Of a stretch of 64,000 nt of DNA, positions 1 through 64,000 are shown piece by piece (position 1 is the stretch's first letter; each line of letters starts with the position of its first letter). The position numbers were made by a program, and so were the translations under genes. The notes below the pieces were generated by a model that searched no databases, was not told the origin of the DNA, and saw only the letters and a list, made by a program, of their open reading frames with translations. Source of the stretch: a virus; the IMG/VR virus record IMGVR_UViG_3300021405_000007, positions 32,001 through 96,000 of that record; one strand, 5' to 3'.

Positions 1-123
1 CTTCTTTCTGCAGCAGCTGAAGGACTTTCTTTGTCAGCAGCTAGTGCAGATTTTGCAGCTGGCAATGCAGCTTCTACTTTGGACTATAGAATTAAATACC
101 GTGTAGTAACGGTATTAACCTAA
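1..123 (+). CDS. 3' end of a truncated upstream gene (probable virion/head protein)
   Basis: Open frame from base 1 (LLSAAAEGLSLSAASADFAAGNAASTLDYRIKYRVVTVLT) to TAA 121-123; Ala/Ser-rich; directly upstream of the scaffold gene. Confidence 0.55.
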   Translation, partial: LLSAAAEGLSLSAASADFAAGNAASTLDYRIKYRVVTVLT

Positions 124-143
124 TATAACGATTGGATTTAACG

Positions 144-1061
144 ATGAAGCCAACTGATAAACTTAAAAAATCTATCGATCAGCTTATTGATGAGCTTTTT
201 GCTCCTGAAGTAAAGAAATCAATGGATCATTTCGCTGCAGCTACTACAGCGGATGAAGCCATTAAAAATGCTCCAAGTGGAGAAATGGATGAAGCTCGTG
301 GAGCAGGTCGCCCAAAACAAATCTCAGAAATTCCACAAGTCGATGTAGACGGCAAACGTGCTGGTCGCTATGACACCGACATTGTAGAAGATGAAAATAA
401 AGAAGAAGCTCCAGCAGAAGGCGAACAGGTAAAATCCGGTAAACGTAAAAAAGAAGAAGAATCAGAAGCAGCCCCAGCAAAACTCCCAGGCATGCCTGAA
501 TCCCCAGTAGCCCCAGTCGAAGCTCCAGCAGAAGGCGAACATGATTCTGTGCCAGAACATGAAGCAGAAGATGAAGACGATAGTATTGAAGAAAAAGGTA
601 TCAAAAAATCTTTTGCCATTTCTAAAGCTCAATATGCTGAATACGTAGCTCTTAAAAAAGCTCGCGAAGCGACTATTAAAGCTGAAGTTTTGAGAAAAGC
701 AAAAGCAGAACACACCTCTTTGATTAAATCAGCGGTTGTTGAAGCTACTGCTGATATCCGTAGAGAAAATGAAAATCTTAGAAAATCTCTTTCAGAACAA
801 AGTGAATTGATCAAAGCCATGGCTAATAAGCCTAAAGCAGCAACCGCAATTACTTCAATGTCAGCCCTTGAAAAAGGTGGATCAGCTGCTAGATCAAACA
901 ACGGTCTTTCTAAAGCGGATCTAGTTGATATTGCAGAGAGATTGGTTAAATCCAACGAACTAATGCTTGATTCAGCAATCGAATTGGATCAAACCGGTTT
1001 TATTGTAGATCCAAATGAAAGAGCGACTTTAGAAAAAGCAATTAGAAGTATTAGAAGATAA
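144..1061 (+). CDS. Putative capsid scaffolding protein
   Basis: Acidic low-complexity middle and coiled-coil C-terminal half; immediately upstream of the major capsid gene; many hydrophobic-x-K-[S/A/G] motifs; ATG 144 preferred to TTG 132. Confidence 0.65.
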   Translation: MKPTDKLKKSIDQLIDELFAPEVKKSMDHFAAATTADEAIKNAPSGEMDEARGAGRPKQISEIPQVDVDGKRAGRYDTDIVEDENKEEAPAEGEQVKSGKRKKEEESEAAPAKLPGMPESPVAPVEAPAEGEHDSVPEHEAEDEDDSIEEKGIKKSFAISKAQYAEYVALKKAREATIKAEVLRKAKAEHTSLIKSAVVEATADIRRENENLRKSLSEQSELIKAMANKPKAATAITSMSALEKGGSAARSNNGLSKADLVDIAERLVKSNELMLDSAIELDQTGFIVDPNERATLEKAIRSIRR

Positions 1062-1178
1062 TAAAATGGCGTGATAAATGTTCGTGATCAACGCCTTAAA
1101 GAAAGATCGCCGGCCTTATTTAAGCCAAAACGTTAATTTAACAAAGTTTTTTTCAAAACAACGAAAGAAGGAACAGCA

Positions 1179-2588
1179 ATGAACGTCCAGTCACAAACTC
1201 AAGAACTTACCGGTTTCGGTTACCATACCGCCGAAGAAGTTCAAGAACTCCAAAAAGCATTGTCCATTGGTGGACAATATGCTACGACCACCCCAGGTAA
1301 CTTGTCTGGCGGTCCAGCATTAGCAGTCGAAGATCTAGATCGTACTTTGAAACTGGTAACAGCTTCACTAGAAGATTTAGTACTTTGGAAAGATGTTATT
1401 AAACAAAAAGTTATGCAAACTGTTGGTCAGTACAACGTACAAAACCAATACGGTAATGAAGTAAGCCCCTTCTTTACTATGGGTTCAACTCCTACCTCAA
1501 CAGATGCTGGCTATAACCGCGATGTATTCATAGTTAAATACTTGGGTACCCAAGGTTCAGTACAGCATAACTTAACCCTCATCCAAGCTGCACACGGCCC
1601 AGTCGTTGCACGTGAGGTAAAAAACAAAACTGTTGAATTGCTCGAAAGAAATGAAAGAGCAATGTTTGATGCAGATTCTACAATCAATTCATTAGAATAC
1701 GATGGTATTGATTCACAGATCCGCGTTAAAGGCGTACAATCAAAATATATCCCACAAGGTTGGGTTGGTTATAATAAAGTTGGCGTAGATGACACTCCTG
1801 TTTTGGATACCCGTTCAGCAGGCGCAACTTCACAACTTAGCCAAGATTTCAATGAAGAAGCAGCTCTACGTGCTTTGAACAACTTCGGTCGCCCAAAACA
1901 AATGTACTTAGCTACTGACATTCATAGTGAATACAGCAGAAGCTTTTACTTATCCCAACGTACGATGCCTGGTATGATGCAACCATCCGGTTGGTATACT
2001 CCAGACTTCCGTGGGACTTTGAAATTCGACTTCCGCCCTTCAGTTTTCCTACGTGCACGTCAAGGTGTTTTATCTAGCGCAGTAAGTGCTGGATCAGCTC
2101 CTACCTTCACTTTAAGCCACACTGCTGGCGCTGGCTCTATGTTTGCTGCAAGCGATGCTGGTACTTATAGCTACCAAATCAGTGCAGTATATGCTGACGG
2201 CGAAACCCTTCCAGCCGCTGCTTCTTCAGTATCCGTTGTTGCTGGTGATGTTGTTAGTGCAGCTATTACTTATAGCGGTAGCCCACTTTACTTCAACATC
2301 TTCCGCGCCCCAATCAACACCACCGTTGGTCAACTGTTCATCGGTCGTATTGCTCCTGCAGGTACAGGCGTAAGTACTCCTATTGATTCTAACGTAAGAC
2401 TTCCAGGTTCTTCAAGAGCATATTTGCTTATGAATGATCCTGATGTTTTAGCTTGGAAACAACTTGGTTCACTTATAAAATACGATTTAGCAGTAACTAA
2501 TACCTCTTATCAATGGTTGCAATTGCTTTACGGTTCCATGTTAGTGACTGGCCCAAGAAAGAACGTAATAATTGATAACCTCGGGTAA
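1179..2588 (+). CDS. Major capsid protein, SPO1/Herelleviridae-like
   Basis: 469 aa; N-terminal ELQK|ALS followed by GGPALAVEDLDRTLK, resembling Herelleviridae capsid proteins; LEYDG motif; followed by a strong terminator. Confidence 0.88.
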   Translation: MNVQSQTQELTGFGYHTAEEVQELQKALSIGGQYATTTPGNLSGGPALAVEDLDRTLKLVTASLEDLVLWKDVIKQKVMQTVGQYNVQNQYGNEVSPFFTMGSTPTSTDAGYNRDVFIVKYLGTQGSVQHNLTLIQAAHGPVVAREVKNKTVELLERNERAMFDADSTINSLEYDGIDSQIRVKGVQSKYIPQGWVGYNKVGVDDTPVLDTRSAGATSQLSQDFNEEAALRALNNFGRPKQMYLATDIHSEYSRSFYLSQRTMPGMMQPSGWYTPDFRGTLKFDFRPSVFLRARQGVLSSAVSAGSAPTFTLSHTAGAGSMFAASDAGTYSYQISAVYADGETLPAAASSVSVVAGDVVSAAITYSGSPLYFNIFRAPINTTVGQLFIGRIAPAGTGVSTPIDSNVRLPGSSRAYLLMNDPDVLAWKQLGSLIKYDLAVTNTSYQWLQLLYGSMLVTGPRKNVIIDNLG

Positions 2589-2609
2589 TTCTTTTCCTTT
2601 TTAAAAACT

Positions 2610-2647
2610 AAAAGCTGCTTGGGAAAACTACTAAGCAGCTTTTTTTT
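2610..2647 (+). terminator. Rho-independent terminator after the major capsid gene
   Basis: AAAAGCTGCTT...AAGCAGCTTTT stem followed by a T-run. Confidence 0.85.
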
Positions 2648-2706
2648 ATTATCTAAATATAAAGTGTGATATAACATTATCATAGATAATCTTAAGGTTT
2701 TTTAAG

Positions 2707-3456
2707 ATGAAACTTTGTTATATTTGCAAAATAAATGAAAGTCTTAATTCTAGTAGGTGCAAAACTTGCAATACTGAGTATTTCAAAAAATACAGAGAAA
2801 AGAATGAAAAGAAAATAAAAACCTACAAGAAAGAATATTATTATTTGGAATTTAAAGAATCGATTAATGATAAAAATCATAGATACTATGAAAAAAATAA
2901 AGAATCAGTTAACAAAAGAAATAAAGAATATTATACCAATAACAAAGAAAAAGTTAGAAAAATCAATGATCTTTGGATGGAAGAGAATAAAGAAAAAGTG
3001 ACTATTTATCAGGCGGCCTACCGAAAAGAAAATTCAGATAAAACAGCTTCTTATAATAAAAAATATAAAATTAAAAACAAAAAAGATTTAACTTTAAAAA
3101 GAAGAAATTATGAGAATAATAGACTTGCAAATGATCCTTTTTATCGAGTTAAAAAAAATATAAGGCGCTCGATCAATAGAGCTATTAAAACTTCGAATTG
3201 GCGTAAAACAAAAATTACAGAAATTATTTTGGGGTGCACCTTTTCAGCATTAGTCACCCATTTAAAAGTTACTTGGGAGAAAAACTACCCAGGAGAGATT
3301 TTAAACTGGAGTAAAAATGTTCATATAGATCATATAATTCCATTAGTTACTGCTAAGACTTTAAATGATGTTTATTTGTTGAACCATCATTCGAACCTTC
3401 AATTATTGAAAGCTTTTGATAATATTAAGAAAGGTGGCAAAGTTTTAAACCCCTAA
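2707..3456 (+). CDS. HNH-type (endonuclease VII-like) free-standing endonuclease
   Basis: N-terminal CxxC..CxxC, Lys/Tyr-rich helical repeats, C-terminal HIDHIIPL...NHHSNLQLL...DNIKK. Confidence 0.8.
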   Translation: MKLCYICKINESLNSSRCKTCNTEYFKKYREKNEKKIKTYKKEYYYLEFKESINDKNHRYYEKNKESVNKRNKEYYTNNKEKVRKINDLWMEENKEKVTIYQAAYRKENSDKTASYNKKYKIKNKKDLTLKRRNYENNRLANDPFYRVKKNIRRSINRAIKTSNWRKTKITEIILGCTFSALVTHLKVTWEKNYPGEILNWSKNVHIDHIIPLVTAKTLNDVYLLNHHSNLQLLKAFDNIKKGGKVLNP

Positions 3457-3481
3457 AGTTTCTTACACTCCCTACCGATAT
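3454..3481 (+). promoter_or_regulatory. sigma-28 (FliA/SigD)-type promoter
   Basis: TAAAGTTT-N12-ACCGATAT, about 30 nt upstream of ORF 3512. Confidence 0.75.
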
Positions 3482-3511
3482 ATCTAATATAAGTTAGAAA
3501 GGGAATAAAAC

Positions 3512-3754
3512 ATGAATAACAACAATACAATAGCAAAAATCCAAAAAGTAACAGTTTCAGGTTTAGAAATGTTTGAATACGTAGTTCTCCAATACCGAGA
3601 AATCGAAGTCCAATTGGAAGAGGCCGGTTTGATCATAGAACCAAGCGCAGGTTGGAAGGTATTAGGTGAGGGCAAACGATGGTCTATTGAAGCAGCTAGA
3701 GCGGTTGTGCAGAACTTAGCAAATAGTAATGTTTATTCCTTAATCATAAGGTAA
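3512..3754 (+). CDS. Hypothetical protein
   Basis: ATG with purine-rich RBS, downstream of a sigma-28 promoter. Confidence 0.6.
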   Translation: MNNNNTIAKIQKVTVSGLEMFEYVVLQYREIEVQLEEAGLIIEPSAGWKVLGEGKRWSIEAARAVVQNLANSNVYSLIIR

Positions 3755-3758
3755 ATTT

Positions 3759-4031
3759 ATGTACAAAATAACAGAAAAAGTATACAAGTCTGAAACAATT
3801 AAAAAATTCTTAAAAGAAACAAAGGATGATAAAACCATGCAAAACATAGACTTGGAAGTAGGAAGCTTGGAAACATTAGAAGTAGAAGAACTAAGGGATT
3901 TAGCAATCAGTCTCTTTCACAAGACTTTTGGGACTGGGAGATTAGACTGGGATGCTAGAACGTATCTTCATGAAATTAAAGAGTATTATTCTAGACAAGA
4001 TTTGATTGATTTTATTTACGCAGAAGGCTAA
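3759..4031 (+). CDS. Hypothetical protein
   Basis: 90-aa ORF tightly packed with neighbours. Confidence 0.55.
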   Translation: MYKITEKVYKSETIKKFLKETKDDKTMQNIDLEVGSLETLEVEELRDLAISLFHKTFGTGRLDWDARTYLHEIKEYYSRQDLIDFIYAEG

Positions 4032-4055
4032 AGTTTAATTAGAATATGCCGATAA
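4029..4055 (+). promoter_or_regulatory. sigma-28 (FliA)-type promoter, perfect consensus
   Basis: TAAAGTTT-N11-GCCGATAA, then AAGGAG RBS and ATG 4093. Confidence 0.88.
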
Positions 4056-4092
4056 AGAACTAAAGTGAGTTCTAAAAACTAAGGAGATAAAA

Positions 4093-4665
4093 ATGGATAA
4101 ATTAGTACCGATCATTGAAAAGTTAATCGAGGTATCTTCAAGTTCAGTAAACCTTTTAATGGATGAGTTACTCAGATACTACTTAATCACTACGGGGCTA
4201 CATTTACTATTAGTATTTGTAATTACAGGGATTATCTATAGATTTCTGAGTCTAGGGAAGAAATTTCTTGATTTGTGTGAGCCGAGTCAATCTAGAACTT
4301 TGTTTAAGTTTTTGTATTCGACTGTGATGGGTCTAGTATTGATTGTAGGTTTGGTATATGCTTATACTGAAGCCAAAGACACAATTAAACTGGCAGCAGC
4401 TCCACATATTTTCTTGATCGAAAAAGTTAAGGAATTGTTGCCACATAAAGAAGTGGAAAATAAGCAAACATCTCTGGGAGGTTTTTCCGTCGGCGATTGT
4501 ATACTTAGCAATGAGAAGACTGATGTGGAAGGAAAAGTTATTGCAGTAACCACAGAGGGCGCTATAATACACTTCAATTACACTGATTCAGATTCGGCGG
4601 ATTTTCTTTATAAAAAGAATCTAAAAGAATATACAAAAGCAGATGATTCAAAGTGTCGAGGATAA
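4093..4665 (+). CDS. Membrane protein with C-terminal SH3/KOW-like segment
   Basis: Two hydrophobic helices; FSVGDCI...EGKVIAV...IIHF; strong RBS. Confidence 0.6.
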   Translation: MDKLVPIIEKLIEVSSSSVNLLMDELLRYYLITTGLHLLLVFVITGIIYRFLSLGKKFLDLCEPSQSRTLFKFLYSTVMGLVLIVGLVYAYTEAKDTIKLAAAPHIFLIEKVKELLPHKEVENKQTSLGGFSVGDCILSNEKTDVEGKVIAVTTEGAIIHFNYTDSDSADFLYKKNLKEYTKADDSKCRG

Positions 4666-4742
4666 GGGCATTTTTTGTGGAATTGAGATTACTTTTATGT
4701 TTGTTTTACTTAGCTAGGATGATTTCCAAATAAGGAAATAAA

Positions 4743-5034
4743 ATGAGAGACATATTAGATGTGTTAATAGTTTGTTTCCTTGTTCCAATTGGAATTATAG
4801 GTTGTGCCGCATTAGCACTCTTAATATACACAAGTATTGTGATAGGACTATTATTCATGTTTCGCATCAGATTGCCTAGGGAGAAATCTAATGGACGAAG
4901 ATGAATTTATGTTTGCAGTATATATATTTATTATGACATTAGGAGGGATATTAATATTAATAAGAATCTACTTTATAGATGTAAATTTAACTTCCTTATT
5001 CTTGAAACTTATTCCTAAGGAGAAAGATAAATGA
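4743..5034 (+). CDS. Two small overlapping single-TM proteins (starts 4743 and 4891)
   Basis: MRDILDVLIVCFLVPIGIIG... and MDEDEFMFAVYIFIMTLGG..., each with a purine-rich RBS; below the ORF track cutoff. Confidence 0.5.
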
Positions 5035-5306
5035 AATATAAATTAAGACAGTCTGTAAGAATTGTAAATTATAATCGATTAACTGAGAGTGAAATTTGTT
5101 ATATATTCCGCAAAATCCCCTTGAATTCTGTAGGAATTATAAGAGATTTTAATTTAACTCATAATAGGTATAGAGTTGAGTTTAAGAGATGTCCTATAAC
5201 CTACTATAGTAGTCCCAATTATATGGTTGAGTTATACGAAGAAAATCTTACAGATGCTGCATTTAAGTTTCCTAAATTAATTCCTATTGAGAAATCAGAG
5301 AGGTAA
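5031..5306 (+). CDS. Hypothetical SH3-like beta-barrel protein
   Basis: MKYKLRQSVRIV...GII...RYRVEF pattern; AAGGAG RBS. Confidence 0.5.
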   Translation: MKYKLRQSVRIVNYNRLTESEICYIFRKIPLNSVGIIRDFNLTHNRYRVEFKRCPITYYSSPNYMVELYEENLTDAAFKFPKLIPIEKSER

Positions 5307-5310
5307 AGAA

Positions 5311-5758
5311 ATGTCTAACCTACTTCCAGCTATTCTTTGTTTATATGGGATAGGTATTATGCCTGCAGTAGCCCTTTTACATGAGTCTTATTCGCCTGAT
5401 GATAAGTCCTTATTTTTGGGTATGGTATGGCCCATAACACTGTTATTGCTATTATTAAAACCAAGAATCAAATTAGGACAAATTGTAAGAGTCAAAATAC
5501 ATTCATTCTTCTTCTAGTAGAGAAGTCCTTATAAGAGGAAAAATTATATACATTACTCGTTTCGAACATGAAAATTATTATAGAGTAGAGTTAATTAGGC
5601 CACTAGAACCAGGAATACATGGAACTAAAATCACTGTTACAGACACAAACATTTTTCCTTATAAGCGAAGATTAATAAAGCATTATATTCGGCAACTTAT
5701 AAAAATCTTCAACAAGGTGTCTAAAAGTAACACCTTTCCAATAGAAAGAAAATTATGA
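5311..5758 (+). pseudogene. Frameshifted membrane + SH3-like protein
   Basis: Frame stops at 5517, but coding-like sequence continues in another frame (REVLIRGKIIYITRFEHENYYRVEL...) to TGA 5758, which overlaps the next ATG. Confidence 0.55.
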
Positions 5759-5827
5759 GTTTACCTGATTTCATCCTCGCTTATTTAGTCGGGATTTTGG
5801 AATAACTATATTTTTAAAGAAACTCTA

Positions 5828-6274
5828 ATGAAAAAAGTAACCAAAGCCTTGAAACAGAAAATGATTGATATAGCTCATGCCAATGGCTTAAAATTACATT
5901 TTATAAAAAGAAAAAGTTATGGTGGTATGTATGATGATACCAAAAAACTGATCACAGTCAGTCTAGTCACCCAGAAAGGGTATATGTTAAATGCCCTTAA
6001 TCTAGTTTCTTGTTTTTGTCATGAATTAGGGCACGCTGCTCAAGATAAGCTACAGACAAAATTGACAAAAATAGTAAACAATAGGCTAAGACCAGAAACT
6101 AGATATTTTATCTCAAAATTTAGACTTCAATATGAATACGAAGCTGATAAATTTGGGTCTAAATTTAAAACTTGGGCTTTCCCTGAAATAAAAGGTGAAT
6201 ATTTAAGTGGTTATCCAATCGAAAACAAGAAAGAAACAATCGAATATTTACTGAAACATTACGAAGGAAGATAA
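5828..6274 (+). CDS. ImmA/IrrE-like zinc metallopeptidase domain protein
   Basis: CHELGHA (HExxH) plus downstream EYEAD. Confidence 0.65.
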   Translation: MKKVTKALKQKMIDIAHANGLKLHFIKRKSYGGMYDDTKKLITVSLVTQKGYMLNALNLVSCFCHELGHAAQDKLQTKLTKIVNNRLRPETRYFISKFRLQYEYEADKFGSKFKTWAFPEIKGEYLSGYPIENKKETIEYLLKHYEGR

Positions 6275-6419
6275 TTTATGTTTGTTATTGTTGCGTATTA
6301 TATAGTAATTGCTGTCATTCTAGGTAATGGAGCAGCGAAGGAAACTCCAAAACAAGATTGGTCAGTTACTCAAAATCACGGAACAAGAGATATTCCGAAA
6401 GAATAAAGGTAAAAAAATA

Positions 6420-7011
6420 ATGAACAAAACCTATTACAAATTTACCAATCTAATAAACAGATTGTTTTAAAAGTGATTTATATTTTGAAGACCAAAATAA
6501 TTATACCAATAGAAAGAAAGCTAAAATAATAAATTTCTTACATAAATTTTTTTATTGGCTCAAAGCATTATTTGAATATAGTATATTCTTATGGGATAAC
6601 TTATATGATTTCGATTATGTTTTTATATTAACTCTTCTAAAATATAAACTCTCTAGAACTCGTAAAGCGATCGTCAAAGCAAATGTTATAGTTGATTCAA
6701 AAAGAGTAGAGAAGCAGATAAAATATGCCGAGTTCTTATTAGAGGCGATCATAAAAGATGATTTTGCATACAAAGAATATCTTGCACATGATCAAAAATG
6801 GGGAGAGTTGGAATTTATCTTAGACTCTAAGAAAAGAACTAATCCTAGTCAGTCCGCTCTTAATAGAGCTAAAATTCTTACAGAAGAGGATAAAAAATTG
6901 GAAGCTGCAGAGTTTATAAAAATATTGGAATTGGAGGCAGCAAGAAAGAAAGGTGCTTATAAACGTTTGTGGCGACACTTAGATAAATATATCCAAGGAT
7001 GGTGGGATTAA
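6420..7011 (+). pseudogene. Phage hypothetical protein interrupted by a 1-nt frameshift near 6467
   Basis: ATG 6420 with RBS; the frame of ORF 6808..7011 is open back to 6457 (...LWDNLYDFDYVFILTLLKYKL...KYIQGWWD); removing one T in TTGTTTTAAA joins them. Confidence 0.6.
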
Positions 7012-7208
7012 TGAATTTTAAAAAAAGAAATGTTTTAGAAATAAAAAATGAGGATCTTATGACCGAAGAAAAAGTAAAAGAATTTATGAAATTACTTGAG
7101 GAGGCCTTTGAACAAATGGGGAAAAAAATTCAAACGGCTGTTCTCATAGATGCTTCTAATGAGCCCAAACTTCTAATTGACAATCGAGAAGAAAAAGATA
7201 TAAATTGA
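7011..7208 (+). CDS. Hypothetical protein
   Basis: ATG overlaps the previous stop. Confidence 0.5.
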   Translation: MNFKKRNVLEIKNEDLMTEEKVKEFMKLLEEAFEQMGKKIQTAVLIDASNEPKLLIDNREEKDIN

Positions 7209-7334
7209 AAGAAAAGGGATTAAGATGCTGTTTTCTGCATTGTTTATAGTGACCACCATTTATGTGTTATTTTTTCTAGTAGCTGGAATTTTAGCAATTT
7301 TAGAGAATAAAAAGTAGTTAATAAAAGGGGTTAA

Positions 7335-7583
7335 ATGTTTTCAACTAAACAACTAATATTCCTATGGGGTTCAATTGGAGTATCTTTGGGTTTCTTAGGT
7401 CTAATAACCTACCTTAAAGCTCCCAAAACTCCAATGGAGCAGTGCCGTAAAGAATTCGAGAAACTCTCAGGAGAGCAAACACAAACTATAAATATAGTGG
7501 CAAAATTAAGTGGACACAAAAATATTGAAGGGTTTATAAAAGACTATTGTGAATCTGCAATCAAAAAAGGAGAGTATAAGTGA
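7335..7583 (+). CDS. Membrane-anchored hypothetical protein
   Basis: N-terminal TM helix, two Cys. Confidence 0.55.
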   Translation: MFSTKQLIFLWGSIGVSLGFLGLITYLKAPKTPMEQCRKEFEKLSGEQTQTINIVAKLSGHKNIEGFIKDYCESAIKKGEYK

Positions 7584-7840
7584 AAGTATTATTGATAAGT
7601 TCATTATTGTTGAATACAGGTCTAATTTATTTAGCTATATCCCTTCATCAAGGAGCAGTCGAACTACACAATGATTTAGTATATTGTACTTCAAAGGATG
7701 ATTACGGTTCAAAACCGGGATATGTGAATGAGCTTATCAGTGATCTTAGATTAGAGTGCATTGCGCAAAAGCATAAATTTCACGGTCTCTTTAAAAGAGA
7801 CAATACATTTTTTGTAGGGTGTGTGAATGATAAAGAGTAG
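7580..7840 (+). CDS. Membrane-anchored/exported hypothetical protein
   Basis: N-terminal hydrophobic helix, GGAG RBS, GTG start. Confidence 0.55.
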   Translation: MKVLLISSLLLNTGLIYLAISLHQGAVELHNDLVYCTSKDDYGSKPGYVNELISDLRLECIAQKHKFHGLFKRDNTFFVGCVNDKE

Positions 7841-8182
7841 CAAAATAATCAAACTGACCAAAGAACAGTTTTGTACAGCTTTAACCCTTGGTTATCATTT
7901 AGCTTTTATAGGCGGTGCATTTTTAGGAATTGGAAACTATATTGATAGGATTGAAAAGTTAGAAAAGCTGCCATTACTCAAGTAGATCGAGTAGAAACCC
8001 TTTCTAAAGATATCAAGACTACTATAGCTAATGCAGAACTAGATGCTAAGAAAACTGCTTCCGAAGTTCAAGAATCTCTCCAAAAAGCAAGCGCATTGGA
8101 AGATAATGCTCTAAAAAGCCTAGATGCTGTGAAAAAAGAACTAGATTCAGTTAAATCTACTTGCGGAAAACTTAAAATTTAA
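7827..8182 (+). pseudogene. TM + coiled-coil protein interrupted by a frameshift near 7965
   Basis: MIKSSKII...EKLEK; coiled-coil AAITQVDRVETLSKDIK...KLKI continues in a shifted frame; one extra A in GAAAAG restores it. Confidence 0.55.
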
Positions 8183-8287
8183 ATAAAATACTCCTTTTCA
8201 TAAATGCGTGCTATATGGTATAACTAAGTGATAACTCACTAGGAAACTACCTATAGAACATTAAAATTTGTGGAAAAGGAGAACCTC

Positions 8288-9529
8288 ATGCTGAGGGGGT
8301 TTTTACAAAAAATACAGCGCTTTCTTCTGGTTTTTGGCCCCGGCTTGATTGTGCTTGAATGCGATAACGATTTCGGCGCAGTTTCCACATATACCCAGCT
8401 TGGTGCTCAATATGGTACCAACTTTCTTTGGATTCTACTTCTTTTACTACCTATATGCTACCTTTGCCAAGAAATGGTTGTTAGGTTAGGAATAGCCACC
8501 GGTAAAGGTCACGCCGTTCTTATATATGAAAAATTTGGAAAATGGTGGGGAAGGTATTCTTTCGGAACTCTTCAAATAGTCAACTTCTTGACAGTATTGA
8601 CCGAATTTATAGGAATAAAACTAGCCTCGGAAACTCTAGGTTTTGACCCTAAACTAGCAGTAGGTCTTTTTGCTATATGTTTAATAGCTTTAGTATTGAG
8701 CGGGAGTTATTTTGTATGGGAAAAGCTCACTATTCTTTTATGTCTCGCAGATGGGGTTTGGTTTTACTTAAGCAGCGAAATAGGCCCTCCAACCCATGAG
8801 AGCATAACAAACTCTTTCATCCCAAGTATGCCAATTGGAGGGATAACCCTCCCCCTCATATTTCTTTTAATAGCTACTGTAGGGACAACTATAGCTCCAT
8901 GGCAATTATTTTTCCAACAAAGTTGTGTAATAGATAAGAACTTGAAAGCTTCTGATCTGAATCATGAAAGGCTTGATACATTTTTGGCTAGTATTTTCAC
9001 TATATTAGTAGCCGGAGCTATGGTTTGCGTAGGGGTCGTCCTTTTTAGCAAAGGAATAACCTACGTCGATCCAGCACAAATGGCCGAGGTTTTGAAACCT
9101 CTAGCAGGGGATTTTATAAAGAAGCTTATTTTAATCATGATTATAAATGCCTCTGTTCTCGGAGCGATGGCGGTAACCCTTTCTAGTTCTTGGGCTTATT
9201 CTGAAGTAGTAAATTCGGCATCGGGATTAGGTAAAAAAATAACTGAAGCACCCCAGTTTTACGGGATGTATATCTTTGGGGTTTTGCTCGCAGCAGGAAT
9301 AGTGCTAATCCCACAATTACCATTACAGCTGGTGACCATAAGCGTGCAAGTCTTAGCGGGATTACTATTGCCCCCAGCTTTAATATTTTTGCATTTACTA
9401 TTGAATGATGAAAAATTTGTTCCCAAAGAGTTTTTAAATAAACGGTGGAACAATATCGCTAATATAATCGTGATTGGTTTGATGATTGTTTTATCTTTAG
9501 CTTTAATAGCAATACCCTTTTTCTCTTAA
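8288..9529 (+). CDS. NRAMP-family divalent metal transporter (NRMT/Mg2+-type subfamily)
   Basis: About 11 TM helices; GPGLIVLECDNDFGAVSTY, QEMVVRLG, GTTIAPWQLFFQQS; AAGGAG RBS before ATG 8288. Confidence 0.88.
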   Translation: MLRGFLQKIQRFLLVFGPGLIVLECDNDFGAVSTYTQLGAQYGTNFLWILLLLLPICYLCQEMVVRLGIATGKGHAVLIYEKFGKWWGRYSFGTLQIVNFLTVLTEFIGIKLASETLGFDPKLAVGLFAICLIALVLSGSYFVWEKLTILLCLADGVWFYLSSEIGPPTHESITNSFIPSMPIGGITLPLIFLLIATVGTTIAPWQLFFQQSCVIDKNLKASDLNHERLDTFLASIFTILVAGAMVCVGVVLFSKGITYVDPAQMAEVLKPLAGDFIKKLILIMIINASVLGAMAVTLSSSWAYSEVVNSASGLGKKITEAPQFYGMYIFGVLLAAGIVLIPQLPLQLVTISVQVLAGLLLPPALIFLHLLLNDEKFVPKEFLNKRWNNIANIIVIGLMIVLSLALIAIPFFS

Positions 9530-9544
9530 AAAAGAAGATTTTTT

Positions 9545-9712
9545 ATGTTTATACCACTTTTAATAGCTTTTTTTGTAGGAACAGCTTCTGGCTTTACAGC
9601 ACAAGTAATAGCTGATAGAATCAAACCAGCAGACCCAACGACCATAGTCTGTGTAGCGACTTCCAAAGACGCTAAACCCAAGTGTGAAGAGGTTGAAAAT
9701 AAGGGGAAGTAA
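9545..9712 (+). CDS. Small exported/membrane protein
   Basis: MFIPLLIAFFVGTASG... 55 aa filling the gap between transporter and next gene. Confidence 0.5.
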   Translation: MFIPLLIAFFVGTASGFTAQVIADRIKPADPTTIVCVATSKDAKPKCEEVENKGK

Positions 9713-10189
9713 ATGGGTAAATATATTAAAGGTTTTGCCAAATATATATCTCAAGCTTTAATATTTACTATCCTTAATACGGCTTTATCAATCTTAATGG
9801 GCGCCCTAATAACTTTTGCAGCCCCAAAGCTAGGTCTACGCTTAGAACCTTACAGCGTCGGAATAAATCCTGATGCGTTTCATAAATTAGCTCTTATTCC
9901 TATGTGGAAGTTTGCATTAGCAGGTTTTGAAGATGTAGCTTTTGTACTCCCTTCTCTAATTTTGGCAAAAAGAGACTATCCAATATTGACTGGTATGGTT
10001 TTAGCAATTTGCTCAATTTGTTTTGTGGTTGGTCACCTCTACCAAGGTCTTGGAGCAGCACTCTGCAAGCTTCATTACGTGCCTCTCGCATTCTTATATG
10101 CACGTAGATTTGGTATATCTCGAACGATTACAGGGCATTCTATTCAAGATGTTTTGATAATGGCTTCGATTAGGTTAGGAATAGGTTGA
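9713..10189 (+). CDS. CPBP/CAAX-family intramembrane protease-like protein
   Basis: Multi-TM; FED..F, F...H.YQG and GHSIQD are degenerate CPBP motifs. Confidence 0.6.
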   Translation: MGKYIKGFAKYISQALIFTILNTALSILMGALITFAAPKLGLRLEPYSVGINPDAFHKLALIPMWKFALAGFEDVAFVLPSLILAKRDYPILTGMVLAICSICFVVGHLYQGLGAALCKLHYVPLAFLYARRFGISRTITGHSIQDVLIMASIRLGIG

Positions 10190-10251
10190 CTAGTATAATA
10201 ACCTCAAAGGTATTTTAAGACTGTTAAAATGATCAAAATTGGAGACCAAAA

Positions 10252-10857
10252 ATGCGTATAGCAGTAGTAGACTTAGAAAATAACACTCCCCAAAATGAAT
10301 GGCAAAAATCATTAACTGAACGAGTAGAATGGGCGCCCATAATTGAGATAGGCGCTGTAATGCTTGATATTAGATCAGGTAAAATAATTTCTTCTTTTGA
10401 AACCTTTGTAAATCCCAATGAAGCAATTTTTCCAGAAATCACTGCTTTAACAGGAATAAGTGATGTAGAAACAACGGGACCAAATTCGGGGTCTCTCGAT
10501 GTAGCTTTAGATAACTTTTATCAGTGGATGGCAGATAATAACTGTAAATTAATGGCTGCTTGGGGTAGAGATTGTGATGAAATTGAGAAGCAAGCTATTA
10601 AATCAGGAATAATCAATAAGTTTAAGAAATTAGACATTAAAAGTATGTTTGATGTTTTAAAAGGTGGTTTATCCGGAAAAAAAATGAAGGGCGGTTTAAA
10701 AGGGACTTTGGAAACCTTTGGTTTAACCTTTGAAGGGAAACAGCATAGAGCCAAAGTAGATGCTTTAAATACAGCAAAACTATTATTTCACGCTAAAGAA
10801 ATTTCACTTTACGCCGATAAGATTAAGGAACATAAGTTTAGAGGATTGCAGGAGTGA
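10252..10857 (+). CDS. DEDDh 3'-5' exonuclease (ERI-1/KapD-like)
   Basis: VVDLE, IIEIGAV, ITALTGI, AWG..D, HRAKVDA. Confidence 0.88.
   Translation: MRIAVVDLENNTPQNEWQKSLTERVEWAPIIEIGAVMLDIRSGKIISSFETFVNPNEAIFPEITALTGISDVETTGPNSGSLDVALDNFYQWMADNNCKLMAAWGRDCDEIEKQAIKSGIINKFKKLDIKSMFDVLKGGLSGKKMKGGLKGTLETFGLTFEGKQHRAKVDALNTAKLLFHAKEISLYADKIKEHKFRGLQE
10794..10820 (+). promoter_or_regulatory. sigma-28-type promoter inside the 3' end of the exonuclease gene
   Basis: TAAAGAAA-N11-GCCGATAA (TAAA-N15-GCCGATAA), upstream of ORF 10876 and def. Confidence 0.72.
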
Positions 10858-10875
10858 GAACATTGGAGACATACT

Positions 10876-11073
10876 ATGAAAGTATACTGGAAGTGTTCAT
10901 GTGGCAAAGAAGGAAGTGAAATAGAAAAATCTTCTATCATAGGTATTACTGAATTTGGAGTTTGGTTCAACTGTGAATGTAAGTCTACTCATCTAATCCG
11001 ACCAGAAGCTATTGAAAAATCAGACTTTGATTGCCCTTTGATAAATAAAGTTAATAATGCAAATGACTTATAA
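10876..11073 (+). CDS. Small Cys-rich (zinc-binding?) protein
   Basis: CSCG...CECKSTH; GGAG RBS. Confidence 0.55.
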   Translation: MKVYWKCSCGKEGSEIEKSSIIGITEFGVWFNCECKSTHLIRPEAIEKSDFDCPLINKVNNANDL

Positions 11074-11536
11074 ACTTCAAAAACTTGGCGCACCCATCCT
11101 TCGAAAAAAAGTAGATAGAGTTTTAAAGTTCAAACCTAAAGAACTCGAACAACTTTTCGAAGAGATGGTTTATATTATGATCTTAAATCAAGGTATTGGG
11201 TTAGCCGCTAACCAAATAGGCCTTAATAAACAGATCTTTATAGCAGCTTTAGAAACTTCACAAGGTATAATAACTCCTCGAATGTTCATAAATCCAACAA
11301 TGTTCACACTCAGCGAACAAAAATATGAGGCTTTCGAAGAAGGTTGTTTATCAGTAAATAAAGATAAAAGAATTTCAGACTTCCGTTCTAACTCCTTATC
11401 TCTGCACTATCAAGATACTCACGGTTTAGTCAAAACAGAATCTTTTTCAGGATTCAATGCAGTTATTATCCAACATGAATGCGATCACCTAGAAGGTAAG
11501 CTCTTCATAGATTACACTAATCCACATAAATGTTAG
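11057..11536 (+). CDS. def: Peptide deformylase
   Basis: All three motifs present: GIGLAANQIG, EGCLS, QHECDHLEG. Confidence 0.95.
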   Translation: MQMTYKLQKLGAPILRKKVDRVLKFKPKELEQLFEEMVYIMILNQGIGLAANQIGLNKQIFIAALETSQGIITPRMFINPTMFTLSEQKYEAFEEGCLSVNKDKRISDFRSNSLSLHYQDTHGLVKTESFSGFNAVIIQHECDHLEGKLFIDYTNPHKC

Positions 11537-11579
11537 AATTTTCTTAGATTAATAAATATCATATTTAAAGAAATAATAA

Positions 11580-11888
11580 ATGATTACAGTACATTGCAAA
11601 TGCAAAAAATCTATAATGAAATTTCAGCATCTTAAAGAAGGTCATATCACTGAATACGAAGGTAGTTGTTGCAAAGACCTACAAAAACAACAACTTATGG
11701 AAGAGGCTCCAGTTTCTCAACCAACCAAACTATCTGAAAAAGATGCTGAAGTTTTTATGAAGGTTTTAGAAAATCCTCCAGAACCTAGCGAAGCTTTAAA
11801 AGCGCTCATGGCAGATCAAGAAAAAGTTGATACAGAAAAAACCAAGAAAAAATTCACTTACTTCGAACCTAAAGGAAGTAAGAAATGA
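11580..11888 (+). CDS. Cys-rich N-terminus plus DUF1778 antitoxin-like C-terminal motif
   Basis: HCKC...SCC; LSEKDAEVFMKVLENPPEPSEALKALM. Confidence 0.55.
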   Translation: MITVHCKCKKSIMKFQHLKEGHITEYEGSCCKDLQKQQLMEEAPVSQPTKLSEKDAEVFMKVLENPPEPSEALKALMADQEKVDTEKTKKKFTYFEPKGSKK

Positions 11889-12142
11889 TACCTGAAATAA
11901 AGCAATTTTATACTTATGATGTTGATCTTGCAGCTTTTTTAATGGTTCAAGGTCTAAAATTTTACGAATGCAAGTCAGACCCAATTGATAAATCTAGAGC
12001 TCTTTTTTGCTTTTTTGATGAGAGAGATATAGGACGGGATTTAGAGCGAAATTGGATGTCTAGTGATACTAAGAGATTCTCTGATTTCCGAAAATACCTT
12101 TTAAGAGAAGTACATAGGGTAGTTAAGCAAGGTATAAAATAA
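11885..12142 (+). CDS. DUF5659-like small phage protein
   Basis: FYTYDVDLAAFL...RALFCF pattern. Confidence 0.55.
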   Translation: MIPEIKQFYTYDVDLAAFLMVQGLKFYECKSDPIDKSRALFCFFDERDIGRDLERNWMSSDTKRFSDFRKYLLREVHRVVKQGIK

Positions 12143-12151
12143 GCTTACGGA

Positions 12152-12160
12152 TGTTATAAT
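12152..12160 (+). promoter_or_regulatory. Extended -10 (putative late) promoter
   Basis: TGTTATAAT 29 nt upstream of virion gene 12189. Confidence 0.6.
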
Positions 12161-12188
12161 TGTTTGGATTCTATATAAGGAGTTTAAG

Positions 12189-12611
12189 ATGATTGAGGGA
12201 TCGTGGCTAGCAGTAGCTCCTCAGGCATTCACTGCTAATGGCACTCAATATGGTCTGATCACCCTCGCCTCAACTGCAGGGTTTTATACAAGACAGATCG
12301 TCACTATTCAAGCTACTGCTTTACCTGATTTACAAGTTCAGGTTAAACGCGTAAACGCAGACGGCGCTACAATGATTGTGGGTCCTACTGATGGAAACAT
12401 TGGAACTTGGAGCAATATTGCCCTTTACACTACAGCTGCAACCTCTACAGTTAGGGCAGCGGAACAACGTAGAGCAGCTTTGGCAATAGATGCTATATCT
12501 AGAGCAGTCTTCCAAGAAGATCCGGTTGTTGCTTTAAGGGTGGTTCTAGTGGATGGTTCCGGCAATGTTTTAGGGGTAGAAGGCAACCCGCTTCACACAA
12601 CTACTACCTAG
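12189..12611 (+). CDS. Virion structural protein, paralogue of the N-terminus of 26482..27306
   Basis: Shared PQAFTA.GT..G...AA.QRR...RAV..E.P.VA.R..LVD..GN. Confidence 0.55.
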   Translation: MIEGSWLAVAPQAFTANGTQYGLITLASTAGFYTRQIVTIQATALPDLQVQVKRVNADGATMIVGPTDGNIGTWSNIALYTTAATSTVRAAEQRRAALAIDAISRAVFQEDPVVALRVVLVDGSGNVLGVEGNPLHTTTT

Positions 12612-12621
12612 TCTTTTAAAT

Positions 12622-12649
12622 TAAAGATTTACAAAATAAACTCCGATAA
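12622..12649 (+). promoter_or_regulatory. sigma-28-type promoter
   Basis: TAAAGATT-N12-TCCGATAA. Confidence 0.65.
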
Positions 12650-12678
12650 GTATATTGTTCTTATCGGAGTTTATTTTT
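12633..12678 (+). terminator. 18-bp inverted repeat / terminator overlapping the sigma-28 -10 box
   Basis: AAAATAAACTCCGATAAG-N9-CTTATCGGAGTTTATTTT(T). Confidence 0.7.
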
Positions 12679-12693
12679 ATAGGAATGGTTTAT

Positions 12694-13080
12694 ATGAAGC
12701 TTGGCCAATTAGTAGATAATCCTCTTTTCTTGAAAGCCTTAAAGGATCTTTCATCACAACCCCTCCCCGTTCTTGCAGCCTATAAACTTGTAACTATTAT
12801 GGAGATTAGAGACCGAGAAGTCGGAAGATGGCAAAAGGTTCGAAATGCCCTTTTACAAAGTTATGGAAAAAAAGATGAAAAAGGAGAGTTAGTTATATCA
12901 GAGGATGGTACTCAGTATGTTTTGGAAAAAACAACCGCTTTTAATGAAGATTATAATCATTTGATATCTTTACCAGTAGATATACCAAAACTCTCCATTG
13001 AGGAGTTAAAAGATGTTAAACTCTCCGCCGAATCTCTTCTGATTTTGCGACCAATACTCGCTTTAGAAACCTCGGATTAG
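12694..13080 (+). CDS. DUF1617-like phage protein
   Basis: LPVLAAYKL...RNALLQSYGKKDEKGELV...F..DY..L pattern. Confidence 0.55.
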   Translation: MKLGQLVDNPLFLKALKDLSSQPLPVLAAYKLVTIMEIRDREVGRWQKVRNALLQSYGKKDEKGELVISEDGTQYVLEKTTAFNEDYNHLISLPVDIPKLSIEELKDVKLSAESLLILRPILALETSD

Positions 13081-13151
13081 GTTCTCCCCCGCCGAGTTCA
13101 ATGGGATCCAAACTAGGATCCCATACCCCTCCCTCTAGCAGTTTGAATACA

Positions 13152-13160
13152 TGTTAAAAT
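13152..13160 (+). promoter_or_regulatory. Extended -10 (putative late) promoter
   Basis: TGTTAAAAT in intergenic DNA. Confidence 0.55.
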
Positions 13161-13222
13161 TTTGTAAGTTCTATAATAATAGACACTTATAATAATCTTT
13201 ACTTTCAGTGAGTTATATTTCT

Positions 13223-13567
13223 ATGACCCCAGAATTCATGGATAAAATCAGTGAATTGCAAGCCGCTCAAAGAGAAATGGCACTTCTTCAAAAAATTCAT
13301 ACTGAAACTCTTGATAAACAGTTAAAACTTCTTGAAAGTCAAAGAGATATATTAACAACCAATACTGTAATAGTAAAAGATCATGAACGTAGAAGCACGC
13401 AATTGGAAGGACGGATGGGTATTTTAGAAGAAAAGTTATCGCCCATTGAAAAATACTTAGCTGAGTTAGCAGCAGTAAATAAAGTTATGAAGATTCTTGG
13501 AACAACCTTTACCTTTCTAGCCTCTGCAGCCACAATAATAGAACTAATCAAAATGTTTGCCAAATAA
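13223..13567 (+). CDS. Coiled-coil protein with C-terminal TM (holin/XhlA-like architecture)
   Basis: Heptad coiled coil followed by hydrophobic ILGTTFTFLASAATIIELI. Confidence 0.45.
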   Translation: MTPEFMDKISELQAAQREMALLQKIHTETLDKQLKLLESQRDILTTNTVIVKDHERRSTQLEGRMGILEEKLSPIEKYLAELAAVNKVMKILGTTFTFLASAATIIELIKMFAK

Positions 13568-13577
13568 GGAATTTTCG

Positions 13578-13982
13578 ATGCTGATAGGTAAACTTTTAAA
13601 TAGCGATGCAACTATCAATAATTATTACGAAATTGGTAGTTTACAATTTGTTTCGGGTGAAGCTTTCACCGTAGTAATGCAGGTTTTTGGAGCTCAAAGC
13701 GGTCTTAGAAAGATGCTAATAGCTCAAGATAACAATCCTTCCCATATAGCTGTTACTTTAACCCTACCCAATTTAGATGGTTCTGATTTATCACTAACAA
13801 TGACTCAAATGACCAATGACGCTAGTATATGGTCGGCAGCCGTTAACTCCACTCAATCAGCACTTTTAGCTATGGGTAATGCTCAATTTTCAGTAGTAGA
13901 TTCAAGTATGGGAGCGCCCGGACCAGTTATGGGTTTTATTCCTAGTGCTCTAAGTTTAGTTATAACCGGGGATGTTCCTTAA
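13578..13982 (+). CDS. Putative virion structural protein
   Basis: Beta-rich; lies in the head-neck gene cluster. Confidence 0.45.
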   Translation: MLIGKLLNSDATINNYYEIGSLQFVSGEAFTVVMQVFGAQSGLRKMLIAQDNNPSHIAVTLTLPNLDGSDLSLTMTQMTNDASIWSAAVNSTQSALLAMGNAQFSVVDSSMGAPGPVMGFIPSALSLVITGDVP

Positions 13983-13985
13983 ATA

Positions 13986-14014
13986 TGAGCCGATTAAACT
14001 ACTGAATCGGCTCA
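13986..14014 (+). other. Intergenic hairpin
   Basis: TGAGCCGATT-N9-AATCGGCTCA perfect 10-bp stem. Confidence 0.55.
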
Positions 14015-14045
14015 CACTTTGACCTAATTAGGAAAAAAAACAATA

Positions 14046-14882
14046 ATGACAAGAACTTATGGTAAGTCTAACAGGGGCGAGTCCCAATTGCAACCATTGA
14101 TGACCGTTGCACGTCTAAAAGCGGAATACCTCTTCGGCGCTGTAGACGTGACTGATTCTAATGGTAATACTATTTCTGATTCTGCTCTCCAATCCTATAT
14201 TGATTCAGCTATAAACATGCTTGAATTAGACTTAGATATGGCTTTTACTCCTCGTCAAGAATTAGAAGAGAGAGACTTCTTTGGTAATGACTATTTTAAC
14301 TGGGGGTATAACCAGCTTAATCGATACCCTGTAATTTCTATTCAAGACGTATTCTTTGCTTTTTTAAGAAACGATGATGGTACGTACGATGAAACTATTG
14401 ACATCCCACAAGCTTGGTGGCGTTTGAAGAAAGAAACCGGACTCTTTCGAATGATACCAAATAACAAATTCCCAGCTAACCTTCAAATTGATCAAACGGG
14501 CACCTTTTTCCCTGAATTATTTCGTAGGGAAGGTCACGTCCCTCAATTATTTGTTATATCTTATACTTGGGGATTACAAGAAGGTCAGATACCACCATTA
14601 ATAAATCATGCCATAGGCATGTTAGCGGCAATATTCGCTTTATCACCTCTTGGTAACTTAATTTTAGGCCCTGGCATAGCTAGTTCTAGTTTAGGTATTG
14701 ACGGACTCTCCCAATCGTTGTCTACTACCAATAGCGGTGCAGATGGGGGCGCCTTTGCAAGCCAAGTTAGAGACTACAAAAATCAACTTTGGGGTCAACG
14801 AGGCGATGCTACTGATAACACCAGTATCGTTCATATTTTAAGAAACTACTACAAGGGTGCCCCACTAATGTCCATGATATAA
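14046..14882 (+). CDS. Head-tail adaptor/neck protein
   Basis: LKAEYLFG, YIDSAI..LE..L, ISYT.G, GIASSSLGIDGLSQS; position after the capsid genes. Confidence 0.7.
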   Translation: MTRTYGKSNRGESQLQPLMTVARLKAEYLFGAVDVTDSNGNTISDSALQSYIDSAINMLELDLDMAFTPRQELEERDFFGNDYFNWGYNQLNRYPVISIQDVFFAFLRNDDGTYDETIDIPQAWWRLKKETGLFRMIPNNKFPANLQIDQTGTFFPELFRREGHVPQLFVISYTWGLQEGQIPPLINHAIGMLAAIFALSPLGNLILGPGIASSSLGIDGLSQSLSTTNSGADGGAFASQVRDYKNQLWGQRGDATDNTSIVHILRNYYKGAPLMSMI

Positions 14883-14891
14883 GGGGAAGCA

Positions 14892-15170
14892 ATGAAAGAA
14901 GAAACTCCTCAAGATAAGATCGTGGGATATACTAAATCAAAAAAGCCTATCTATGACGTGGATGCGCATCACCCGGATCCTGAATGGAAGCATCTTTACT
15001 CCGACTTCACTAGAAATGATCACGCTGATGCGGCGATTGTTTTGCTGGCTCAAGGACACAACCCTGAAACAGAGTTAAACAAGAAAAAAGCTTATGGTTT
15101 CGCGGCCTCATGCCATGAAAGACATGTAGTGAATTGTGATTGGATCGAAGCGCATCCTAAAGGTAGGTAA
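14892..15170 (+). CDS. Stand-alone copy of the G[HY]T[KQ]S[GK]KPIY His-rich module
   Basis: KIVGYTKSKKPIYD...SDFTRNDHADAA matches the repeats in 15232..17943. Confidence 0.6.
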   Translation: MKEETPQDKIVGYTKSKKPIYDVDAHHPDPEWKHLYSDFTRNDHADAAIVLLAQGHNPETELNKKKAYGFAASCHERHVVNCDWIEAHPKGR

Positions 15171-15231
15171 GGTATAATTTTCACGTAACAAGTTTGTTTA
15201 TATTGATAAATTTTTTAGATTAGGCTTATAA

Positions 15232-17943
15232 ATGTCAAAACCTTTTGATATTAATGAAGAAATTGATCAACTATCTGAAAAAATGGTTAAAGCTCAAAAA
15301 ATCACCTTTTTTGAGTTAGCTTCTGAATTAGGCCTGGAAGGTCTAAAAAAAGCAAGCTCTAAAATGTCAGAAGCACAACTCACTGCTTTTAAAGAAGAAT
15401 TACAAAAACATATACCAAAAAGTGTAACTAAATCTGATTCTACTCCTGATGGTATGAGTGAAGAAATGGCTGGAGTTTCAATGGCTCCTAGAGATGAAAA
15501 TGAAACTGAACAAAAAAAAGAAGAACGAGAAAAAGCCGCTAAAAGAGTCGAAGATGCCGAAGGTTTGAATAAAGATGAAAATGCTTTAGGAGAAATGCTA
15601 ATGGCCTCTGAAAAAGCTCCAATGAAAAAGTCTGAAGGTGCTAGAGGGGGACATGTGATAGGTCATACCAAGAGTGGTAAGCCTATATATGCTTCTGGTG
15701 ATGGCCAATCTTATTGGAAAACATTTAACTCAGATGAGCATTTGACAGCTGCTGCAATCCATGCTAAAGAAGCAGATAAATATAAAAAAAATGTTAATGA
15801 AATACGTGCAAAGTATAAAGAAAATGAAGCACCAATGAGTGATCAGGATCAACGTTTGCATAGTTATAATTGGAATAAATGGGATCACCATCACCATGAA
15901 GCTCAACAACATCAAGAAATAGGTCGGGTTTTAAGGGACAGAGAGGAGCGTAAGAAAAAAACTCTAGAAAAATCTAAAGGTGCTAGAGGAGGCCACGTAA
16001 TAGGGTACACCCAATCAGGCAAACCAATCTATGAAGCAGCTAATCACTCCAGCCATAAAGATTTTTCCAAAAAAGATCATGCTGATGCACTTCAAGCCCA
16101 CAAAGAATTAACTCCTACAGCCGGTAATCTTAAAGCTTTGATGGAAGCGAAATACCATGCTGAGCAACAAAAAACTCATTTAAATGCTATGGAAAACAAT
16201 AAAATGAAAAAAAGTGTAGTAGAAAAATCAATTATAAACAATACCATGAGTCTTGAGCCTTTTATCGAAACTGATAGAGGCGGTAAATTTGAAATGAATA
16301 TGGACGATATGAACCGTCAAGCATTGCTTGATGAACTTATTGCTATGGATGCAATGGCTTCAGAAGAGATGAGAGACGTACTGCACCAAGGCGGCCCCGA
16401 AATGTCAGAATCTTGGACTGGACAAACAATAGACGATCCACAACCCCATATGGACTATGAGTTGGGTGCGGAAGATCTTAAAACTCCAAAATCTGAAAAC
16501 AAAAATGATCAAATTGCTGATAAGATTATAGAATTAAACAAATTAGGCGAAATGTCTCACGAGGAAAGAATGGAAATGCGCGAAAAAATAATGATGATTC
16601 TTGAGGCTTTAATGGAGCGTCAACTAGAAAAAGCTGTTATTTCTAAAGCTCTTGACACTTTATCTGTGAAATTGAATCTACCAAATGGTAAATTGCATAC
16701 TCTTTACGACAAAGTAGTTGAATTGAAAAAGTCTGAAGGCGCCAGAGGTGGGAAAATTATAGGCCATACTAAATCGGGTAAACCTATTTACGAACATGCC
16801 GAACATAAAGGGCATGAAGGCTTTCATTATGAAGATCATTTCGATGCTATGAAAGTTCATCATAAATTGGCGCATTCCCATGAAGATAAAGCTAAAGGCA
16901 TGATTGCCGCTGATGGAATGAAAGACTTTAAAGAGCTGAAAGGTCACGCTGAAGGCATAAAACACCACCTCAATGAGGCTTCCAAACATGAAAAAATGTT
17001 CCGTAAAATGACGCCAGGCATTAAAAAAGCCCTAGATCCTTTTTATGATAACATCGAAACTAACGAAGATTTCTATAAATCTGATGCTTTAAATCCTTTC
17101 GAATATAGAAAGATTGGACAAAACTACCATGCAGATGTCGACGCTTATATTGAAGCAGAAGAAAAAGCAACAAAAGAAAATCTAGATAAATCAACTTTCT
17201 TTTACCCAGACCAAAAAGCTTTGACCAAGTCATCAGGCATCCAAGAGTTGATCGAAAAGGGCGCTCACATGGACGAGCTGGAGCTTGAAACTGCTTTAAT
17301 TAATAAAGGTATTTCTGCTACCTATCGTGGAGTTAACATAGTAAAATCATTCACAGACTCTTCTATGGAAGACCTTTTTGTACAACGAGATACTTGGGGT
17401 CAACCAATTAAAAAGTCATACGATGATATTCATCGCGAAGGTAGCGGTTCTGCAGAAGACCATGATGACGTAATGCATCAAGATGCCGGCGAAGCAATGG
17501 AAGAATCCGGAGAGCCGATCCGTAAAGATGAGTCAGAAGAGTCTGATGAAGAAAAGAAAAAAAGAGAAGAAGCTAAAGAAAAACTCATGGAGATGGAAGA
17601 ACGCGAACATGCAACCAAAGATCCAGAAGAGTTGATTGAAGCTGAAAAAGAAGAGCATATGGAAAAAGCTGAAGATGACCACAAAGAAAGCGACAATTGT
17701 GAAGATGTTGACTTGGAAAAATGTGGTGGCTATGATATGCTTTCTAAAGAGTTAGATGATATGAAAGAAGATGCTAAAGATGAAGAGATTGAAAAAGCCT
17801 ATATCGGCTTTAAAAAACTTGAAAGCAAAATAGCTCATCGTGGTGGAGTTAAAAACCCAGCTGCAGTCGCCGCTTCGATAGGTAGAAAAAAGTATGGAAA
17901 ACAAGGATTTGCAAAATTAAGTGCTGCAGGACGTCGTAAGTAG
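15232..17943 (+). CDS. Large putative internal head (poly)protein with three GARGG-G[HY]T[KQ]SGKPIY repeats
   Basis: 903 aa; three repeats; about 20 hydrophobic-x-K-[S/A/G] motifs; acidic tracts; basic C-terminal peptide. Confidence 0.6.
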   Translation: MSKPFDINEEIDQLSEKMVKAQKITFFELASELGLEGLKKASSKMSEAQLTAFKEELQKHIPKSVTKSDSTPDGMSEEMAGVSMAPRDENETEQKKEEREKAAKRVEDAEGLNKDENALGEMLMASEKAPMKKSEGARGGHVIGHTKSGKPIYASGDGQSYWKTFNSDEHLTAAAIHAKEADKYKKNVNEIRAKYKENEAPMSDQDQRLHSYNWNKWDHHHHEAQQHQEIGRVLRDREERKKKTLEKSKGARGGHVIGYTQSGKPIYEAANHSSHKDFSKKDHADALQAHKELTPTAGNLKALMEAKYHAEQQKTHLNAMENNKMKKSVVEKSIINNTMSLEPFIETDRGGKFEMNMDDMNRQALLDELIAMDAMASEEMRDVLHQGGPEMSESWTGQTIDDPQPHMDYELGAEDLKTPKSENKNDQIADKIIELNKLGEMSHEERMEMREKIMMILEALMERQLEKAVISKALDTLSVKLNLPNGKLHTLYDKVVELKKSEGARGGKIIGHTKSGKPIYEHAEHKGHEGFHYEDHFDAMKVHHKLAHSHEDKAKGMIAADGMKDFKELKGHAEGIKHHLNEASKHEKMFRKMTPGIKKALDPFYDNIETNEDFYKSDALNPFEYRKIGQNYHADVDAYIEAEEKATKENLDKSTFFYPDQKALTKSSGIQELIEKGAHMDELELETALINKGISATYRGVNIVKSFTDSSMEDLFVQRDTWGQPIKKSYDDIHREGSGSAEDHDDVMHQDAGEAMEESGEPIRKDESEESDEEKKKREEAKEKLMEMEEREHATKDPEELIEAEKEEHMEKAEDDHKESDNCEDVDLEKCGGYDMLSKELDDMKEDAKDEEIEKAYIGFKKLESKIAHRGGVKNPAAVAASIGRKKYGKQGFAKLSAAGRRK

Positions 17944-17959
17944 TAAATGGAGTTTGGAT

Positions 17960-18346
17960 GTGGATAGCAACAATAAATCTATTGATTTTTGGGTTCAATT
18001 TGGAATTGATGTTCCTTTGGATGAAATTTTCCAAAAAGCGACGCTCACGACGCCCAAAGCTCCACGCCTCCCTCACCCCGGGGAAGGCGCAAAAGCCAAA
18101 CAACCAGAAAGCTATAAACCACCTAAAGGTACTATAACTAAACCTGAATCTTTGCAACCACACTATTCTGATAAGCCTAATATGAGTAAATTCAAAAAGA
18201 TTTTGAGTCACCCAGAATTAGGTCCAAAACTTCAAGGACGTATTGGATATCATCCTAAAACCGATACTATTCACGTATTGCATCCCTCAGCACATAAAAT
18301 AATCAGTGAGCATGTTTCACAACAGAAAGAGATGGCTCATGGTTAG
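17960..18346 (+). CDS. Putative head-associated protein
   Basis: GTG 17960 with GGAG RBS in frame with the track ORF; contains IFQK|AT then a Pro/Lys/His-rich region. Confidence 0.45.
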   Translation: MDSNNKSIDFWVQFGIDVPLDEIFQKATLTTPKAPRLPHPGEGAKAKQPESYKPPKGTITKPESLQPHYSDKPNMSKFKKILSHPELGPKLQGRIGYHPKTDTIHVLHPSAHKIISEHVSQQKEMAHG

Positions 18347-18378
18347 TTCTTTTTCCACTAGAGTTTCGGAAAAATATT

Positions 18379-19185
18379 ATGACGTCCATTAAAAAGGGTT
18401 GGAATGTAGAAGTAGCTAAACCTACAAAACGTCAATCCACTCTCCCTAAAGTAAATTTAAAAAAAGAACAATTTGACCAACTTATACTTGACCAAGGTGT
18501 AAATGTAAGAGTCTTTAGAACAGTTCCATGCCCTAATGTTAAGTCTATTGAAGCTGGGGAGCATGAGATTGATTGTCCACTTTGCCGTGGTTCTCAATTC
18601 GTGGATCGATACCCATTAGAAACTAGAGTTGTGATTCAATCCGTACAAACAGAAGTAGCTCACTTAGTTGAAGGTCTTTACGACGGTAATACGGTCACTA
18701 TTACCCTCCCAAGCGGTGTAGAATGCCAATATTACACCATGATTGAATTAGTTAACTATACCGAAATTTATATTGAACGTGTGTCCCGGCAATTAGGACA
18801 AGTAGATGTTCTAAAATTCCCAGCTACTAGGGTCAATTTGTTAATTGATCAACACGGCAAGGAATACCTTGAAGGTGCAGACTTTAGCGTAGATCTTAAC
18901 AGCAATATAAAATGGGGAACTAATAGAGGCCCGGTAGAAGGCACTATTTACTCAATTCATTATGAAACCAAAGTACGGTACCGTACTGTACGGGCACTGC
19001 ACACCAATCGTTATGGCAATATAACCGAAAACGGTGTGGATGATATGACTAAGATGGCGGAATCATGGTTAGGCTTCAAAATTTTCTTAGTTGACAGAAA
19101 AGATCAACTGGGCAATCTAGTTAGGAGTAATAAACTCCCACTTCATGAGATTTCTGATGATTCCGATTATTACACTACAACTTAA
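18379..19185 (+). CDS. Neck/head-closure protein
   Basis: F..LI..QG..V...CP......CPLCRG; WG...P..G..YSI.Y; position among neck genes. Confidence 0.65.
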   Translation: MTSIKKGWNVEVAKPTKRQSTLPKVNLKKEQFDQLILDQGVNVRVFRTVPCPNVKSIEAGEHEIDCPLCRGSQFVDRYPLETRVVIQSVQTEVAHLVEGLYDGNTVTITLPSGVECQYYTMIELVNYTEIYIERVSRQLGQVDVLKFPATRVNLLIDQHGKEYLEGADFSVDLNSNIKWGTNRGPVEGTIYSIHYETKVRYRTVRALHTNRYGNITENGVDDMTKMAESWLGFKIFLVDRKDQLGNLVRSNKLPLHEISDDSDYYTTT

Positions 19186-19355
19186 ATAGTGGATTCTAAG
19201 TCTTCTACTTCTAATATTTCAAAAGATCCGACTGCATAACCCTCGATTACTAGGTGCCTAGCCTCTTTATCTACTTCTCTTCTTGTTGAGAAGATTCCTG
19301 AGTGGATCGCATCTTCCATGGATTCATCCTTGAATTTAATTACGTATTTTTTCAT
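19182..19355 (-). CDS. Small hypothetical protein (57 aa)
   Basis: AAGGAG RBS; MKKYVIKFKDESMEDAIHSGIFSTRREV...; not in the ORF track. Confidence 0.6.
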   Translation of the reverse strand: MKKYVIKFKDESMEDAIHSGIFSTRREVDKEARHLVIEGYAVGSFEILEVEDLESTI

Positions 19356-19377
19356 AGTTTTTTACTCCTTTAATTTT

Positions 19378-19587
19378 TTAGAAGTCAAAGCCGTCATTAT
19401 CTAGCTCTTCGTCATCTTCCTAATAATTTTCAGTTTCTAGAAAGTCTTCATCATCAAAGTCTTCTTCTAATAGATCATCTGATTCTTTATCTTCGTGAAA
19501 TCCACCATCTTCGTATTCTTTTTCTAAGTTTCCAAAGGCTAACTCATTCATTTCTTTACTTAATTTTATCATTTCTTCTATTCTCAT
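19378..19587 (-). CDS. Small very acidic protein with in-frame TAG at 19420-19422
   Basis: AAGGAG RBS; MRIEEMIKLSKEMNELAFGNLEKEYEDGGFHEDKESDDLLEEDFDDEDFLETENY*EDDEELDNDGFDF*. Confidence 0.55.
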
Positions 19588-19624
19588 GATCGTTACTCCT
19601 TTATGGTTACTTTTTACAATACAC

Positions 19625-19651
19625 TCTTCGGTAGATTTTTAAAAAACTTTA
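19625..19651 (-). promoter_or_regulatory. sigma-28-type promoter
   Basis: Reverse strand TAAAGTTT-N11-ACCGAAGA upstream of 19587. Confidence 0.65.
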
Positions 19652-19659
19652 GAAAAAAG

Positions 19660-19751
19660 TTGCATCTTTTGACAATAATCAGTAAACTATAATTAACTCA
19701 TTGAGGGTAGTATAGCTAACTCTTCAAGATTCTTACCAAATTTGGTAAAAT
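19660..19751 (+). promoter_or_regulatory. sigma-70-type promoter elements for the sigma gene
   Basis: TTGCAT-N17-TAAACT (19660-19688) and extended -10 TGGTAAAAT (19743-19751). Confidence 0.4.
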
Positions 19752-19785
19752 AATTAAAAAATTTTTATTAAATTTGGATTCAATC

Positions 19786-20976
19786 ATGCAAGATGACTTA
19801 GATATCGTCAACGAGAATGATATTCTTGTTATAGAGACGATAGTTTACAATGACAACTCTTCTTACGCTGAAGACAATTCTTCACCTTCCCTTAAAACCT
19901 ATATAAGACAACTATCTAAATTTCCACTTCTTACCCGAGAACAAGAACTTTCGCTCACGAGAAACCTCAAAAAGAACCGTGAGATCCTTTATTCAGCCTT
20001 TATGAAAACCCCAGAATGTCGTCTAGAACTTATGCAAATGCTCAACGCTAAGGTAGGTAGAGCTCGTAGAATGTTTGATCATATAGCAGAAGCTACCGAT
20101 GACGATGAGAAGGTTCTGAATCTTCAAGAAGAGCTAGCCAATGCCATAAAAGATAATAACTTCTCCAAGAAAAATCACAAGAATTTTCAGAACTTAGTTA
20201 TCCCTTTTAATGATTTTTATAGACTAGTTAATATTCTAAAAGCAAAAGAACTCACTCCTGAAGTCTCTAAAGCCCTCAATGAATACAACCAAATGAAGAA
20301 AAGGTTGTCAGAGTGTAATCTTCGTTTAGTCTTCGCTAGGGCTAAGAGATTTATGAATAGAGGCATGTCTTTAGAGGATCTTATCCAAGAGGGTAACGTG
20401 GGATTACTTAAGGCAATTGAGAAGTATAATCCAGAAAAAGGAAACAAATTCAGCACTTATGCTACTTGGTGGATTGATCAAGCTTTTGGCCGCGCTTTAG
20501 TGGACAAAAGTAAACTTGTACGTATCCCTGTACATATGGTTGATTCCATCAATAAAGTCAATAAAGCTTTTCAGACTCTTTCTGAGACTCTGACACATGA
20601 ACCTAGCAATGAAGAAATAGCAAAACTTACGGGACTAACTCTAGAGAAAGTTCGAAAAGTCAGAAACTCCATTATTCTAAAAGCTAAGTACCTTCAAGAA
20701 TTTCAAAATGATAAAGCTCTTCCTAAAATTATGGATTTTCCCGACGAGTCTAAAAATCCCGAAGAGCAACTCGAAGAGAAAGAATTAAGTGTTAAAGTAC
20801 GGGAATTTTTAGCAACTCTTTCGCCGCAAGAAGAAAAGATTTTAAGACTCAGGTTCGGAATTGGTGAAGCGAGAAGCTATGAAGTACAAGAAATAGCGAA
20901 CACTGTAAAATTAACACGTCAAAGAGTTTCTCAAATTCTCAATAAGACTAAGAAATTATGGGAATTTAAGGTATAA
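19786..20976 (+). CDS. Phage-encoded RpoD/SigA-like RNA polymerase sigma factor
   Basis: Region 1.2 YIRQLSKFPLLTREQE; region 2 NLRLV...DLIQEGNVGL.KA.EK...KFSTYATWWI; RIPVHM; region 4 LSPQEEKILRLRFGIGE...TRQRVSQI. Confidence 0.93.
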   Translation: MQDDLDIVNENDILVIETIVYNDNSSYAEDNSSPSLKTYIRQLSKFPLLTREQELSLTRNLKKNREILYSAFMKTPECRLELMQMLNAKVGRARRMFDHIAEATDDDEKVLNLQEELANAIKDNNFSKKNHKNFQNLVIPFNDFYRLVNILKAKELTPEVSKALNEYNQMKKRLSECNLRLVFARAKRFMNRGMSLEDLIQEGNVGLLKAIEKYNPEKGNKFSTYATWWIDQAFGRALVDKSKLVRIPVHMVDSINKVNKAFQTLSETLTHEPSNEEIAKLTGLTLEKVRKVRNSIILKAKYLQEFQNDKALPKIMDFPDESKNPEEQLEEKELSVKVREFLATLSPQEEKILRLRFGIGEARSYEVQEIANTVKLTRQRVSQILNKTKKLWEFKV

Positions 20977-20982
20977 TTTAGA

Positions 20983-21747
20983 ATGGCCTCGAATGAAATT
21001 ACATTCAAAATTAGTGATGAAATCAAGAAGTTAGGTCAAGACTTAGAAGCCTTAGCACCTAGAATTCGTGATGAGCTAAATGGCATTGTTGGAGATTTAG
21101 CAAAAGCTACCTACAATCAAATAGTGGCAAAAGCTCAAATGGAGCTTCATAGCACCAGATTAGACTACCTTAGAGGTTTACAATTTCAACAAGTTGGCCC
21201 TAATGACTATATGATAAGTTTGGATGGTTTTTTTGCTAATTCATTAGAAGATGGTCGGCCACCTTATTCTTTGAATGAGGCGCTGCTCAAGTCAGCCAAA
21301 GAGGTAAGCACGGGTAGTAGAGCGGGTGAACCTTGGGTTCGAAAGAACAAACAAGGGAAGCGTTATGCGGCTGTACCATTTGAACAGTCTCAAATGAGAG
21401 TAGAAATGGGTTTGCCTACTTTGAGAGTTACAAACCCTTTTACCGATAAAAAACAAAAGATAAATCAACTATTTAAAGATTTTGATAAAAATATAATTCA
21501 AGGAAAAGTAGGTAGTTTTAACATCCCTAGTGCACCTAACGAACTGCAAGGATTGACTAAATACCAACACACAAATAAAGAAACCGGCAAAACTAGAAGT
21601 ACTTACGTGACTTTTAGAATGATCAGTGAAAATGGTAAACAATGGACTCACCCCGGTTTTTCTGGACTTCATGCTTTCGAAGAAGCCATGAAAATGGTAG
21701 ACGTCCAATTTGAAAAAATGCTAAATGAATTATTTGATAAAATATAA
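20983..21747 (+). CDS. Neck/virion morphogenesis protein
   Basis: L.STR..Y..GL, AN.LE.G, Y.TFR..SE....W.HPG; position between neck and sheath. Confidence 0.6.
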   Translation: MASNEITFKISDEIKKLGQDLEALAPRIRDELNGIVGDLAKATYNQIVAKAQMELHSTRLDYLRGLQFQQVGPNDYMISLDGFFANSLEDGRPPYSLNEALLKSAKEVSTGSRAGEPWVRKNKQGKRYAAVPFEQSQMRVEMGLPTLRVTNPFTDKKQKINQLFKDFDKNIIQGKVGSFNIPSAPNELQGLTKYQHTNKETGKTRSTYVTFRMISENGKQWTHPGFSGLHAFEEAMKMVDVQFEKMLNELFDKI

Positions 21748-21756
21748 GGTATTGAT

Positions 21757-22710
21757 ATGGCAATGATAATTCCAGAAATTATTTTACAAAGTATTATCGA
21801 TGATGGTTTTACTGATATCAGAAATAACCCTGATACTTTTAGTGATGTTTTCGGTAGTTTAACTCGCGGTTTTGCAACAAGAAGATATGGTAATTCTGAA
21901 ATTGCAAAAATTACCAAAATGGTACAAAATACTCAAATTCCAGTAGTTTTTAGCTACGGAATAGTTGAAGCGAATATCCCCTGTATAAGTATCCTTATTA
22001 ATTCAGATTTAGAAGATACTAATCGGTCTGGTATGTCTGACCATCTTGGATTCGCTGATATACCTTTTATAGACCCTTCTCAGTTAGCTGCTTTAGTCTA
22101 TGCTGGCCCTTTTCAACCCACTTCCTATAATCCTTTATCCGGTCAAATTGTCATCCCAGACTCAGTAGATTTATCTCAGGTTTATGCCAACCTTTTGTTC
22201 GTAGATAGCACCGGTACCGAATTCCCAATCTTAGGAGGTATTTCTGACACTGTTGGGAGTAAGCAGATCGTAATAGCCAAACAAGCTACTGTTAGCCTTA
22301 ATCCCGGAGCGGTCATAAAATCTTCAATAGACTTTAGTCGAGTTGAAGTTAAAGCCAACACTGAGAATGTTTCTCTAATGGTGGGAGTGCACAGCAAAGA
22401 CCCTTTAACCACTAAGTGGTTGTATACACTAGTAAAATACTTTCTTCTTTCTAGAAAAGAATCTTTAATTAAACGTGATTTCAATTTAGCTACTTATTCA
22501 GGTTCAGATTTTGCTAGGGACATGAATTACTCTGGAGATGCCGTTTTTACAAGATTTTTAACTGTTTCCGGCGTCATTCAGAATCAATGGAATTCTGAAA
22601 ACATCGATCTATTTGATAATGTTGAGATTAATCTACAAATTCCAAAAGATGTTTATGATAGCCAACAATTAGGAATAGAAGCCGACGAAACTATAAAAAC
22701 AATTCTATAA
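21757..22710 (+). CDS. Putative tail completion/terminator protein
   Basis: Upstream of sheath; PCISI, VG.HS, F.R.L.V motifs. Confidence 0.5.
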   Translation: MAMIIPEIILQSIIDDGFTDIRNNPDTFSDVFGSLTRGFATRRYGNSEIAKITKMVQNTQIPVVFSYGIVEANIPCISILINSDLEDTNRSGMSDHLGFADIPFIDPSQLAALVYAGPFQPTSYNPLSGQIVIPDSVDLSQVYANLLFVDSTGTEFPILGGISDTVGSKQIVIAKQATVSLNPGAVIKSSIDFSRVEVKANTENVSLMVGVHSKDPLTTKWLYTLVKYFLLSRKESLIKRDFNLATYSGSDFARDMNYSGDAVFTRFLTVSGVIQNQWNSENIDLFDNVEINLQIPKDVYDSQQLGIEADETIKTIL

Positions 22711-22720
22711 GACACGGGCA

Positions 22721-22729
22721 TGATATAAT
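22721..22729 (+). promoter_or_regulatory. Extended -10 (putative late) promoter for the sheath operon
   Basis: TGATATAAT in intergenic DNA. Confidence 0.6.
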
Positions 22730-22779
22730 TATTATGTTCTTGTCCCATATTATGTTAATAAATCCAAGAGATTGAATTA

Positions 22780-23025
22780 ATGGGAAAGAAATTGAAAAAA
22801 ATAAATCTAGATTCAAATGTTCTGGAATCTGAAGCGGTTGAGATTGTTCCTCAAATGATCAAAGTCTCTCCAATGATGACTTTTGAAGCTTGGTTCCAGA
22901 AAAAGGTTAAAGAAGGCAAACTTCAGGAATGGCAAACAAAAGCTGTGAGCATTTTCTTTAAGAAGCGAGGCTTAAAGGAAATAGAGTCTGAAGATCAATT
23001 CGATGAAATTTTCAAAATTTTTTAG
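22780..23025 (+). CDS. Hypothetical protein upstream of sheath
   Basis: 81-aa ORF in the sheath operon. Confidence 0.55.
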   Translation: MGKKLKKINLDSNVLESEAVEIVPQMIKVSPMMTFEAWFQKKVKEGKLQEWQTKAVSIFFKKRGLKEIESEDQFDEIFKIF

Positions 23026-23042
23026 ATTAAGGTATCAACAAA

Positions 23043-25190
23043 ATGGCTATTAAAACAAATTTCGGTGGAAGCACTATTTATCATCCAGGTGCTTATTCAA
23101 AATCGATCACCAACCCAACTCCCGGCTCTAATGTTGTATCAACCGATACCCTATTTCTTATTGGTGAGGCCTCTGGTGGCCAACCAGGTTCAAGCGCTGG
23201 TATAGTGTTTTACCCAGCTTCAGCTGCTTCCCAAATTCAATCTATTTATCAATCCGGCCCTATTGTAGACGCAATCATGAATTGTTTAGCTCCCCTGAAA
23301 CTATCAGGCGGTGGTGGTCCGGGTTTAATTGGTATATATAAAACCAACGCATCTGTGCAAGCATCTCTATCATTAGCTAGTTCTTACGCTACCTTAAAAG
23401 CTTTAGATTACGGCGTAAATGGAAACAGGATCACTGCTAAAATTATTGTTTCTGCAGAAGTATCTCCAGCAGTAACTGGTTCAGCAGCAGTAACTAACTT
23501 TGGTGGTTTAAACACTGAAACTTTAGTAATTAGAACAAATGGTGCAGCTTCAGTCACAGTTACATTCTCTTCTCCTGCAAGTATTGCTGATGTGATTTCT
23601 CAAATCAATTCTCAAGACACCCAAGTAACAGCGAGTCAAGTTGGTGGAATTCTTACGATTACCAAAAATACATCGGCTAATCATAATAGGGATGGTTTTG
23701 GTTCTACTATTGAAATTGTTAGCGGTTCTGCCTTAGGCCTTTTGTTTCTAACAGCTGGTCAATTTGGAGTAGCCGCTTCAGAACAAACCGCAACCGTAAC
23801 CTTAGCAAGTTCTGCTATTAATGTAACTGAAACTGATGTAGAAGGCGGAGCAATCGCTCTATCTATCGGTAGAACTAATGCTAGTTCTTGTACAGCTGCA
23901 ACAGTTCAAGTCAGTTCAACTAGTTTGGTGCTTACCGCAACGGGTTCAACTTCTTATAACTTTACCTTAAGCCAATACCCTTTAATTAAAGATTTAGTAG
24001 CAGCTATTAATAACGTAGCTGGAGGTTGGTCTGTAACTGCTAATGCAACCTTACAAAGTCTACCGTCATCAGCACTTGATGAAATGACCATTGGAGCATT
24101 TTCTGAAGCTGGTAACCAACCTGCTAGGATTAAAATTGATGCTTATTCAATGTCTCACGCTTTTGATTCATCCCAATTAGTTTCTATTGCCATGACTGCA
24201 GTAGCTGGTTTACCAGACCAACTTTCTCCTGCTGCTAGTTTAGCTGGTGGATTGTTGGGTGCAAGCGCTTCTTCTGACTTCGAAAATGCTTTAACTTTAT
24301 CTTTATCCGAAGACGTAAATGTTATCGTTCCTTTAATTAGCCAAGATGCTTCGGCTGACATCAGTATGGGTGTAACTGACTCTAGTTCTACTTACGATGT
24401 AGAAGCTGTTCAAGCAGCCCTTTCTTCTAACTTGGCATTACGCGGCAATATTAAAAATCGTCGCGAAGCTCAAGGGGTTGTAGGATACAGAGTTAATACT
24501 GCAGCTGCTATGTATGCCCAAGCAGCTTTGTTAGCCGATTCCAATACTCAATTAGTTGGACAGGATGTTTTAGTAGTAGATTCAACTGGTAATCTAAATT
24601 ATAAACAACCACACATCTTAGCTGCAATGATTGCAGGTGCTCGTTTAGGTGTTGATATCGGTGAACCTTTAACTTACAAATTCATTGCAGTTTCAGCAGT
24701 GGGTCATTTTGTTAATCCATCTACTGGTGTTTCTGGTGGTGATTTCAACCCAGTAATCGATGGTGATGCAGCTATCCAAGCCGGGGTTACTTATTTGGAA
24801 CCAGCTCAAGGAGCTTTCCGAATAGCAGTAGACAATACTACTTACGGTGCAGATGCTAATTTTGTTTACAATCGTGGTTCAGTGGTACAAGCTGCTCAAT
24901 ACATTGCTAAAACGATCCGTAATGATGCTGAACTTACTTTCGTAGGTAAGAAAACTTCAATCGTTGATGCTAATGCCATTAAATCAAGAATTTCAACAAT
25001 ATTACGTCAATTATTAGTAGCTCAAATTATAGTCCCTTCAACTGGTTATCCTTTGGGTTATAATACTGACACTTTTACCGTACAAGTTGTTGGAAACACA
25101 GCTAGCGTTCAACTCGAAGTATTCCCAGTACTTGGCCTCGACTTTGTGCTGATTACTTTTACGTTATCGGAAGCTACTTCTAACGCTTAA
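23043..25190 (+). CDS. Contractile tail sheath protein
   Basis: N-terminal F.G..I.HPGAYS, IG.A.GG.P; GEPLTYK; C-terminal DNTTY...F.G...PV..LDFV.I. Confidence 0.9.
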   Translation: MAIKTNFGGSTIYHPGAYSKSITNPTPGSNVVSTDTLFLIGEASGGQPGSSAGIVFYPASAASQIQSIYQSGPIVDAIMNCLAPLKLSGGGGPGLIGIYKTNASVQASLSLASSYATLKALDYGVNGNRITAKIIVSAEVSPAVTGSAAVTNFGGLNTETLVIRTNGAASVTVTFSSPASIADVISQINSQDTQVTASQVGGILTITKNTSANHNRDGFGSTIEIVSGSALGLLFLTAGQFGVAASEQTATVTLASSAINVTETDVEGGAIALSIGRTNASSCTAATVQVSSTSLVLTATGSTSYNFTLSQYPLIKDLVAAINNVAGGWSVTANATLQSLPSSALDEMTIGAFSEAGNQPARIKIDAYSMSHAFDSSQLVSIAMTAVAGLPDQLSPAASLAGGLLGASASSDFENALTLSLSEDVNVIVPLISQDASADISMGVTDSSSTYDVEAVQAALSSNLALRGNIKNRREAQGVVGYRVNTAAAMYAQAALLADSNTQLVGQDVLVVDSTGNLNYKQPHILAAMIAGARLGVDIGEPLTYKFIAVSAVGHFVNPSTGVSGGDFNPVIDGDAAIQAGVTYLEPAQGAFRIAVDNTTYGADANFVYNRGSVVQAAQYIAKTIRNDAELTFVGKKTSIVDANAIKSRISTILRQLLVAQIIVPSTGYPLGYNTDTFTVQVVGNTASVQLEVFPVLGLDFVLITFTLSEATSNA

Positions 25191-25201
25191 GGAATTGTTG
25201 A

Positions 25202-25744
25202 ATGAGCGATAAACTCATAGATTGGGATGCGATACGAGTACCTCTAGACTTTAATAAAGCTAAAAAAGCTAGAGGTGAATACTCTTCTTACAGAGAGTTA
25301 GTAGCAAAATCTCAAGAAATGATGGTAAAAGCTCAACAAGCACAAGAACTTAGAAAAGCTCAAGAATTAGAACTGAAACCAAAGTTGATAGATAGATTGG
25401 TTAACCGCACTCCAATCACTGTTATGAGATCTTTTCAAAATCCCACTGAGACCGCTAACGGTATGGTGAACGATGAAGAAGATGACGGATTTTATACAGT
25501 AGTTAAAAGTAGTAATAATGGTAGTGGAATTAGATTTCAAGAAGTGATGGAAACGATTCCAGCTGGAGAAGTGCTCCAATTTAAAACGTTAGAAAAGACT
25601 CTAGGACAATTAATATTTAAAAGTAAGTCAGGTCGAGAATATTGCATATATAAAGATCCAACAGTTATGTTTCAGGGACAAACGATAGATAATCCAGCAT
25701 ACTGGGGACTTATTTTTAACTGTGATTTGAATAAAGAAATTTAA
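25202..25744 (+). CDS. Hypothetical virion protein with several K|S/A motifs
   Basis: FNKA, MVKA, LRKA, VVKS; between sheath and tube. Confidence 0.45.
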   Translation: MSDKLIDWDAIRVPLDFNKAKKARGEYSSYRELVAKSQEMMVKAQQAQELRKAQELELKPKLIDRLVNRTPITVMRSFQNPTETANGMVNDEEDDGFYTVVKSSNNGSGIRFQEVMETIPAGEVLQFKTLEKTLGQLIFKSKSGREYCIYKDPTVMFQGQTIDNPAYWGLIFNCDLNKEI

Positions 25745-25755
25745 GGAGATAAAAA

Positions 25756-26196
25756 ATGGCAAGAATTTTAACGGGTTCCAAAGCGCAGATTAGAATCAAT
25801 GGAAACATCGTTGCATTCGCATCAAACGTTTCTGTTGACTATGATTATGCATTGGCTAATGCAGATATCTTAGGACAATTGGAAACAGGCGATCTTGCGG
25901 AAGTTGGACATACTGCGAGGGCTACTTGCGATCACTTCATGCTCGTAGATCAAAGTTTTGCTTCTACTGCAGTAGAACTTGGTTTTGAAAATGCAATTCT
26001 TTCAGCAATGAGAGACCAAGCATACTTCGATATCGAAATCTTTGATACCACCAATAACAATGAAATTCGCATGAAATTAGGTGACTGCAAATTTGCTGGC
26101 GGTAGTGGTAGAATGGCTTCTCGTGACATGTTTACTGGTACTTGGAACTTCACAGCTAGGTTCGTCGAACACACTAGTGCTCGCGCTGGTTTATAA
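25756..26196 (+). CDS. Tail tube protein
   Basis: ILTGSKAQIRING..VAFA..V, LG.LE....A..G; strong RBS; downstream of sheath. Confidence 0.8.
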   Translation: MARILTGSKAQIRINGNIVAFASNVSVDYDYALANADILGQLETGDLAEVGHTARATCDHFMLVDQSFASTAVELGFENAILSAMRDQAYFDIEIFDTTNNNEIRMKLGDCKFAGGSGRMASRDMFTGTWNFTARFVEHTSARAGL

Positions 26197-26244
26197 CCTA
26201 AATACTTGAAATAATTAGTCATTTAACTTTTGAAGGAGGGCTTT

Positions 26245-26478
26245 ATGCCAGACCAAAAACCTACTAAGCTTAAGATCTACAATAAAAAACCAGGTCAGAT
26301 CTCTTCTGGCTCAAACACTGCTATAGAAGTTGACGGTAAATTATTACCTCACGTAACTTTCATTAAAATTGAACTAAAACCCAATAAATTAGCAAAAGTT
26401 ACCATGGAACTACTTCTAGATATGGAGAGCGTAGATCTAGAAGTAGAGTCATCTACTTTGAAGTGTTTAAGGTCATAA
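26245..26478 (+). CDS. Hypothetical protein
   Basis: AGGAGG RBS; IEVDGK.L..VT..K.E beta pattern. Confidence 0.5.
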   Translation: MPDQKPTKLKIYNKKPGQISSGSNTAIEVDGKLLPHVTFIKIELKPNKLAKVTMELLLDMESVDLEVESSTLKCLRS

Positions 26479-26481
26479 GAA

Positions 26482-27306
26482 GTGGCTCTTGAAAAAACAT
26501 TTAGGAGTGTCCCACCCCAAGCGTTCACTGCAGATGGTACTTCCAATGGTATTGTAAAAATTGCTGATACTACATCTTTTAAGATTGGTCAGCATGTTAG
26601 AGTTCAAGCTGTTGGTCAATCTGATCTTATAGTTAAAATTACTGATATCACAGATATAAACACGATTATGGTAGATGCTAATATAAGCCTCTACACTTTA
26701 ATTGATTCTGCTAGTATTAGTGCAGCAGCTCAAAGACGCTCGATAGTTGGCTCTATAGATGTGCTAAGAGCGGTATATTCGGAAGCCCCAACAGTAGCAT
26801 TTAGAACTACTTTGGTTGATCAATTAGGTAATAGCTATAATGATAGTAATCCCTTACCGATGGCCTTCGATGGCACTATCAATATAGGCGATGTAACGAT
26901 CACCGATGGGACAAATGATTTAAAGGTAAACTCTGATGGTTCCATAAATGTAGTAACCGAGTCTATAGCGGGCGCAGTTACCAATATTTTTTCTCAGATT
27001 TCTTCCCTAGTAGCTAACTCTCAAACTCAAATTTTAAGTTATACCGTACCTATATCTCAGACTTTTCTTTTGGCTGAAGTAGAAGTAAGCGGGACTAATA
27101 TTGCCGTTTACGAGGTCTATATAGGCGGGGTTTTGCAAGCTCGGAGAAGAACCTATTTTGGGGGTTCTTTATCCGATGAGTTTAATTTTACTGCCGGTAG
27201 TGGCCCTTTAATGATTGCCTCGGGAGGTATAATTAGTGTGAAAGTAACACACATGCGTCCTGACGTTGGTGATTTTGAGGCTAGATTATTAGGCGTACTT
27301 CAATAA
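26482..27306 (+). CDS. Virion appendage/decoration protein
   Basis: N-terminus paralogous to 12189; C-terminal beta domain resembles that of 27531. Confidence 0.55.
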   Translation: MALEKTFRSVPPQAFTADGTSNGIVKIADTTSFKIGQHVRVQAVGQSDLIVKITDITDINTIMVDANISLYTLIDSASISAAAQRRSIVGSIDVLRAVYSEAPTVAFRTTLVDQLGNSYNDSNPLPMAFDGTINIGDVTITDGTNDLKVNSDGSINVVTESIAGAVTNIFSQISSLVANSQTQILSYTVPISQTFLLAEVEVSGTNIAVYEVYIGGVLQARRRTYFGGSLSDEFNFTAGSGPLMIASGGIISVKVTHMRPDVGDFEARLLGVLQ

Positions 27307-27321
27307 CAATTAAGGTATCTT

Positions 27322-27504
27322 ATGCTTCCTCTAGATTTAAAAAGAATAAAACTTGAATTAGTTAAGGTGGCGGCTGCAAGAGCTGAACTTGAGTTCAGAA
27401 TTGAAGAGCGCTTAGACGATATCGAAAGAATAAAAGCTAACATTCAAATTCAATTAGATAAAGAATCAGAATTACAAAAAAAGATAGCAGAAGCTTCAGT
27501 TTAA
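27322..27504 (+). CDS. Small coiled-coil protein (fibre chaperone-like)
   Basis: Continuous heptads, between fibre-like genes. Confidence 0.45.
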   Translation: MLPLDLKRIKLELVKVAAARAELEFRIEERLDDIERIKANIQIQLDKESELQKKIAEASV

Positions 27505-27530
27505 ACAAATGTTTTTTATAAGGTATCGAT

Positions 27531-28613
27531 ATGTCAGACTTTAATAGTAGCCTTCCGGTACGCACCCAAAGCGCCGGCGACGTAATTGCCAAAATCTCAG
27601 ACGCTACAACCCCATCACAGCAATTAGCTGTCGATGTTACCGGTAAGATAACAGTAAAAATAGACGACGCTTCTGGCTCTGGTTTAACTTCACAAGTAAA
27701 TGGTACTCAACAAGCTTTAGATGTTGGTATCAACGTTTCCGGTGTCCAAATTGATCCGCGAAATCAAGGCTCTGCTGCTGCAACCCATGCTAGTCCTTGG
27801 TGGGTTCGACTAACAGATGGTACTAATGACTCTTCTTTATTAGCTACTGGCGAACTCAAGGTATCGGTGACTCAGTTACTAACTGAAGATCATAACTATG
27901 GAGCAGTTGGTGCAAGCACGCTTAGAGTAGCTGCTCAAATTGGTAATGCTACTGGAGCAGCCAGTTTTGGGGGAGGTGCCACTAGTGCTCAAACTCTTAG
28001 AACTTCAGCCAATTTAAGTGATGGTGCCGGTACAGCTTTGACCTCTTCTTTGGTCAACTCTAAACAACGATTAGATGTTGGCTTAGCTGCTGAGGGAGTA
28101 ACTGGTGCTGCTGTTCCTTTTGATTCAGTTCAAATTGGTGGTTCAGATGGAACAGACCTAAGAACGTGGTCAATGTTTTCCTCTGGTATTGGTAAAGTTG
28201 GCATTTTTGACTCCCTAGGGAATGCTTTTAGCATAAGTAACCCGTTACCTGTAACTGTTGATACGGTTATTGGTAGCTCAGTTAATGACTTCAAGGATGC
28301 TTCTTCAATCGCTGCAAGTTCTAGTGACAACCACGACTACACCGTAACTGCTGGCAAAACTCTAACTTTAGATCAAATTGAATCAGCAGCTTCTGGTAAA
28401 GCTAAAATGCAAGTTCAAATTGAAACCGGAGTTGCGACAGGGGTATTCAATGCTAAATTTACCCAATTTAACTCAACTGCAACCCCTAGCATGAGTGTAA
28501 AACTGTCTGACCCTATTCAAGTAGCAGCAGGCGTAAGAGTTCGAATTGTAATGACAAACTTAGATGTTAATGCAATGGATTTATATTCAACTGTATCGGG
28601 TACAGAAAATTAA
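27531..28613 (+). CDS. Virion fibre/appendage protein
   Basis: Gly/Ser/Thr/Ala-rich with internal D..G..LTS..V...Q.LDV repeats. Confidence 0.6.
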   Translation: MSDFNSSLPVRTQSAGDVIAKISDATTPSQQLAVDVTGKITVKIDDASGSGLTSQVNGTQQALDVGINVSGVQIDPRNQGSAAATHASPWWVRLTDGTNDSSLLATGELKVSVTQLLTEDHNYGAVGASTLRVAAQIGNATGAASFGGGATSAQTLRTSANLSDGAGTALTSSLVNSKQRLDVGLAAEGVTGAAVPFDSVQIGGSDGTDLRTWSMFSSGIGKVGIFDSLGNAFSISNPLPVTVDTVIGSSVNDFKDASSIAASSSDNHDYTVTAGKTLTLDQIESAASGKAKMQVQIETGVATGVFNAKFTQFNSTATPSMSVKLSDPIQVAAGVRVRIVMTNLDVNAMDLYSTVSGTEN

Positions 28614-28623
28614 AGGGTAAATC

Positions 28624-30975
28624 TTGGCTGATCTATCTTACATTCAATCTACTCAAGAAGTTAAAATTGCTGGACAAGATGCAACTGGCCATAATGTTAA
28701 CTTCGTTGGTGCCGATACCAATGGCAATATGCTGGTTAAAGATTTTGCTGATGGCACGACTGGCTCTGTAACGCCTGCTACTGCGATACAAATAGGCGTT
28801 AAAAATGTAGCCGGTAATCTACAAGCTCCCTCCTTGGATCGGAATGGCTTTTTAAGTACTACTATAAATACGGATAAATCCGTTTTCGGACCATTGATCA
28901 CTTTATCAAGGGTGCAACAATTATCTGCAGATTTTTCCCAAACAGTTGCTGCTAATAATTTATCACAAACAGTAACGGGAACCGGAGTAATAGCTCTTTC
29001 AAACTCCAATGCAACGATATCTAGTGGAACGGGCGCTACATCCTCAGCACAACTCCAAACGATAGGATCTATAAACTATTCCCCTGGTAGAGAAATTTAT
29101 ACTCAATTCACGGCTGCTTTTACTTCACCTACTAGTGCTGCAAGTACCCAATATACAGGTCTTTATAATGGAACCGATGGTTTATTAATTGGGTATAACG
29201 GTCTTAATTTTGGTATAGCAAGTGTTGCAGGGGGATCTCTAACCTTTGTCTCCTCAGCTTCTTTCAATTTAGATACTTTAGCCGGCGCTGCAACGTCTTT
29301 ATTCACTCGGGCTGGTACTCCAGAGGCGGTGAACTTTACTTTAAAAAATGTTTATAGAATTCGTGCCGGATGGTTAGGTGCCGCCCCAATATATTACGAG
29401 ATTCTTTCTCCTGATGGAAATTGGGTAACTTTTCACATAATACGTCAACCAAATAGCTCAGTAAATCCAGCATTTTTACAGCCATCCTTGCCAATTACGA
29501 TGTTGGTTACAAAAACTGCCTCGGATAGTACGAATTTAGTTATTACGACTACTTCCTGGGATGCGGGCATTGTCGACGTATCTTCAGGTGTTGATATCAG
29601 CAATAATGGCACCATTTCAGTACTAAATGGAGCAGTGTTAATTAACACCGAGGAACGTTCAACTGTAGTTATGGACGTTACCGGTACTTGGTCCGGAACT
29701 TTACAAATTCAAGGAGATGTTGGTGATAGTACTTGGAATGCTATATATGGTATTAACACCAATGCTGTTTCCGCTCAAAATTACACAGCCAATGCAACAA
29801 TAATAGTTCCTTGCGCAGGTTTTGCTTCTATAAGAGTTATAGCCACTGCTTGGAGTTCCGGAACTGCTAATGTTAACTGGGTCGCTACACAAGGTATACA
29901 AGGTGTATTAGCTCAAAGTGTGGGGAATATAGCATCTGGACAGCCGGATATTGGTAATCCTATCAAGATAGGGGGGGTTTACAATTCAACCTTGCCTGTA
30001 GTCTCCACTGGAAGCAGAGTAGACTTGCAGGTTGATGCTAATGGTAGGTTAAAACTAGCAGGATCTAGCTATTTTCATCCTATTTTCTCCGTAAGAGTTC
30101 AAAATGTATCAGCTGTTACGACCATTCTTTCTACCTCCCTAACTGCAACCATTAGTGCCACAAAAGCGGGAAACACCATAATTGTGGCCGCATGCTGCAA
30201 TGCTGGCACCCTAACTATAGCAGATAGTGCGTCACAGACTTACTCAACAGCGACAACGTTAGCTGGAAACGGCACCCAAACTTCTAAAATATTCTATTTT
30301 CCTAATACGGCTGCAGGGGTAACCACGGTAACTATTTCTTCGACCTCTTCTACTGACCTAAACTTAGTAGTAGCTGAATATTCGGGAGTTTTGACTGCTT
30401 CTCCTTTAGATCAGACTTCTACCCACGGTCAAACAGCTTCCACTTCTTGGACTAGTAATTCTACTCCAGCTACGGCTCAAGCTTCAGAATTGCTAATCGG
30501 TAACTGCATGGGGACTTTGCATAATAATACAACCTTCACTCCGGCTACTGGATGGAATTCCATAAGTACAGCATTAAGTACTAGGGGTGGTGCTAATTTA
30601 GAACTATTTATGGCTGATCAATATGTACTAGCAACAGGCACATATGCTTTTACCGGGACGACTAGTCAGAGTGATGATGAGTATGCTGCTATAGCTACTT
30701 TTAAATTCGCTACCCCAAACATGATTGTGCCGGTCAATACAGCCGCACTAATAAAGTCGGGCGCGGGAATACTCAGAAAAATTACTGTTAATACAATCGG
30801 AACAGGCTCTGCAAGTGTAACTATTTATGATAATACCACTAATTCTGGAACTATTGTGGCGACTCTGGCTTTAACATCTGCAATTGGATCAGTGGAATAT
30901 AATTTGAATTATGCAACTGGGCTGACGATAGTAGTCAATTCAACTACAGCTGACCTTACGGTGATATATGACTAA
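28624..30975 (+). CDS. Large virion fibre/adhesin-like protein
   Basis: 783 aa, beta-rich, TTG start; domains shared with 30968. Confidence 0.6.
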   Translation: MADLSYIQSTQEVKIAGQDATGHNVNFVGADTNGNMLVKDFADGTTGSVTPATAIQIGVKNVAGNLQAPSLDRNGFLSTTINTDKSVFGPLITLSRVQQLSADFSQTVAANNLSQTVTGTGVIALSNSNATISSGTGATSSAQLQTIGSINYSPGREIYTQFTAAFTSPTSAASTQYTGLYNGTDGLLIGYNGLNFGIASVAGGSLTFVSSASFNLDTLAGAATSLFTRAGTPEAVNFTLKNVYRIRAGWLGAAPIYYEILSPDGNWVTFHIIRQPNSSVNPAFLQPSLPITMLVTKTASDSTNLVITTTSWDAGIVDVSSGVDISNNGTISVLNGAVLINTEERSTVVMDVTGTWSGTLQIQGDVGDSTWNAIYGINTNAVSAQNYTANATIIVPCAGFASIRVIATAWSSGTANVNWVATQGIQGVLAQSVGNIASGQPDIGNPIKIGGVYNSTLPVVSTGSRVDLQVDANGRLKLAGSSYFHPIFSVRVQNVSAVTTILSTSLTATISATKAGNTIIVAACCNAGTLTIADSASQTYSTATTLAGNGTQTSKIFYFPNTAAGVTTVTISSTSSTDLNLVVAEYSGVLTASPLDQTSTHGQTASTSWTSNSTPATAQASELLIGNCMGTLHNNTTFTPATGWNSISTALSTRGGANLELFMADQYVLATGTYAFTGTTSQSDDEYAAIATFKFATPNMIVPVNTAALIKSGAGILRKITVNTIGTGSASVTIYDNTTNSGTIVATLALTSAIGSVEYNLNYATGLTIVVNSTTADLTVIYD

Positions 30976-32218
30976 AGTAACATGGACTCAAATAAAACAG
31001 TCAATTATATCAAATAATTCCGATTATAGCTGGCTCCAAGATGACAATTCTTACACGGTTACCACATTTGGAGGTTCTCAAGAACTAACGGCTATTATTC
31101 CTATTACCGTACCAGCTTCTTCCGATCAGACTGATTTTGAGACCAATTATAAAAATTCAAGTTCAATTCCTAGAAGTAGTCTTTTTCCTAAACCCTTCAT
31201 CGATAACAGTGTGGCTACGACCTTTACTGGTGCAGGACAAACTCTTGTAATTGATACTACTGGCTGTTCTACAGTACAGTATGGGACGATAAACCATAGT
31301 TGGATTGGTGATATAAGCACTGAATTAAGTTATGATAATGGAGCTAATTGGTTTCCTTGTGCTACAGCTGATACAGACCCCTCAACCAACCTACTTATGC
31401 TTGAGTGGGGGGGTGCCTTTTCCTCAGCATTCAACGATGATCCGTGGGAAGTTAATAGCTCTGGTAGTACAAATTTCAGACTTAGAGTTTTAGACTATAC
31501 GTCAGGATCTTTAGATGTAACAATGATATCTTCGGCGGCATCTACGGATGTTGCAACACCATCAAATGATAGGTGGAATGTAGGTACTGCTAGTGCTTTG
31601 AATGGCACAATCACAGGAGCAACCGCCGGCTGTAGTTCATGCGGAATAGCCGTATCAGGTACTTGGTCTGGAGTTTTAACTTTTCAAGCCAGTATAGATA
31701 ATGTTAACTTTTTCAATATTTCAGTTATTGACCTATCAACAGGGTTCCAAATCCCAACCGTAAGTGCTAATGGCAATTATATGACTCCTTGTGGGGGGTA
31801 CAATCTTATAAGAGCTTTAGTTACTTCATACTCTTCTGGTTCAATAGTGGTGACCTTTGATGCAGGTACAGGTAGCCAAGAGGGCTTGTATCCAATAGAT
31901 CCTCCTACCAAATATAATCATATAACCGGTAACGCCACGACCACTGTTAAATCGGGTGTAGGAAGACTTCATTCAATTTGCATAAACAATAATACTACTG
32001 GCGGCTTGATTAAAGTCTATGATAATACGGCGGGATCAGGGACTTTGATAATGACTTTAACTATTGGCACGCCTAGTGGGGGTTTGCTTAGTAGCAGCGG
32101 TCAAGGTGGACCTATTTTTATGGGACCTTTAGGTGTGAACGGTCTTACTTTCACTACCGGTTTAACAGTTGTTACCTCCGGCTCTACTAGTAACGATATA
32201 ACTGTGATTTACCAATAG
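30968..32218 (+). CDS. Virion fibre/adhesin-like protein
   Basis: GTWSG.L..Q repeat domain and KSG.G.L..I..N...YDNT..SGT C-terminal domain shared with 28624. Confidence 0.6.
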   Translation: MTKVTWTQIKQSIISNNSDYSWLQDDNSYTVTTFGGSQELTAIIPITVPASSDQTDFETNYKNSSSIPRSSLFPKPFIDNSVATTFTGAGQTLVIDTTGCSTVQYGTINHSWIGDISTELSYDNGANWFPCATADTDPSTNLLMLEWGGAFSSAFNDDPWEVNSSGSTNFRLRVLDYTSGSLDVTMISSAASTDVATPSNDRWNVGTASALNGTITGATAGCSSCGIAVSGTWSGVLTFQASIDNVNFFNISVIDLSTGFQIPTVSANGNYMTPCGGYNLIRALVTSYSSGSIVVTFDAGTGSQEGLYPIDPPTKYNHITGNATTTVKSGVGRLHSICINNNTTGGLIKVYDNTAGSGTLIMTLTIGTPSGGLLSSSGQGGPIFMGPLGVNGLTFTTGLTVVTSGSTSNDITVIYQ

Positions 32219-32230
32219 GATAAAGTAATC

Positions 32231-32635
32231 ATGCCCTCGAATACTACTTATAATCCTCCTAACATTTACTCTTTTACAAAAACAGCATTACTTTTTTCTG
32301 CTCGAGGAATTTCGACAACAGTTACAGCTGGCTCATCTGCAAATTTAGATATAACTATGACCGATGATTGTTTATTGACTGGCGTAGAGTTAATAACAGA
32401 GGCCGCTGCTTTTGGAGATACCTTAACTCTTCAAGTGTTGGATCCAACTAAAACTGTAGTATTAGAAACAGCAGCATCCAATTGGTATATAAGTTCAACC
32501 TCAGATCAGCAATTTGAAATGGTTTATCCAGCAAAGATTTTAGCTGGTTTAACCTTAAGAGTGATTTATACCTCAGTCGGAACTTCAAATGTATTTTTAG
32601 CAATTAACTACAAACTCCATACAGTATTGATATAA
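32231..32635 (+). CDS. Virion structural protein (beta-sandwich)
   Basis: Last gene of the fibre cluster; beta-rich. Confidence 0.5.
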   Translation: MPSNTTYNPPNIYSFTKTALLFSARGISTTVTAGSSANLDITMTDDCLLTGVELITEAAAFGDTLTLQVLDPTKTVVLETAASNWYISSTSDQQFEMVYPAKILAGLTLRVIYTSVGTSNVFLAINYKLHTVLI

Positions 32636-32757
32636 TCATTTTTTGTTGGTTGTATGCTTCCATGTCTCATCGCTTATTTGACTCTTTGCTTGATCCCCAT
32701 ACTTGATTCCACACTTGAGCCCATATTTGATCTTTTATTTTATATATTTTACTCATT

Positions 32758-33231
32758 TTATTTGCTTCCTTCCTTTCTAAAAATTTTAAAAGTATTCATA
32801 AAAGTATCTACGATCTCCACTCCAAAATCTCTAAAGATTGGCTGCAATTCATATTTCAAACTATCTTGAAATTCAACTTTATTTTCTTCTAATTTAGAAT
32901 AATTTTCTTGAGTTATATAAACTTCGAAAAATTCAGTAACAGCTAGATTCATAGCTTCTTCTACAAAATTTTTAAGTGATCCAAAAGTAGAAATTAAATG
33001 AGAATTATGAACATAATTCAATTTTACTACTATAGATACATCAAATTGGAGTATATCAGGAGAGAAGTTTAATTTAATACTTTTTAAGTTTTCATCCAAG
33101 GAATGAGAAGCTATCTTAAAATCGGACCAATTTAAAACAATATTAGTCGAAGGAAAATAAAGGTTTGATTGAGAAATAGAAGGAACTTCTAGATGTTTGG
33201 AATTAAATAACTTTTTTAGAAAAGAGAACAT
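32758..33231 (-). CDS. SPFH/band-7-like domain protein
   Basis: V.L.Y.V...L...F.DFGVEI.D pattern. Confidence 0.4.
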   Translation of the reverse strand: MFSFLKKLFNSKHLEVPSISQSNLYFPSTNIVLNWSDFKIASHSLDENLKSIKLNFSPDILQFDVSIVVKLNYVHNSHLISTFGSLKNFVEEAMNLAVTEFFEVYITQENYSKLEENKVEFQDSLKYELQPIFRDFGVEIVDTFMNTFKIFRKEGSK

Positions 33232-33239
33232 CGACTTTT

Positions 33240-33464
33240 TTATTCCTTAACGTCTATTTCTTTGACTTTGGCTAACATGAGGCAATCTGAATCTGATTTT
33301 GAGTAAGGATAGATTTCATAAATCTCTTCATTGTAATCTTTTTGAAACTCGATCGCTTGATCTCTACTTAGGAAGAAATCCTGATATATTTCAGACTCCG
33401 AGAGAATCTCTTCATTATCTTCTGAAAACTCATAGTGATCGGTATAAACGACATATATTTTCAT
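33240..33464 (-). CDS. Small acidic hypothetical protein
   Basis: MKIYVV...F.SRDQA pattern; overlapping start/stop. Confidence 0.55.
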   Translation of the reverse strand: MKIYVVYTDHYEFSEDNEEILSESEIYQDFFLSRDQAIEFQKDYNEEIYEIYPYSKSDSDCLMLAKVKEIDVKE

Positions 33465-33694
33465 TTTTCTTCCTCTTTATATAATCCGTACGAAGTTAAA
33501 TAGAAGTGAGACCGCTCTCTAACTACAACTTGAATATCAGATAAAGTCAATCTAACAATTGAATCGCATCCAGGGCAGTCAAAAAACTTCTCTCCACTTC
33601 TATAACCATAATCTCGTAACTCCCGGTAATGCTTAATTATTGTATAAAGATTGCAATTTAAGCATTTTACTTTAAATTTGACTCTAACACTCAT
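33461..33694 (-). CDS. Zinc-ribbon protein
   Basis: CLNC...CPGC. Confidence 0.55.
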   Translation of the reverse strand: MSVRVKFKVKCLNCNLYTIIKHYRELRDYGYRSGEKFFDCPGCDSIVRLTLSDIQVVVRERSHFYLTSYGLYKEEEK

Positions 33695-33708
33695 TTTTTT
33701 GCTTTTTT

Positions 33709-33734
33709 ATTCTTGAGGGCTAGTTACCACAGGA
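33709..33734 (+). repeat. 26-bp exact direct repeat, copy 1
   Basis: ATTCTTGAGGGCTAGTTACCACAGGA, identical to 35262-35287. Confidence 0.92.
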
Positions 33735-34071
33735 TATCCTTTTCTAACTCTTCTAAGATTTTTATCGAAGGTGCCAACTCATATAATCTTTCTCTTAAGA
33801 CTTCTTGCTTCTGATCAAAAGCTTTTAATTCCTTAATCAATCTTATTTTTCTTATATATACCATTTTTAAAGCTTTTTCTATGGCCGCTTTTTCATCGAC
33901 ACAATACTCGGAAGGAGAAGTGAAACCAATTTTATCTATTAAAATACTACATTTTCCTAGAGGGCTTTTATCATCGATTGAAAGCTTCTTATATTCGGAG
34001 GAGTCGTGCTCACTTATTCCGGTTGGCGTTCCTTTGAACTTTAGAACATGTTTAGTCACGTATATTTTCAT
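33724..34071 (-). CDS. Hypothetical protein
   Basis: 115 aa; its stop codon lies within the direct repeat. Confidence 0.55.
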   Translation of the reverse strand: MKIYVTKHVLKFKGTPTGISEHDSSEYKKLSIDDKSPLGKCSILIDKIGFTSPSEYCVDEKAAIEKALKMVYIRKIRLIKELKAFDQKQEVLRERLYELAPSIKILEELEKDILW

Positions 34072-34268
34072 TTTAGCACCATAATAGCTATCCCTATTGC
34101 AAAAATTACTAGCCCAAAAACTGCTAAACCTATTAAAGTAGCGATAAATTGAGCAGCATAAAATCCCAGAGTAGCTTTAAATACCGTTTTAAATCCCATG
34201 TTTGCTCCGATACTCGCCATTATTTTTTCTTTATCATCATTCTTCATTTTTTGTTTCCTCTTGCTCAA
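34068..34268 (-). CDS. Small membrane protein
   Basis: C-terminal TM helix. Confidence 0.5.
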   Translation of the reverse strand: MSKRKQKMKNDDKEKIMASIGANMGFKTVFKATLGFYAAQFIATLIGLAVFGLVIFAIGIAIMVLK

Positions 34269-34431
34269 TTAAATTTGACTTTAACATATAAAGAGCTGTA
34301 ACGATATTGGCTACTTCAGAGGATAATTTATAATTAAGAGTATAACCAGAATCCTTATAGTCTTGAACTATAGCCTCGAATTTAATGATTAAAAATTCTT
34401 TAGTTTCTTTATTCATTTTTTTATCTTTCAA
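34237..34431 (-). CDS. Hypothetical protein
   Basis: Packed in the minus-strand operon. Confidence 0.45.
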   Translation of the reverse strand: MKDKKMNKETKEFLIIKFEAIVQDYKDSGYTLNYKLSSEVANIVTALYMLKSNLIEQEETKNEE

Positions 34432-34479
34432 AATTATTTTGAAACGTCTGAAGGTATTCCGGAACTTGTTTAAATTTTT

Positions 34480-35469
34480 TCATTTTAATCCTATCTCCTT
34501 TAAACGTTCTTCTAAGAACTCTCTTGCAGTATATCTCTCCGAAAGAATAAAGTCACTAGGAGGATGAAAGAAAAAGGGTATTGAATAGCGACTATGTTCT
34601 TCACCCCACCTAGTATTAATAACTCTATGAGTAGTGCTTTTAAGTGCGCCTCCAGTCAATTCCTGCAGCATATCTCCAATATTCACAATTATCAACCTGC
34701 TTGAAGTAGGCGCACTTATCCAAGAACCATCCGAAGCCTTTATTTGCAGTCCAGTTGATCGAGAAGCTGGAAGTAAGGTGAGTAGATTGATATCCTCATG
34801 TTCAGCTGCTCGCATACCTATAGGATTAGCCCCAGTTGGAGGATAGTGTAGCACTCTTAATAAAGAGTTATTTTTTGTAGTGTCTTTAGCAATTTTTGAA
34901 AGTTGGGGTAACTTCAAGTCTTTGGCTATAACATTGATCAATATACCACCTAACTCGTCTAAAGCATTATAAGCTAGAGCGAAATTGGATAAATGGAAGG
35001 GGGATACTAAGGAATGCGGAATATGCAAAAACTCCTTTAAATCAGGAATAGTTTGATCTTTAGCTTTTTCAGTTTTAAAGGGGGTATAGCCTATTTGACC
35101 ATTTGTTTCTGGATAATGAAAAATCATTTTAAATTGAAGAGCTTGAGCAAAAAAATGTTCAGCAGCATCTTTAGCTGCATGCAAGTGATATGTTTTAAAA
35201 TTGGCAAGCCAATCAATAGGGTTAATAGCAGCAAAACCAATAGTTTTAAAGGCTTGCAATAATTCTTGAGGGCTAGTTACCACAGGAATGGTTTTTGTGG
35301 TAAGGTTGTTACAATGCTCAATATAAGCTTCAGTCTGTCTTTCTTCGATTAATTTTAAAACTTTCAATAAAGTTGAAACTTCCACAATATTTGTTGGACT
35401 CGTAGATTGTGAATAAGTAGCCATTTGTTTTTGTAATTCGGCCAAAATTCTATTTTTTAGAATTTCCAT
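34480..35469 (-). CDS. IPNS-like 2-oxoglutarate/Fe(II) oxygenase with a foreign N-terminal extension
   Basis: LLRVLHYPP, HED (HxD), GLQI, VNIGDML, STTHRV, RYS; GGAGG RBS before ATG 35469. Confidence 0.9.
   Translation of the reverse strand: MEILKNRILAELQKQMATYSQSTSPTNIVEVSTLLKVLKLIEERQTEAYIEHCNNLTTKTIPVVTSPQELLQAFKTIGFAAINPIDWLANFKTYHLHAAKDAAEHFFAQALQFKMIFHYPETNGQIGYTPFKTEKAKDQTIPDLKEFLHIPHSLVSPFHLSNFALAYNALDELGGILINVIAKDLKLPQLSKIAKDTTKNNSLLRVLHYPPTGANPIGMRAAEHEDINLLTLLPASRSTGLQIKASDGSWISAPTSSRLIIVNIGDMLQELTGGALKSTTHRVINTRWGEEHSRYSIPFFFHPPSDFILSERYTAREFLEERLKEIGLK
35262..35287 (+). repeat. 26-bp exact direct repeat, copy 2
   Basis: Identical to 33709-33734; encodes PVVTSPQE on the minus strand. 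Confidence 0.92.
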
Positions 35470-35489
35470 AATTTTTACCTCCAAATAAC

Positions 35490-35517
35490 TCTTTGGAATT
35501 CTATTTAAAAAACTTTA
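35490..35517 (-). promoter_or_regulatory. Possible degenerate sigma-28 promoter
   Basis: TAAAGTTT-N12-TCCAAAGA upstream of the oxygenase RBS. Confidence 0.45.
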
Positions 35518-35527
35518 ACTCAAAAAA

Positions 35528-36232
35528 TTAAATATTCCAATTATTGGCTTTCAAAGCAGAAATTGCTATAGGACATACATTAGCCTTTTCAACTGCTTCA
35601 AGCATCAATTCAGCCACTTTTCTAATTTCTGGTTGAGCGTGCTCAGAATTACGTAACTTTTGGTAATTTGCAAAAGATCTTAAATTAAAGATGGTTACAC
35701 GTTCAGTCATATTATTTTGAGGCAAAACCCCTCGGAAAAACTCTCTACAGCGTTTATATTCTTTATTTGTAATGATTTTGTGTTCTTCGCACCCTTTAAA
35801 CTCCTTAAGAATTAAACTATAGAAAAGGTTAGTTTTTTTGCACAATTCCTTGTAAGTCTCGGTAATTTCTCCAGAAATGGAGTTGTCAGCTCTACTCATA
35901 ATCTCTTTAATGTCGTCAGGTATATTCAGCCATTCACTAGGCATTGTACGATACCGACCAGACATTCCGTTATGGGAACCTATTCTGTGAGTCATGTGCT
36001 GGCGGTCAGTTTGAATAGGCATTTTTATCCAAAACCTAAGAACCACGGATTCAATGGGAGAAGCATGTTTTTGATCGATTAGTAATTTGACAATTCTTTC
36101 TACGTCTAAGTCTGTCTTTGAATTTTTTGATGAAAGGGTGTTGGAGGAAGTCCAAGCTGCCTCGGCAATGGCACGATCAGAGCCCATCCAATCTTGGAGT
36201 TCTACTTGAATTTGATTATTGTTTACGGTCAT
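35528..36232 (-). CDS. thyX: FAD-dependent thymidylate synthase
   Basis: H.SP.E, RQHMTHR.....SGRY, R..LP, NLRS, HAQPEIR. Confidence 0.92.
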   Translation of the reverse strand: MTVNNNQIQVELQDWMGSDRAIAEAAWTSSNTLSSKNSKTDLDVERIVKLLIDQKHASPIESVVLRFWIKMPIQTDRQHMTHRIGSHNGMSGRYRTMPSEWLNIPDDIKEIMSRADNSISGEITETYKELCKKTNLFYSLILKEFKGCEEHKIITNKEYKRCREFFRGVLPQNNMTERVTIFNLRSFANYQKLRNSEHAQPEIRKVAELMLEAVEKANVCPIAISALKANNWNI

Positions 36233-36245
36233 TTTTCAGATACCT

Positions 36246-36650
36246 CTATAATTCTTTCTGAATTTGTTTTCTGATGGCTTCCAGCCATTTTGCCTTAGCT
36301 TTTTCTATCTTTAGATTGTATTCGATCTCTTCTTTAAGAAGTTTCTTTCTTCTTTCATAACTACCCCTTTTAGTAATTGAGATTTTAATATATTTTTTAA
36401 ATAAATAACCATATGACAATACTGAAAAAATAAAAACACTCAGCGAATAAGCTATCGCGCCCCACATTAATTGCCCGAACTCAGAACTTTGCATCCCAAA
36501 TACAAAGGCTACAGGTATAGAAATGAGGTATATCAATACAGAAATCACAAAACATCGTATAAATATTGAAGCATTCCAAGCAAATAATCCTACAGTAAAT
36601 GGCAGTGTCATAGGTATATAAAACATTAACGAAAATAATAATTCCATCAT
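36246..36650 (-). CDS. Membrane protein
   Basis: About three TM helices plus a basic coiled tail. Confidence 0.55.
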   Translation of the reverse strand: MMELLFSLMFYIPMTLPFTVGLFAWNASIFIRCFVISVLIYLISIPVAFVFGMQSSEFGQLMWGAIAYSLSVFIFSVLSYGYLFKKYIKISITKRGSYERRKKLLKEEIEYNLKIEKAKAKWLEAIRKQIQKEL

Positions 36651-36682
36651 CAGTTCCTTTTTTTAAATTTTTTGATATAATA

Positions 36683-37129
36683 TCACGGAGCTTTTAATAT
36701 AGTTGATTGCATAGCCATTAATTTTTTAATCGCATCCGCCTGTGCCTGAATAGCGGCAGAAACCCCTTTAGTGCTATCAAAAACTATTACTCCGGAATTA
36801 TTATAAACTTGGTAAGATGTTTTGACTTCAGGATAATAATACTGAATCGCTGCTACGGCCTCTGGTACACTTGAATACCCTATATATTTGCCATCTTCGG
36901 CCACAGTTAAATGTTCAAGGGCATTAGCAATCTCTTGATCTGCCCACACCACCAGTAAAGTTTTGGCCTCCAATTTCTCGTTTAATAACTGAATTTCAGC
37001 ATCGATACGAGCACTTTCTGTATTATCTGCTTTTTGCTCTTTGTTTTGAAGTGTTTCCATAGTGGCAAAAGGATCCGACTGCGGACCACAAGAAACTATG
37101 AAAAGGGTTAAGAGCAAAAATTTATACAT
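36683..37129 (-). CDS. Putative lipoprotein
   Basis: MYKFLLLTLFIVSC lipobox-like signal. Confidence 0.6.
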   Translation of the reverse strand: MYKFLLLTLFIVSCGPQSDPFATMETLQNKEQKADNTESARIDAEIQLLNEKLEAKTLLVVWADQEIANALEHLTVAEDGKYIGYSSVPEAVAAIQYYYPEVKTSYQVYNNSGVIVFDSTKGVSAAIQAQADAIKKLMAMQSTILKAP

Positions 37130-37341
37130 TTATTGTCCTTCTGTCATGGTTATAAGTGTTTTTTTTCATACTTACTTCTTTTTTTCTAAATTTGAAGGAA
37201 AATTGACCAAGGAAGCACCAAGAATAAGCGCAACCGCATAACTTGATAGTGCAGTAATCATAAAGCTATAAATCAATTTATCTTTCATTTTCATATTTCT
37301 TAGCCTCCATAAATACCTCTTCGGCATTTTTAAGGAAAACT

Positions 37342-37668
37342 TTAGCTCCAAATTATCGGAGGAGAACGACCCTCCCAACTATCAATTAACTCACAATACT
37401 TTAGCATTTGAATATTAAAGTCATAAGAAATACCTTCCACAACAGATAAATGAGCATCATCGAGTGACATTTCAAGTATCTTGATGTTTCGTTGACAATC
37501 ATAAAGTAATATGAATCCATCAACAGTGTAAAAAGTTTTAAGATATATATTTGATCTAGCGCCTATAAAGACATTTATATCAAAAATGGTATTAGAAAAA
37601 TATGCCAAAGATTTAGCTCCCACAAACACCCCCTTTTCCAATTTCACAGATATCAGCACTTTCTTCAA
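37342..37668 (-). CDS. Hypothetical protein (start uncertain)
   Basis: Fills the space downstream of the RNR gene. Confidence 0.35.
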   Translation of the reverse strand: MKKVLISVKLEKGVFVGAKSLAYFSNTIFDINVFIGARSNIYLKTFYTVDGFILLYDCQRNIKILEMSLDDAHLSVVEGISYDFNIQMLKYCELIDSWEGRSPPIIWS

Positions 37669-39250
37669 AAACTTTGCCTTCTTGAGATAAAGCTTCTTCT
37701 AAAGAAACTCTAGTCAAAGGCTGACCACCTCTAGCACCATCCGGATAACAAGTGAATCCCCTTAACCTTTTTGCATATTTTAGCAATATTTTAGAGTATT
37801 TATCCAAAGTTTCATCATTATTGAATTCAGAGCCCCATTGAGGGAGATTGCAGGTAGAACTGATACTCATATCAACATATTGTTGAACATCTGCTTGAAA
37901 CTTAACTCTAGCTTTAAAGTCGATATCAAAAGAATCTTGAATTTGATCTAAAGAAATTCCAGCGGCCAATAAACGTTTAACCGCCCCATCCACTACATAT
38001 TCATGTACCCATTCTCTGTTTTTATCTAAGTATCTACGTTTATAGGCTTTACAGAATAAAGGTTCAATGCCGGTTGTAGTTTCAGCCAAAATGCCAATGC
38101 TTCCTGTAGGAGCTATTGCTCTCTTACCTTTAGGAATTTGAACACCTAAAGCCTTCGCCCAAATATAGGCGGCGCTATCAGACTCTTGTTCATACACATT
38201 TAGCCATTTGTGAAGTTCCGGCGTGGCTTCGTAATCGAACTTACGAAGCATAAGCCACTCATGTAACCCTCCCAATCCAAGACCAATTCTATTATTCTTT
38301 AAACCTACTTCTTTAATTTTATTTGTAGGAACATCAGAATATATGCCTCCACATAAGAGAAATATGGTTGCAACATGGCAAACCCGAGCAAACTCTTCTC
38401 GAGTACTACAACGATTGATCCAAACAGTACCTAAGTTACATTTATCTGAATCGTCAGAAGATACCACCTCTGTGCAGGCATTTCTCAATGATTCATTATC
38501 CTTACAGAAATTGAAACTCATTCCGGGTTCGGCTGTTTTAAATGCCTGTTTGCAGTTTTCCAACCAAATTTTTCTAGCTTGTTTATTTTTGGGATGGTTC
38601 TTATTTTCCATGGCTACAAAGAATTCGGTGTTATATATTACTGAAATATTAGTACCTTCCATAGGAAGGGGAAAATTGAAATCTTTTTGCTTTAATTCCC
38701 TCAAAGGTTCCGACCAATCCTTTAACTTAAGAAAGTTAGGAACATCAGCATGATCCCATTGAAGGCCGGCCCAAATAGCACTTCTTCTAGCACCCCCCTG
38801 CATAATGTATCTACCAGCTTCAGAAATCATATTCATGAGGGCTATTGGACCAGTACTTTGACCTCCAGTTCTTCGAATAAGAGCACCCTCAGGACGTAAA
38901 CCAGAGTAATCAAAACCTATACCCCCGCCAGTCATAAGACAAGCGGTAGCTTTTTGCATAGCATCAGCCCAACCCTCCCTAGAATCCTCGGCACGAAGTA
39001 AGAAACAGTTATTGACTTGGTGATAGTCTCTACCAGCTGAATATAGGTATCTACCACCCGGAATAAATTTTCTATCTAACATATATTGGAGTACTTCATT
39101 TTTTAAATCAGAAGGTAGAAGCTGTCCAGTAACCGCCCCAACTACTCTTTCACATGTATCCGCCCAAGTTTCTTGACCATTCATTGAATACTTTTGCTTA
39201 AAGATGTTGTTCGCAAAAGAGGTCGAGAATACATCGAATTTGTCTGTCAC
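37613..39250 (-). CDS. nrdJ: Ribonucleotide reductase, probably class II (adenosylcobalamin-dependent)
   Basis: PGGRYL, NNCF, GGGIG.DYS.LRP, QGG.RR.A, NACTE, CNLG, APTGS, GIEP; C-terminal Cys pair; no small subunit nearby. Confidence 0.85.
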   Translation of the reverse strand: MTDKFDVFSTSFANNIFKQKYSMNGQETWADTCERVVGAVTGQLLPSDLKNEVLQYMLDRKFIPGGRYLYSAGRDYHQVNNCFLLRAEDSREGWADAMQKATACLMTGGGIGFDYSGLRPEGALIRRTGGQSTGPIALMNMISEAGRYIMQGGARRSAIWAGLQWDHADVPNFLKLKDWSEPLRELKQKDFNFPLPMEGTNISVIYNTEFFVAMENKNHPKNKQARKIWLENCKQAFKTAEPGMSFNFCKDNESLRNACTEVVSSDDSDKCNLGTVWINRCSTREEFARVCHVATIFLLCGGIYSDVPTNKIKEVGLKNNRIGLGLGGLHEWLMLRKFDYEATPELHKWLNVYEQESDSAAYIWAKALGVQIPKGKRAIAPTGSIGILAETTTGIEPLFCKAYKRRYLDKNREWVHEYVVDGAVKRLLAAGISLDQIQDSFDIDFKARVKFQADVQQYVDMSISSTCNLPQWGSEFNNDETLDKYSKILLKYAKRLRGFTCYPDGARGGQPLTRVSLEEALSQEGKVFEESADICEIGKGGVCGS

Positions 39251-39304
39251 TTTTAGTGCCTTTCTTAACGGATTGAAATATCGTTCTTTTTTTAAGACAA
39301 AATA

Positions 39305-39313
39305 ATTTTATCA
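39305..39313 (-). promoter_or_regulatory. Extended -10 upstream of the RNR gene
   Basis: Reverse strand TGATAAAAT. Confidence 0.5.
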
Positions 39314-39321
39314 AAAAGAAC

Positions 39322-39349
39322 TTGAGAAAGAAAGAAGAAAAGCCGATAG
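39322..39349 (+). promoter_or_regulatory. Possible sigma-28 promoter (good -10, poor -35)
   Basis: GCCGATAG at 39342-39349, about 30 nt before ATG 39379, which has an AAGGAG RBS. Confidence 0.45.
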
Positions 39350-39378
39350 TATTTTTAGAACAAAAAAGGAGTCTTCAT

Positions 39379-39525
39379 ATGTTCATAATTTTAGCAATTT
39401 GGATTTGCACAGCAGCTCAAGTCGCGCCCGTTCCAACTGCAGTAATTGCAACGGGCACCTATGTAACAGCAGATATAGTTATACCAGCGGTAGCTCATTG
39501 TGGAAGTTATTGCAGAGTTTATTAA
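39379..39525 (+). CDS. Small exported peptide
   Basis: AAGGAG RBS; hydrophobic N-terminus. Confidence 0.45.
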   Translation: MFIILAIWICTAAQVAPVPTAVIATGTYVTADIVIPAVAHCGSYCRVY

Positions 39526-39540
39526 AAAGGAGAAGATTTC

Positions 39541-39747
39541 ATGATTTTAGGGTACATTTTTACTATCATTGCAATTGGGGCCTTATTTACCGTTTACTTT
39601 GGACTATACGTTTATGGGGTCATTTTAGCGGGAAAAGCGCACCCCGGTTGGGTAGTAGCAGCTTTACTTTTTGGGCCAATCCCTGTTACGGTAGCTATAG
39701 TTTACTTGGTATCTAAAAAGAACTTATTCCTCTTAGGAAAGGATTAA
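39541..39747 (+). CDS. Small two-TM membrane protein
   Basis: AAGGAG RBS; hydrophobic. Confidence 0.6.
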   Translation: MILGYIFTIIAIGALFTVYFGLYVYGVILAGKAHPGWVVAALLFGPIPVTVAIVYLVSKKNLFLLGKD

Positions 39748-39911
39748 AAAATGAAAAAATTTTTTCAACAATTATTTTGCGCCCATAAATTTGGAAAACC
39801 TAAACATATAGAAGAGTTAGGAAATGTTGATGGAAGAATTCGAAAAGTCGAATATGATCTAATAAAATGCAAAAAATGTGATAAAGAACAAATATTTAAC
39901 GGGATAGCAAA

Positions 39912-40223
39912 ATGAAACAAAAGAAAACAATTCATGAAAAAATTCAAGCAGAATTGCCTGATTTTGCAGCAGAAGTAGCTAATTTAAGTGGTGATCAGCT
40001 TAATAATCGACTTGCAAAATTGGCTAAAGATTCTGAAGCTAATGAGCAAGCAAAAGAGGAGGATGAAGATCTCTTAAAAGCTAAAGAAAAAGTTCAACTT
40101 TATAGCGAACCTTATAAAGAATTCAAGAAAGTTCTACGGCTTAAAATGAAATATGTAATTGCTTTGGCGGAAGAACGAGGAACCACGGTAGATAAGAAAG
40201 ATAAAAATAAGGAATTAATCTAA
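39912..40223 (+). CDS. Coiled-coil hypothetical protein
   Basis: 103 aa, charged and helical. Confidence 0.55.
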   Translation: MKQKKTIHEKIQAELPDFAAEVANLSGDQLNNRLAKLAKDSEANEQAKEEDEDLLKAKEKVQLYSEPYKEFKKVLRLKMKYVIALAEERGTTVDKKDKNKELI

Positions 40224-40453
40224 TGGCACCTCGAGAAGCTTTTTGGATCGTTGCAGCTATTTGTATGACAATAGCCTATATAGCGATGAAATATAGTGAT
40301 TGGAAAGTATCATATGATAGAGAAACTTTAGACTCTATAGAATGCCCGCCACTATCACATCAAAGACGTAAAGCAGGAAGAAAAGAAAAACAAGAAGCTT
40401 GGAAAGCTAAGAATAAAAAAAGCTCATGCCGATGCAAAGCCAAAAAAGGATAA
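40223..40453 (+). CDS. Membrane-anchored basic protein
   Basis: N-terminal TM helix, Lys/Arg-rich tail. Confidence 0.45.
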   Translation: MAPREAFWIVAAICMTIAYIAMKYSDWKVSYDRETLDSIECPPLSHQRRKAGRKEKQEAWKAKNKKSSCRCKAKKG

Positions 40454-40456
40454 AGA

Positions 40457-40924
40457 GTGACCAATAAATCCAAGATCCTATTCCTTGATATCGACGGGGT
40501 TTTAAATTCTGATGAAGATTGGGTTGAAACTCAGGTATTAGGTCATCCTTATAATAAGGGTTTTGATCACTTGAATAGAACCAAAATTGCTTTACTAGAG
40601 CTTTTAATAAAAAATACCGATGCTAAGATTGTTCTTTCTTCAACATGGAGAAAATCCGTATCTTTAGATACTTTGCATCGAAAGTTAGTTGAAAGGGGTT
40701 CGACTCTTAAAAGAGAAGTTTTTATAGGTGTAACCGAGGAACTAGGTTTTTGTAGGGGTGATGAGATTCAAGCATATTTGGAAGAGTTTTCCCCAGAAAC
40801 ATATGCTATCGTAGATGATAACGACGATATGCTTGAGACTCAAGCTGAGCATTTTGTCCAAACAGATGGAACTAGAGGTCTATCTCTTGCAGATGTACGT
40901 TTACTGTCTCATATATTGAAATAA
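40457..40924 (+). CDS. HAD domain protein (Swiss-army-knife RNA-repair-like)
   Basis: FLDIDGVLN, IVLSSTWR, RGDEI, IVDD. Confidence 0.82.
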   Translation: MTNKSKILFLDIDGVLNSDEDWVETQVLGHPYNKGFDHLNRTKIALLELLIKNTDAKIVLSSTWRKSVSLDTLHRKLVERGSTLKREVFIGVTEELGFCRGDEIQAYLEEFSPETYAIVDDNDDMLETQAEHFVQTDGTRGLSLADVRLLSHILK

Positions 40925-40928
40925 TATT

Positions 40929-41336
40929 TTATAAGTACTGACCTCTTCGTCCAGTAAATGACCAAGAACCTATCCAAAAGCCCCTAGAATCAACACTTCC
41001 AGTACCAGCTCTAAACTTAACCCCAGAAATCTCATATTTTGGGGTATTGTCTGTATTATCATAAATAGTAACCAGCATCTCAGGTTGCAAAAGAATATCT
41101 GAAACATTATCTGAATCTAGACCAAAATCAGCCAATGCTTGTTGGTTAGTCTTTAATACTCCTATGGTAACGCTAATTCGATGCCCATTTTCAGCATACT
41201 CAGCCACTTCTAAATCATCGAGTTGTGGGATTTCTTCTAATTTATTTTCTTGAGTTACTTGAACATTTGTAGCCCAAAGAATGGGTTGGTGATCGATGGT
41301 TATAGTCGCTTTAGCACCAGTAAATACAGTACTCAT
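40929..41336 (-). CDS. Second tail-tube-like protein
   Basis: Aligns by eye with 25756 (TG.KA.I.I, A.NV.V, LE....AE.GH, KF..G.G....R....G.W.FT.R). Confidence 0.72.
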   Translation of the reverse strand: MSTVFTGAKATITIDHQPILWATNVQVTQENKLEEIPQLDDLEVAEYAENGHRISVTIGVLKTNQQALADFGLDSDNVSDILLQPEMLVTIYDNTDNTPKYEISGVKFRAGTGSVDSRGFWIGSWSFTGRRGQYL

Positions 41337-41496
41337 TTTTATCTCTTTTTAAAAAAATTAATAAAATCAAAAACTTGAAAAGTTGCACTAATTAAAAAAC
41401 CTATCCATAAAGGTGCGATCAAAAATAGTTGTGCATTTGAGAATAAAATTAATCCAAAACCAAATAAAAAAGCAAAAGCGCCACTCTCATATTTTT

Positions 41497-41946
41497 TCAT
41501 TTCTTAACCTCGTATTTGGATTTTTCTCTAGACCAATCCCCAGTAGCATTACAAGATGTACAAAATGACCAAAGCATTTGACCGGTATCGGCCCACGTAT
41601 GATTACAAAATCTATTCCCGGGTTCAGCGTGCTCTATAGTAGGGAATCTCTCGTTGGGACTGATCAGCAATCTTCTGTAAGCTGAGAAACTTTGATTACT
41701 TATCGCTGCATGGGTATATTCATGATCTACTATGATATAGTTTTGGGTATCTATAGATAGTTGTTTTATTTTCCCGAATAGATCTTTATAATAAATCACT
41801 AACATATCGAGTCCAACTGAAGGATCATATTCGATTCTAAGTTCATCGATAATAAAGTCTTCCCACATGGAATAACCATAAGGATTAGTTCTCAACCAGC
41901 GATAATTCTCATTGATTTTCAGATCTATTAGATCACGAACCACCAT
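41497..41946 (-). CDS. Hypothetical protein with C-terminal zinc-binding motif
   Basis: CNH.W...FCTSC; GGAGG RBS. Confidence 0.55.
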   Translation of the reverse strand: MVVRDLIDLKINENYRWLRTNPYGYSMWEDFIIDELRIEYDPSVGLDMLVIYYKDLFGKIKQLSIDTQNYIIVDHEYTHAAISNQSFSAYRRLLISPNERFPTIEHAEPGNRFCNHTWADTGQMLWSFCTSCNATGDWSREKSKYEVKK

Positions 41947-41979
41947 AAAAGCCTCCCAGTAAGTTAACTTTACACTTAC

Positions 41980-42007
41980 TTATCGGGGTTTGCACTAAAA
42001 ACCTTTA
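41980..42007 (-). promoter_or_regulatory. sigma-28-type promoter
   Basis: Reverse strand TAAAGGTT-N12-CCCGATAA upstream of 41946. Confidence 0.75.
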
Positions 42008-42052
42008 GAATAAAACCTTTTATAAAAACACCTAGTTATCTTGTTTCTTAAG

Positions 42053-42061
42053 TGTTATAAT
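42053..42061 (+). promoter_or_regulatory. Extended -10 (putative late) promoter for the tail chaperone/tape measure operon
   Basis: TGTTATAAT. Confidence 0.6.
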
Positions 42062-42112
42062 TTTCTGAATACCTTCTGTATTCCAAAATCAAGATTCAAA
42101 TTAGGATATATC

Positions 42113-42493
42113 ATGGAAAACAATAACTTACCCTTTACACTTCCGCCTAAAGAACTACTTTTCAGCATCTCCACAAAAGGATCAATCACCGGCCGCGAAT
42201 ACACTGGTAATTTTATAATTATACCCCCCAGAGTCAAAGAGATGTCTAAAATTGGTTTAGAGTTAGGAATGTTGGGTGCTGGGGTAAAATTTGAAGATAT
42301 GCCCTTTGAAACCAGAATCTTACATTACGCTATAGCTTATTTAAAGGTGCTGTTGGTTCAATCTCCAGAATGGTTCTCAAAAGAAATGGAATTTGGTTTA
42401 AACTCATATGATCCTAATATAATTATCGAAATTTATAACTTAGCTAAAGAAAAAGTCGATAACTGGTATGATGCCTTGATGCCGAAAGCATAA
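42113..42493 (+). CDS. Tail assembly chaperone
   Basis: Y.G.F....P, A.L.V.L...P.WF...D..II..IY; upstream of tape measure; ATG 42113. Confidence 0.6.
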   Translation: MENNNLPFTLPPKELLFSISTKGSITGREYTGNFIIIPPRVKEMSKIGLELGMLGAGVKFEDMPFETRILHYAIAYLKVLLVQSPEWFSKEMEFGLNSYDPNIIIEIYNLAKEKVDNWYDALMPKA

Positions 42494-42499
42494 ACTTCC

Positions 42500-42874
42500 A
42501 TGGCTGATAAAGATCCTTTTATAGCACTGAAGATGATAGCTTATAGTCGATCTCAACTTCCGCCTAGAGAAGAGGATAGAACTGCTGCTATATTTGTGGA
42601 CTATGCTAGACATCAAATTTGTAAGATTAAGAACTTACTTTTCAATGATCCTAAGTGGGAATTGTACACTGCAGAAGAAATTTTAATAGAATTTTTTTGT
42701 CTAACATTTGATGAAAACGAACAAGCAAGAGAAGCTTTTTTAGCTAAACTACGCGGTGTGGAAGCAGATGATATAAAATGGCTAGAATTGATGAAAACAA
42801 AATATGAAAATGATAAAAAAGAAGAAATAGAGAAAATAAGTAACGGTAAGCCAGAATTTGAGGATACTTTCTAG
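42500..42874 (+). CDS. Tail assembly chaperone 2
   Basis: DP.W..YT.EEI..EF; immediately before the tape measure gene. Confidence 0.55.
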   Translation: MADKDPFIALKMIAYSRSQLPPREEDRTAAIFVDYARHQICKIKNLLFNDPKWELYTAEEILIEFFCLTFDENEQAREAFLAKLRGVEADDIKWLELMKTKYENDKKEEIEKISNGKPEFEDTF

Positions 42875-42876
42875 TC

Positions 42877-44904
42877 ATGGTACAAAAAACCATAAAATTC
42901 ACAGGTACGGGTGACTTTAGTCAACTTATTAGATCTTCTAAAGAAGTTACTGGAATACTTCAAAATAATCTCGGCAAAAGTGGTATTCAGATCTTTGATA
43001 AAGGTTCTATCAACTTTTTGACTCAATATTCTAAGAATATTTTTGGTCAAATGACTATTCAGATGCAAAAGTTGGTTGAGGAAGCTAAGGAGTTAGATTC
43101 CGTACTTCAAGATGGCGCCCTCTCTGAACAGAGACAAAACGCTGCCGTAGAAGCTAGGCTTGCCAACCTCAAGAAAATGTCTACTCTTCAAAGAGAGATG
43201 AAAGAAGTTGGTGGTAATGCAGGATTGGCTAATGGCCCGGGATTTGGTAGGCAGGCTACCGGTTTGGCTACTAGAGGTGCTGCAGGGGTTGCTAATGCTG
43301 CTGGCCTAGGCGCTCCAGTATCGATAGCAGCTGAGGGTTTTCATGCAGCATCAAATGCAGCTGAAGGTGGTGTTGGGGCAATGGGTGCACTAGGTTTGGG
43401 TGCTCTAGCCACAGCTGCAGCGGGTGCTGTTTTTGCAGTTAACCAAATGACTGCAGCATTCGAGGAGTTTTCTCGAGAAGTTCCCAACATGCTTACTGGC
43501 GCTGCAATAGGAATTGGTACTGAACCCAGCCAAAGAGAACGAAATAGCTCATTAGAAATGGGATTTAATGTTCAGCAAACCATGTCACAAAGACTTGATC
43601 TAGCTAGAGCTTTTGGCACGCAACGTTCAAGCAGAGAACAAGAAAACATACTCATAAATACTCAAAGATCCGGAAGAGCATTAGGGGTTGATCCTAATGA
43701 AATTGCAGGTGCAGGCAATCAACTTCGATCCGTAGTAGGCCCTCAAGAATCTTTAAGAACGGTATCCCAAATTCTATCCAGAGCTTTAATGGATGGAATG
43801 GATAAATCTCAAGCTACTCATTTTCTATCCACAAGTGTTAGTCTTTTAACTGAGTTAAATAAATCAGGTTTACAGAGTACAGCCTCTTTTGCAGCAGCCA
43901 TGGGTGCCTTAACTAAAGGCAATATGATGTCACCAGAAATGGCTGCTCGAGGCCTGAGAGGTATTCAAGGGGCTATTACCGGAGCTCAAGGTGAAAGTGC
44001 TCAATTTTTTAGATTTGGTGCGGCTCGAGGCGGGATTGGAGGCACAAGTTTATTGGGCGCTGTTGCTGCTCAAGAACAGGGTTTAACAGGGATTAACCGA
44101 GAACAGTTTCTTAAAACAACCGGGAATAATAAACAAGCTCTGGGAATGTTGAACTCCATGGGTTTAGTGGATAATGGAGATTATACAAAACGCTATGCTC
44201 AAGGGATTTTAGAGCAGATTAATGCTACTGGATTTAAAGAAAACACCGCAGGTAGAGCTAGGTTTGTTCAAGGTCAGTTTGGTCTTGGTACCATGCAAGA
44301 ATCTTTTCAAGTTGAGAATATACTGAAGAAGCTTGCTTCTGGCACCAACTTGACCAAAGAAGAAAAAAGCAAAATGCAAGAATTGGGTAAAGATCCTGAA
44401 TCTGTAGCCAGAGACAAAGCTACGACTGCATTGAATAATCTTGCTGGAGAAATCGCAAAAGTTGAAGCAAAACAATCCTTTACTAAATTTGATTTGGGCA
44501 AAGATTCTACTGATGCAATGCTCGCCTTAAAAGATGCATTAATTGAATTAGATCAGACGATCATTAGCATTTTCGGTGTAGTTAAGGATGTTAAGGGTGC
44601 AGTTTCAGCTTCCATGAACAATGGTGTATTGGGCGCTGTTTCAGATATGTTTAGCGGTAATGGAAGTGGTGCTGGAGCGGCAGCATATGGTACTTTAGGC
44701 TCAGATACGAGTGGTAGTTCAAAAGGTACCAAACCTGAGACAACCATGGAAAAATTATTCACGACCATGCTAAGCATTATTGGCCTCAATGCCGATCAAA
44801 CAAGAAAAACCAATGAATTATTAGAAACAGGCAACAAAGATCGCAAACAAGGCATGAGTCAAAAGGTTCCCGCACAACCTCCAATGGTTGAAAGGAAAAA
44901 ATAA
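42877..44904 (+). CDS. Tape measure protein
   Basis: 675 aa, helical, Ala/Gly-rich; between chaperones and baseplate hub. Confidence 0.75.
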   Translation: MVQKTIKFTGTGDFSQLIRSSKEVTGILQNNLGKSGIQIFDKGSINFLTQYSKNIFGQMTIQMQKLVEEAKELDSVLQDGALSEQRQNAAVEARLANLKKMSTLQREMKEVGGNAGLANGPGFGRQATGLATRGAAGVANAAGLGAPVSIAAEGFHAASNAAEGGVGAMGALGLGALATAAAGAVFAVNQMTAAFEEFSREVPNMLTGAAIGIGTEPSQRERNSSLEMGFNVQQTMSQRLDLARAFGTQRSSREQENILINTQRSGRALGVDPNEIAGAGNQLRSVVGPQESLRTVSQILSRALMDGMDKSQATHFLSTSVSLLTELNKSGLQSTASFAAAMGALTKGNMMSPEMAARGLRGIQGAITGAQGESAQFFRFGAARGGIGGTSLLGAVAAQEQGLTGINREQFLKTTGNNKQALGMLNSMGLVDNGDYTKRYAQGILEQINATGFKENTAGRARFVQGQFGLGTMQESFQVENILKKLASGTNLTKEEKSKMQELGKDPESVARDKATTALNNLAGEIAKVEAKQSFTKFDLGKDSTDAMLALKDALIELDQTIISIFGVVKDVKGAVSASMNNGVLGAVSDMFSGNGSGAGAAAYGTLGSDTSGSSKGTKPETTMEKLFTTMLSIIGLNADQTRKTNELLETGNKDRKQGMSQKVPAQPPMVERKK

Positions 44905-46799
44905 TGCCTACTTTACCATCATTGCCTGGCGCAACCTCTGGTTCTACCTCCAATTCTGAGATACAAACTAGAATTGATCAATGTAAGATCATCTACTATC
45001 GTTGGAGTTTTCAAGTTGCAGATGACAACTCTACTTTCGGAGTTACTCTACCTGATTTGGGTTCTCTATCCGCCACGCAAGGCTTTGATATTTCTGAACA
45101 TATTCTTGAATTTTCTTTTCAAAAAAGTTTAGATGAAGCAGCTGGATCATTTAGTTTGGTGCTATCTAATTCTATCGACTGGACAAAGTATCTTAAGGCT
45201 GGCGAGTGGATGCTTGCATACTTAAGTTCGGATGGGGATTTACCGCTTCCTTCTCAAGCTCAAACACCCTTATCAGGGGTTGTGGGCTCTTTAACAAATA
45301 CCGGCGGCTCCGTTGCAAAACTTGGGTTGGGCGCAGCCTCTTCCATAGCGCCAGGATTAGTATCCAACCTCAATGATAAGCCACCTCTACCACCTTTAGG
45401 AATTGATCTTACCCAGGTATCTGATAAACTTAGAGGATTATTATTAATTCAAAGAATTTCGGTCCAATCCTCTTTAGGAAACGATGGTGAACCTGATATC
45501 CGTTATATTGTCACTGGTAAAGATCTTGGTGTTTGCATGGAGGAAACTGACCTTTGGTTCAATTTTCTATTTCAAGAAGAGTCCAAATTTAGAACTGTGG
45601 TAGAAGACTCATCCGGCTTGCAACAAATCCGTCAATTACACTCCTTCATGGATAAATGTTTTACTATATTTTTCAAACCTGAAGATATATTTAAAAACGG
45701 TAATTTAGCTCCCAACGATTTTCAATCAACTTTACAACAATGGCTTTTACCTAAGCAGATGTTAAAAGATGCCGGAATAGCTGTTGATGGAGACTCTTAT
45801 TTTGGTCATATTAAGGCCATTAAAGAGTTTCATCCCACTCTGTTTCAGAATGTGATGACTAACCCTTTTGCGGGGTTAGAAGGTACCGCATGGGAAAAGC
45901 TCAAAACTATTAGCCAACCTGAATATCATGAATTATTTCTTGAACTTGATGATAATGGTAGACCAAAGTTAGTTTTCAGACCTATACCTTGGGCTATTGA
46001 TAAATCAAAGTACCCGAATATAGGCTCTTATGTAACTAATTACATTGATTTAGCTAACACAAATGCTTTATCTCCTGCATTTCAGCAAGTTGGGAATTTA
46101 CTAAACGCGGCAAGTTCCGCTATATCCGACCCCTTAAATGCTGCTAAAGGGGGATTGAGTAATATACTTGACTTTTCTCGCCAAGATTATGTTCAAGTTG
46201 ATAGTGGAGATATATTTAGTTTTGATTTAGGTCCAGACTTTCATAATAGATACAATCACTTCTTAGTAACAGCTAATAATGAAGGGCCTAAGCAATCTAC
46301 GTTGGTCTACTCTTCTTTGCAGAGCGACAAACTAGCTGACCAGCTACCTTTCAAAAATATAAACTCGATAAAACGTCATGGGTTAAGAAAAAGACATTTT
46401 AGTATAGCTGCTTTTTTAAGTGATAATAATGCTCCTCTTCAAGGAGGCCCTTTAACTGATACCCCCCAAAGAACTTTCCTAAAAGAAGCTAACGAAGTTA
46501 TGAAGGATTATTGGGGGTTTGCTGAAGACTTTAGTTCAGGTAGTTTTAACATAATTGGTTTAAACGATATAAAAATCGGTAAAGTTTTAGTCACCGATGA
46601 TTCCGTAGATGGCGCCTCAAATATGGTATTCTACATCGAATCCTATACGGATTCTTTCTCTTTAACCGCTGAAGGTACTGGGGTGTGGCAACAAAATTTA
46701 GGAGTTAGTAGAGGTGTTTCTTTATCAGCCTTAAAAAATAAAGGCGGATTTAGTAAACGAACGGCTTTAACGAATGTGGGAACCTTCGTAAAAGGATAA
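44904..46799 (+). CDS. Baseplate hub protein
   Basis: KS....AGSFSL.L, TGKD.G, ELF, L.FRP.P, SI.RHG.R, FYIES..DSF. Confidence 0.65.
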   Translation: MPTLPSLPGATSGSTSNSEIQTRIDQCKIIYYRWSFQVADDNSTFGVTLPDLGSLSATQGFDISEHILEFSFQKSLDEAAGSFSLVLSNSIDWTKYLKAGEWMLAYLSSDGDLPLPSQAQTPLSGVVGSLTNTGGSVAKLGLGAASSIAPGLVSNLNDKPPLPPLGIDLTQVSDKLRGLLLIQRISVQSSLGNDGEPDIRYIVTGKDLGVCMEETDLWFNFLFQEESKFRTVVEDSSGLQQIRQLHSFMDKCFTIFFKPEDIFKNGNLAPNDFQSTLQQWLLPKQMLKDAGIAVDGDSYFGHIKAIKEFHPTLFQNVMTNPFAGLEGTAWEKLKTISQPEYHELFLELDDNGRPKLVFRPIPWAIDKSKYPNIGSYVTNYIDLANTNALSPAFQQVGNLLNAASSAISDPLNAAKGGLSNILDFSRQDYVQVDSGDIFSFDLGPDFHNRYNHFLVTANNEGPKQSTLVYSSLQSDKLADQLPFKNINSIKRHGLRKRHFSIAAFLSDNNAPLQGGPLTDTPQRTFLKEANEVMKDYWGFAEDFSSGSFNIIGLNDIKIGKVLVTDDSVDGASNMVFYIESYTDSFSLTAEGTGVWQQNLGVSRGVSLSALKNKGGFSKRTALTNVGTFVKG

Positions 46800-46802
46800 A
46801 AG

Positions 46803-47942
46803 ATGGCTTTCAGATCTGACATGTCTTATGATAGCGCCAATAACCCTACTCAGGATAACCGTTTTACGGTATTTGACCAAGGTATGTACATTGCTCAAAT
46901 TGTTGATAAGTTTTATACTGATAGTACCCAAAATAATACAACCAATGATAACGGGCCTCAAGTTCTTTATAAACTTAGGATTATAGGCGGCCGTAGAGAC
47001 GGTCAAATATTTGATAATGCAGTAGATATGCAGCTTTTCGGCGGAATCACCAACAATTCAGAACGTGGTTGGAAAAAGACTACTACTCTTGCAAGATTAG
47101 ATCCAGCTAATATATTCAATCCAAATAGTGAACAGTTTCTTAATGGTGATGTGGTTTACATAATGTTCATCAATGGGGATATACATTATCCCGTGATCAT
47201 TGGTGGGGCGAAGCATGCTAGTGACGTCACAGAAGGGGCTTCTGAGTCAGACGGCCCAGTTTTTCGTACCAGTTTTAATGGTATTTCTACTAATATTGAT
47301 GAAGATGGTGTTTTGACGTGGACAAAGGCAAAGGGTGAGTATTTTCCTTTTCCTACTACCAATTCAGATGGGCAATTATTATGGGATCAATTTGTTGCGT
47401 TGCCTGGATTCGATGAGGCTTTTAAATTAACTGTAGATAATGACTTAAGCTTAGCTTTATCAATAAATCCTACTCCCGGAACCAGCTTATCAATGGCCTT
47501 AGATGCTTCTCAAGACTCCATTTCTTTCGCCAATGTTACTGGAGCAAGTTTAACTTTAGATGGAATTTCAGATAGTTTTGAATATTCAAGTAAAGCGGGT
47601 GCAGCTTTATCAGTTAAAGGTGAGCAAGATGAAGTCTCTATAGAGACCTCCGCAGGTACCTCAGCAATTTTTAGTGGTTTAACCGGAGTCAAATTAAAAG
47701 ATAGTGTGGGAGCAGAATTAAATTTAGCTAATGGTTTGGTAGCTTTGGGTAATGAATCAGCTGAACTTTTAGATTTATTTAACCAAATATTGCAACAACT
47801 CGAAACTTTAACACAAGCTTTATCTACTGAGAGCCCAGCGGGTTTTGGTGCTCCACTGGTAAACGTCGCAACCTACATATCTGTTAATACTCAAATAACG
47901 GCGATCCAAACGTTGCTCCAAACAATAAAAGGCTCCTTGTAA
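46803..47942 (+). CDS. Baseplate central spike (gpV/Vgr-like OB fold plus beta-helix)
   Basis: GDVVY.MFI.G....PVIIG followed by short beta repeats. Confidence 0.65.
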   Translation: MAFRSDMSYDSANNPTQDNRFTVFDQGMYIAQIVDKFYTDSTQNNTTNDNGPQVLYKLRIIGGRRDGQIFDNAVDMQLFGGITNNSERGWKKTTTLARLDPANIFNPNSEQFLNGDVVYIMFINGDIHYPVIIGGAKHASDVTEGASESDGPVFRTSFNGISTNIDEDGVLTWTKAKGEYFPFPTTNSDGQLLWDQFVALPGFDEAFKLTVDNDLSLALSINPTPGTSLSMALDASQDSISFANVTGASLTLDGISDSFEYSSKAGAALSVKGEQDEVSIETSAGTSAIFSGLTGVKLKDSVGAELNLANGLVALGNESAELLDLFNQILQQLETLTQALSTESPAGFGAPLVNVATYISVNTQITAIQTLLQTIKGSL

Positions 47943-48529
47943 TGCTAGTAGCTTCAAGTTTAAATACTGCATTAGCTGCAGGGTTGGGAATAACCGCTAC
48001 TCCATACACTTTGGCGTATGCTGAAGGGATCATTGCTTCTCTTCAAGCGGCCACTTTTAGTCATGTTTTAGTTACAGGGATTGCTCCTCCTTCCGGCCCT
48101 TTAACCGCCGGGACAGCTGTGGGTGGTATTATGGTGATTACTCCCGGACCGATGGAAGCAATTACTTCAGTCCAATTTAGCACTTCTCCACATATATTAA
48201 CTGAAAATGCAGCAATAGTAACCTATGTAGGTACAGGATTAATTAATTTTGCTCCAGGCACTATAAATGGTGCTTGTGCAGCGGGCGCATTCGTTGGAAG
48301 CGGTATAGGCGGTACTATTCTTGGTTTGACCGGTTCTGATGCTCTGGTGGCTGTGTCCACTGCTTTAGGTAGTGTGGGACCGCTTGGATTACCATTTTAT
48401 AATGCCTTGATAACTTATATTTTAGCTAATGCCAACTGTTCTTACGCACCCGGAACTGTGGTCGGTGCCTACGCTTTTCCTGCAGGCGGCCCCATGACTG
48501 GCTCCGCTGCGGGAGGTACAATAGCTTAA
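47942..48529 (+). CDS. Gly/Ala-rich baseplate protein (possibly spike-associated)
   Basis: Follows the spike gene; internal duplication. Confidence 0.4.
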   Translation: MLVASSLNTALAAGLGITATPYTLAYAEGIIASLQAATFSHVLVTGIAPPSGPLTAGTAVGGIMVITPGPMEAITSVQFSTSPHILTENAAIVTYVGTGLINFAPGTINGACAAGAFVGSGIGGTILGLTGSDALVAVSTALGSVGPLGLPFYNALITYILANANCSYAPGTVVGAYAFPAGGPMTGSAAGGTIA

Positions 48530-48551
48530 TATTACTTATTAATTTCAAAAA

Positions 48552-48560
48552 TGTTAAAAT
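48552..48560 (+). promoter_or_regulatory. Extended -10 (putative late) promoter
   Basis: TGTTAAAAT before 48600. Confidence 0.6.
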
Positions 48561-48599
48561 TATTCTGGAATTATATTCAAATAGAGATTTAAATTTACT

Positions 48600-51137
48600 A
48601 TGGCGAGCATATCAGATCTTCTGAACAATATTAGTAGTTTAGCACGAGGGATCGGTAGTGCTCTTGGTATAATTCCTTCTAATACCAATCCTAAATACTT
48701 ATTATTTCCAAACCAAGGCATCAATGATATAAAAGCCGACGATAAGAAACGTTGGCTAGATTTTCCCCAAGATAGATATGTATTCGGTGTTATAAGAGAT
48801 GGCGATGATTTAAACTACCTGAGTAAGGGTTCTCAAGCTATTCAATCGATTAGTTCTTTATTTAGCGGTGGTGGCGACTCTTCTGGTAATGATTTCTCTG
48901 ATTTTCCACTACCGATAACACCCCAAGAAATCACACAAACTGAAAATTTTGCGGTCACGATTAAACCATCACAAGGTGGTACGATTATTCAGCATGCAGG
49001 TAATCGATATAAAGATTTGGTTATCTCAGGAACTACTGGAGTAAGCCCCTTTAGGGGAGCTACGGGAGTTGATCAATTAACTGGTGCTGCAATAGCGCAA
49101 CCCGATGAACTCAAATACCGTTCAGGCTATGAAGTTTTTATTCATTTTAGGCATTGGATCAAATCCTATCACCAGGCTAAAGTTAATCCCGATAAAAAAA
49201 ATCTAAGGATGATTTTCAAGAATTATAAAGATTGGGAGTTCTTAATTGTAGAACCCTTAAAATTTTCAATGAAACGGGATGCTTCTAGACCTTTATTATA
49301 TAACTACTCTATACAATTTAAAGTTTTGGGGCATTATAAATTACCCAATGTTAGTAACAGCATTCTTGATAGCATAGATAACGCTATAACGGAGGTGTCT
49401 GTTGCGATTAGCACAGCTAGGGGCATTTTCCTTAAATTCCAAGATGTAATTAGATCTTCTGCTCTAGAAATTGATAGTTTTACTGAAAATCTAAGAAATG
49501 TGAACTTGGCTGTAAAAGCCGCCATTGGTATTAAGTTAACAGCAACAGACATGAGTAATCGAATTCAGCAAAACTTTCTCACTCAGAGAGATGCTCTAAA
49601 TCTTCTTTTAAAACTTGGTGTTAGAACTCAAGCATTGGCTAATCCTGCTACTATTAAAAGTTTAGAAAGGGCGGGGATCGATCTATCTTCTATTAGTCTT
49701 ACTGGAACACCTGAGCAAGTTGGCGCACAACTTCAACAAGTGGCTAGAGGATTTGGCGGAAGCGGTAATCCTAAGAATGATTTCTTTCAAGCTCAAGCCA
49801 ATTTAGGAGATTTAAATTCACAAATTGGCATAGAAGATTTTCCTCCAGCTGCGCAACAAGAACTTATTAATGAGCAAGTTTCGGCATCCGGTATATCTCG
49901 TCAAAAGATGCAAACTATTCTAACTCAAGGAATCTCCATTAGGGATAAATTCGCAGATTCTATACAATTGAGTGGTGCAGATTACGACGATGTTTATGGG
50001 ATCACCTCTACCTTCAATGGAATAATTCCCACAGATAGCGTGGACGTACAATTTCAGATACTTTATGCATTTAGCCTAGCAATTCAACAATTAGAACAAT
50101 TACTTAGTAACGATCAGTTATTTGACATAAATCAAAATCTTTTTAGTCGAACTGACTCGAATTCAAGTTATCTCAATATTGGTGCTGGAATCATCAGTTT
50201 TCCAGATCCACAAGCAGGAATTAAAGAGGGCATAGTACCTTTTGGTGCCACCCTAGAATCAATAGCTTTATCGGAACTTGGTTCAACTTCTCGTTGGACT
50301 GAGTTGGCTGAACTTAATAATTTAAAACCTCCCTTTATAGATAATACTAACTCCTCAGGATCAAGAATAAATTTATCTGTTCAATCAGCGGGTTATAGCA
50401 ATCCTACTCAATTACAGCATTTGGCTGCAGGATTTCAGTATATAGTAGCTATCTCACCTTCTCCGACTGGTGCTTGGATTGGAAAACCTAACTTCATAGC
50501 CACCTTCTCTGGAGGTGATCCAACAGTTTCAACAAATTGGAATTTTAGATATCCTGACGATGGCATGACTGCTCAAGTATTTGACAGCCAGAAAGTTCTG
50601 GAATTTTCAATACTAACCAATACTTGGAGTCCAATATCTTTAGCCGAGTTGATGTCAGGAGAAGTTTTAAGGCCTGGTGATCTAATCAAAATACCTATAA
50701 TCCAACGTCCTGATAATAATACAATTCAACGAGGGCCTAGAGATAATGCCACCACAAATGGTTTATCTCAATCTGAGAAGAGTCTAGGCGTGGACTTAAA
50801 GTTAGGATCAGATGGGGACTTAATAATTACCCCTAATGGTGATTTAGATCTTTCAGTAGGCACAGTCAATGGTGCTCAAGCTATAATCTTGAAACTTCTT
50901 TATTCTCGAGGAGAAGTAAAAAGTCACCCAGAACTTGGTACAAAACTCCAAATAGGCGGTAAAATTCAGGATATAGGTGTGGTGCGAGCTCAAATCTTGA
51001 CTACTTTATTACAAGATTCGAGAATTCAAGATGTTAAAAATGTGAATTTGTTCCAACAAGGTAGCACTATAATGGTGTCTATGGATGTATATTTTAAGAA
51101 TATACAATCTCCCGTTCCTGTAACTATACCAGCTTAA
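48600..51137 (+). CDS. Multidomain baseplate protein (tube-initiator-like + LysM-like + gp25-like)
   Basis: LPI.PQ...ISGTTG...RPLLY.Y; TLESIA..ELG...RW.ELA.LN.L..P; GDL.L..G..N..QAI...HPE.G...DSRI. Confidence 0.65.
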   Translation: MASISDLLNNISSLARGIGSALGIIPSNTNPKYLLFPNQGINDIKADDKKRWLDFPQDRYVFGVIRDGDDLNYLSKGSQAIQSISSLFSGGGDSSGNDFSDFPLPITPQEITQTENFAVTIKPSQGGTIIQHAGNRYKDLVISGTTGVSPFRGATGVDQLTGAAIAQPDELKYRSGYEVFIHFRHWIKSYHQAKVNPDKKNLRMIFKNYKDWEFLIVEPLKFSMKRDASRPLLYNYSIQFKVLGHYKLPNVSNSILDSIDNAITEVSVAISTARGIFLKFQDVIRSSALEIDSFTENLRNVNLAVKAAIGIKLTATDMSNRIQQNFLTQRDALNLLLKLGVRTQALANPATIKSLERAGIDLSSISLTGTPEQVGAQLQQVARGFGGSGNPKNDFFQAQANLGDLNSQIGIEDFPPAAQQELINEQVSASGISRQKMQTILTQGISIRDKFADSIQLSGADYDDVYGITSTFNGIIPTDSVDVQFQILYAFSLAIQQLEQLLSNDQLFDINQNLFSRTDSNSSYLNIGAGIISFPDPQAGIKEGIVPFGATLESIALSELGSTSRWTELAELNNLKPPFIDNTNSSGSRINLSVQSAGYSNPTQLQHLAAGFQYIVAISPSPTGAWIGKPNFIATFSGGDPTVSTNWNFRYPDDGMTAQVFDSQKVLEFSILTNTWSPISLAELMSGEVLRPGDLIKIPIIQRPDNNTIQRGPRDNATTNGLSQSEKSLGVDLKLGSDGDLIITPNGDLDLSVGTVNGAQAIILKLLYSRGEVKSHPELGTKLQIGGKIQDIGVVRAQILTTLLQDSRIQDVKNVNLFQQGSTIMVSMDVYFKNIQSPVPVTIPA

Positions 51138-51155
51138 ACTAGGAAAATTTGAAAT

Positions 51156-54100
51156 ATGAGTATCATAACCTTAAAATCAGAGAATCAAATCTTAAGTGAT
51201 ATGATTGCTACAATATTTTCTCAAACAGGGTTGACCGATATAAATCCGGGGAGCGTTCTTTTAACTCTTTTAGAGGCTGCAGCTAGACAGGATTTTGCTC
51301 AATATTACCAACTTATGCAAGCAGTTAAGAATTATAACCTCGACACTACTACTGGTACAGACCTTGACAATAGAGCTTTTGAATATGGTTTAACTAGAAC
51401 TCAAGCTCAACAAGCTACCGGACAAGTGAACATCCTACGGCCTGCAGGTTTTGTAAAAATCAGTTCAGGATTCTTTGCTGGTTTTAGAGCACCGTTAGCC
51501 GGTGATACAGTTATTTATGTAAACGACGCTTCTGAATTTGGAAGCAGCGGAACTTTGATCATTGGTAGAGGTACTCCCGTAGAAGAAGAAGTGAATTTTT
51601 CTAGTGCTCCGGTTAATAATACTAATTATTGGACTGTTACCCTTTCCAGTTCTGTAACTAATAATCACAATACCAGTGAAGTAGTTATCCTTAGCCAAGG
51701 ATTTAACATAACTATAAATGCTGGGACTTTTGTTCAAGTCCCAGCAACCTCAAAGAATCCAGCGGTAGTATTTCAAACTACCCAAGAAGTCACGATTCTT
51801 GCCGGAGAAGCTGAGGTAGATGGTGTAGACGTTAGAGCTATTCAAGCTGGTGCAGCCGGTAATATACCAGTCAATGCAATTCCTGGAACTACTGATGCCT
51901 TCCCAACTCCCCCATTTACGGGAGCTCAAGCAGTAAATGTAGCAGCGTTTACAACTGGTTCCGATATGGAAACAGATACTCAACTTAGAAATAGAATTAA
52001 ACAATTTATCCAAGGGTTATCCCAATCTACAGCTAGTGGTATTTTCAATGCAATTCTTGGTTTAACCGATGCAGAGACCAGCAAAAGAGTAGTCTCTGCT
52101 AATATAGTTGAACCGACTAACCCTACAGACAATGTTAAAGTTTATATAGACGATGGTACCGGTTTTGAACCTTCTTTTAGTCTGCAGGGTCAAGAAACTA
52201 TTCTTGCTAGTGCTCAAGGTTTAGAAACTAGACTTCAATTAATGAATTTTCCTTTGGTTAAAGCTTTTGTTCAAACTATTAACGCAACACCTTATAATTT
52301 TACTACAAATGGTTTAACTTTAGAAATAGCTGTTGGTAACTCTTCTGAAACAATTGTTTTCAATAACCTAAACTTTCTAATTCCAGAAGCCGCCTCTGCG
52401 GATGAGATTGTAAATGAAATCAACAGTCAATCTACTTTGGTGGACGCTCGTACTGCTGATATAGGTACAACTGTATTTATAAGTGCTAAAGTTAGTACGA
52501 ATGAAGGTATACAAATCTTAGGTGGTACCGCTAATGCTATCCTGGACTTCCCTATTGACTTGCGTGAAACCTTTTATCTTTACAAAAATGATAGACTTTT
52601 ATCAAAAGATGGTGCTACTGCTTACGTAGATTCGGCTAGTACGACCTTTAACTTTTCTAGTGTTCCTGAAACTTTAGCGATAATAGTAGACGGCAAGTCA
52701 GCCAATCCACAAACAGTAACGTTTCAATTAGCGAACTTTTCTATTCCTTCACAAGCCACTCCTGAGGAAGTGGTGGCCGTTATAAATGCTCAACTTGCAG
52801 GAGCAACAGCCTCTGTGTTTAATAATAATACAGTAAGGTTGACTTCAAATACTACTTTGTCCTCCGCTTCTAAGATCCAAATTAACTCGTCTGCTGCCGC
52901 CACAACTTTAGGGTTTCCCTTAATGTTGGTGACTGGTGCTAACGATGATTATGTATTAAATGAGCAACTTGGGACTATTGGATTTAATTCACCGCTTTCT
53001 GCAGGAGATATGATAACCGCAGGAACTAGAAATACTAGAGGCTTCCTAACTGCTACCAATCCACAAAATTATACGGTGGGGGCGAGTACTACTTTATTGA
53101 TCAGTGTAGATGGTGGTTCTGTTCAAACCATTACGTTGCCTGCCCGAAGTGCAGCTTCTGCTTCCTTGATTGCAGGAGATATAAACGCCCAACTTCTTGG
53201 AGGGTTAGCAGTTACTAGAACTATCGGGAATAATGTTTATTTAGAAATCAGAACCAACTCTTATAATGCGACTTATGGTAGTATTGAAATTACCGGCGGC
53301 ACAGCTGTAAGCGTATTTGGTTTCCCTGTTAATAGCATTAACGATTCTATTCCGGCTCACGTAGCTTTTGTGGAAAACTCAAGTTTAGGTCCTTGGAGTT
53401 TTGACAGTGGTTGGACTCTGGTAGTGATTATAGATAATGATCCAATCGGAAAAACTTTTGTTATACCAATTGATTATGCTGGTCAAGTTACTAGTGGAAG
53501 TTCAACAACTATTTTTGCTGCCAGCGTTTTCTCAACTGTATTTCTTGTAAATAATATCTTAAATAATTTTTATGTTGTATTCAGAAGTGGTGCCAATACT
53601 ACTACTCAAACTATAAGTCAAGTCGATAGTGTCGGTGGTAATACCTACAAATATACTTTTAGTGCTTTACCTCCAAACTTCACTAACTTTGCCGTTGGTG
53701 ATGAGGTTACTTTTTCTAGCATGAAAAATGCTGATAATAACGGTAGTTTTTTAATTACTGCTATAAATTCCGGTTCTTCTCCTTATTGGGTCGAAATAAC
53801 AAATGCAGTGGGAAAAGTAGAAAGTGCTTCAACTGGAACTGGTTTGATCGGACAAAGACGCCAAGTAAGTGCTTATACAACCTCCACAGGACAGATCACT
53901 GTATCTTCTGCTTTTTCCCATACACCTTCTGCGAGTGACAATTTTGCAGTAATTCCTAGCACTAGTACTAACCTTTTGAATTTTTTGAATAATTTCAAAG
54001 TCACTTCTATATCTGCTTTGGCTACCATAGAAGCGGTAAATCAAAATAGATACTTACAAATCTCTTCAGATAACAATGGTTCAGATGGTTACATTCAGGT

Positions 54101-54563
54101 TGCCGGCGGAAAAGTTAATAACTTGGTGCAATTTTCAACTACCGAAGTTCAAGGGCATCAAGCGTACTCTTACTATACTGGGTTAACCAAACTAGTTCAT
54201 AAAACCATTTACGGTGATGAAACAGATTTAAGCTCATTCCCGGGTGTTGGGGCTGCAGGGGTGAGTTTTGAGGTCGCTGCACCAAGTACGGTTGAAGCTG
54301 AGTTTTCAATTCAAGTTAGTTTAGCACAAGGTTTGTCTTTGGCTACTTTAGAAAATGAGATCCAAAGTCAAATTATCTCATATGTTAATACTTTAGGAGT
54401 TGGGGATTCAGTAATACTCTCAAATATAGTTGAAAGAGTCTTGAACGGTGTGTCTGGCATCAACGATATAGTGATAACCTTTCCTACTTCTAACATTGAG
54501 GTTCTTCAAAATGAGGTTGCTAAAACTCAAGCCTCATTAATAAACGTGGAGCAAATTAACTAA
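51156..54563 (+). CDS. Baseplate J-like (gp6/gp47) protein with large insertions
   Basis: TD.NPGSV..TL.EA, G.DLD.RA..YGL.R, G..GN, G.D.ETD..LR.R; C-terminal YVN.L..G..V..S.I. Confidence 0.85.
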   Translation: MSIITLKSENQILSDMIATIFSQTGLTDINPGSVLLTLLEAAARQDFAQYYQLMQAVKNYNLDTTTGTDLDNRAFEYGLTRTQAQQATGQVNILRPAGFVKISSGFFAGFRAPLAGDTVIYVNDASEFGSSGTLIIGRGTPVEEEVNFSSAPVNNTNYWTVTLSSSVTNNHNTSEVVILSQGFNITINAGTFVQVPATSKNPAVVFQTTQEVTILAGEAEVDGVDVRAIQAGAAGNIPVNAIPGTTDAFPTPPFTGAQAVNVAAFTTGSDMETDTQLRNRIKQFIQGLSQSTASGIFNAILGLTDAETSKRVVSANIVEPTNPTDNVKVYIDDGTGFEPSFSLQGQETILASAQGLETRLQLMNFPLVKAFVQTINATPYNFTTNGLTLEIAVGNSSETIVFNNLNFLIPEAASADEIVNEINSQSTLVDARTADIGTTVFISAKVSTNEGIQILGGTANAILDFPIDLRETFYLYKNDRLLSKDGATAYVDSASTTFNFSSVPETLAIIVDGKSANPQTVTFQLANFSIPSQATPEEVVAVINAQLAGATASVFNNNTVRLTSNTTLSSASKIQINSSAAATTLGFPLMLVTGANDDYVLNEQLGTIGFNSPLSAGDMITAGTRNTRGFLTATNPQNYTVGASTTLLISVDGGSVQTITLPARSAASASLIAGDINAQLLGGLAVTRTIGNNVYLEIRTNSYNATYGSIEITGGTAVSVFGFPVNSINDSIPAHVAFVENSSLGPWSFDSGWTLVVIIDNDPIGKTFVIPIDYAGQVTSGSSTTIFAASVFSTVFLVNNILNNFYVVFRSGANTTTQTISQVDSVGGNTYKYTFSALPPNFTNFAVGDEVTFSSMKNADNNGSFLITAINSGSSPYWVEITNAVGKVESASTGTGLIGQRRQVSAYTTSTGQITVSSAFSHTPSASDNFAVIPSTSTNLLNFLNNFKVTSISALATIEAVNQNRYLQISSDNNGSDGYIQVAGGKVNNLVQFSTTEVQGHQAYSYYTGLTKLVHKTIYGDETDLSSFPGVGAAGVSFEVAAPSTVEAEFSIQVSLAQGLSLATLENEIQSQIISYVNTLGVGDSVILSNIVERVLNGVSGINDIVITFPTSNIEVLQNEVAKTQASLINVEQIN

Positions 54564-55873
54564 TGGCTATTGATGCAGTAGCAAAAATGTTAAATGACCT
54601 CCCACAGGTCTTTAACGCTAAAGTAAACCCCGTCATTAAAGCTCTAGTGACTGCTTGGGCTACTTCTGATCAAGACATATTAACTCAATTAGATAACACA
54701 AAAGCTCAACTTTTTGTGAAAACAGCTAATGGGACTTATTTAGATAAGCTGGCATCTGCAGTAGGAGTGTCTCGACCAGCTAATACTGGGATAAATGATA
54801 CTGTTTTTAGTCAATTGATTCCCAATTTGTCCTTTAAAAACAAACAAATTTATAAAGCTTTTTATGATACTATGGATGTCTTTTGGGGGCCTCTATACTC
54901 TAGGGCTAACATCACTGGAACCTTAAGCGCACCTTTCAATGTTACGATAGGTCAAACATTCAGCATTTCTGTTGATGGACAAATGGCGCAGTTTATAACG
55001 GTAAAAACAGGCGATGTAGCAAACAATGGTGCCGCTACAGCGCAAGAAGTAATTGATTTTCTAAATCAAATAAATACCATAACAGCCAGCCTTCTTCTAT
55101 TGAATACCGGTGAACAACAAATAAATATAAGGACTAATACTCCGGGGTTGCGTGGATCCTTATTAGTGGATGACACCAATAACTTACCGGGAGTCGGGTT
55201 TCCAACTGCACTTATGACTTTAACCCAACAAAGTCAGAGGGTTGCTGCTTATCAGCTAAATCCGGGTGAAGTTATACTTGAAATACCCGCTTTTGTGCCG
55301 GTTACCAGAGATACATTGCTTGGTTCGCACCATTTTCATGCTGATGATACTTTAGCTAGTCCAGTTCCGAGCGCTAATGGGGTTTGGCAAGGTAGCTTCT
55401 TTTATTCGACCACACAAACTCCCTTCGTTCCAACTAGTAAAACGGCAGTCTTGAATCAAAGTATCTCGCAAGGTGCTTTTTTGAATACTTTAACTGTTTC
55501 AAGTACGGCTGGTTTGCCTACTTCTGGCGGTAGTCTAGTGATAAACTTCGGTCAAAATGCCGAAGAGCATGGTTTGAAATACTTCGCTGTTCTCAACAGC
55601 CAAACAATAGAGATTGACGCTAGTTATTTCTTTCAAAATGATCACTCTCCTGGAGAAGTTTTAAATGTGCTGATGCCTAACACCAACAGTCCTTACGCTC
55701 CAAGAGTCGCAGGCCAAGATTTAGCCATGTATATGCCTTCGGAAGTTGATGCTAGAACCTCAGTTCAGACTCTTCTAGAGACTATCGCAGCAGCTGGGAT
55801 TGTTGTTAAATTCATAATTTTATTACCACATTACGACTATATCATAGCCTCACCTTTCGCTAATACCGATTAG
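54563..55873 (+). CDS. Baseplate wedge protein
   Basis: LFV.TA.G.YLD.LA...GV.RP; C-terminal AAGI.V. Confidence 0.65.
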   Translation: MAIDAVAKMLNDLPQVFNAKVNPVIKALVTAWATSDQDILTQLDNTKAQLFVKTANGTYLDKLASAVGVSRPANTGINDTVFSQLIPNLSFKNKQIYKAFYDTMDVFWGPLYSRANITGTLSAPFNVTIGQTFSISVDGQMAQFITVKTGDVANNGAATAQEVIDFLNQINTITASLLLLNTGEQQINIRTNTPGLRGSLLVDDTNNLPGVGFPTALMTLTQQSQRVAAYQLNPGEVILEIPAFVPVTRDTLLGSHHFHADDTLASPVPSANGVWQGSFFYSTTQTPFVPTSKTAVLNQSISQGAFLNTLTVSSTAGLPTSGGSLVINFGQNAEEHGLKYFAVLNSQTIEIDASYFFQNDHSPGEVLNVLMPNTNSPYAPRVAGQDLAMYMPSEVDARTSVQTLLETIAAAGIVVKFIILLPHYDYIIASPFANTD

Positions 55874-55882
55874 TGTTAAAAT
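55874..55882 (+). promoter_or_regulatory. Extended -10 (putative late) promoter
   Basis: TGTTAAAAT right after the wedge gene stop. Confidence 0.6.
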
Positions 55883-55920
55883 TTTAAAGTGTAGACACTT
55901 AGATTGAGATTTAAAAAAAT

Positions 55921-58900
55921 ATGGCAATTCTCCAAAGATTACTAGAACATAGCCAACAAAGATTTGATTTAGAAGATCTTAATACCATACTATCGGCGTT
56001 AAGATCAGACTCTAAATACTGGCAATTACTATTCAATGCTCAAACCTCCTATGTTGTGGCTGGTTTTGAAATAAGCTCAAGTTCTATAGGTCAAAGCAGC
56101 ATAAACATCGTTCTTGACTCCTCTATTCTTTTAAATCCCAATAACTCCACAGATTTTTCTTGGTTTGCAGGTTTTTCGGGCGCTTCCCCTATAAATGTAG
56201 GAATTGAAGCGGGCGCTCTCGTAATCGGTAGAAACTATGTAGAATTACAACTTAGTACCATAGATAGCGTGCCCCTTCAAAGGGCTTTTTGGGATCCTAC
56301 GGCCAATAGTGGTGCCGGCGGCGAGTTTCAGCAACAAGTAAATACGACTACAGAACTACAAGTACAAGTGGTTGTTAACCAAACTGCTTTTCATGTTTCA
56401 AATCCTGACTTAATTCCTTTGGCGATCGTTGATGTCAACAGTAGCGCCTTAATTTCTGGCATTTTAGATCAAAGGAACTTATTTTTTAGACTTGGAACCA
56501 AAGACACTCCTACTCTAGGTTGGACTTGGAATACTCAAATTGAACCCCCAACCACCCTCACCTTTGTAATGAATTCTAGCCCGGCCTTTGATGCCGGAGA
56601 AACCATAACCTTCACCAGTGGTGCTACTGCAGTTCTAGAAACTGGAGGCACTAATAATATTCAAGCTACCTCTTTCTCAGGTTTGAACTTCGCATTGGGT
56701 GATACCGTAACAGGGCTGACTTCTGGTGCGACTGGAACACTGCAATCCTTTTATGAATCTTTTGTTGGTGCAGATAAAGATATCCTAAATCTGAAAGAGA
56801 TGCTAAATGCTTTAATGACCGAAATTAGAACATTAAAGGGCACCCCTTACTGGTATTCACAAAGTGTAGCACCTACTACACCGGGATTGTTAGACTTTAT
56901 CAATACCATCCCTGTTCCGCTCACAGCTGGCGCAAAATATGAATGGGATGGTTCAAATTTAGCAATCAGCGATGCCGCAACGAGCGGTCAATCTTCTGCA
57001 GATCAAATAGCTGCTCTTAGAATTCCAGGGAAAAGCGGTACCTTTATTCTATCCCGCCAAGATGGAACAGTTAGTACTTCAGAGATAGCTATTGGTGATG
57101 GACAAATTTTATTCATAATCCTACCTTCTGATCTCACAACTTCCCGCACTTATTCTGGAATTGGTACTGCATCCACTAACTTTCAAGTTATTGCCAGAAA
57201 CAGTTTTGTAGCAACAGATAAAACTCATTGGTTAGCTTATAGGGAAGGTTCTAGGCTCATCACTCACGGTTTCGGTCAAATGGTCGCCGGCCAAGAGATG
57301 TCGATCGATGCTGGCGGAGGAGGCGGTGGTGGCGGAGTTCAAGAATTTATTCCATTCAGACTTTACGAAAATGTTCCGAATACCTCTGTATTAAATATTG
57401 GCCCATCCGTAAATACGGACGACGTTTCAGGTAAAAAATCCGCTGTTTCAAGAAATCCACCCAATACTTCTGATTTCTTGGGTGGGACAATCTCCTTCCC
57501 AACTACTTCAGGTAATAATGCAACACCTTCAGTTGGGTCAGCTGTTAGAATAGATATACAATCATCCTTCTATCTAAAAGTTTTAATCGCTGTTGATCTT
57601 AGTGGGAATATAGTGATAGTCCCCGGTGTTCAAGCATCTAGCCTTTCTGCAGCGAAACTACCAGCATTCCCTTATGGCGCATTTTCAATCGGGTATATAG
57701 TTTTAGTAAATACTGCTGGCGTTATAAGTTTAATTTCACAAACGAACATTTATCAGTTTGCCGACCTAGGGCATTTCGAAGACGGCAATAATGGTGGCGG
57801 AAACGTTTATAAAGAGGATGTTGACGTAGTTTCTAGCCCGAGTGGCAATGACCAAATGGCTCCAATTAGTTCGCCACCAGTAACAGTGACTATTCCTAAA
57901 GATACCAATCTGTATTTAGGAACTGGACTTGAAGCTCGAGTAACTAGTTCTTCTTCGACTGTTCAAGTTTCAAAGTCCAACCATGGTTTAACTACAGGTG
58001 ATTTAGTAACAATCATTACTGCTTCTGCAATTGGTGGGATAACTGGGGGAAACCTTTCTCAAACCGCAACAGCCTGTACTGTAATCGATTCGAATAATTT
58101 TTCTTATGTTGCAGGTGCTGCGGGCACTTACAATGACTACGGTACTTTAGATGCCACTTTCGCCAATACTACTAGACACTTTATAGTTGGTGATAGAACT
58201 CTGGTAGTTTATTTAAACGGTGTTGAACAAAGAAATGGTATTGATTATTCTGAGTTTGGCACATTTGGACTATCTTCTAATCAAATCATTTGGTTAACCA
58301 CTATTGTTGTGGGCGACTTAGTAACCTACGAAATAGTAAGGGTGGGTGGATTAACCATTCTTCAAAATGGTTCCCCAGTTGCGACAGGGACCTTACAAGA
58401 ATCTTATAATAATGGTCAATCAATAGTAACTGAGTCTGGTGCGCCGGTAGTTATTAGCGGCCCTAGCGGTCAAAAATTGCTGCACGTAGCTGGTAACGTT
58501 CAAATTGATGGCGTCATAGATCCAACCGCTATCACTTTTACCCCTCAATCTTCCAATCCTTTAAGTTCTGGTCAACAAGGTATTTGGTTTGATAGCTCCA
58601 ATGCTATGCATACTTATGATGGAACTACTGACACCAACACTAATGCTAGTTTTGTAAAAATAAATGGTTCAAATCCTTTTACCGGCCCTCAATCAATGGG
58701 GAGCAATAAGCTAACCAATGTAGCTACCCCAACAGTAAGTTCTGATGCAGCTACCAAAGGTTATGTTGATGGTCTGGCTATTAGTGCTTTGATTGGAGAT
58801 GTCAGTGGAACGGGCCCCGGATCAACCAGCACCACTGTTAATTCAGTTGGTGGTAGTTCTGCTAGTAACATACATTCGGCTGAACAAGCCGCTAATGCCG

Positions 58901-60579
58901 CAACCATCTTCCCAACAGCATCTACCATCTCAAAATGGGATGCACATATTAATCTAAGCGCTAATTCTTTTCTTTCTGGGTATGCAACCACAACTAGCTC
59001 TTTAACTCCTTTAGTTTTAACTGTTTCAAGTGCTTATAGGCAATATATCACAGGAAGTGTCGCTCAAACTGTAACTTTACCTATAGTTAGTACTTTAACT
59101 ATAGGTCAAGAATTTGAGATCGTTAATCTAGCGTCAACTTCTATAACCGTTGAATCTTCCGGATTGAATACCGTTCAAACAATGGCGGCTAATACAGTTG
59201 CTCGTTTTACTGCAATTTTGACGACCGGGACGACCGCAGCTTCATGGGCTGTTAAATATGGTTATTTATCGGGCGGTTCAGTAAACTCCGTCGCTTTATT
59301 TGATGCTAGTACAATTCCTATATATGGAGTTTCTGGAAGTCCGATCACGGCTGCAGGCACATTAGATTTAACTCTCGTCAATCAATCTGCTAATCAAGTG
59401 TTTGCAGGTCCTACAAGTGGGGGAGTAACCCAACCAGCATTTAGAGCTTTGGTAGCAACTGATATTCCAAGTCTCTCCAGCACTTATGTAACCCAAGCAG
59501 AGGTTGGTGCAGTAAGTGGTGTTGCCCCCTTAGATGTTTCTGGAAAAATTCCAATAGGTTACTTACCCTCCAGTGTATTTGAATACCAAGGTGCTTGGAA
59601 TCCTACAACTAACACTCCTACCTTAGTGGACGGAACTGGTCAATCTGGGTATACTTATTGGATTTCTGCAGCTTTTGCAGGCCCTATTTCTGGACTAAAT
59701 AACTCCTCAATGATCAACTTCCAAATTGGAGATTTGGTCATTTACAATGGTTCACAGTGGGAGCTTACGACTCCCGCAGCGGGTGTGACTTCAGTTAATG
59801 GCGCACAAGGAGCAGTAACGGTTAATGCTATTAGTCAGTTAACAGGGGATGTAACTGCGGGGCCAGCTTCGGGATCTGCTTCAGCCGCTGCTTCAGTGGC
59901 AAAAATTCAAGGAACTGTAGTAAGCGGCACCACGGGTAGTGGGAACGTAGTATTTTCTGCTTCTCCGGTTTTAACAACACCTACTATTACGATCAAAGAC
60001 AATGCATTAACCCTTGAAAATTCAACGGATACTACTAAACAAGCTTTATTTAGCTTAGTTGGCATCACGACGGGGCATACCACAACTTTAGCCGTTCCTG
60101 AAGTTAACGGCACTGACACCTTAGGTCTGATTGCTTTAGCTCAAAGCCCCACCAATAAAACCTTTGATGCTACCAGCTTTTTCCCAACGATCTCAGAACA
60201 AATGATAGCTGGACAAAGCTTCTCAGCTAATACGATATATGCTGTCAGACTTGGGCAAGGGGGGCAAAGTGAAACAGTCGGTAGAATTTATGCCGCAGAT
60301 CCAAGTGTTTCTGGCGGTGTGAACAACTATTTTGCAATCGGGTTGATATATCCAACTGGAGCGATCTCTGCAGGCGGTTCTGTAAATGTTGTAAAAATGG
60401 GCTTGATAAATGTGGGTGCCTCAACTTATACTTCTGGCCAAACTGGAACTCCCTTATATTTGACTACTTCTGGCGCTGTAACTTTGACTAATCCTGGTGC
60501 TACAGACGTTTTAACGATTAGAGTGGGGATAGTTAGAGATACTGCAAAAATAGAAGTTCAAATTTTAGGGTGGTATTAA
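55921..60579 (+). CDS. Large tail fibre/baseplate appendage protein
   Basis: 1552 aa; DAATKGYVD, VTSVNG..G.V, Y.G.WN...N.P.L fibre motifs; poly-Gly hinge. Confidence 0.75.
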   Translation: MAILQRLLEHSQQRFDLEDLNTILSALRSDSKYWQLLFNAQTSYVVAGFEISSSSIGQSSINIVLDSSILLNPNNSTDFSWFAGFSGASPINVGIEAGALVIGRNYVELQLSTIDSVPLQRAFWDPTANSGAGGEFQQQVNTTTELQVQVVVNQTAFHVSNPDLIPLAIVDVNSSALISGILDQRNLFFRLGTKDTPTLGWTWNTQIEPPTTLTFVMNSSPAFDAGETITFTSGATAVLETGGTNNIQATSFSGLNFALGDTVTGLTSGATGTLQSFYESFVGADKDILNLKEMLNALMTEIRTLKGTPYWYSQSVAPTTPGLLDFINTIPVPLTAGAKYEWDGSNLAISDAATSGQSSADQIAALRIPGKSGTFILSRQDGTVSTSEIAIGDGQILFIILPSDLTTSRTYSGIGTASTNFQVIARNSFVATDKTHWLAYREGSRLITHGFGQMVAGQEMSIDAGGGGGGGGVQEFIPFRLYENVPNTSVLNIGPSVNTDDVSGKKSAVSRNPPNTSDFLGGTISFPTTSGNNATPSVGSAVRIDIQSSFYLKVLIAVDLSGNIVIVPGVQASSLSAAKLPAFPYGAFSIGYIVLVNTAGVISLISQTNIYQFADLGHFEDGNNGGGNVYKEDVDVVSSPSGNDQMAPISSPPVTVTIPKDTNLYLGTGLEARVTSSSSTVQVSKSNHGLTTGDLVTIITASAIGGITGGNLSQTATACTVIDSNNFSYVAGAAGTYNDYGTLDATFANTTRHFIVGDRTLVVYLNGVEQRNGIDYSEFGTFGLSSNQIIWLTTIVVGDLVTYEIVRVGGLTILQNGSPVATGTLQESYNNGQSIVTESGAPVVISGPSGQKLLHVAGNVQIDGVIDPTAITFTPQSSNPLSSGQQGIWFDSSNAMHTYDGTTDTNTNASFVKINGSNPFTGPQSMGSNKLTNVATPTVSSDAATKGYVDGLAISALIGDVSGTGPGSTSTTVNSVGGSSASNIHSAEQAANAATIFPTASTISKWDAHINLSANSFLSGYATTTSSLTPLVLTVSSAYRQYITGSVAQTVTLPIVSTLTIGQEFEIVNLASTSITVESSGLNTVQTMAANTVARFTAILTTGTTAASWAVKYGYLSGGSVNSVALFDASTIPIYGVSGSPITAAGTLDLTLVNQSANQVFAGPTSGGVTQPAFRALVATDIPSLSSTYVTQAEVGAVSGVAPLDVSGKIPIGYLPSSVFEYQGAWNPTTNTPTLVDGTGQSGYTYWISAAFAGPISGLNNSSMINFQIGDLVIYNGSQWELTTPAAGVTSVNGAQGAVTVNAISQLTGDVTAGPASGSASAAASVAKIQGTVVSGTTGSGNVVFSASPVLTTPTITIKDNALTLENSTDTTKQALFSLVGITTGHTTTLAVPEVNGTDTLGLIALAQSPTNKTFDATSFFPTISEQMIAGQSFSANTIYAVRLGQGGQSETVGRIYAADPSVSGGVNNYFAIGLIYPTGAISAGGSVNVVKMGLINVGASTYTSGQTGTPLYLTTSGAVTLTNPGATDVLTIRVGIVRDTAKIEVQILGWY

Positions 60580-60590
60580 TTAAAAATGAA

Positions 60591-60599
60591 TGATAAAAT
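60591..60599 (+). promoter_or_regulatory. Extended -10 (putative late) promoter
   Basis: TGATAAAAT before 60623. Confidence 0.5.
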
Positions 60600-60622
60600 A
60601 TATAAAAATTAAGAGGATTTAG

Positions 60623-62590
60623 ATGTCAGCTTCATATACCCGCGTGGATTTACGTCAGACAATTGAGAGAGACCTTCTTCAATCAGCAACTGCTCAATCA
60701 GGTAGCTTAGGGGATTCTGTTGCAAGAGGTTTAGACAAAGAGGTAACCCGGCCGTATTACTTTACCGTAACGGGCTCCTCCAGAGTACTGACGGTTGCTG
60801 GTGCTGGCTTGATTACAAATGCTGAGAGTTCAGTTTCTCATGCAAACCCAGCCATTGTTGGCGTTGTTGATCCGCGCACAACTTCTTTCACAGTTACTTT
60901 TCCTTCGGCCAGTGCTGGAACTGCAACAAGTTCAATTACAATTGATTCGGGTTCAACTGTAACGGTTTCATCTAACAACTATATAAATGTAGGCGTAAAT
61001 CTTGCCCCTACTGGAAACATAGCTTTAACTTACGGCACCCAAAATACCGTAGCTGCTTCTGCTACTGCTCCAGCGATACCAGCGGGTTATTTAGGAATTG
61101 GCTACGTTCAACTATTTAATAATGCCGGAGCTATTGCTAATTTAGCTAACTCTTCTTTAGTACATTACCATGCTTCTCGCTACAGTGAATATCTAGCCAC
61201 AGTAAAAACTGTAGCAATTTCAGGTAGTACTACTTTAACGGACAATGCTCTTCACTTCGTTGATACTACAGTTGGAAGGTCTTTAACTTTACCGGCACCT
61301 TCAAAAAGTTCTTCTATCATAATAAAAGATTCTACTGGTAATGCAGGTACCAATAGCATTAGCATATTGCAGCATGCTTCTGAAAATATAGAAGGTGTTG
61401 CAGCTACTTACGTTTTCTCGGTAGGTAATGGTGCTCTCCATTTAACGAGCGATGGCACCAACTGGTTTATCACAGATTCTTGGGTGGGTGTTCCGGTTAG
61501 CACATCCCTAGCTCAGTTTAACGTACCGATAGGTAACTCAACTTCGATATATACTGCAACAAATACCAATCTTTTGGGTACTATATCAGCAAAAACATCT
61601 AGCGCAACTGTTACCATGACGAACGCGAATCCCGGCGTTGTAACTCAAACAGCGCACGGAGCTTCTACGGGTGACACTGTTTACTTCATGACGACCGGAG
61701 CATTGCCGACCAACGTACCAGCCTCTACGACTTTTTGGATAACTAAAATTGATGCTAACACTTACAATATATCCTCTAGTTTAGAGAACTTGTATGAAGG
61801 TGTGTACGTCAACACGACTTCGGGCGTACAATCAGGGGTTCAAACAGCGTTCTTGGGTGGTTTAACTTTAAAAAGCCTTCCTACTGCAAACCCTGCTGCT
61901 GCTGATGGCGCGGTAACGATGTCAATAGCAAGTGCTCCAGTTCAAGTAATAACCCCCACCGTCAATAGAACTTACACACTTCCTACGACCGGCGTTTTAG
62001 CTGGCATGAGTTATACTTTCATCAATAATTCAGCGGTAAGTCTTTCAGATATAAAGATTTTAGTTAATAGTTCAGCTGGCGGTTTGGTGAGAACTATATG
62101 GTCGCAAACATCGGCTAAGATAACAGCTTTAAAAGACACTCCCACACTATCGACTGACTGGATCTGCGAGACTCCTGCTATATCAAACTGGACAATTTTT
62201 AGTCCAGTGTTTACTGGTTTTGGGACGGTTAGTTCGTCAAACCTCTATTACCGTAGGTATGGTGATTCGATTCAAATAAGGGGCTCTTTCACTGCAGGTA
62301 CGGTAACCAGTGCTACCGCTAGTATTTCTTTACCAAACAGCTATACTTCTGCTTCAACTATGACGTCTGGAGACTTATCAGGGACTTGGACTCGAAGTGC
62401 CGCAGCGGGTGCAGCACAAGCTGATAACATAATACTGGGTGCTAGTGTGGGTACCTTTGCTTTCGCCTTTTTAACCACAGCTGCAGGGGGTTTAACTCCA
62501 CAAAATGGTAACGTGCTTATCGGAAATGGTGAAACTGTGAGTTTATTTCTGACGGCACCAATTTCGGGTTTTACAGCGGTTGGCGGATAA
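60623..62590 (+). CDS. Tail fibre protein
   Basis: LTLP.P.....I.IKD..G.A....I.I, SDGTNW; C-terminal YRR.GD.......F..G...ISLP domain. Confidence 0.75.
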   Translation: MSASYTRVDLRQTIERDLLQSATAQSGSLGDSVARGLDKEVTRPYYFTVTGSSRVLTVAGAGLITNAESSVSHANPAIVGVVDPRTTSFTVTFPSASAGTATSSITIDSGSTVTVSSNNYINVGVNLAPTGNIALTYGTQNTVAASATAPAIPAGYLGIGYVQLFNNAGAIANLANSSLVHYHASRYSEYLATVKTVAISGSTTLTDNALHFVDTTVGRSLTLPAPSKSSSIIIKDSTGNAGTNSISILQHASENIEGVAATYVFSVGNGALHLTSDGTNWFITDSWVGVPVSTSLAQFNVPIGNSTSIYTATNTNLLGTISAKTSSATVTMTNANPGVVTQTAHGASTGDTVYFMTTGALPTNVPASTTFWITKIDANTYNISSSLENLYEGVYVNTTSGVQSGVQTAFLGGLTLKSLPTANPAAADGAVTMSIASAPVQVITPTVNRTYTLPTTGVLAGMSYTFINNSAVSLSDIKILVNSSAGGLVRTIWSQTSAKITALKDTPTLSTDWICETPAISNWTIFSPVFTGFGTVSSSNLYYRRYGDSIQIRGSFTAGTVTSATASISLPNSYTSASTMTSGDLSGTWTRSAAAGAAQADNIILGASVGTFAFAFLTTAAGGLTPQNGNVLIGNGETVSLFLTAPISGFTAVGG

Positions 62591-62974
62591 TGAAAAAGGT
62601 TGATTATAAAACCCACAATAAAGATCTCATCGAACGAATGAAGAAAGGTGAATCTTTACTAAAGTACGATACTGGAGCAAGTTGGTACCCTGTTAGGCCT
62701 GTAATAAAAAAAGATGTGAACGCCATCAAAAAGTTGTATGATAAAAAAGAAGTAGATGAGGAGATTGTAATAGATGGTGAAACTAGAGGAAGTTAAAGAA
62801 ACTCAGAAAATAATAAAGAGACGAGCTCCTGCTCCGAGTCTTTATGATTTAACTCCTAAATTAATGGAAAAACTTGAAATTAAATCTCCTTCCGAACTAT
62901 TTTTTATTATAGATAGACTTAGATATTTATGGGTTCAAGATAAATTATCTACTTATGAGTTTCCAGAAGAATAG
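62590..62974 (+). CDS. Two small hypothetical proteins (62590..62796, 62774..62974)
   Basis: Overlapping ORFs after the tail fibre gene. Confidence 0.45.
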
Positions 62975-63073
62975 ATTTTTTTGCGACAACAAGTCAATTA
63001 TTCCCTTTAATATTAGGTTGATATAACTACTATATGTTGCCCGTTTCTATTTTTACCTTCGACAACATAGCGA

Positions 63074-63283
63074 CTACTCAAAGTTAAAACCCAAATCCCT
63101 CATCCACTTGGTGGGAGCCTTAAGTCCCACCACTGCATAAACATCTGTAAATAACGACAAAACTTCTTGATCGGTATATTTTGGGACGTTTGACTGTACT
63201 TGCAAGCCATATGCCAAAAATTTGTCTTTATATACTGGTATTTGCGCTTCTTGTTCTGGGGTTAGGGTTTCTAAAACTGTCAT
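63074..63283 (-). CDS. Short/truncated protein with DUF6745-protein-like N-terminus
   Basis: LTPEQEAQIP.Y..K....GL...Y...GL..P; AAGGA RBS. Confidence 0.45.
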   Translation of the reverse strand: MTVLETLTPEQEAQIPVYKDKFLAYGLQVQSNVPKYTDQEVLSLFTDVYAVVGLKAPTKWMRDLGFNFE

Positions 63284-63326
63284 ATTAATTCCTTTTGTTA
63301 AGTCTCTCTTTACTCTCTTGAACTAC

Positions 63327-63353
63327 CTATCGGCATATTTATGAAAAACTTTA
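63327..63353 (-). promoter_or_regulatory. sigma-28-type promoter
   Basis: Reverse strand TAAAGTTT-N11-GCCGATAG upstream of 63283. Confidence 0.85.
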
Positions 63354-63374
63354 GGGATGAGATTTTTTTAAATT

Positions 63375-63677
63375 TCAAGTGTCGAAAATAATTGATTTAT
63401 CTTCTACTTGATCCCTTACTTGATCCCTTACTTGATCCCTTATTTGAACATTTGTCCTAGTCTCCCTTTTATATTTTCTTATTTTAAGAATTTCACTCAT
63501 TATCTCACCCTCCGTTTGATCTCTTACTTTACGCCACACCAACTCTCTTATTTGATATCTTGTTGTATTCCATATTTTCTTAATCACTTGAACGTTTACT
63601 TCACTGCTTACTCCATCCTTAATTTGTTTCAATGCCTGATTGACCGGCTTATCTCTTATTGTAATGATTTCATTCAT
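63375..63677 (-). CDS. xxQV tetrapeptide-repeat protein
   Basis: QIRDQVRDQVRDQVED; GGAG RBS before ATG 63677. Confidence 0.5.
   Translation of the reverse strand: MNEIITIRDKPVNQALKQIKDGVSSEVNVQVIKKIWNTTRYQIRELVWRKVRDQTEGEIMSEILKIRKYKRETRTNVQIRDQVRDQVRDQVEDKSIIFDT
63405..63440 (+). repeat. 12-bp tandem repeat x3
   Basis: TACTTGATCCCT x3 (RDQV on the minus strand). Confidence 0.85.
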
Positions 63678-63852
63678 TTTCTTCTCCATTTTGGAGAAAA
63701 TCAAGCATGTTAAGGTATGCCTCTTCTAGTCCAGCTTCATAGTCTTCACTATAGAGGTTTTTTGCCTCTCGAAGTTTTGAATTTATAAACTTTATAAGCT
63801 TCACTTTTTCTAAATCAACGATTTTATTTTTCATAGAAATTCTCTCCCTCAT
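63670..63852 (-). CDS. Hypothetical protein
   Basis: Overlaps the next start; YEAGLEEA motif. Confidence 0.45.
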   Translation of the reverse strand: MRERISMKNKIVDLEKVKLIKFINSKLREAKNLYSEDYEAGLEEAYLNMLDFLQNGEENE

Positions 63853-64000
63853 TACATACTTAACCAGAATGTAAAAATTAGACTTATCAACATTGATCCA
63901 AATACTAGCCCAAATAGGGGATTAAAGTATTTGCTAGGCATAAGACTTGCTCCATGATATCCTGTAATACCTGCAGTTAGTATAATTGTTAAAACTGTTA

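Follow-up and report, generated by a model that had tools for sequence, protein, structure and literature searches.

Candidate sigma-28-type promoters ahead of the non-virion genes of an uncultured tailed phage and their possible reading by the host flagellar sigma factor

Introduction

Which sigma factor reads the two-box motif that recurs just upstream of genes in an uncultured 108-kb tailed phage? The question is raised by IMG/VR record IMGVR_UViG_3300021405_000007, from which positions 32,001 to 96,000 were analysed as one stretch of 64,000 nt (the window, whose numbering is used below). Textbook phage programmes begin with the host housekeeping sigma factor, and a preliminary description of the window had proposed that accessory genes are driven by promoters of the flagellar sigma-28 (FliA/SigD). 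We have examined the motif, the genes behind it and the sigma factor of this phage (g0), together with three compared genomes, G001, G002 and G006.

Results

Form and enrichment of the class A motif

The motif, here called class A, has the form cTAAAGTTT-N11/12-(G/A)CCGA(T/A)A(A/G) and occurs in the 108-kb genome 10 times by strict consensus regular expression and about 14 times by position weight matrix (PWM), each copy lying in sense orientation a short distance upstream of a gene. The whole-genome expression TAAAG-N14-16-CCGA[TA]A, used without training, gave 10 matches in the 108-kb genome versus 0.53 in shuffles and none in the reversed control. Intergenic DNA makes up 12% of the genome, yet it holds eight of these matches, and all ten are sense-oriented near a start codon (150-nt criterion; p ~9e-11), with distances to the start of 20-65 nt and one of 188 nt. 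The orientation that the preliminary description had noted is thus found genome-wide, as is the enrichment over a shuffled control; the strict pattern of that description matches three times in the window against 0.08 expected. Furthermore, in an unbiased k-mer scan GCCGAT, TGCCGA, CCGATA and TAAAGTTT were among the words with the highest upstream enrichment.

The spacing of the two boxes is fixed, the gap between TAAAG and the -10 box being 14 nt in 19, 15 nt in 15 and 13 nt in one of the 35 sites from three genomes. TAAAG is invariant (11 of 11 seed sites) and is directly preceded by C in 8 of these 11 and in 23 of the 35 sites. The -10 box (G/A)CCGA(T/A)A(A/G) is common to all strong sites, and the -7 base across the 35 sites is G in 22, A in 9, C in 2 and T in 2.

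Agreement with sigma-28 promoters

The fliC promoter of P. aeruginosa carries a -35 TCTAAAG and a -10 GCCGATAA with a GC 'extended -10' part, separated by a 14-nt gap; in sigma-28 promoters the -7 base is not conserved, and sigma-70 needs a flipped -7T that is held in a pocket of region 1.2 (PMC12784957). On sequence, class A has the -35 box, the -10 box, the gap and the non-T -7 base of a sigma-28 promoter. Applied to E. coli K-12, the PWM built from phage sites picked out the boxes upstream of fliC (20.0 bits), fliD (16.2) and fliA (11.4), which we take to be sigma-28 promoters, and just one further match of at least 9 bits in about 9 kb of E. coli. Most class A sites are nearer to the consensus than these three E. 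coli promoters, the PWM having been trained on phage sites. Class A is therefore like the class 3 flagellar promoters (FliA in E. coli, Salmonella and Pseudomonas; SigD in Bacillus subtilis) in its boxes, its 14-15 nt gap and its -7 base; it differs from them in sitting on a phage genome and in driving replication, nucleotide-metabolism, deformylase and ORFan genes instead of flagellar and chemotaxis genes. The consensus named in the preliminary description holds in these respects, and class A can be regarded, as far as sequence can tell, as a real promoter class of the sigma-28 type.

Class A sites and the genes behind them

The previously listed sites are all present, and seven of them are strong (PWM 22-28 bits). 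On the plus strand, the site at 3454..3481 (TAAAGTTT-N12-ACCGATAT, 22.9 bits) lies 30 nt from the ATG at 3512 and leads an 80-aa and a 90-aa gene without assigned function, and that at 4029..4055 (TAAAGTTT-N11-GCCGATAA, 27.3 bits), a perfect consensus 37 nt from the ATG at 4093, leads a function-unassigned 190-aa gene followed by small genes. The site at 10794..10820 (+; TAAAGAAA-N11-GCCGATAA, 24.3 bits) is located within the 3' end of the ORF 10252-10857, ahead of a 65-aa ORF and a peptide deformylase gene (11057-11536). The class A-like site at 12622..12649 (+; TAAAGATT-N12-TCCGATAA, 22.6 bits) is ambiguous between promoter and terminator, because its -10 box CCGATAAG also forms the 5' arm of a hairpin (13 bp) with a T-run behind it.

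On the minus strand, 19625..19651 (TAAAGTTT-N11-ACCGAAGA, 24.9 bits) leads the small genes 19420-19587 and 19182-19355, divergently from the sigma gene described below, and 41980..42007 (TAAAGGTT-N12-CCCGATAA, 26.1 bits) leads small genes (41497-41946 to 40929-41336); the class B promoter that serves the baseplate module lies back to back with it. The best site of the genome, 63327..63353 (-; TAAAGTTT-N11-GCCGATAG, 28.1 bits), lies 43 nt from the ATG at 63283 of a 69-aa gene without assigned function. A further promoter, absent from the preliminary list, was located at 37318..37344 (-; TAAAGTTT-N11-GCCGAAGA, 26.6 bits), ahead of a membrane-like ORF of about 40 aa and a block ending in thymidylate synthase (35528-36232). 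Between the two sites that had been listed as weaker the outcome is divided: 35490..35517 (-; TAAAGTTT-N12-TCCAAAGA, 15.0 bits), 20 nt before the gene 34480-35469, stays as a weak class A-like site, and 39342-39349 (+) was rejected, being a -10-like box that lacks a suitably spaced TAAAG and scores below 10 by PWM. Outside the window, class A sites are found at genome positions 114+, 5768+, 97123-, 100441-, 104600- and 105069+.

Most genes after class A sites are small ORFans without family match. The term 'accessory cassettes' of the preliminary description is too narrow, because class A also leads the replication module and a homing endonuclease, and stands before the deformylase operon and the blocks of thymidylate synthase and of dUTPase. 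Judged by this gene content, class A appears as the promoter class of the non-virion programme.

Class B promoters and virion genes

Virion genes are led by a second class, class B (TGnTAwAAT), an extended -10 element without a -35; no conserved -35 was found for it in g0, G001 or G002. On the plus strand, class B promoters precede the head-tail adaptor block (13152..13160, TGTTAAAAT; block 13256-14882; kept in G001), the tail sheath block (22721..22729, TGATATAAT; sheath 23043-25190; kept in G001 and G006), the baseplate/tail module from 42113 onward (42053..42061, TGTTATAAT; identical at the G001 ortholog), an 845-aa baseplate protein (48552..48560, TGTTAAAAT; gene 48600-51137; kept in G001 as TGATATAAT and in G006 as TGCTATAAT) and a 1552-aa tail protein (55874..55882, TGTTAAAAT; gene 55921-60579; kept in G001). 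Another one, 19743..19751 (+; TGGTAAAAT), with a TTGACA-N13-TATAAT upstream of it, lies 35 nt before the sigma gene, and a class B-type element at 39305..39313 (-; TGATAAAAT) precedes the ribonucleotide reductase gene (37613-39250, minus strand), whose G001 ortholog has TGATATAAT upstream. In G006, class B stands before the baseplate ortholog and, as in g0, before a small ORF that directly precedes the sheath gene.

Class B, TG(T/G/A/C)TA(A/T)AAT with no conserved -35, is like the -35-independent extended -10 promoters (TGnTATAAT), and the phage sigma likewise retains the region 3.0 motif PVHM(V/L)(D/E). It differs from ordinary extended -10 promoters in its systematic use for virion genes and in being kept at orthologous positions in three diverged phages, one of them sigma-less. 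Class B has a -7T, which class A mostly lacks (T in 2 of 35 sites). Two promoter classes split the genes of the phage by function.

The sigma factor encoded by the phage

The preliminary description had suggested looking for a phage-encoded sigma-28 outside the window; a sigma gene is present within it, at 19786..20976 (+). This gene, the sole sigma gene of the genome, encodes a protein of 396-400 aa with regions 1.2, 2, 3 and 4, the Pfam profiles r1_2 (PF00140), r2, r3 and r4 all scoring above cut-off; no FlgM was found in the phage genome. The protein is not FliA-like: it scores 240.5 bits to RpoD against 110.3 bits to FliA_WhiG, its best solved relatives are RpoD/SigA (E 1e-52), its region 2.4 is unlike that of E. 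coli FliA, and its regions 2.3-2.4 and 3.0 are of sigma-70 type with FSTYATWWI and PVHM conserved. Membership of the FliA/WhiG family was rejected (110.3 bits, below the NCBIfam TIGR02479 cut-off of 189.6, and region 1.2 present), and so was an equivalog-level assignment to RpoD (240.5 bits versus a cut-off of 555 for PRK05658, and 220 versus 354 for RpoD_Cterm). The phage sigma belongs to a divergent phage clade, RpoD-like and not FliA-like.

Members of this clade have in common the substitutions R436D and T440G (E. coli numbering), at residues reading the upstream edge of the -10 element. The -35 recognition helix differs in every clade member (n=12), and the TAAAG box is invariant; in g0, region 4.2 has RVSQ, also found in E. 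coli FliA. Since the readers of the -10 and extended -10 are kept and the -35 helix is variable, the phage sigma seems suited to class B and not to class A. In G001 and G002 the sigma gene has a canonical promoter, TTGACA-N17-TAAGGT or TAGTAT.

Class A in relatives and in other phages

Class A is kept in G001, G002 and G006. In the sigma-bearing lineage, sigma and class A always occur together (three closest genomes). G006, a complete relative of 118 kb, has 31 core proteins in common with g0 and a syntenic virion module; no sigma was found in it (tblastn best E 0.81), and despite this it carries class A at four strong intergenic sites, of which those at 85989 and 86319 lie in a CCGATAAGTATTA context that is also present in G001. 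In twelve other motif-rich viral contigs class A matched 85 times, and 5 times in the reversed control. A Sigma70_r2 match, a profile search that may miss a very divergent phage sigma, is absent from 11 of these 12, including three complete genomes, and similarity to the g0 head protein, itself distantly SPO1-like (28-30% identity), was not detectable in 10 of them. In four cultured large phages class A is at chance level, with 3 matches versus 6 in the control.

Discussion

Since a related phage without a sigma gene carries the same promoters, the host sigma-28 is a probable reader of class A. Furthermore, G006 has both classes and no detectable sigma, and 11 of the 12 motif-rich contigs show no sigma match, which makes a putative FliA/SigD-type sigma of the host the best-supported reader, and we consider that it is probably the right one. 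We propose that host RNA polymerase with the host's own FliA/SigD-type sigma would transcribe the class A genes as a non-virion programme, with a predicted start some 8 nt past the final A of GCCGATAA, and that class B would be read by the host housekeeping sigma and, in g0, probably also by the phage RpoD-like sigma. The joint picture, in which a host FliA/SigD-type sigma reads class A, a sigma-70-type factor reads class B and the genes are split by function, is in our judgement reasonably probable. In it we infer the reader of each class, early versus late timing and the link with host motility, the 'early' timing of class A genes being drawn from gene content alone. Reading of class B by the host sigma-70, as G006 implies, would leave the delay of the virion genes without a mechanism.

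It is unlikely that class A is served by the RpoD-like sigma that the phage itself encodes, making the host flagellar sigma unnecessary. The order would then run from the host housekeeping sigma to the sigma gene and on to class A as middle genes, with altered readers of the -12/-13 and -35 positions. The canonical promoter of the sigma gene in G001 and G002 fits that order; R436D and T440G in region 2.4 across the clade, RVSQ in region 4.2 of g0 and the joint occurrence of sigma and class A in the three closest genomes point the same way and run against reading by the host sigma-28. However, class A is kept by the sigma-less G006 and by contigs without a sigma match, and TAAAG is invariant beside a -35 helix that is different in each clade member. 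In addition, region 1.2 and the sigma-70-type melting residues need the -7T, which class B has and class A does not, and convergence would be needed to explain so exact an agreement with the consensus of the bacterial sigma-28. Self-driven transcription is thus disfavoured, because the sigma is RpoD-like and a sigma-less relative keeps class A.

A phage factor that escaped recognition and is common to these phages, either a very divergent small sigma or an appropriation pair like MotA/AsiA of T4, is quite unlikely. Phage sigmas such as T4 gp55 elude ordinary profile searches, the small ORFans after class A sites could harbour such a factor, and an 86-aa ORF of G006 gives a sub-threshold region-4-like match. 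Nevertheless, early genes cannot need a factor whose own synthesis has to come first, except one injected along with the DNA, and both boxes agree in detail with the consensus of the cellular sigma-28. The same boxes and spacing in phages without detectable head-protein similarity (10 of the 12 contigs) indicate a conserved cellular reader. Finally, that the motif is a regulator binding site, part of a terminator or a compositional artefact is very improbable, for, beyond the terminator-like hairpin overlapping 12622-12649, this would have to accommodate an enrichment of twenty times over shuffles, all 10 sites lying in sense upstream of starts, a fixed two-box spacing kept in G001, G002 and G006, the selection of sigma-28-type boxes at E. 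coli fliC, fliD and fliA by the phage PWM, and the absence of class A from control phages.

In SPO1 (gp28, gp33/34), T4 (gp55) and phiEco32/7-11 (gp36), early promoters depend on the housekeeping sigma of the host, and the sigma that the phage encodes is a small, divergent protein (PMC13401047, PMC8948821 and general background). The phage of this window is like them in having a phage sigma and distinct promoter classes for non-virion and virion genes. It differs in that its non-virion class resembles a host alternative-sigma promoter, and in that its sigma is nearly full-length, RpoD-like and likely to target ordinary extended -10 promoters. No report of host sigma-28 reading phage promoters was found in the literature for any phage.

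If host sigma-28 reads class A, replication and takeover genes would be tied to a sigma that is active only after completion of the flagellar basal body, which would give a virus a new means of sensing host physiology. The hosts should then have FliA, which would aid host prediction for uncultured phages; for Bdellovibrio, suggested earlier as a suitable host, no support was found. The comparative set of sigma-bearing and sigma-less relatives and a dozen motif-rich contigs makes the question of the reader directly testable. More tentatively, and with somewhat less than even confidence, a broad set of mostly unrelated uncultured tailed phages may have placed the whole pre-virion programme under the host flagellar sigma, so that productive infection is gated by the motility state (FlgM checkpoint), perhaps coupled to flagellar adsorption, the RpoD-like sigma having been added later in the present lineage to reinforce the extended -10 promoters that precede virion genes. 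Reading of class A by the host sigma-28, if true, would bear on phages in motile versus sessile or biofilm cells and on dormancy in non-motile hosts.

Class A sites and their enrichment

The preliminary description had proposed sigma-28 (FliA) promoters in this phage, and all the sites on which it drew were located in the sequence, its strict pattern being enriched in the window (n=3 against 0.08 expected). We call these candidate promoters, of the form cTAAAGTTT-N11/12-(G/A)CCGA(T/A)A(A/G), class A; the site at window 39342-39349 is not supported as a member, and one at window 37318-37344 (minus strand) had been overlooked. In order to avoid circularity, enrichment was assessed over the whole record, whose coordinates are denoted genome, with an expression based on the textbook consensus alone, TAAAG-N14-16-CCGA[TA]A. 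This gave 10 matches, where shuffled sequence had 0.53 and the reversed control none; all 10 are in the sense orientation and at most 150 nt from a start codon (p ~9e-11), and eight are intergenic, intergenic DNA being 12% of the genome. An unbiased k-mer scan of the upstream regions returned GCCGAT, TGCCGA, CCGATA and TAAAGTTT as top or near-top enriched words. A position weight matrix (PWM) located 16 sites at ≥16 bits against 1.0 in shuffles, and the sites it added from outside the training set (genome 97123, 100441, 104600 and 67517, all on the minus strand) each precede a gene. A blastn search of cultured phages with one 30-nt promoter produced chance-level matches only.

At window 12622-12649 a class A-like site overlaps a terminator-like hairpin. 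The CCGATAAG box forms the 5' arm of a perfect 13-bp hairpin (AAACTCCGATAAG ... CTTATCGGAGTTT; window 12630-12680), which is followed by a T-run, and the element may act as terminator of the gene before it, as promoter of the gene after it, or as both.

Class A and the rules of sigma-28 promoters

In P. aeruginosa the sigma-28 promoter is formed by a -35 element TCTAAAG (-36 to -30) and a -10 element GCCGATAA (-15 to -8); in the open complex the only flipped base is -11A, position -7 staying unflipped and showing no conservation. Sigma-70 requires -7T, which is held in a pocket of region 1.2, and the group 3 sigmas are without region 1.2 (PMC12784957). Of 35 class A sites, taken from three genomes, 34 have a gap of 14 or 15 nt; position -7 is occupied by G at 22 sites, A at 9, C at 2 and T at 2. 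The phage-derived PWM also picks out the sigma-28-type boxes 5' of E. coli fliC, fliD and fliA. Class A matches were at chance level (3 against 6 in the control) in four large cultured phages whose head proteins are distant relatives.

Genome organization and the division of genes between two promoter classes

The record, of which the window spans 32001-96000, has 108,106 bp and an estimated completeness of 93%; its final 126 nt (genome 107981-108106) are an exact copy of positions 3-128, so that a record given as 'linear' closes on itself, whether through terminal redundancy or circular permutation, and is in essence complete. A class A site at genome 114 spans the terminal-repeat junction. 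The phage is a myovirus, PHROGs searches having identified the major head protein (window 1179-2588), tail sheath (window 23043-25190), baseplate proteins (window 48600-54563), terminase and portal, together with a replication arm comprising GroEL (genome 1176-2774), exonuclease, ParB, helicase-primase, DNA polymerase, RecA-like and SbcCD proteins. Three to four ClpP-like 'head maturation protease' paralogs (genome 26419-31505 and 97261-97881), a peptide deformylase (window 11057-11536) and an Nramp metal transporter (window 8288-9529) are also encoded.

The reading of all intergenic regions revealed a second recurrent signal, TG(T/G/A)TA(A/T)AAT (class B), an extended -10 that lacks a conserved -35 and carries the A and the T required by sigma-70. 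Class B precedes the virion units, namely portal, head, adaptor blocks, sheath and baseplate module, the genes for 845-aa baseplate, 1552-aa tail and 655-aa proteins, and those for ribonucleotide reductase and the phage's own sigma factor. Behind class A sites lie the replication arm (genome 114), the gene of a homing endonuclease (genome 5768), the operon of the deformylase, the blocks of thymidylate synthase and dUTPase and many small ORFans; no virion block is headed by class A. The assignment of these promoters to accessory genes was thus too narrow: class A marks a non-virion programme, which includes the replication arm and the blocks of nucleotide metabolism, and this gene content suggests that it may be expressed early. 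Canonical two-hexamer sigma-70 promoters were also considered as the main signal of the accessory region and were discarded, their number being at chance level (58 against 60.9).

Three back-to-back pairs, in which 18-92 nt separate a minus-strand class A site from a plus-strand class B site, lie at window 19625-19751, window 41980-42061 and genome 97097-97149, an arrangement which suggests possible competition or coupling between two polymerase forms. The homing endonuclease, of GIY-YIG type (genome 5768-6672), sits within the replication arm under a class A promoter of its own; the mobile element may have arrived with a promoter of the class used by the phage, or have gained one.

The phage-encoded sigma factor

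The preliminary description had made a phage-encoded FliA-like sigma a ground for changing its interpretation. The genome does contain a single sigma gene, inside the window (19786-20976), whose product possesses regions 1.2, 2, 3 and 4. It scores 240 bits with RpoD models against 110 bits with FliA_WhiG, under every curated cut-off, and its nearest solved relatives are RpoD/SigA. A very divergent phage factor may alternatively be the reader of class A; the search of the genome for a second hidden sigma, a FlgM-like anti-sigma or an ECF-type region 4 protein found none.

The RpoD-like protein was compared in an alignment to nine members of its clade, taken from a large protein database, and to RpoD and FliA of E. 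coli. The clade retains the FSTYATWWI motif and the extended -10 reader PVHM(V/L)(D/E), and has in common the region 2.4 substitutions R436D and T440G, while the -35 recognition helix varies in nearly every member (RQRVSQ, KQRVSK, KQRVAR, RERIRQ, REWARQ, PQNVHS, RENVRQ, KERVQQ). Such a freely varying -35 reader fits the -35-less promoters of class B, and not an invariant TAAAG box. The idea that a class B -35 element covaries with region 4.2 of each phage sigma was rejected, since no -35 exists.

Ahead of the sigma gene, TTGACA and TATAAT are just 13 nt apart (window 19669-19694), a spacing that is non-functional for sigma-70, and TGGTAAAAT lies downstream. The sigma genes of two close relatives, G001 and G002, have a housekeeping-type promoter, TTGACA-N17-TAAGGT or TAGTAT; control of this gene seems to have shifted from the housekeeping type to the class B type. 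An identical sigma protein (P0001) occurs on a 202.5-kb contig of nearly twice the length of this genome, which may represent an assembled concatemer or else a wider context, for instance a contig of the host, and a 57%-identical sigma is found on an 89.6-kb NCBI contig.

Relatives with and without the sigma factor

The search for terminase relatives, aimed at a family-wide comparison of sigma presence with the motif, returned as closely related only G001 (L086) and a 6.9-kb fragment, plus two weak partial matches. In G001 (108,914 bp, with terminal repeats) homology extends to 62 of 140 proteins; it shares GroEL and the Nramp transporter with this phage, and its sigma is 37% identical. It contains 15 class A matches against 2 in the control, 13 of them intergenic, and its orthologous virion genes are also preceded by class B.

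The complete but more distant relative G006 (117,954 bp, with terminal repeats) has in common with this phage 31 core proteins, among them a head protein 37-40% identical; it also shares GroEL and has a syntenic virion module, and the sigma is absent both at the syntenic slot and elsewhere (best tblastn E 0.81). Its intergenic DNA retains four strong class A sites; those at 85989 and 86319 have the CCGATAAGTATTA context found in G001. As in this phage, class B stands ahead of the baseplate ortholog and of a small ORF just 5' of the sheath gene. Since this sigma-less genome keeps both classes, neither of them requires the phage sigma, and in G006 both must be read by factors of the host.

A conserved AGTAwTATGTAAGT stretch lies 3' of the class A -10 box in G001 (14321, 14741, 17959 and 18425) and in G006 (85989 and 86319), and is predicted to comprise the start site and the leader. 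The corresponding stretch of this phage is less conserved (G, then often TA).

When the viral collection was searched for the perfect 16-base consensus, many contigs were found to carry 2-4 copies. Twelve such motif-rich contigs, of which G006 is one, yielded 85 matches to the relaxed pattern, where the control had 5, and these showed a strong strand bias; 11 of the 12, three complete genomes among them, had no match to Sigma70_r2. Three unrelated phages (G008, G010 and G012) carry TTGACA within the class A spacer (e.g. TAAAGTTTGCTCTTGACAATGCCGATA), so that sigma-70 and sigma-28 boxes are interleaved, an arrangement not seen in this phage.

Host clues and interpretation

A Bdellovibrio host had also been envisaged, and nothing in the analysis supports it. 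The genome has a GC content of ~37%, strong Shine-Dalgarno sites and no detected tRNA genes. The closest matches of the Nramp transporter are only ~57% identical and scattered among soil Bacteroidota and Acidobacteriota. No nucleotide-level relative was found among cultured phages, and there the head protein reaches only 28-30% identity, to Bacillus SPO1-like and Bacteroides DAC phages.

The literature search found no title or abstract in which a host sigma-28 is reported to read phage promoters. The best explanation, which we consider moderately probable, is that class A is read by a sigma-28-type factor of the host and class B by sigma-70-type factors, the RpoD-like sigma of the phage having been added later as a reinforcement.

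Follow-up and report, generated by a model that had tools for sequence, protein, structure and literature searches.

A complete RpoD-like sigma factor without region 1.1 in an uncultured myovirus belongs to a virus-only clade and may serve promoters that lack a -35 box

An uncultured tailed myovirus encodes, in the midst of its neck genes, a complete RpoD-like sigma factor that has no region 1.1 and in which the residues that melt the -10 box and read the adjoining TG motif are intact. This protein is one member of a clade of sigma factors, new here, that is found only in viruses and metagenomes and that has its own distinctive features: a residue signature at positions 436 and 440, a fixed place in the gene order and a clade-wide promoter motif without a -35 box. 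The chance is about even that the protein is a functional, group-2-like sigma factor of this virus-only clade, which most likely steers polymerase to the TG(A/T)TA(T/A)AAT-T promoters of the phage that have no -35 box.

The source record of the phage is 108,106 bp long, with a CheckV completeness estimate of 93%, and the window, the whole stretch of 64,000 nucleotides that was analysed, comprises its bases 32001-96000 (Table 1). The capsid is distantly Herelleviridae-like, with about 30% identity to the capsid proteins of Bacillus phages. A replication block contains GroEL, an exonuclease, a primase-helicase, a DNA polymerase, a UvsX-like recombinase and SbcCD, the morphogenesis block consists of the terminase, portal, proteases and capsid, and the neck and tail genes form a further block. 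Nramp, a BT1 transporter, a 2OG-Fe(II) oxygenase, a peptide deformylase and a ribonucleotide reductase (RNR) are encoded by accessory genes. Homologues of the Nramp protein in soil and peat Acidobacteriota and in Chitinophagaceae share about 55% identity with it; since these phyla are mixed, the comparison does not allow a host to be named. A scan of GroEL for a clue to the host found no relatives, and the window contains no tRNA genes. The M15 endolysin gives no Pfam match to a wall-binding domain and has a possible N-terminal membrane segment (a weak, sub-threshold match to DUF6168), features that hint weakly at a Gram-negative host.

Table 1. The sigma gene, its neighbours and candidate promoter sites, with positions in the 64,000-nucleotide window
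Feature	Position	Strand	Remarks
TGTTAAAAT extended -10	10222..10230	+	22 nt before ORF 10252
TGTTATAAT extended -10	12152..12160	+	before ORF 12189
TGTTAAAAT extended -10	13152..13160	+	before ORF 13208 (head-tail connector block)
phrog_1004 virion structural gene	18379..19185	+	upstream neighbour of sigma in 8/8 syntenic loci
Two small antisense ORFs	19182..19587	-	first ORF 57 aa, second ORF 55 aa and very acidic; located between phrog_1004 and sigma
Weaker sigma-28-like site, TAAAGTTT-N11-ACCGAAGA	19625..19651	-	directed at two small ORFs and not at the sigma gene
Weak candidate -35/-10 pair, TTGCAT-17-TAAACT	19660..19688	+	upstream of the sigma gene
TGGTAAAAT extended -10	19743..19751	+	precedes the sigma ATG by 35 nt; -35 box absent at 16-18 nt
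Phage sigma-70 family gene	19786..20976	+	396 aa; regions 1.2, helical non-conserved insert, 2, 3 and 4; region 1.1 absent
phrog_16819 gene	20983..21747	+	start 7 nt past the sigma stop codon
phrog_1000 gene, small ORF, tail sheath gene	21757..25190	+	conserved downstream block
TGATATAAT extended -10	22721..22729	+	before the small ORF and sheath operon
TGATAAAAT extended -10	39305..39313	-	before the ribonucleotide reductase gene
TGTTAAAAT extended -10	48552..48560	+	before a 845-aa tail/baseplate gene
TGTTAAAAT extended -10	55874..55882	+	before a 1552-aa fibre-like gene
TGATAAAAT extended -10	60591..60599	+	before a 655-aa gene

The sigma open reading frame is real. It starts at an ATG, with an alternative in-frame TTG start at 19774, and beside it no further sigma gene is detectable in the 108 kb genome. 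Pfam recognizes region 1.2 at residues 35-61 (24.6 bits, gathering cut-off 22), region 2 at 176-242 (73.8, cut-off 24), region 3 at 255-294 (44.4, cut-off 25.3) and region 4 at 342-387 (40.9, cut-off 24.1). The scores of regions 2, 3 and 4 place the protein in the sigma-70 family, as does the match to TIGR02937 (106.9 bits, cut-off 42.9). Region 1.1 (PF03979) gives no Pfam match, and just 34 residues precede region 1.2, so that Pfam agrees with the initial annotation, which had described regions 1.2 to 4 without region 1.1. Among the PHROGs, the match is to phrog_351, 'RNA polymerase sigma factor', over residues 160-390 (E 4.9e-63, 215 bits). The NCBIfam models for RpoD, RpoS, cyanobacterial group-2 sigmas and MzaA all match at E values of about 1e-60 to 1e-71, far under their curated cut-offs. 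The scores are 240.6 against 555 (NF004208), 220.2 against 354 (TIGR02393) and 207.3 against 572 (NF006666) for the RpoD models, and 206.3 against 378.7 (TIGR02394) and 221.4 against 384.5 (TIGR02997) for the RpoS and group-2 models. The FliA/sigma-28 model TIGR02479 is not passed either (110.2 bits, cut-off 189.6). An identical sigma protein is also encoded on a 202 kb contig.

With 27 family sequences as input, AlphaFold2 modelled the protein at a mean pLDDT of 80.7. Residues 1-31, which include nine acidic and no basic residues, are disordered, and region 3.2 (residues 298-321) is modelled at low confidence or as disordered. Between regions 1.2 and 2.1 lies an insert, present in all ten family members aligned, which forms a helical bundle modelled with high confidence at about residues 76-154. 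The initial annotation had noted this non-conserved insert correctly, even though its length is about 85-100 residues and not about 120. In a Foldseek search the model matches only primary sigma factors, the best PDB matches being RpoD/SigA chains.

Residues are numbered here as in E. coli K-12 RpoD, by alignment with RpoD, RpoS and solved RpoD/SigA chains. The KFSTYATWW segment is kept in the phage sigma, as are F427, T429, Y430, W433, W434, Q437, R441, R451 and H455, while the changes are R436D, I439F, T440G, E458D, E585Q and R588S. Region 3.2 is divergent, and the tail beyond K593 is short and degenerate. Of these departures, R436D, T440G, E458D, E585Q, R588S and the degenerate tail had been named at the outset, and the alignment with E. 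coli RpoD confirms all of them. That the protein is 'tuned' for extended -10 promoters does not follow from these residues. H455 is merely retained, as it is in all 79 bacterial sigmas compared, and E458D is a conservative change that occurs in 8 of 32 family members.

Two large protein searches recovered a family of proteins of about 350-510 residues that align with the phage sigma over their full length at 33-57% identity and that come, in every case, from metagenomes or viral contigs. The clade, defined in this analysis as the D/E436-G440 virus-only clade, has at least 32 sequence clusters. Position 436 is Asp in 20, Glu in 10 and Lys in two of 32 members, and position 440 is Gly in 25 and Ser in four. 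In a comparison set of 79 sigmas, taken from named genomes of bacteria in 15 phyla, Arg436 is present in 77 and Thr440, Glu585 and Arg588 in all. The phage sigma, with its acidic residue 436, its small residue 440 and its position between phrog_1004 and phrog_16819, is a member of the clade. A scan with the pattern WWIDQA gave four IMG/VR contigs only; a metagenome protein scan was dominated by bacterial RpoD, with no clade members among the matches listed. In E. coli sigma-70, the substitution R436S or R436A weakens closed-complex or duplex promoter binding (PMC3592454). Since changes of this Arg have such an effect, a fixed acidic residue at this position would be a real functional departure, and D436 could even signal a weaker or different contact with DNA.

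The phylogeny against bacterial RpoD gives the family as one separate clade, with an SH-like support of 98 in FastTree, and the 17 family members included in a smaller IQ-TREE tree also form one clade (SH-aLRT 98). AU tests place the phage sigma with no bacterial group and keep several origins: a grouping with the 'delta' lineages (p 0.29) or with Cyanobacteria (p 0.19) is not rejected, and one with Bacillota is marginally rejected (p 0.041). In the best tree Nitrospirota are sister to the family with a support of 93, in a tree whose root is unreliable and whose branches are long. The association of the LRLRFGIGE segment with a 'delta-type' RpoD is consequently neither demonstrated nor contradicted by these trees. 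Column entropy is 0.86 bits in regions 2.3-2.4 of the family and 0.28 in bacteria, 2.53 and 1.01 in region 3.2 (the finger), and 1.73 and 0.10 in the recognition helix of region 4.2. The high variability of region 4.2 fits a relaxed reading of the -35 box. E585Q and R588S are confined to the sigma of this phage and to P0002 and P0003, the two homologues closest to it. A second subclade, with proteins of 463-508 residues, keeps TRERIRQIE alongside D436.

The place of the sigma gene inside the neck-gene cluster had been called unusual from the start, and the neighbours bear this placement out, with phrog_1004 upstream and phrog_16819, phrog_1000 and the sheath gene downstream. Eight loci share this gene order (this phage, G001, G002, L008, L011, L022, L033 and L038), of which G001 is a complete genome of 108,914 bp with terminal repeats. 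The neighbouring genes are 27-55% identical across these loci, and the synteny of the sigma gene is kept at 35-55% identity. The sigma gene of L022 occupies the same place in the opposite orientation to its neighbours. Since the order is kept in eight loci, the unusual location is real and a conserved trait of the clade. The two antisense ORFs upstream have no family match and are not conserved in the relatives. Because of the short gap that separates them, sigma and phrog_16819 are probably co-transcribed.

The promoters without a -35 box are a real class in this phage. Genome-wide, the pattern TG.TA.AAT is not over-represented (46 occurrences, with 33.8 +/- 6.2 expected). TGnTAwAAT in the sense orientation upstream of ORFs occurs 15 times, with 1.39 +/- 1.24 expected, and over three genomes these sense-upstream counts are 15, 13 and 7 against 1.39, 1.43 and 0.42, expectations that come from shuffles of the same non-coding stretches upstream of crudely called ORFs. 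TGnTAwAAT-T without a -35 box is found 14-60 nt before ORFs at about ten times the chance frequency. In 35 aligned extended -10 sites, the -35 region holds at most 0.2 bit, and two positions outside the search pattern show a bias, towards T at -6 and towards a purine at the position 7 nt past the -10 box. Overall, 39 of 49 extended -10 sites have the T at -6, which is kept in phages whose GC content ranges from 31 to 45%. This phage has the consensus TGTTAAAAT, and G001, G002 and the second sigma subclade have TGATATAAT-T. The density of these sites is 2.0 per kb of sense-upstream sequence in the loci with D436-type sigmas, against 0.76 per kb, summed over rows, in viral loci of at most 46% GC with ordinary RT-type sigmas.

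The sites had been described as virion promoters. They are indeed mostly before virion genes, and they also precede the RNR gene, the Nramp gene and genes for endonuclease VII-like and ClpP-like proteins; since one of them stands before the RNR gene, the class is not limited to virion genes. The state of region 4.2 does not covary with the presence of a -35 box, as the second subclade keeps TRERIRQIE and its promoters still have none. Since the promoters of these relatives are equally -35-less, the loss of Glu585 and Arg588 is not supported as the reason for -35 independence.

Two other kinds of promoter sequence are found in these genomes. The sigma-28-like class, TAAAG-N13-16-CCGATA, has 9, 14 and 3 sites in the three genomes where 0.27, 0.25 and 0.14 are expected. 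These sites are located mostly before small genes without an assigned function, before accessory genes and, in this phage, also before the first gene of the replication block. None of them faces the sigma gene; a weaker one adjoins the sigma promoter region in divergent orientation, an arrangement that is missing in G001 and G002. The stretches of 12.6-20.7 kb around the sigma gene of L008, L011, L022 and L033 contain no sigma-28-like sites, and a literature search found no phage use of sigma-28 promoters. Canonical TTGACA-17-TAnnnT sites occur sense-upstream in G001 and G002. The sigma genes of these two relatives, unlike their virion neighbours, have TTGACA-17-TAAGGT and TTGACA-17-TAGTAT in the corresponding upstream stretch, and the replication operon of G001 is headed by TTGACA-17-TATACT. 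This phage has only 8 canonical pairs, with 15.5 +/- 3.8 expected, and scans for canonical sigma-70 promoters and for terminators around the sigma gene gave chance levels.

In the proposed mechanism, the phage sigma would bind the host core RNA polymerase and direct it to the TG(A/T)TA(T/A)AAT-T promoters without a -35 box, which stand at the head of most virion operons and before a few metabolic genes. The sigma gene would be a transcription unit of its own, at its fixed place between the neck genes. In the relatives this unit would be started from a canonical -35/-10 promoter that the host primary sigma should read, giving a cascade from the host sigma to the phage sigma and then to the late genes. 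The sigma gene of this phage has an extended -10 motif of its own, which implies that it would at first be read at a basal level by the host sigma and would then be raised by positive feedback. Which sigma reads which promoter, and at what time, we infer from the way in which sigma type and promoter type go together throughout the clade, from the extra T that is conserved at -6, from the relaxation of the -35 reader, from the different kind of promoter that the sigma gene has in two relatives and from the precedent of phage K, whose late promoters have no -35 box and need a factor that is still sought (PMC11598898). A more far-reaching form of the model appears doubtful: a core, positionally fixed sigma of a clade of myoviruses of about 100 kb, with a charge reversal at Arg436, T440G and a drifting -35 reader, would confer -35-independent TG(A/T)TA(T/A)AAT-T specificity and, in this sub-lineage, would stand downstream of flagellar and primary host-sigma promoters, so that three sigmas would act in sequence.

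TGnTATAAT is the general consensus and optimum of bacterial primary sigmas. The host sigma should therefore read the extended -10 promoters too, and no feature that would make them proof against it was found. It is conceivable, if somewhat improbable, that the host primary sigma reads these promoters throughout and that the phage sigma, having the same specificity, is only a booster or replacement, for example by sustaining phage transcription after a phage product has disabled region 4 of the host sigma, or when the host sigma is scarce. Such a role, which is close to the earlier idea of a housekeeping-like supply, agrees with the universal consensus, with the conserved -10 and TG determinants, with the promoter of the sigma gene itself, which is of the same type in this phage, and with the service of the promoters to non-virion genes. 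However, it leaves unexplained the fixation of D/E436 and G440 in the clade and the T at -6 in phages of such different GC content, and no anti-sigma gene was recognized. The host state with low RpoD activity that the initial annotation had invoked is pure speculation, and the same promoters also head the RNR, Nramp and ClpP-like genes. A protein that merely titrates the host core polymerase or a host anti-sigma factor, with no promoter specificity, is barely credible: region 3.2 and the tail of region 4.2 are degenerate in this phage, but the residues that bind core and melt DNA are strongly conserved over 32 diverged members and the model folds confidently as a sigma.

The sigma-28-like sites bear on two other readings. 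The title of the initial annotation spoke of a sigma-28 to phage-sigma switch, in which the host sigma-28 (FliA) polymerase would run the early programme and make the phage sigma, which would then serve the virion promoters. The sites are real, they precede accessory genes and the head of the replication block, and one of them adjoins the sigma promoter region. Even so, a strict switch of this kind is very unlikely, since the nearby site points away from the sigma gene, the relatives G001 and G002 have a canonical promoter there, the G001 replication operon begins at a canonical promoter as well, and the stretches from the second subclade have no such sites. Just as improbable is the reverse assignment, by which the phage sigma would read the sigma-28-like promoters or an unrecognized class and the extended -10 class would belong to the host sigma. 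R436D/E and T440G do alter the helix that adjoins position -12, and a single phage sigma is set against at least two non-canonical promoter classes. Yet the residues that melt A-11 and T-7 are intact, while the sigma-28-like -10 box has no equivalent of T at -7; the FliA model falls well below its cut-off, and the second subclade has the sigma but, in the stretches examined, none of the sites.

Among known sigma factors, the phage protein is most similar to RpoD/SigA of group 1, with which it shares regions 1.2-4 at about 40-45% identity over regions 2-4, matching residues for reading the -10 box and the TG, and an insert at the position of the non-conserved region. It differs from RpoD/SigA in the absence of region 1.1, in a model score so far under the cut-off, in its separate virus-only clade, in D436, G440, Q585 and S588, and in its degenerate regions 3.2 and 4.2. 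An architecture without region 1.1 is also that of group 2 (RpoS and the cyanobacterial SigB-E type), and a model for the cyanobacterial RpoD/SigA subfamily aligns end to end with residues 36-387. In RpoS, Thr440 is also replaced, while Arg436 is kept. MzaA of the MZA anti-phage system has the best NCBIfam E-value, in a single alignment of residues 27-387 that includes the insert, but the phage sigma scores 241.8 bits against a cut-off of 800 for NF041931, and MzaA has about 726 residues. The similarity to MzaA was rejected as generic; the neighbours are virion genes with no defence genes among them, and PADLOC matches the sigma alone.

As a phage gene that would redirect the host core polymerase, the sigma gene resembles those for SPO1 gp28 and gp33/34 and for T4 gp55. 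The sigma factors of SPO1 and T4 are highly diverged or truncated and read motifs that are not of the sigma-70 type, and the late promoters of T4 have no -35 box. In contrast to these factors, the phage sigma is a near-complete look-alike of RpoD, with candidate promoters that follow the universal extended -10 consensus. A tblastn search of 50,697 deposited phage records gave its closest full-length match in Vibrio phage 2.275.O, at only 27.7% identity.

Encoding a sigma factor of their own is a classic way for phages to time gene expression. Here a near-complete look-alike of RpoD is a conserved core gene of a whole clade of uncultured phages. If the host sigma reads the extended -10 promoters, this gene would be that of an ordinary accessory sigma. 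If the link between the phage sigma and these promoters is true, the clade would be a natural experiment on the function of sigma-70 without -35 contacts, and it would point to the kind of factor to seek behind the late promoters without a -35 box in large myoviruses, phage K among them.

Promoters resembling those of sigma-28 (FliA), with the form CTAAAGTTT-N11-GCCGATAA, occur in this phage far more often than expected by chance, with nine sites found against 0.27 expected. The same holds for two related phages, the complete genome G001 having 14 sites (0.25 expected) and G002 having three (0.14 expected), and in both of these relatives AGTAATATGTAA is conserved directly 3′ of several of the sites. 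The genes downstream of these promoters are mostly of unknown function; a peptide deformylase gene belongs to one of the operons that these promoters head.

A sigma-28-like site also lies upstream of both small ORFs that run antisense to the virion genes beside the sigma gene. Neither ORF matched any family, and neither is conserved in relatives. One encodes a product of 55 residues whose C-terminal half is very acidic. Any part that these ORFs play in taking over transcription is no more than guesswork. In loci L008 and L011, which belong to the second subclade of the phage sigma, the phrog_1004 gene and the sigma gene are separated by an oppositely oriented homologue of the first replication-block gene of this phage (204-800 of the whole record, G000), at 6719-7339(-) and 6869-7489(-), respectively.

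Features of the phage genome (window positions unless marked G000, the whole record)
Feature	Position	Strand	Remarks
Sigma-28-like site	3454-3480	+	
Sigma-28-like site	4029-4054	+	
Sigma-28-like site	10794-10819	+	
Sigma-28-like site	12622-12648	+	
Sigma-28-like site	41981-42007	-	
Sigma-28-like site	63328-63353	-	
Nramp/MntH-type metal transporter	8270-9529	+	PF01566, 7.7e-64
Peptide deformylase	11057-11536	+	
903-aa charged, repeat-rich protein	15232-17943	+	directly upstream of neck genes
Small ORF antisense to virion genes, adjoining sigma gene	19182-19355	-	
Small ORF antisense to virion genes, adjoining sigma gene	19420-19587	-	
2OG-Fe(II) oxygenase	34480-35484	-	
RNR large subunit	37613-39250	-	
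GroEL-like chaperonin	G000 1149-2774		
BT1 (folate-biopterin transporter) family	G000 101176-102558 (L166:5176-6555)	-	PF03092, 2.3e-28

The G001 region homologous to the gene for the 903-residue protein consists, by our own ORF calls, of two ORFs of 652 and 484 residues. The genes for the oxygenase, peptide deformylase, RNR large subunit and chaperonin add to the auxiliary gene set of the phage, and two ClpP-like protease genes are present in addition to the prohead protease. The Nramp/MntH-type protein is about 55% identical to homologues in soil MAGs of Acidobacteriota and Chitinophagaceae, and its homologue in G001 is likewise preceded by an extended -10 motif. The BT1 family gene, located about 5 kb past the window end, also has a homologue in G001; a transporter of this family is uncommon cargo for a phage.
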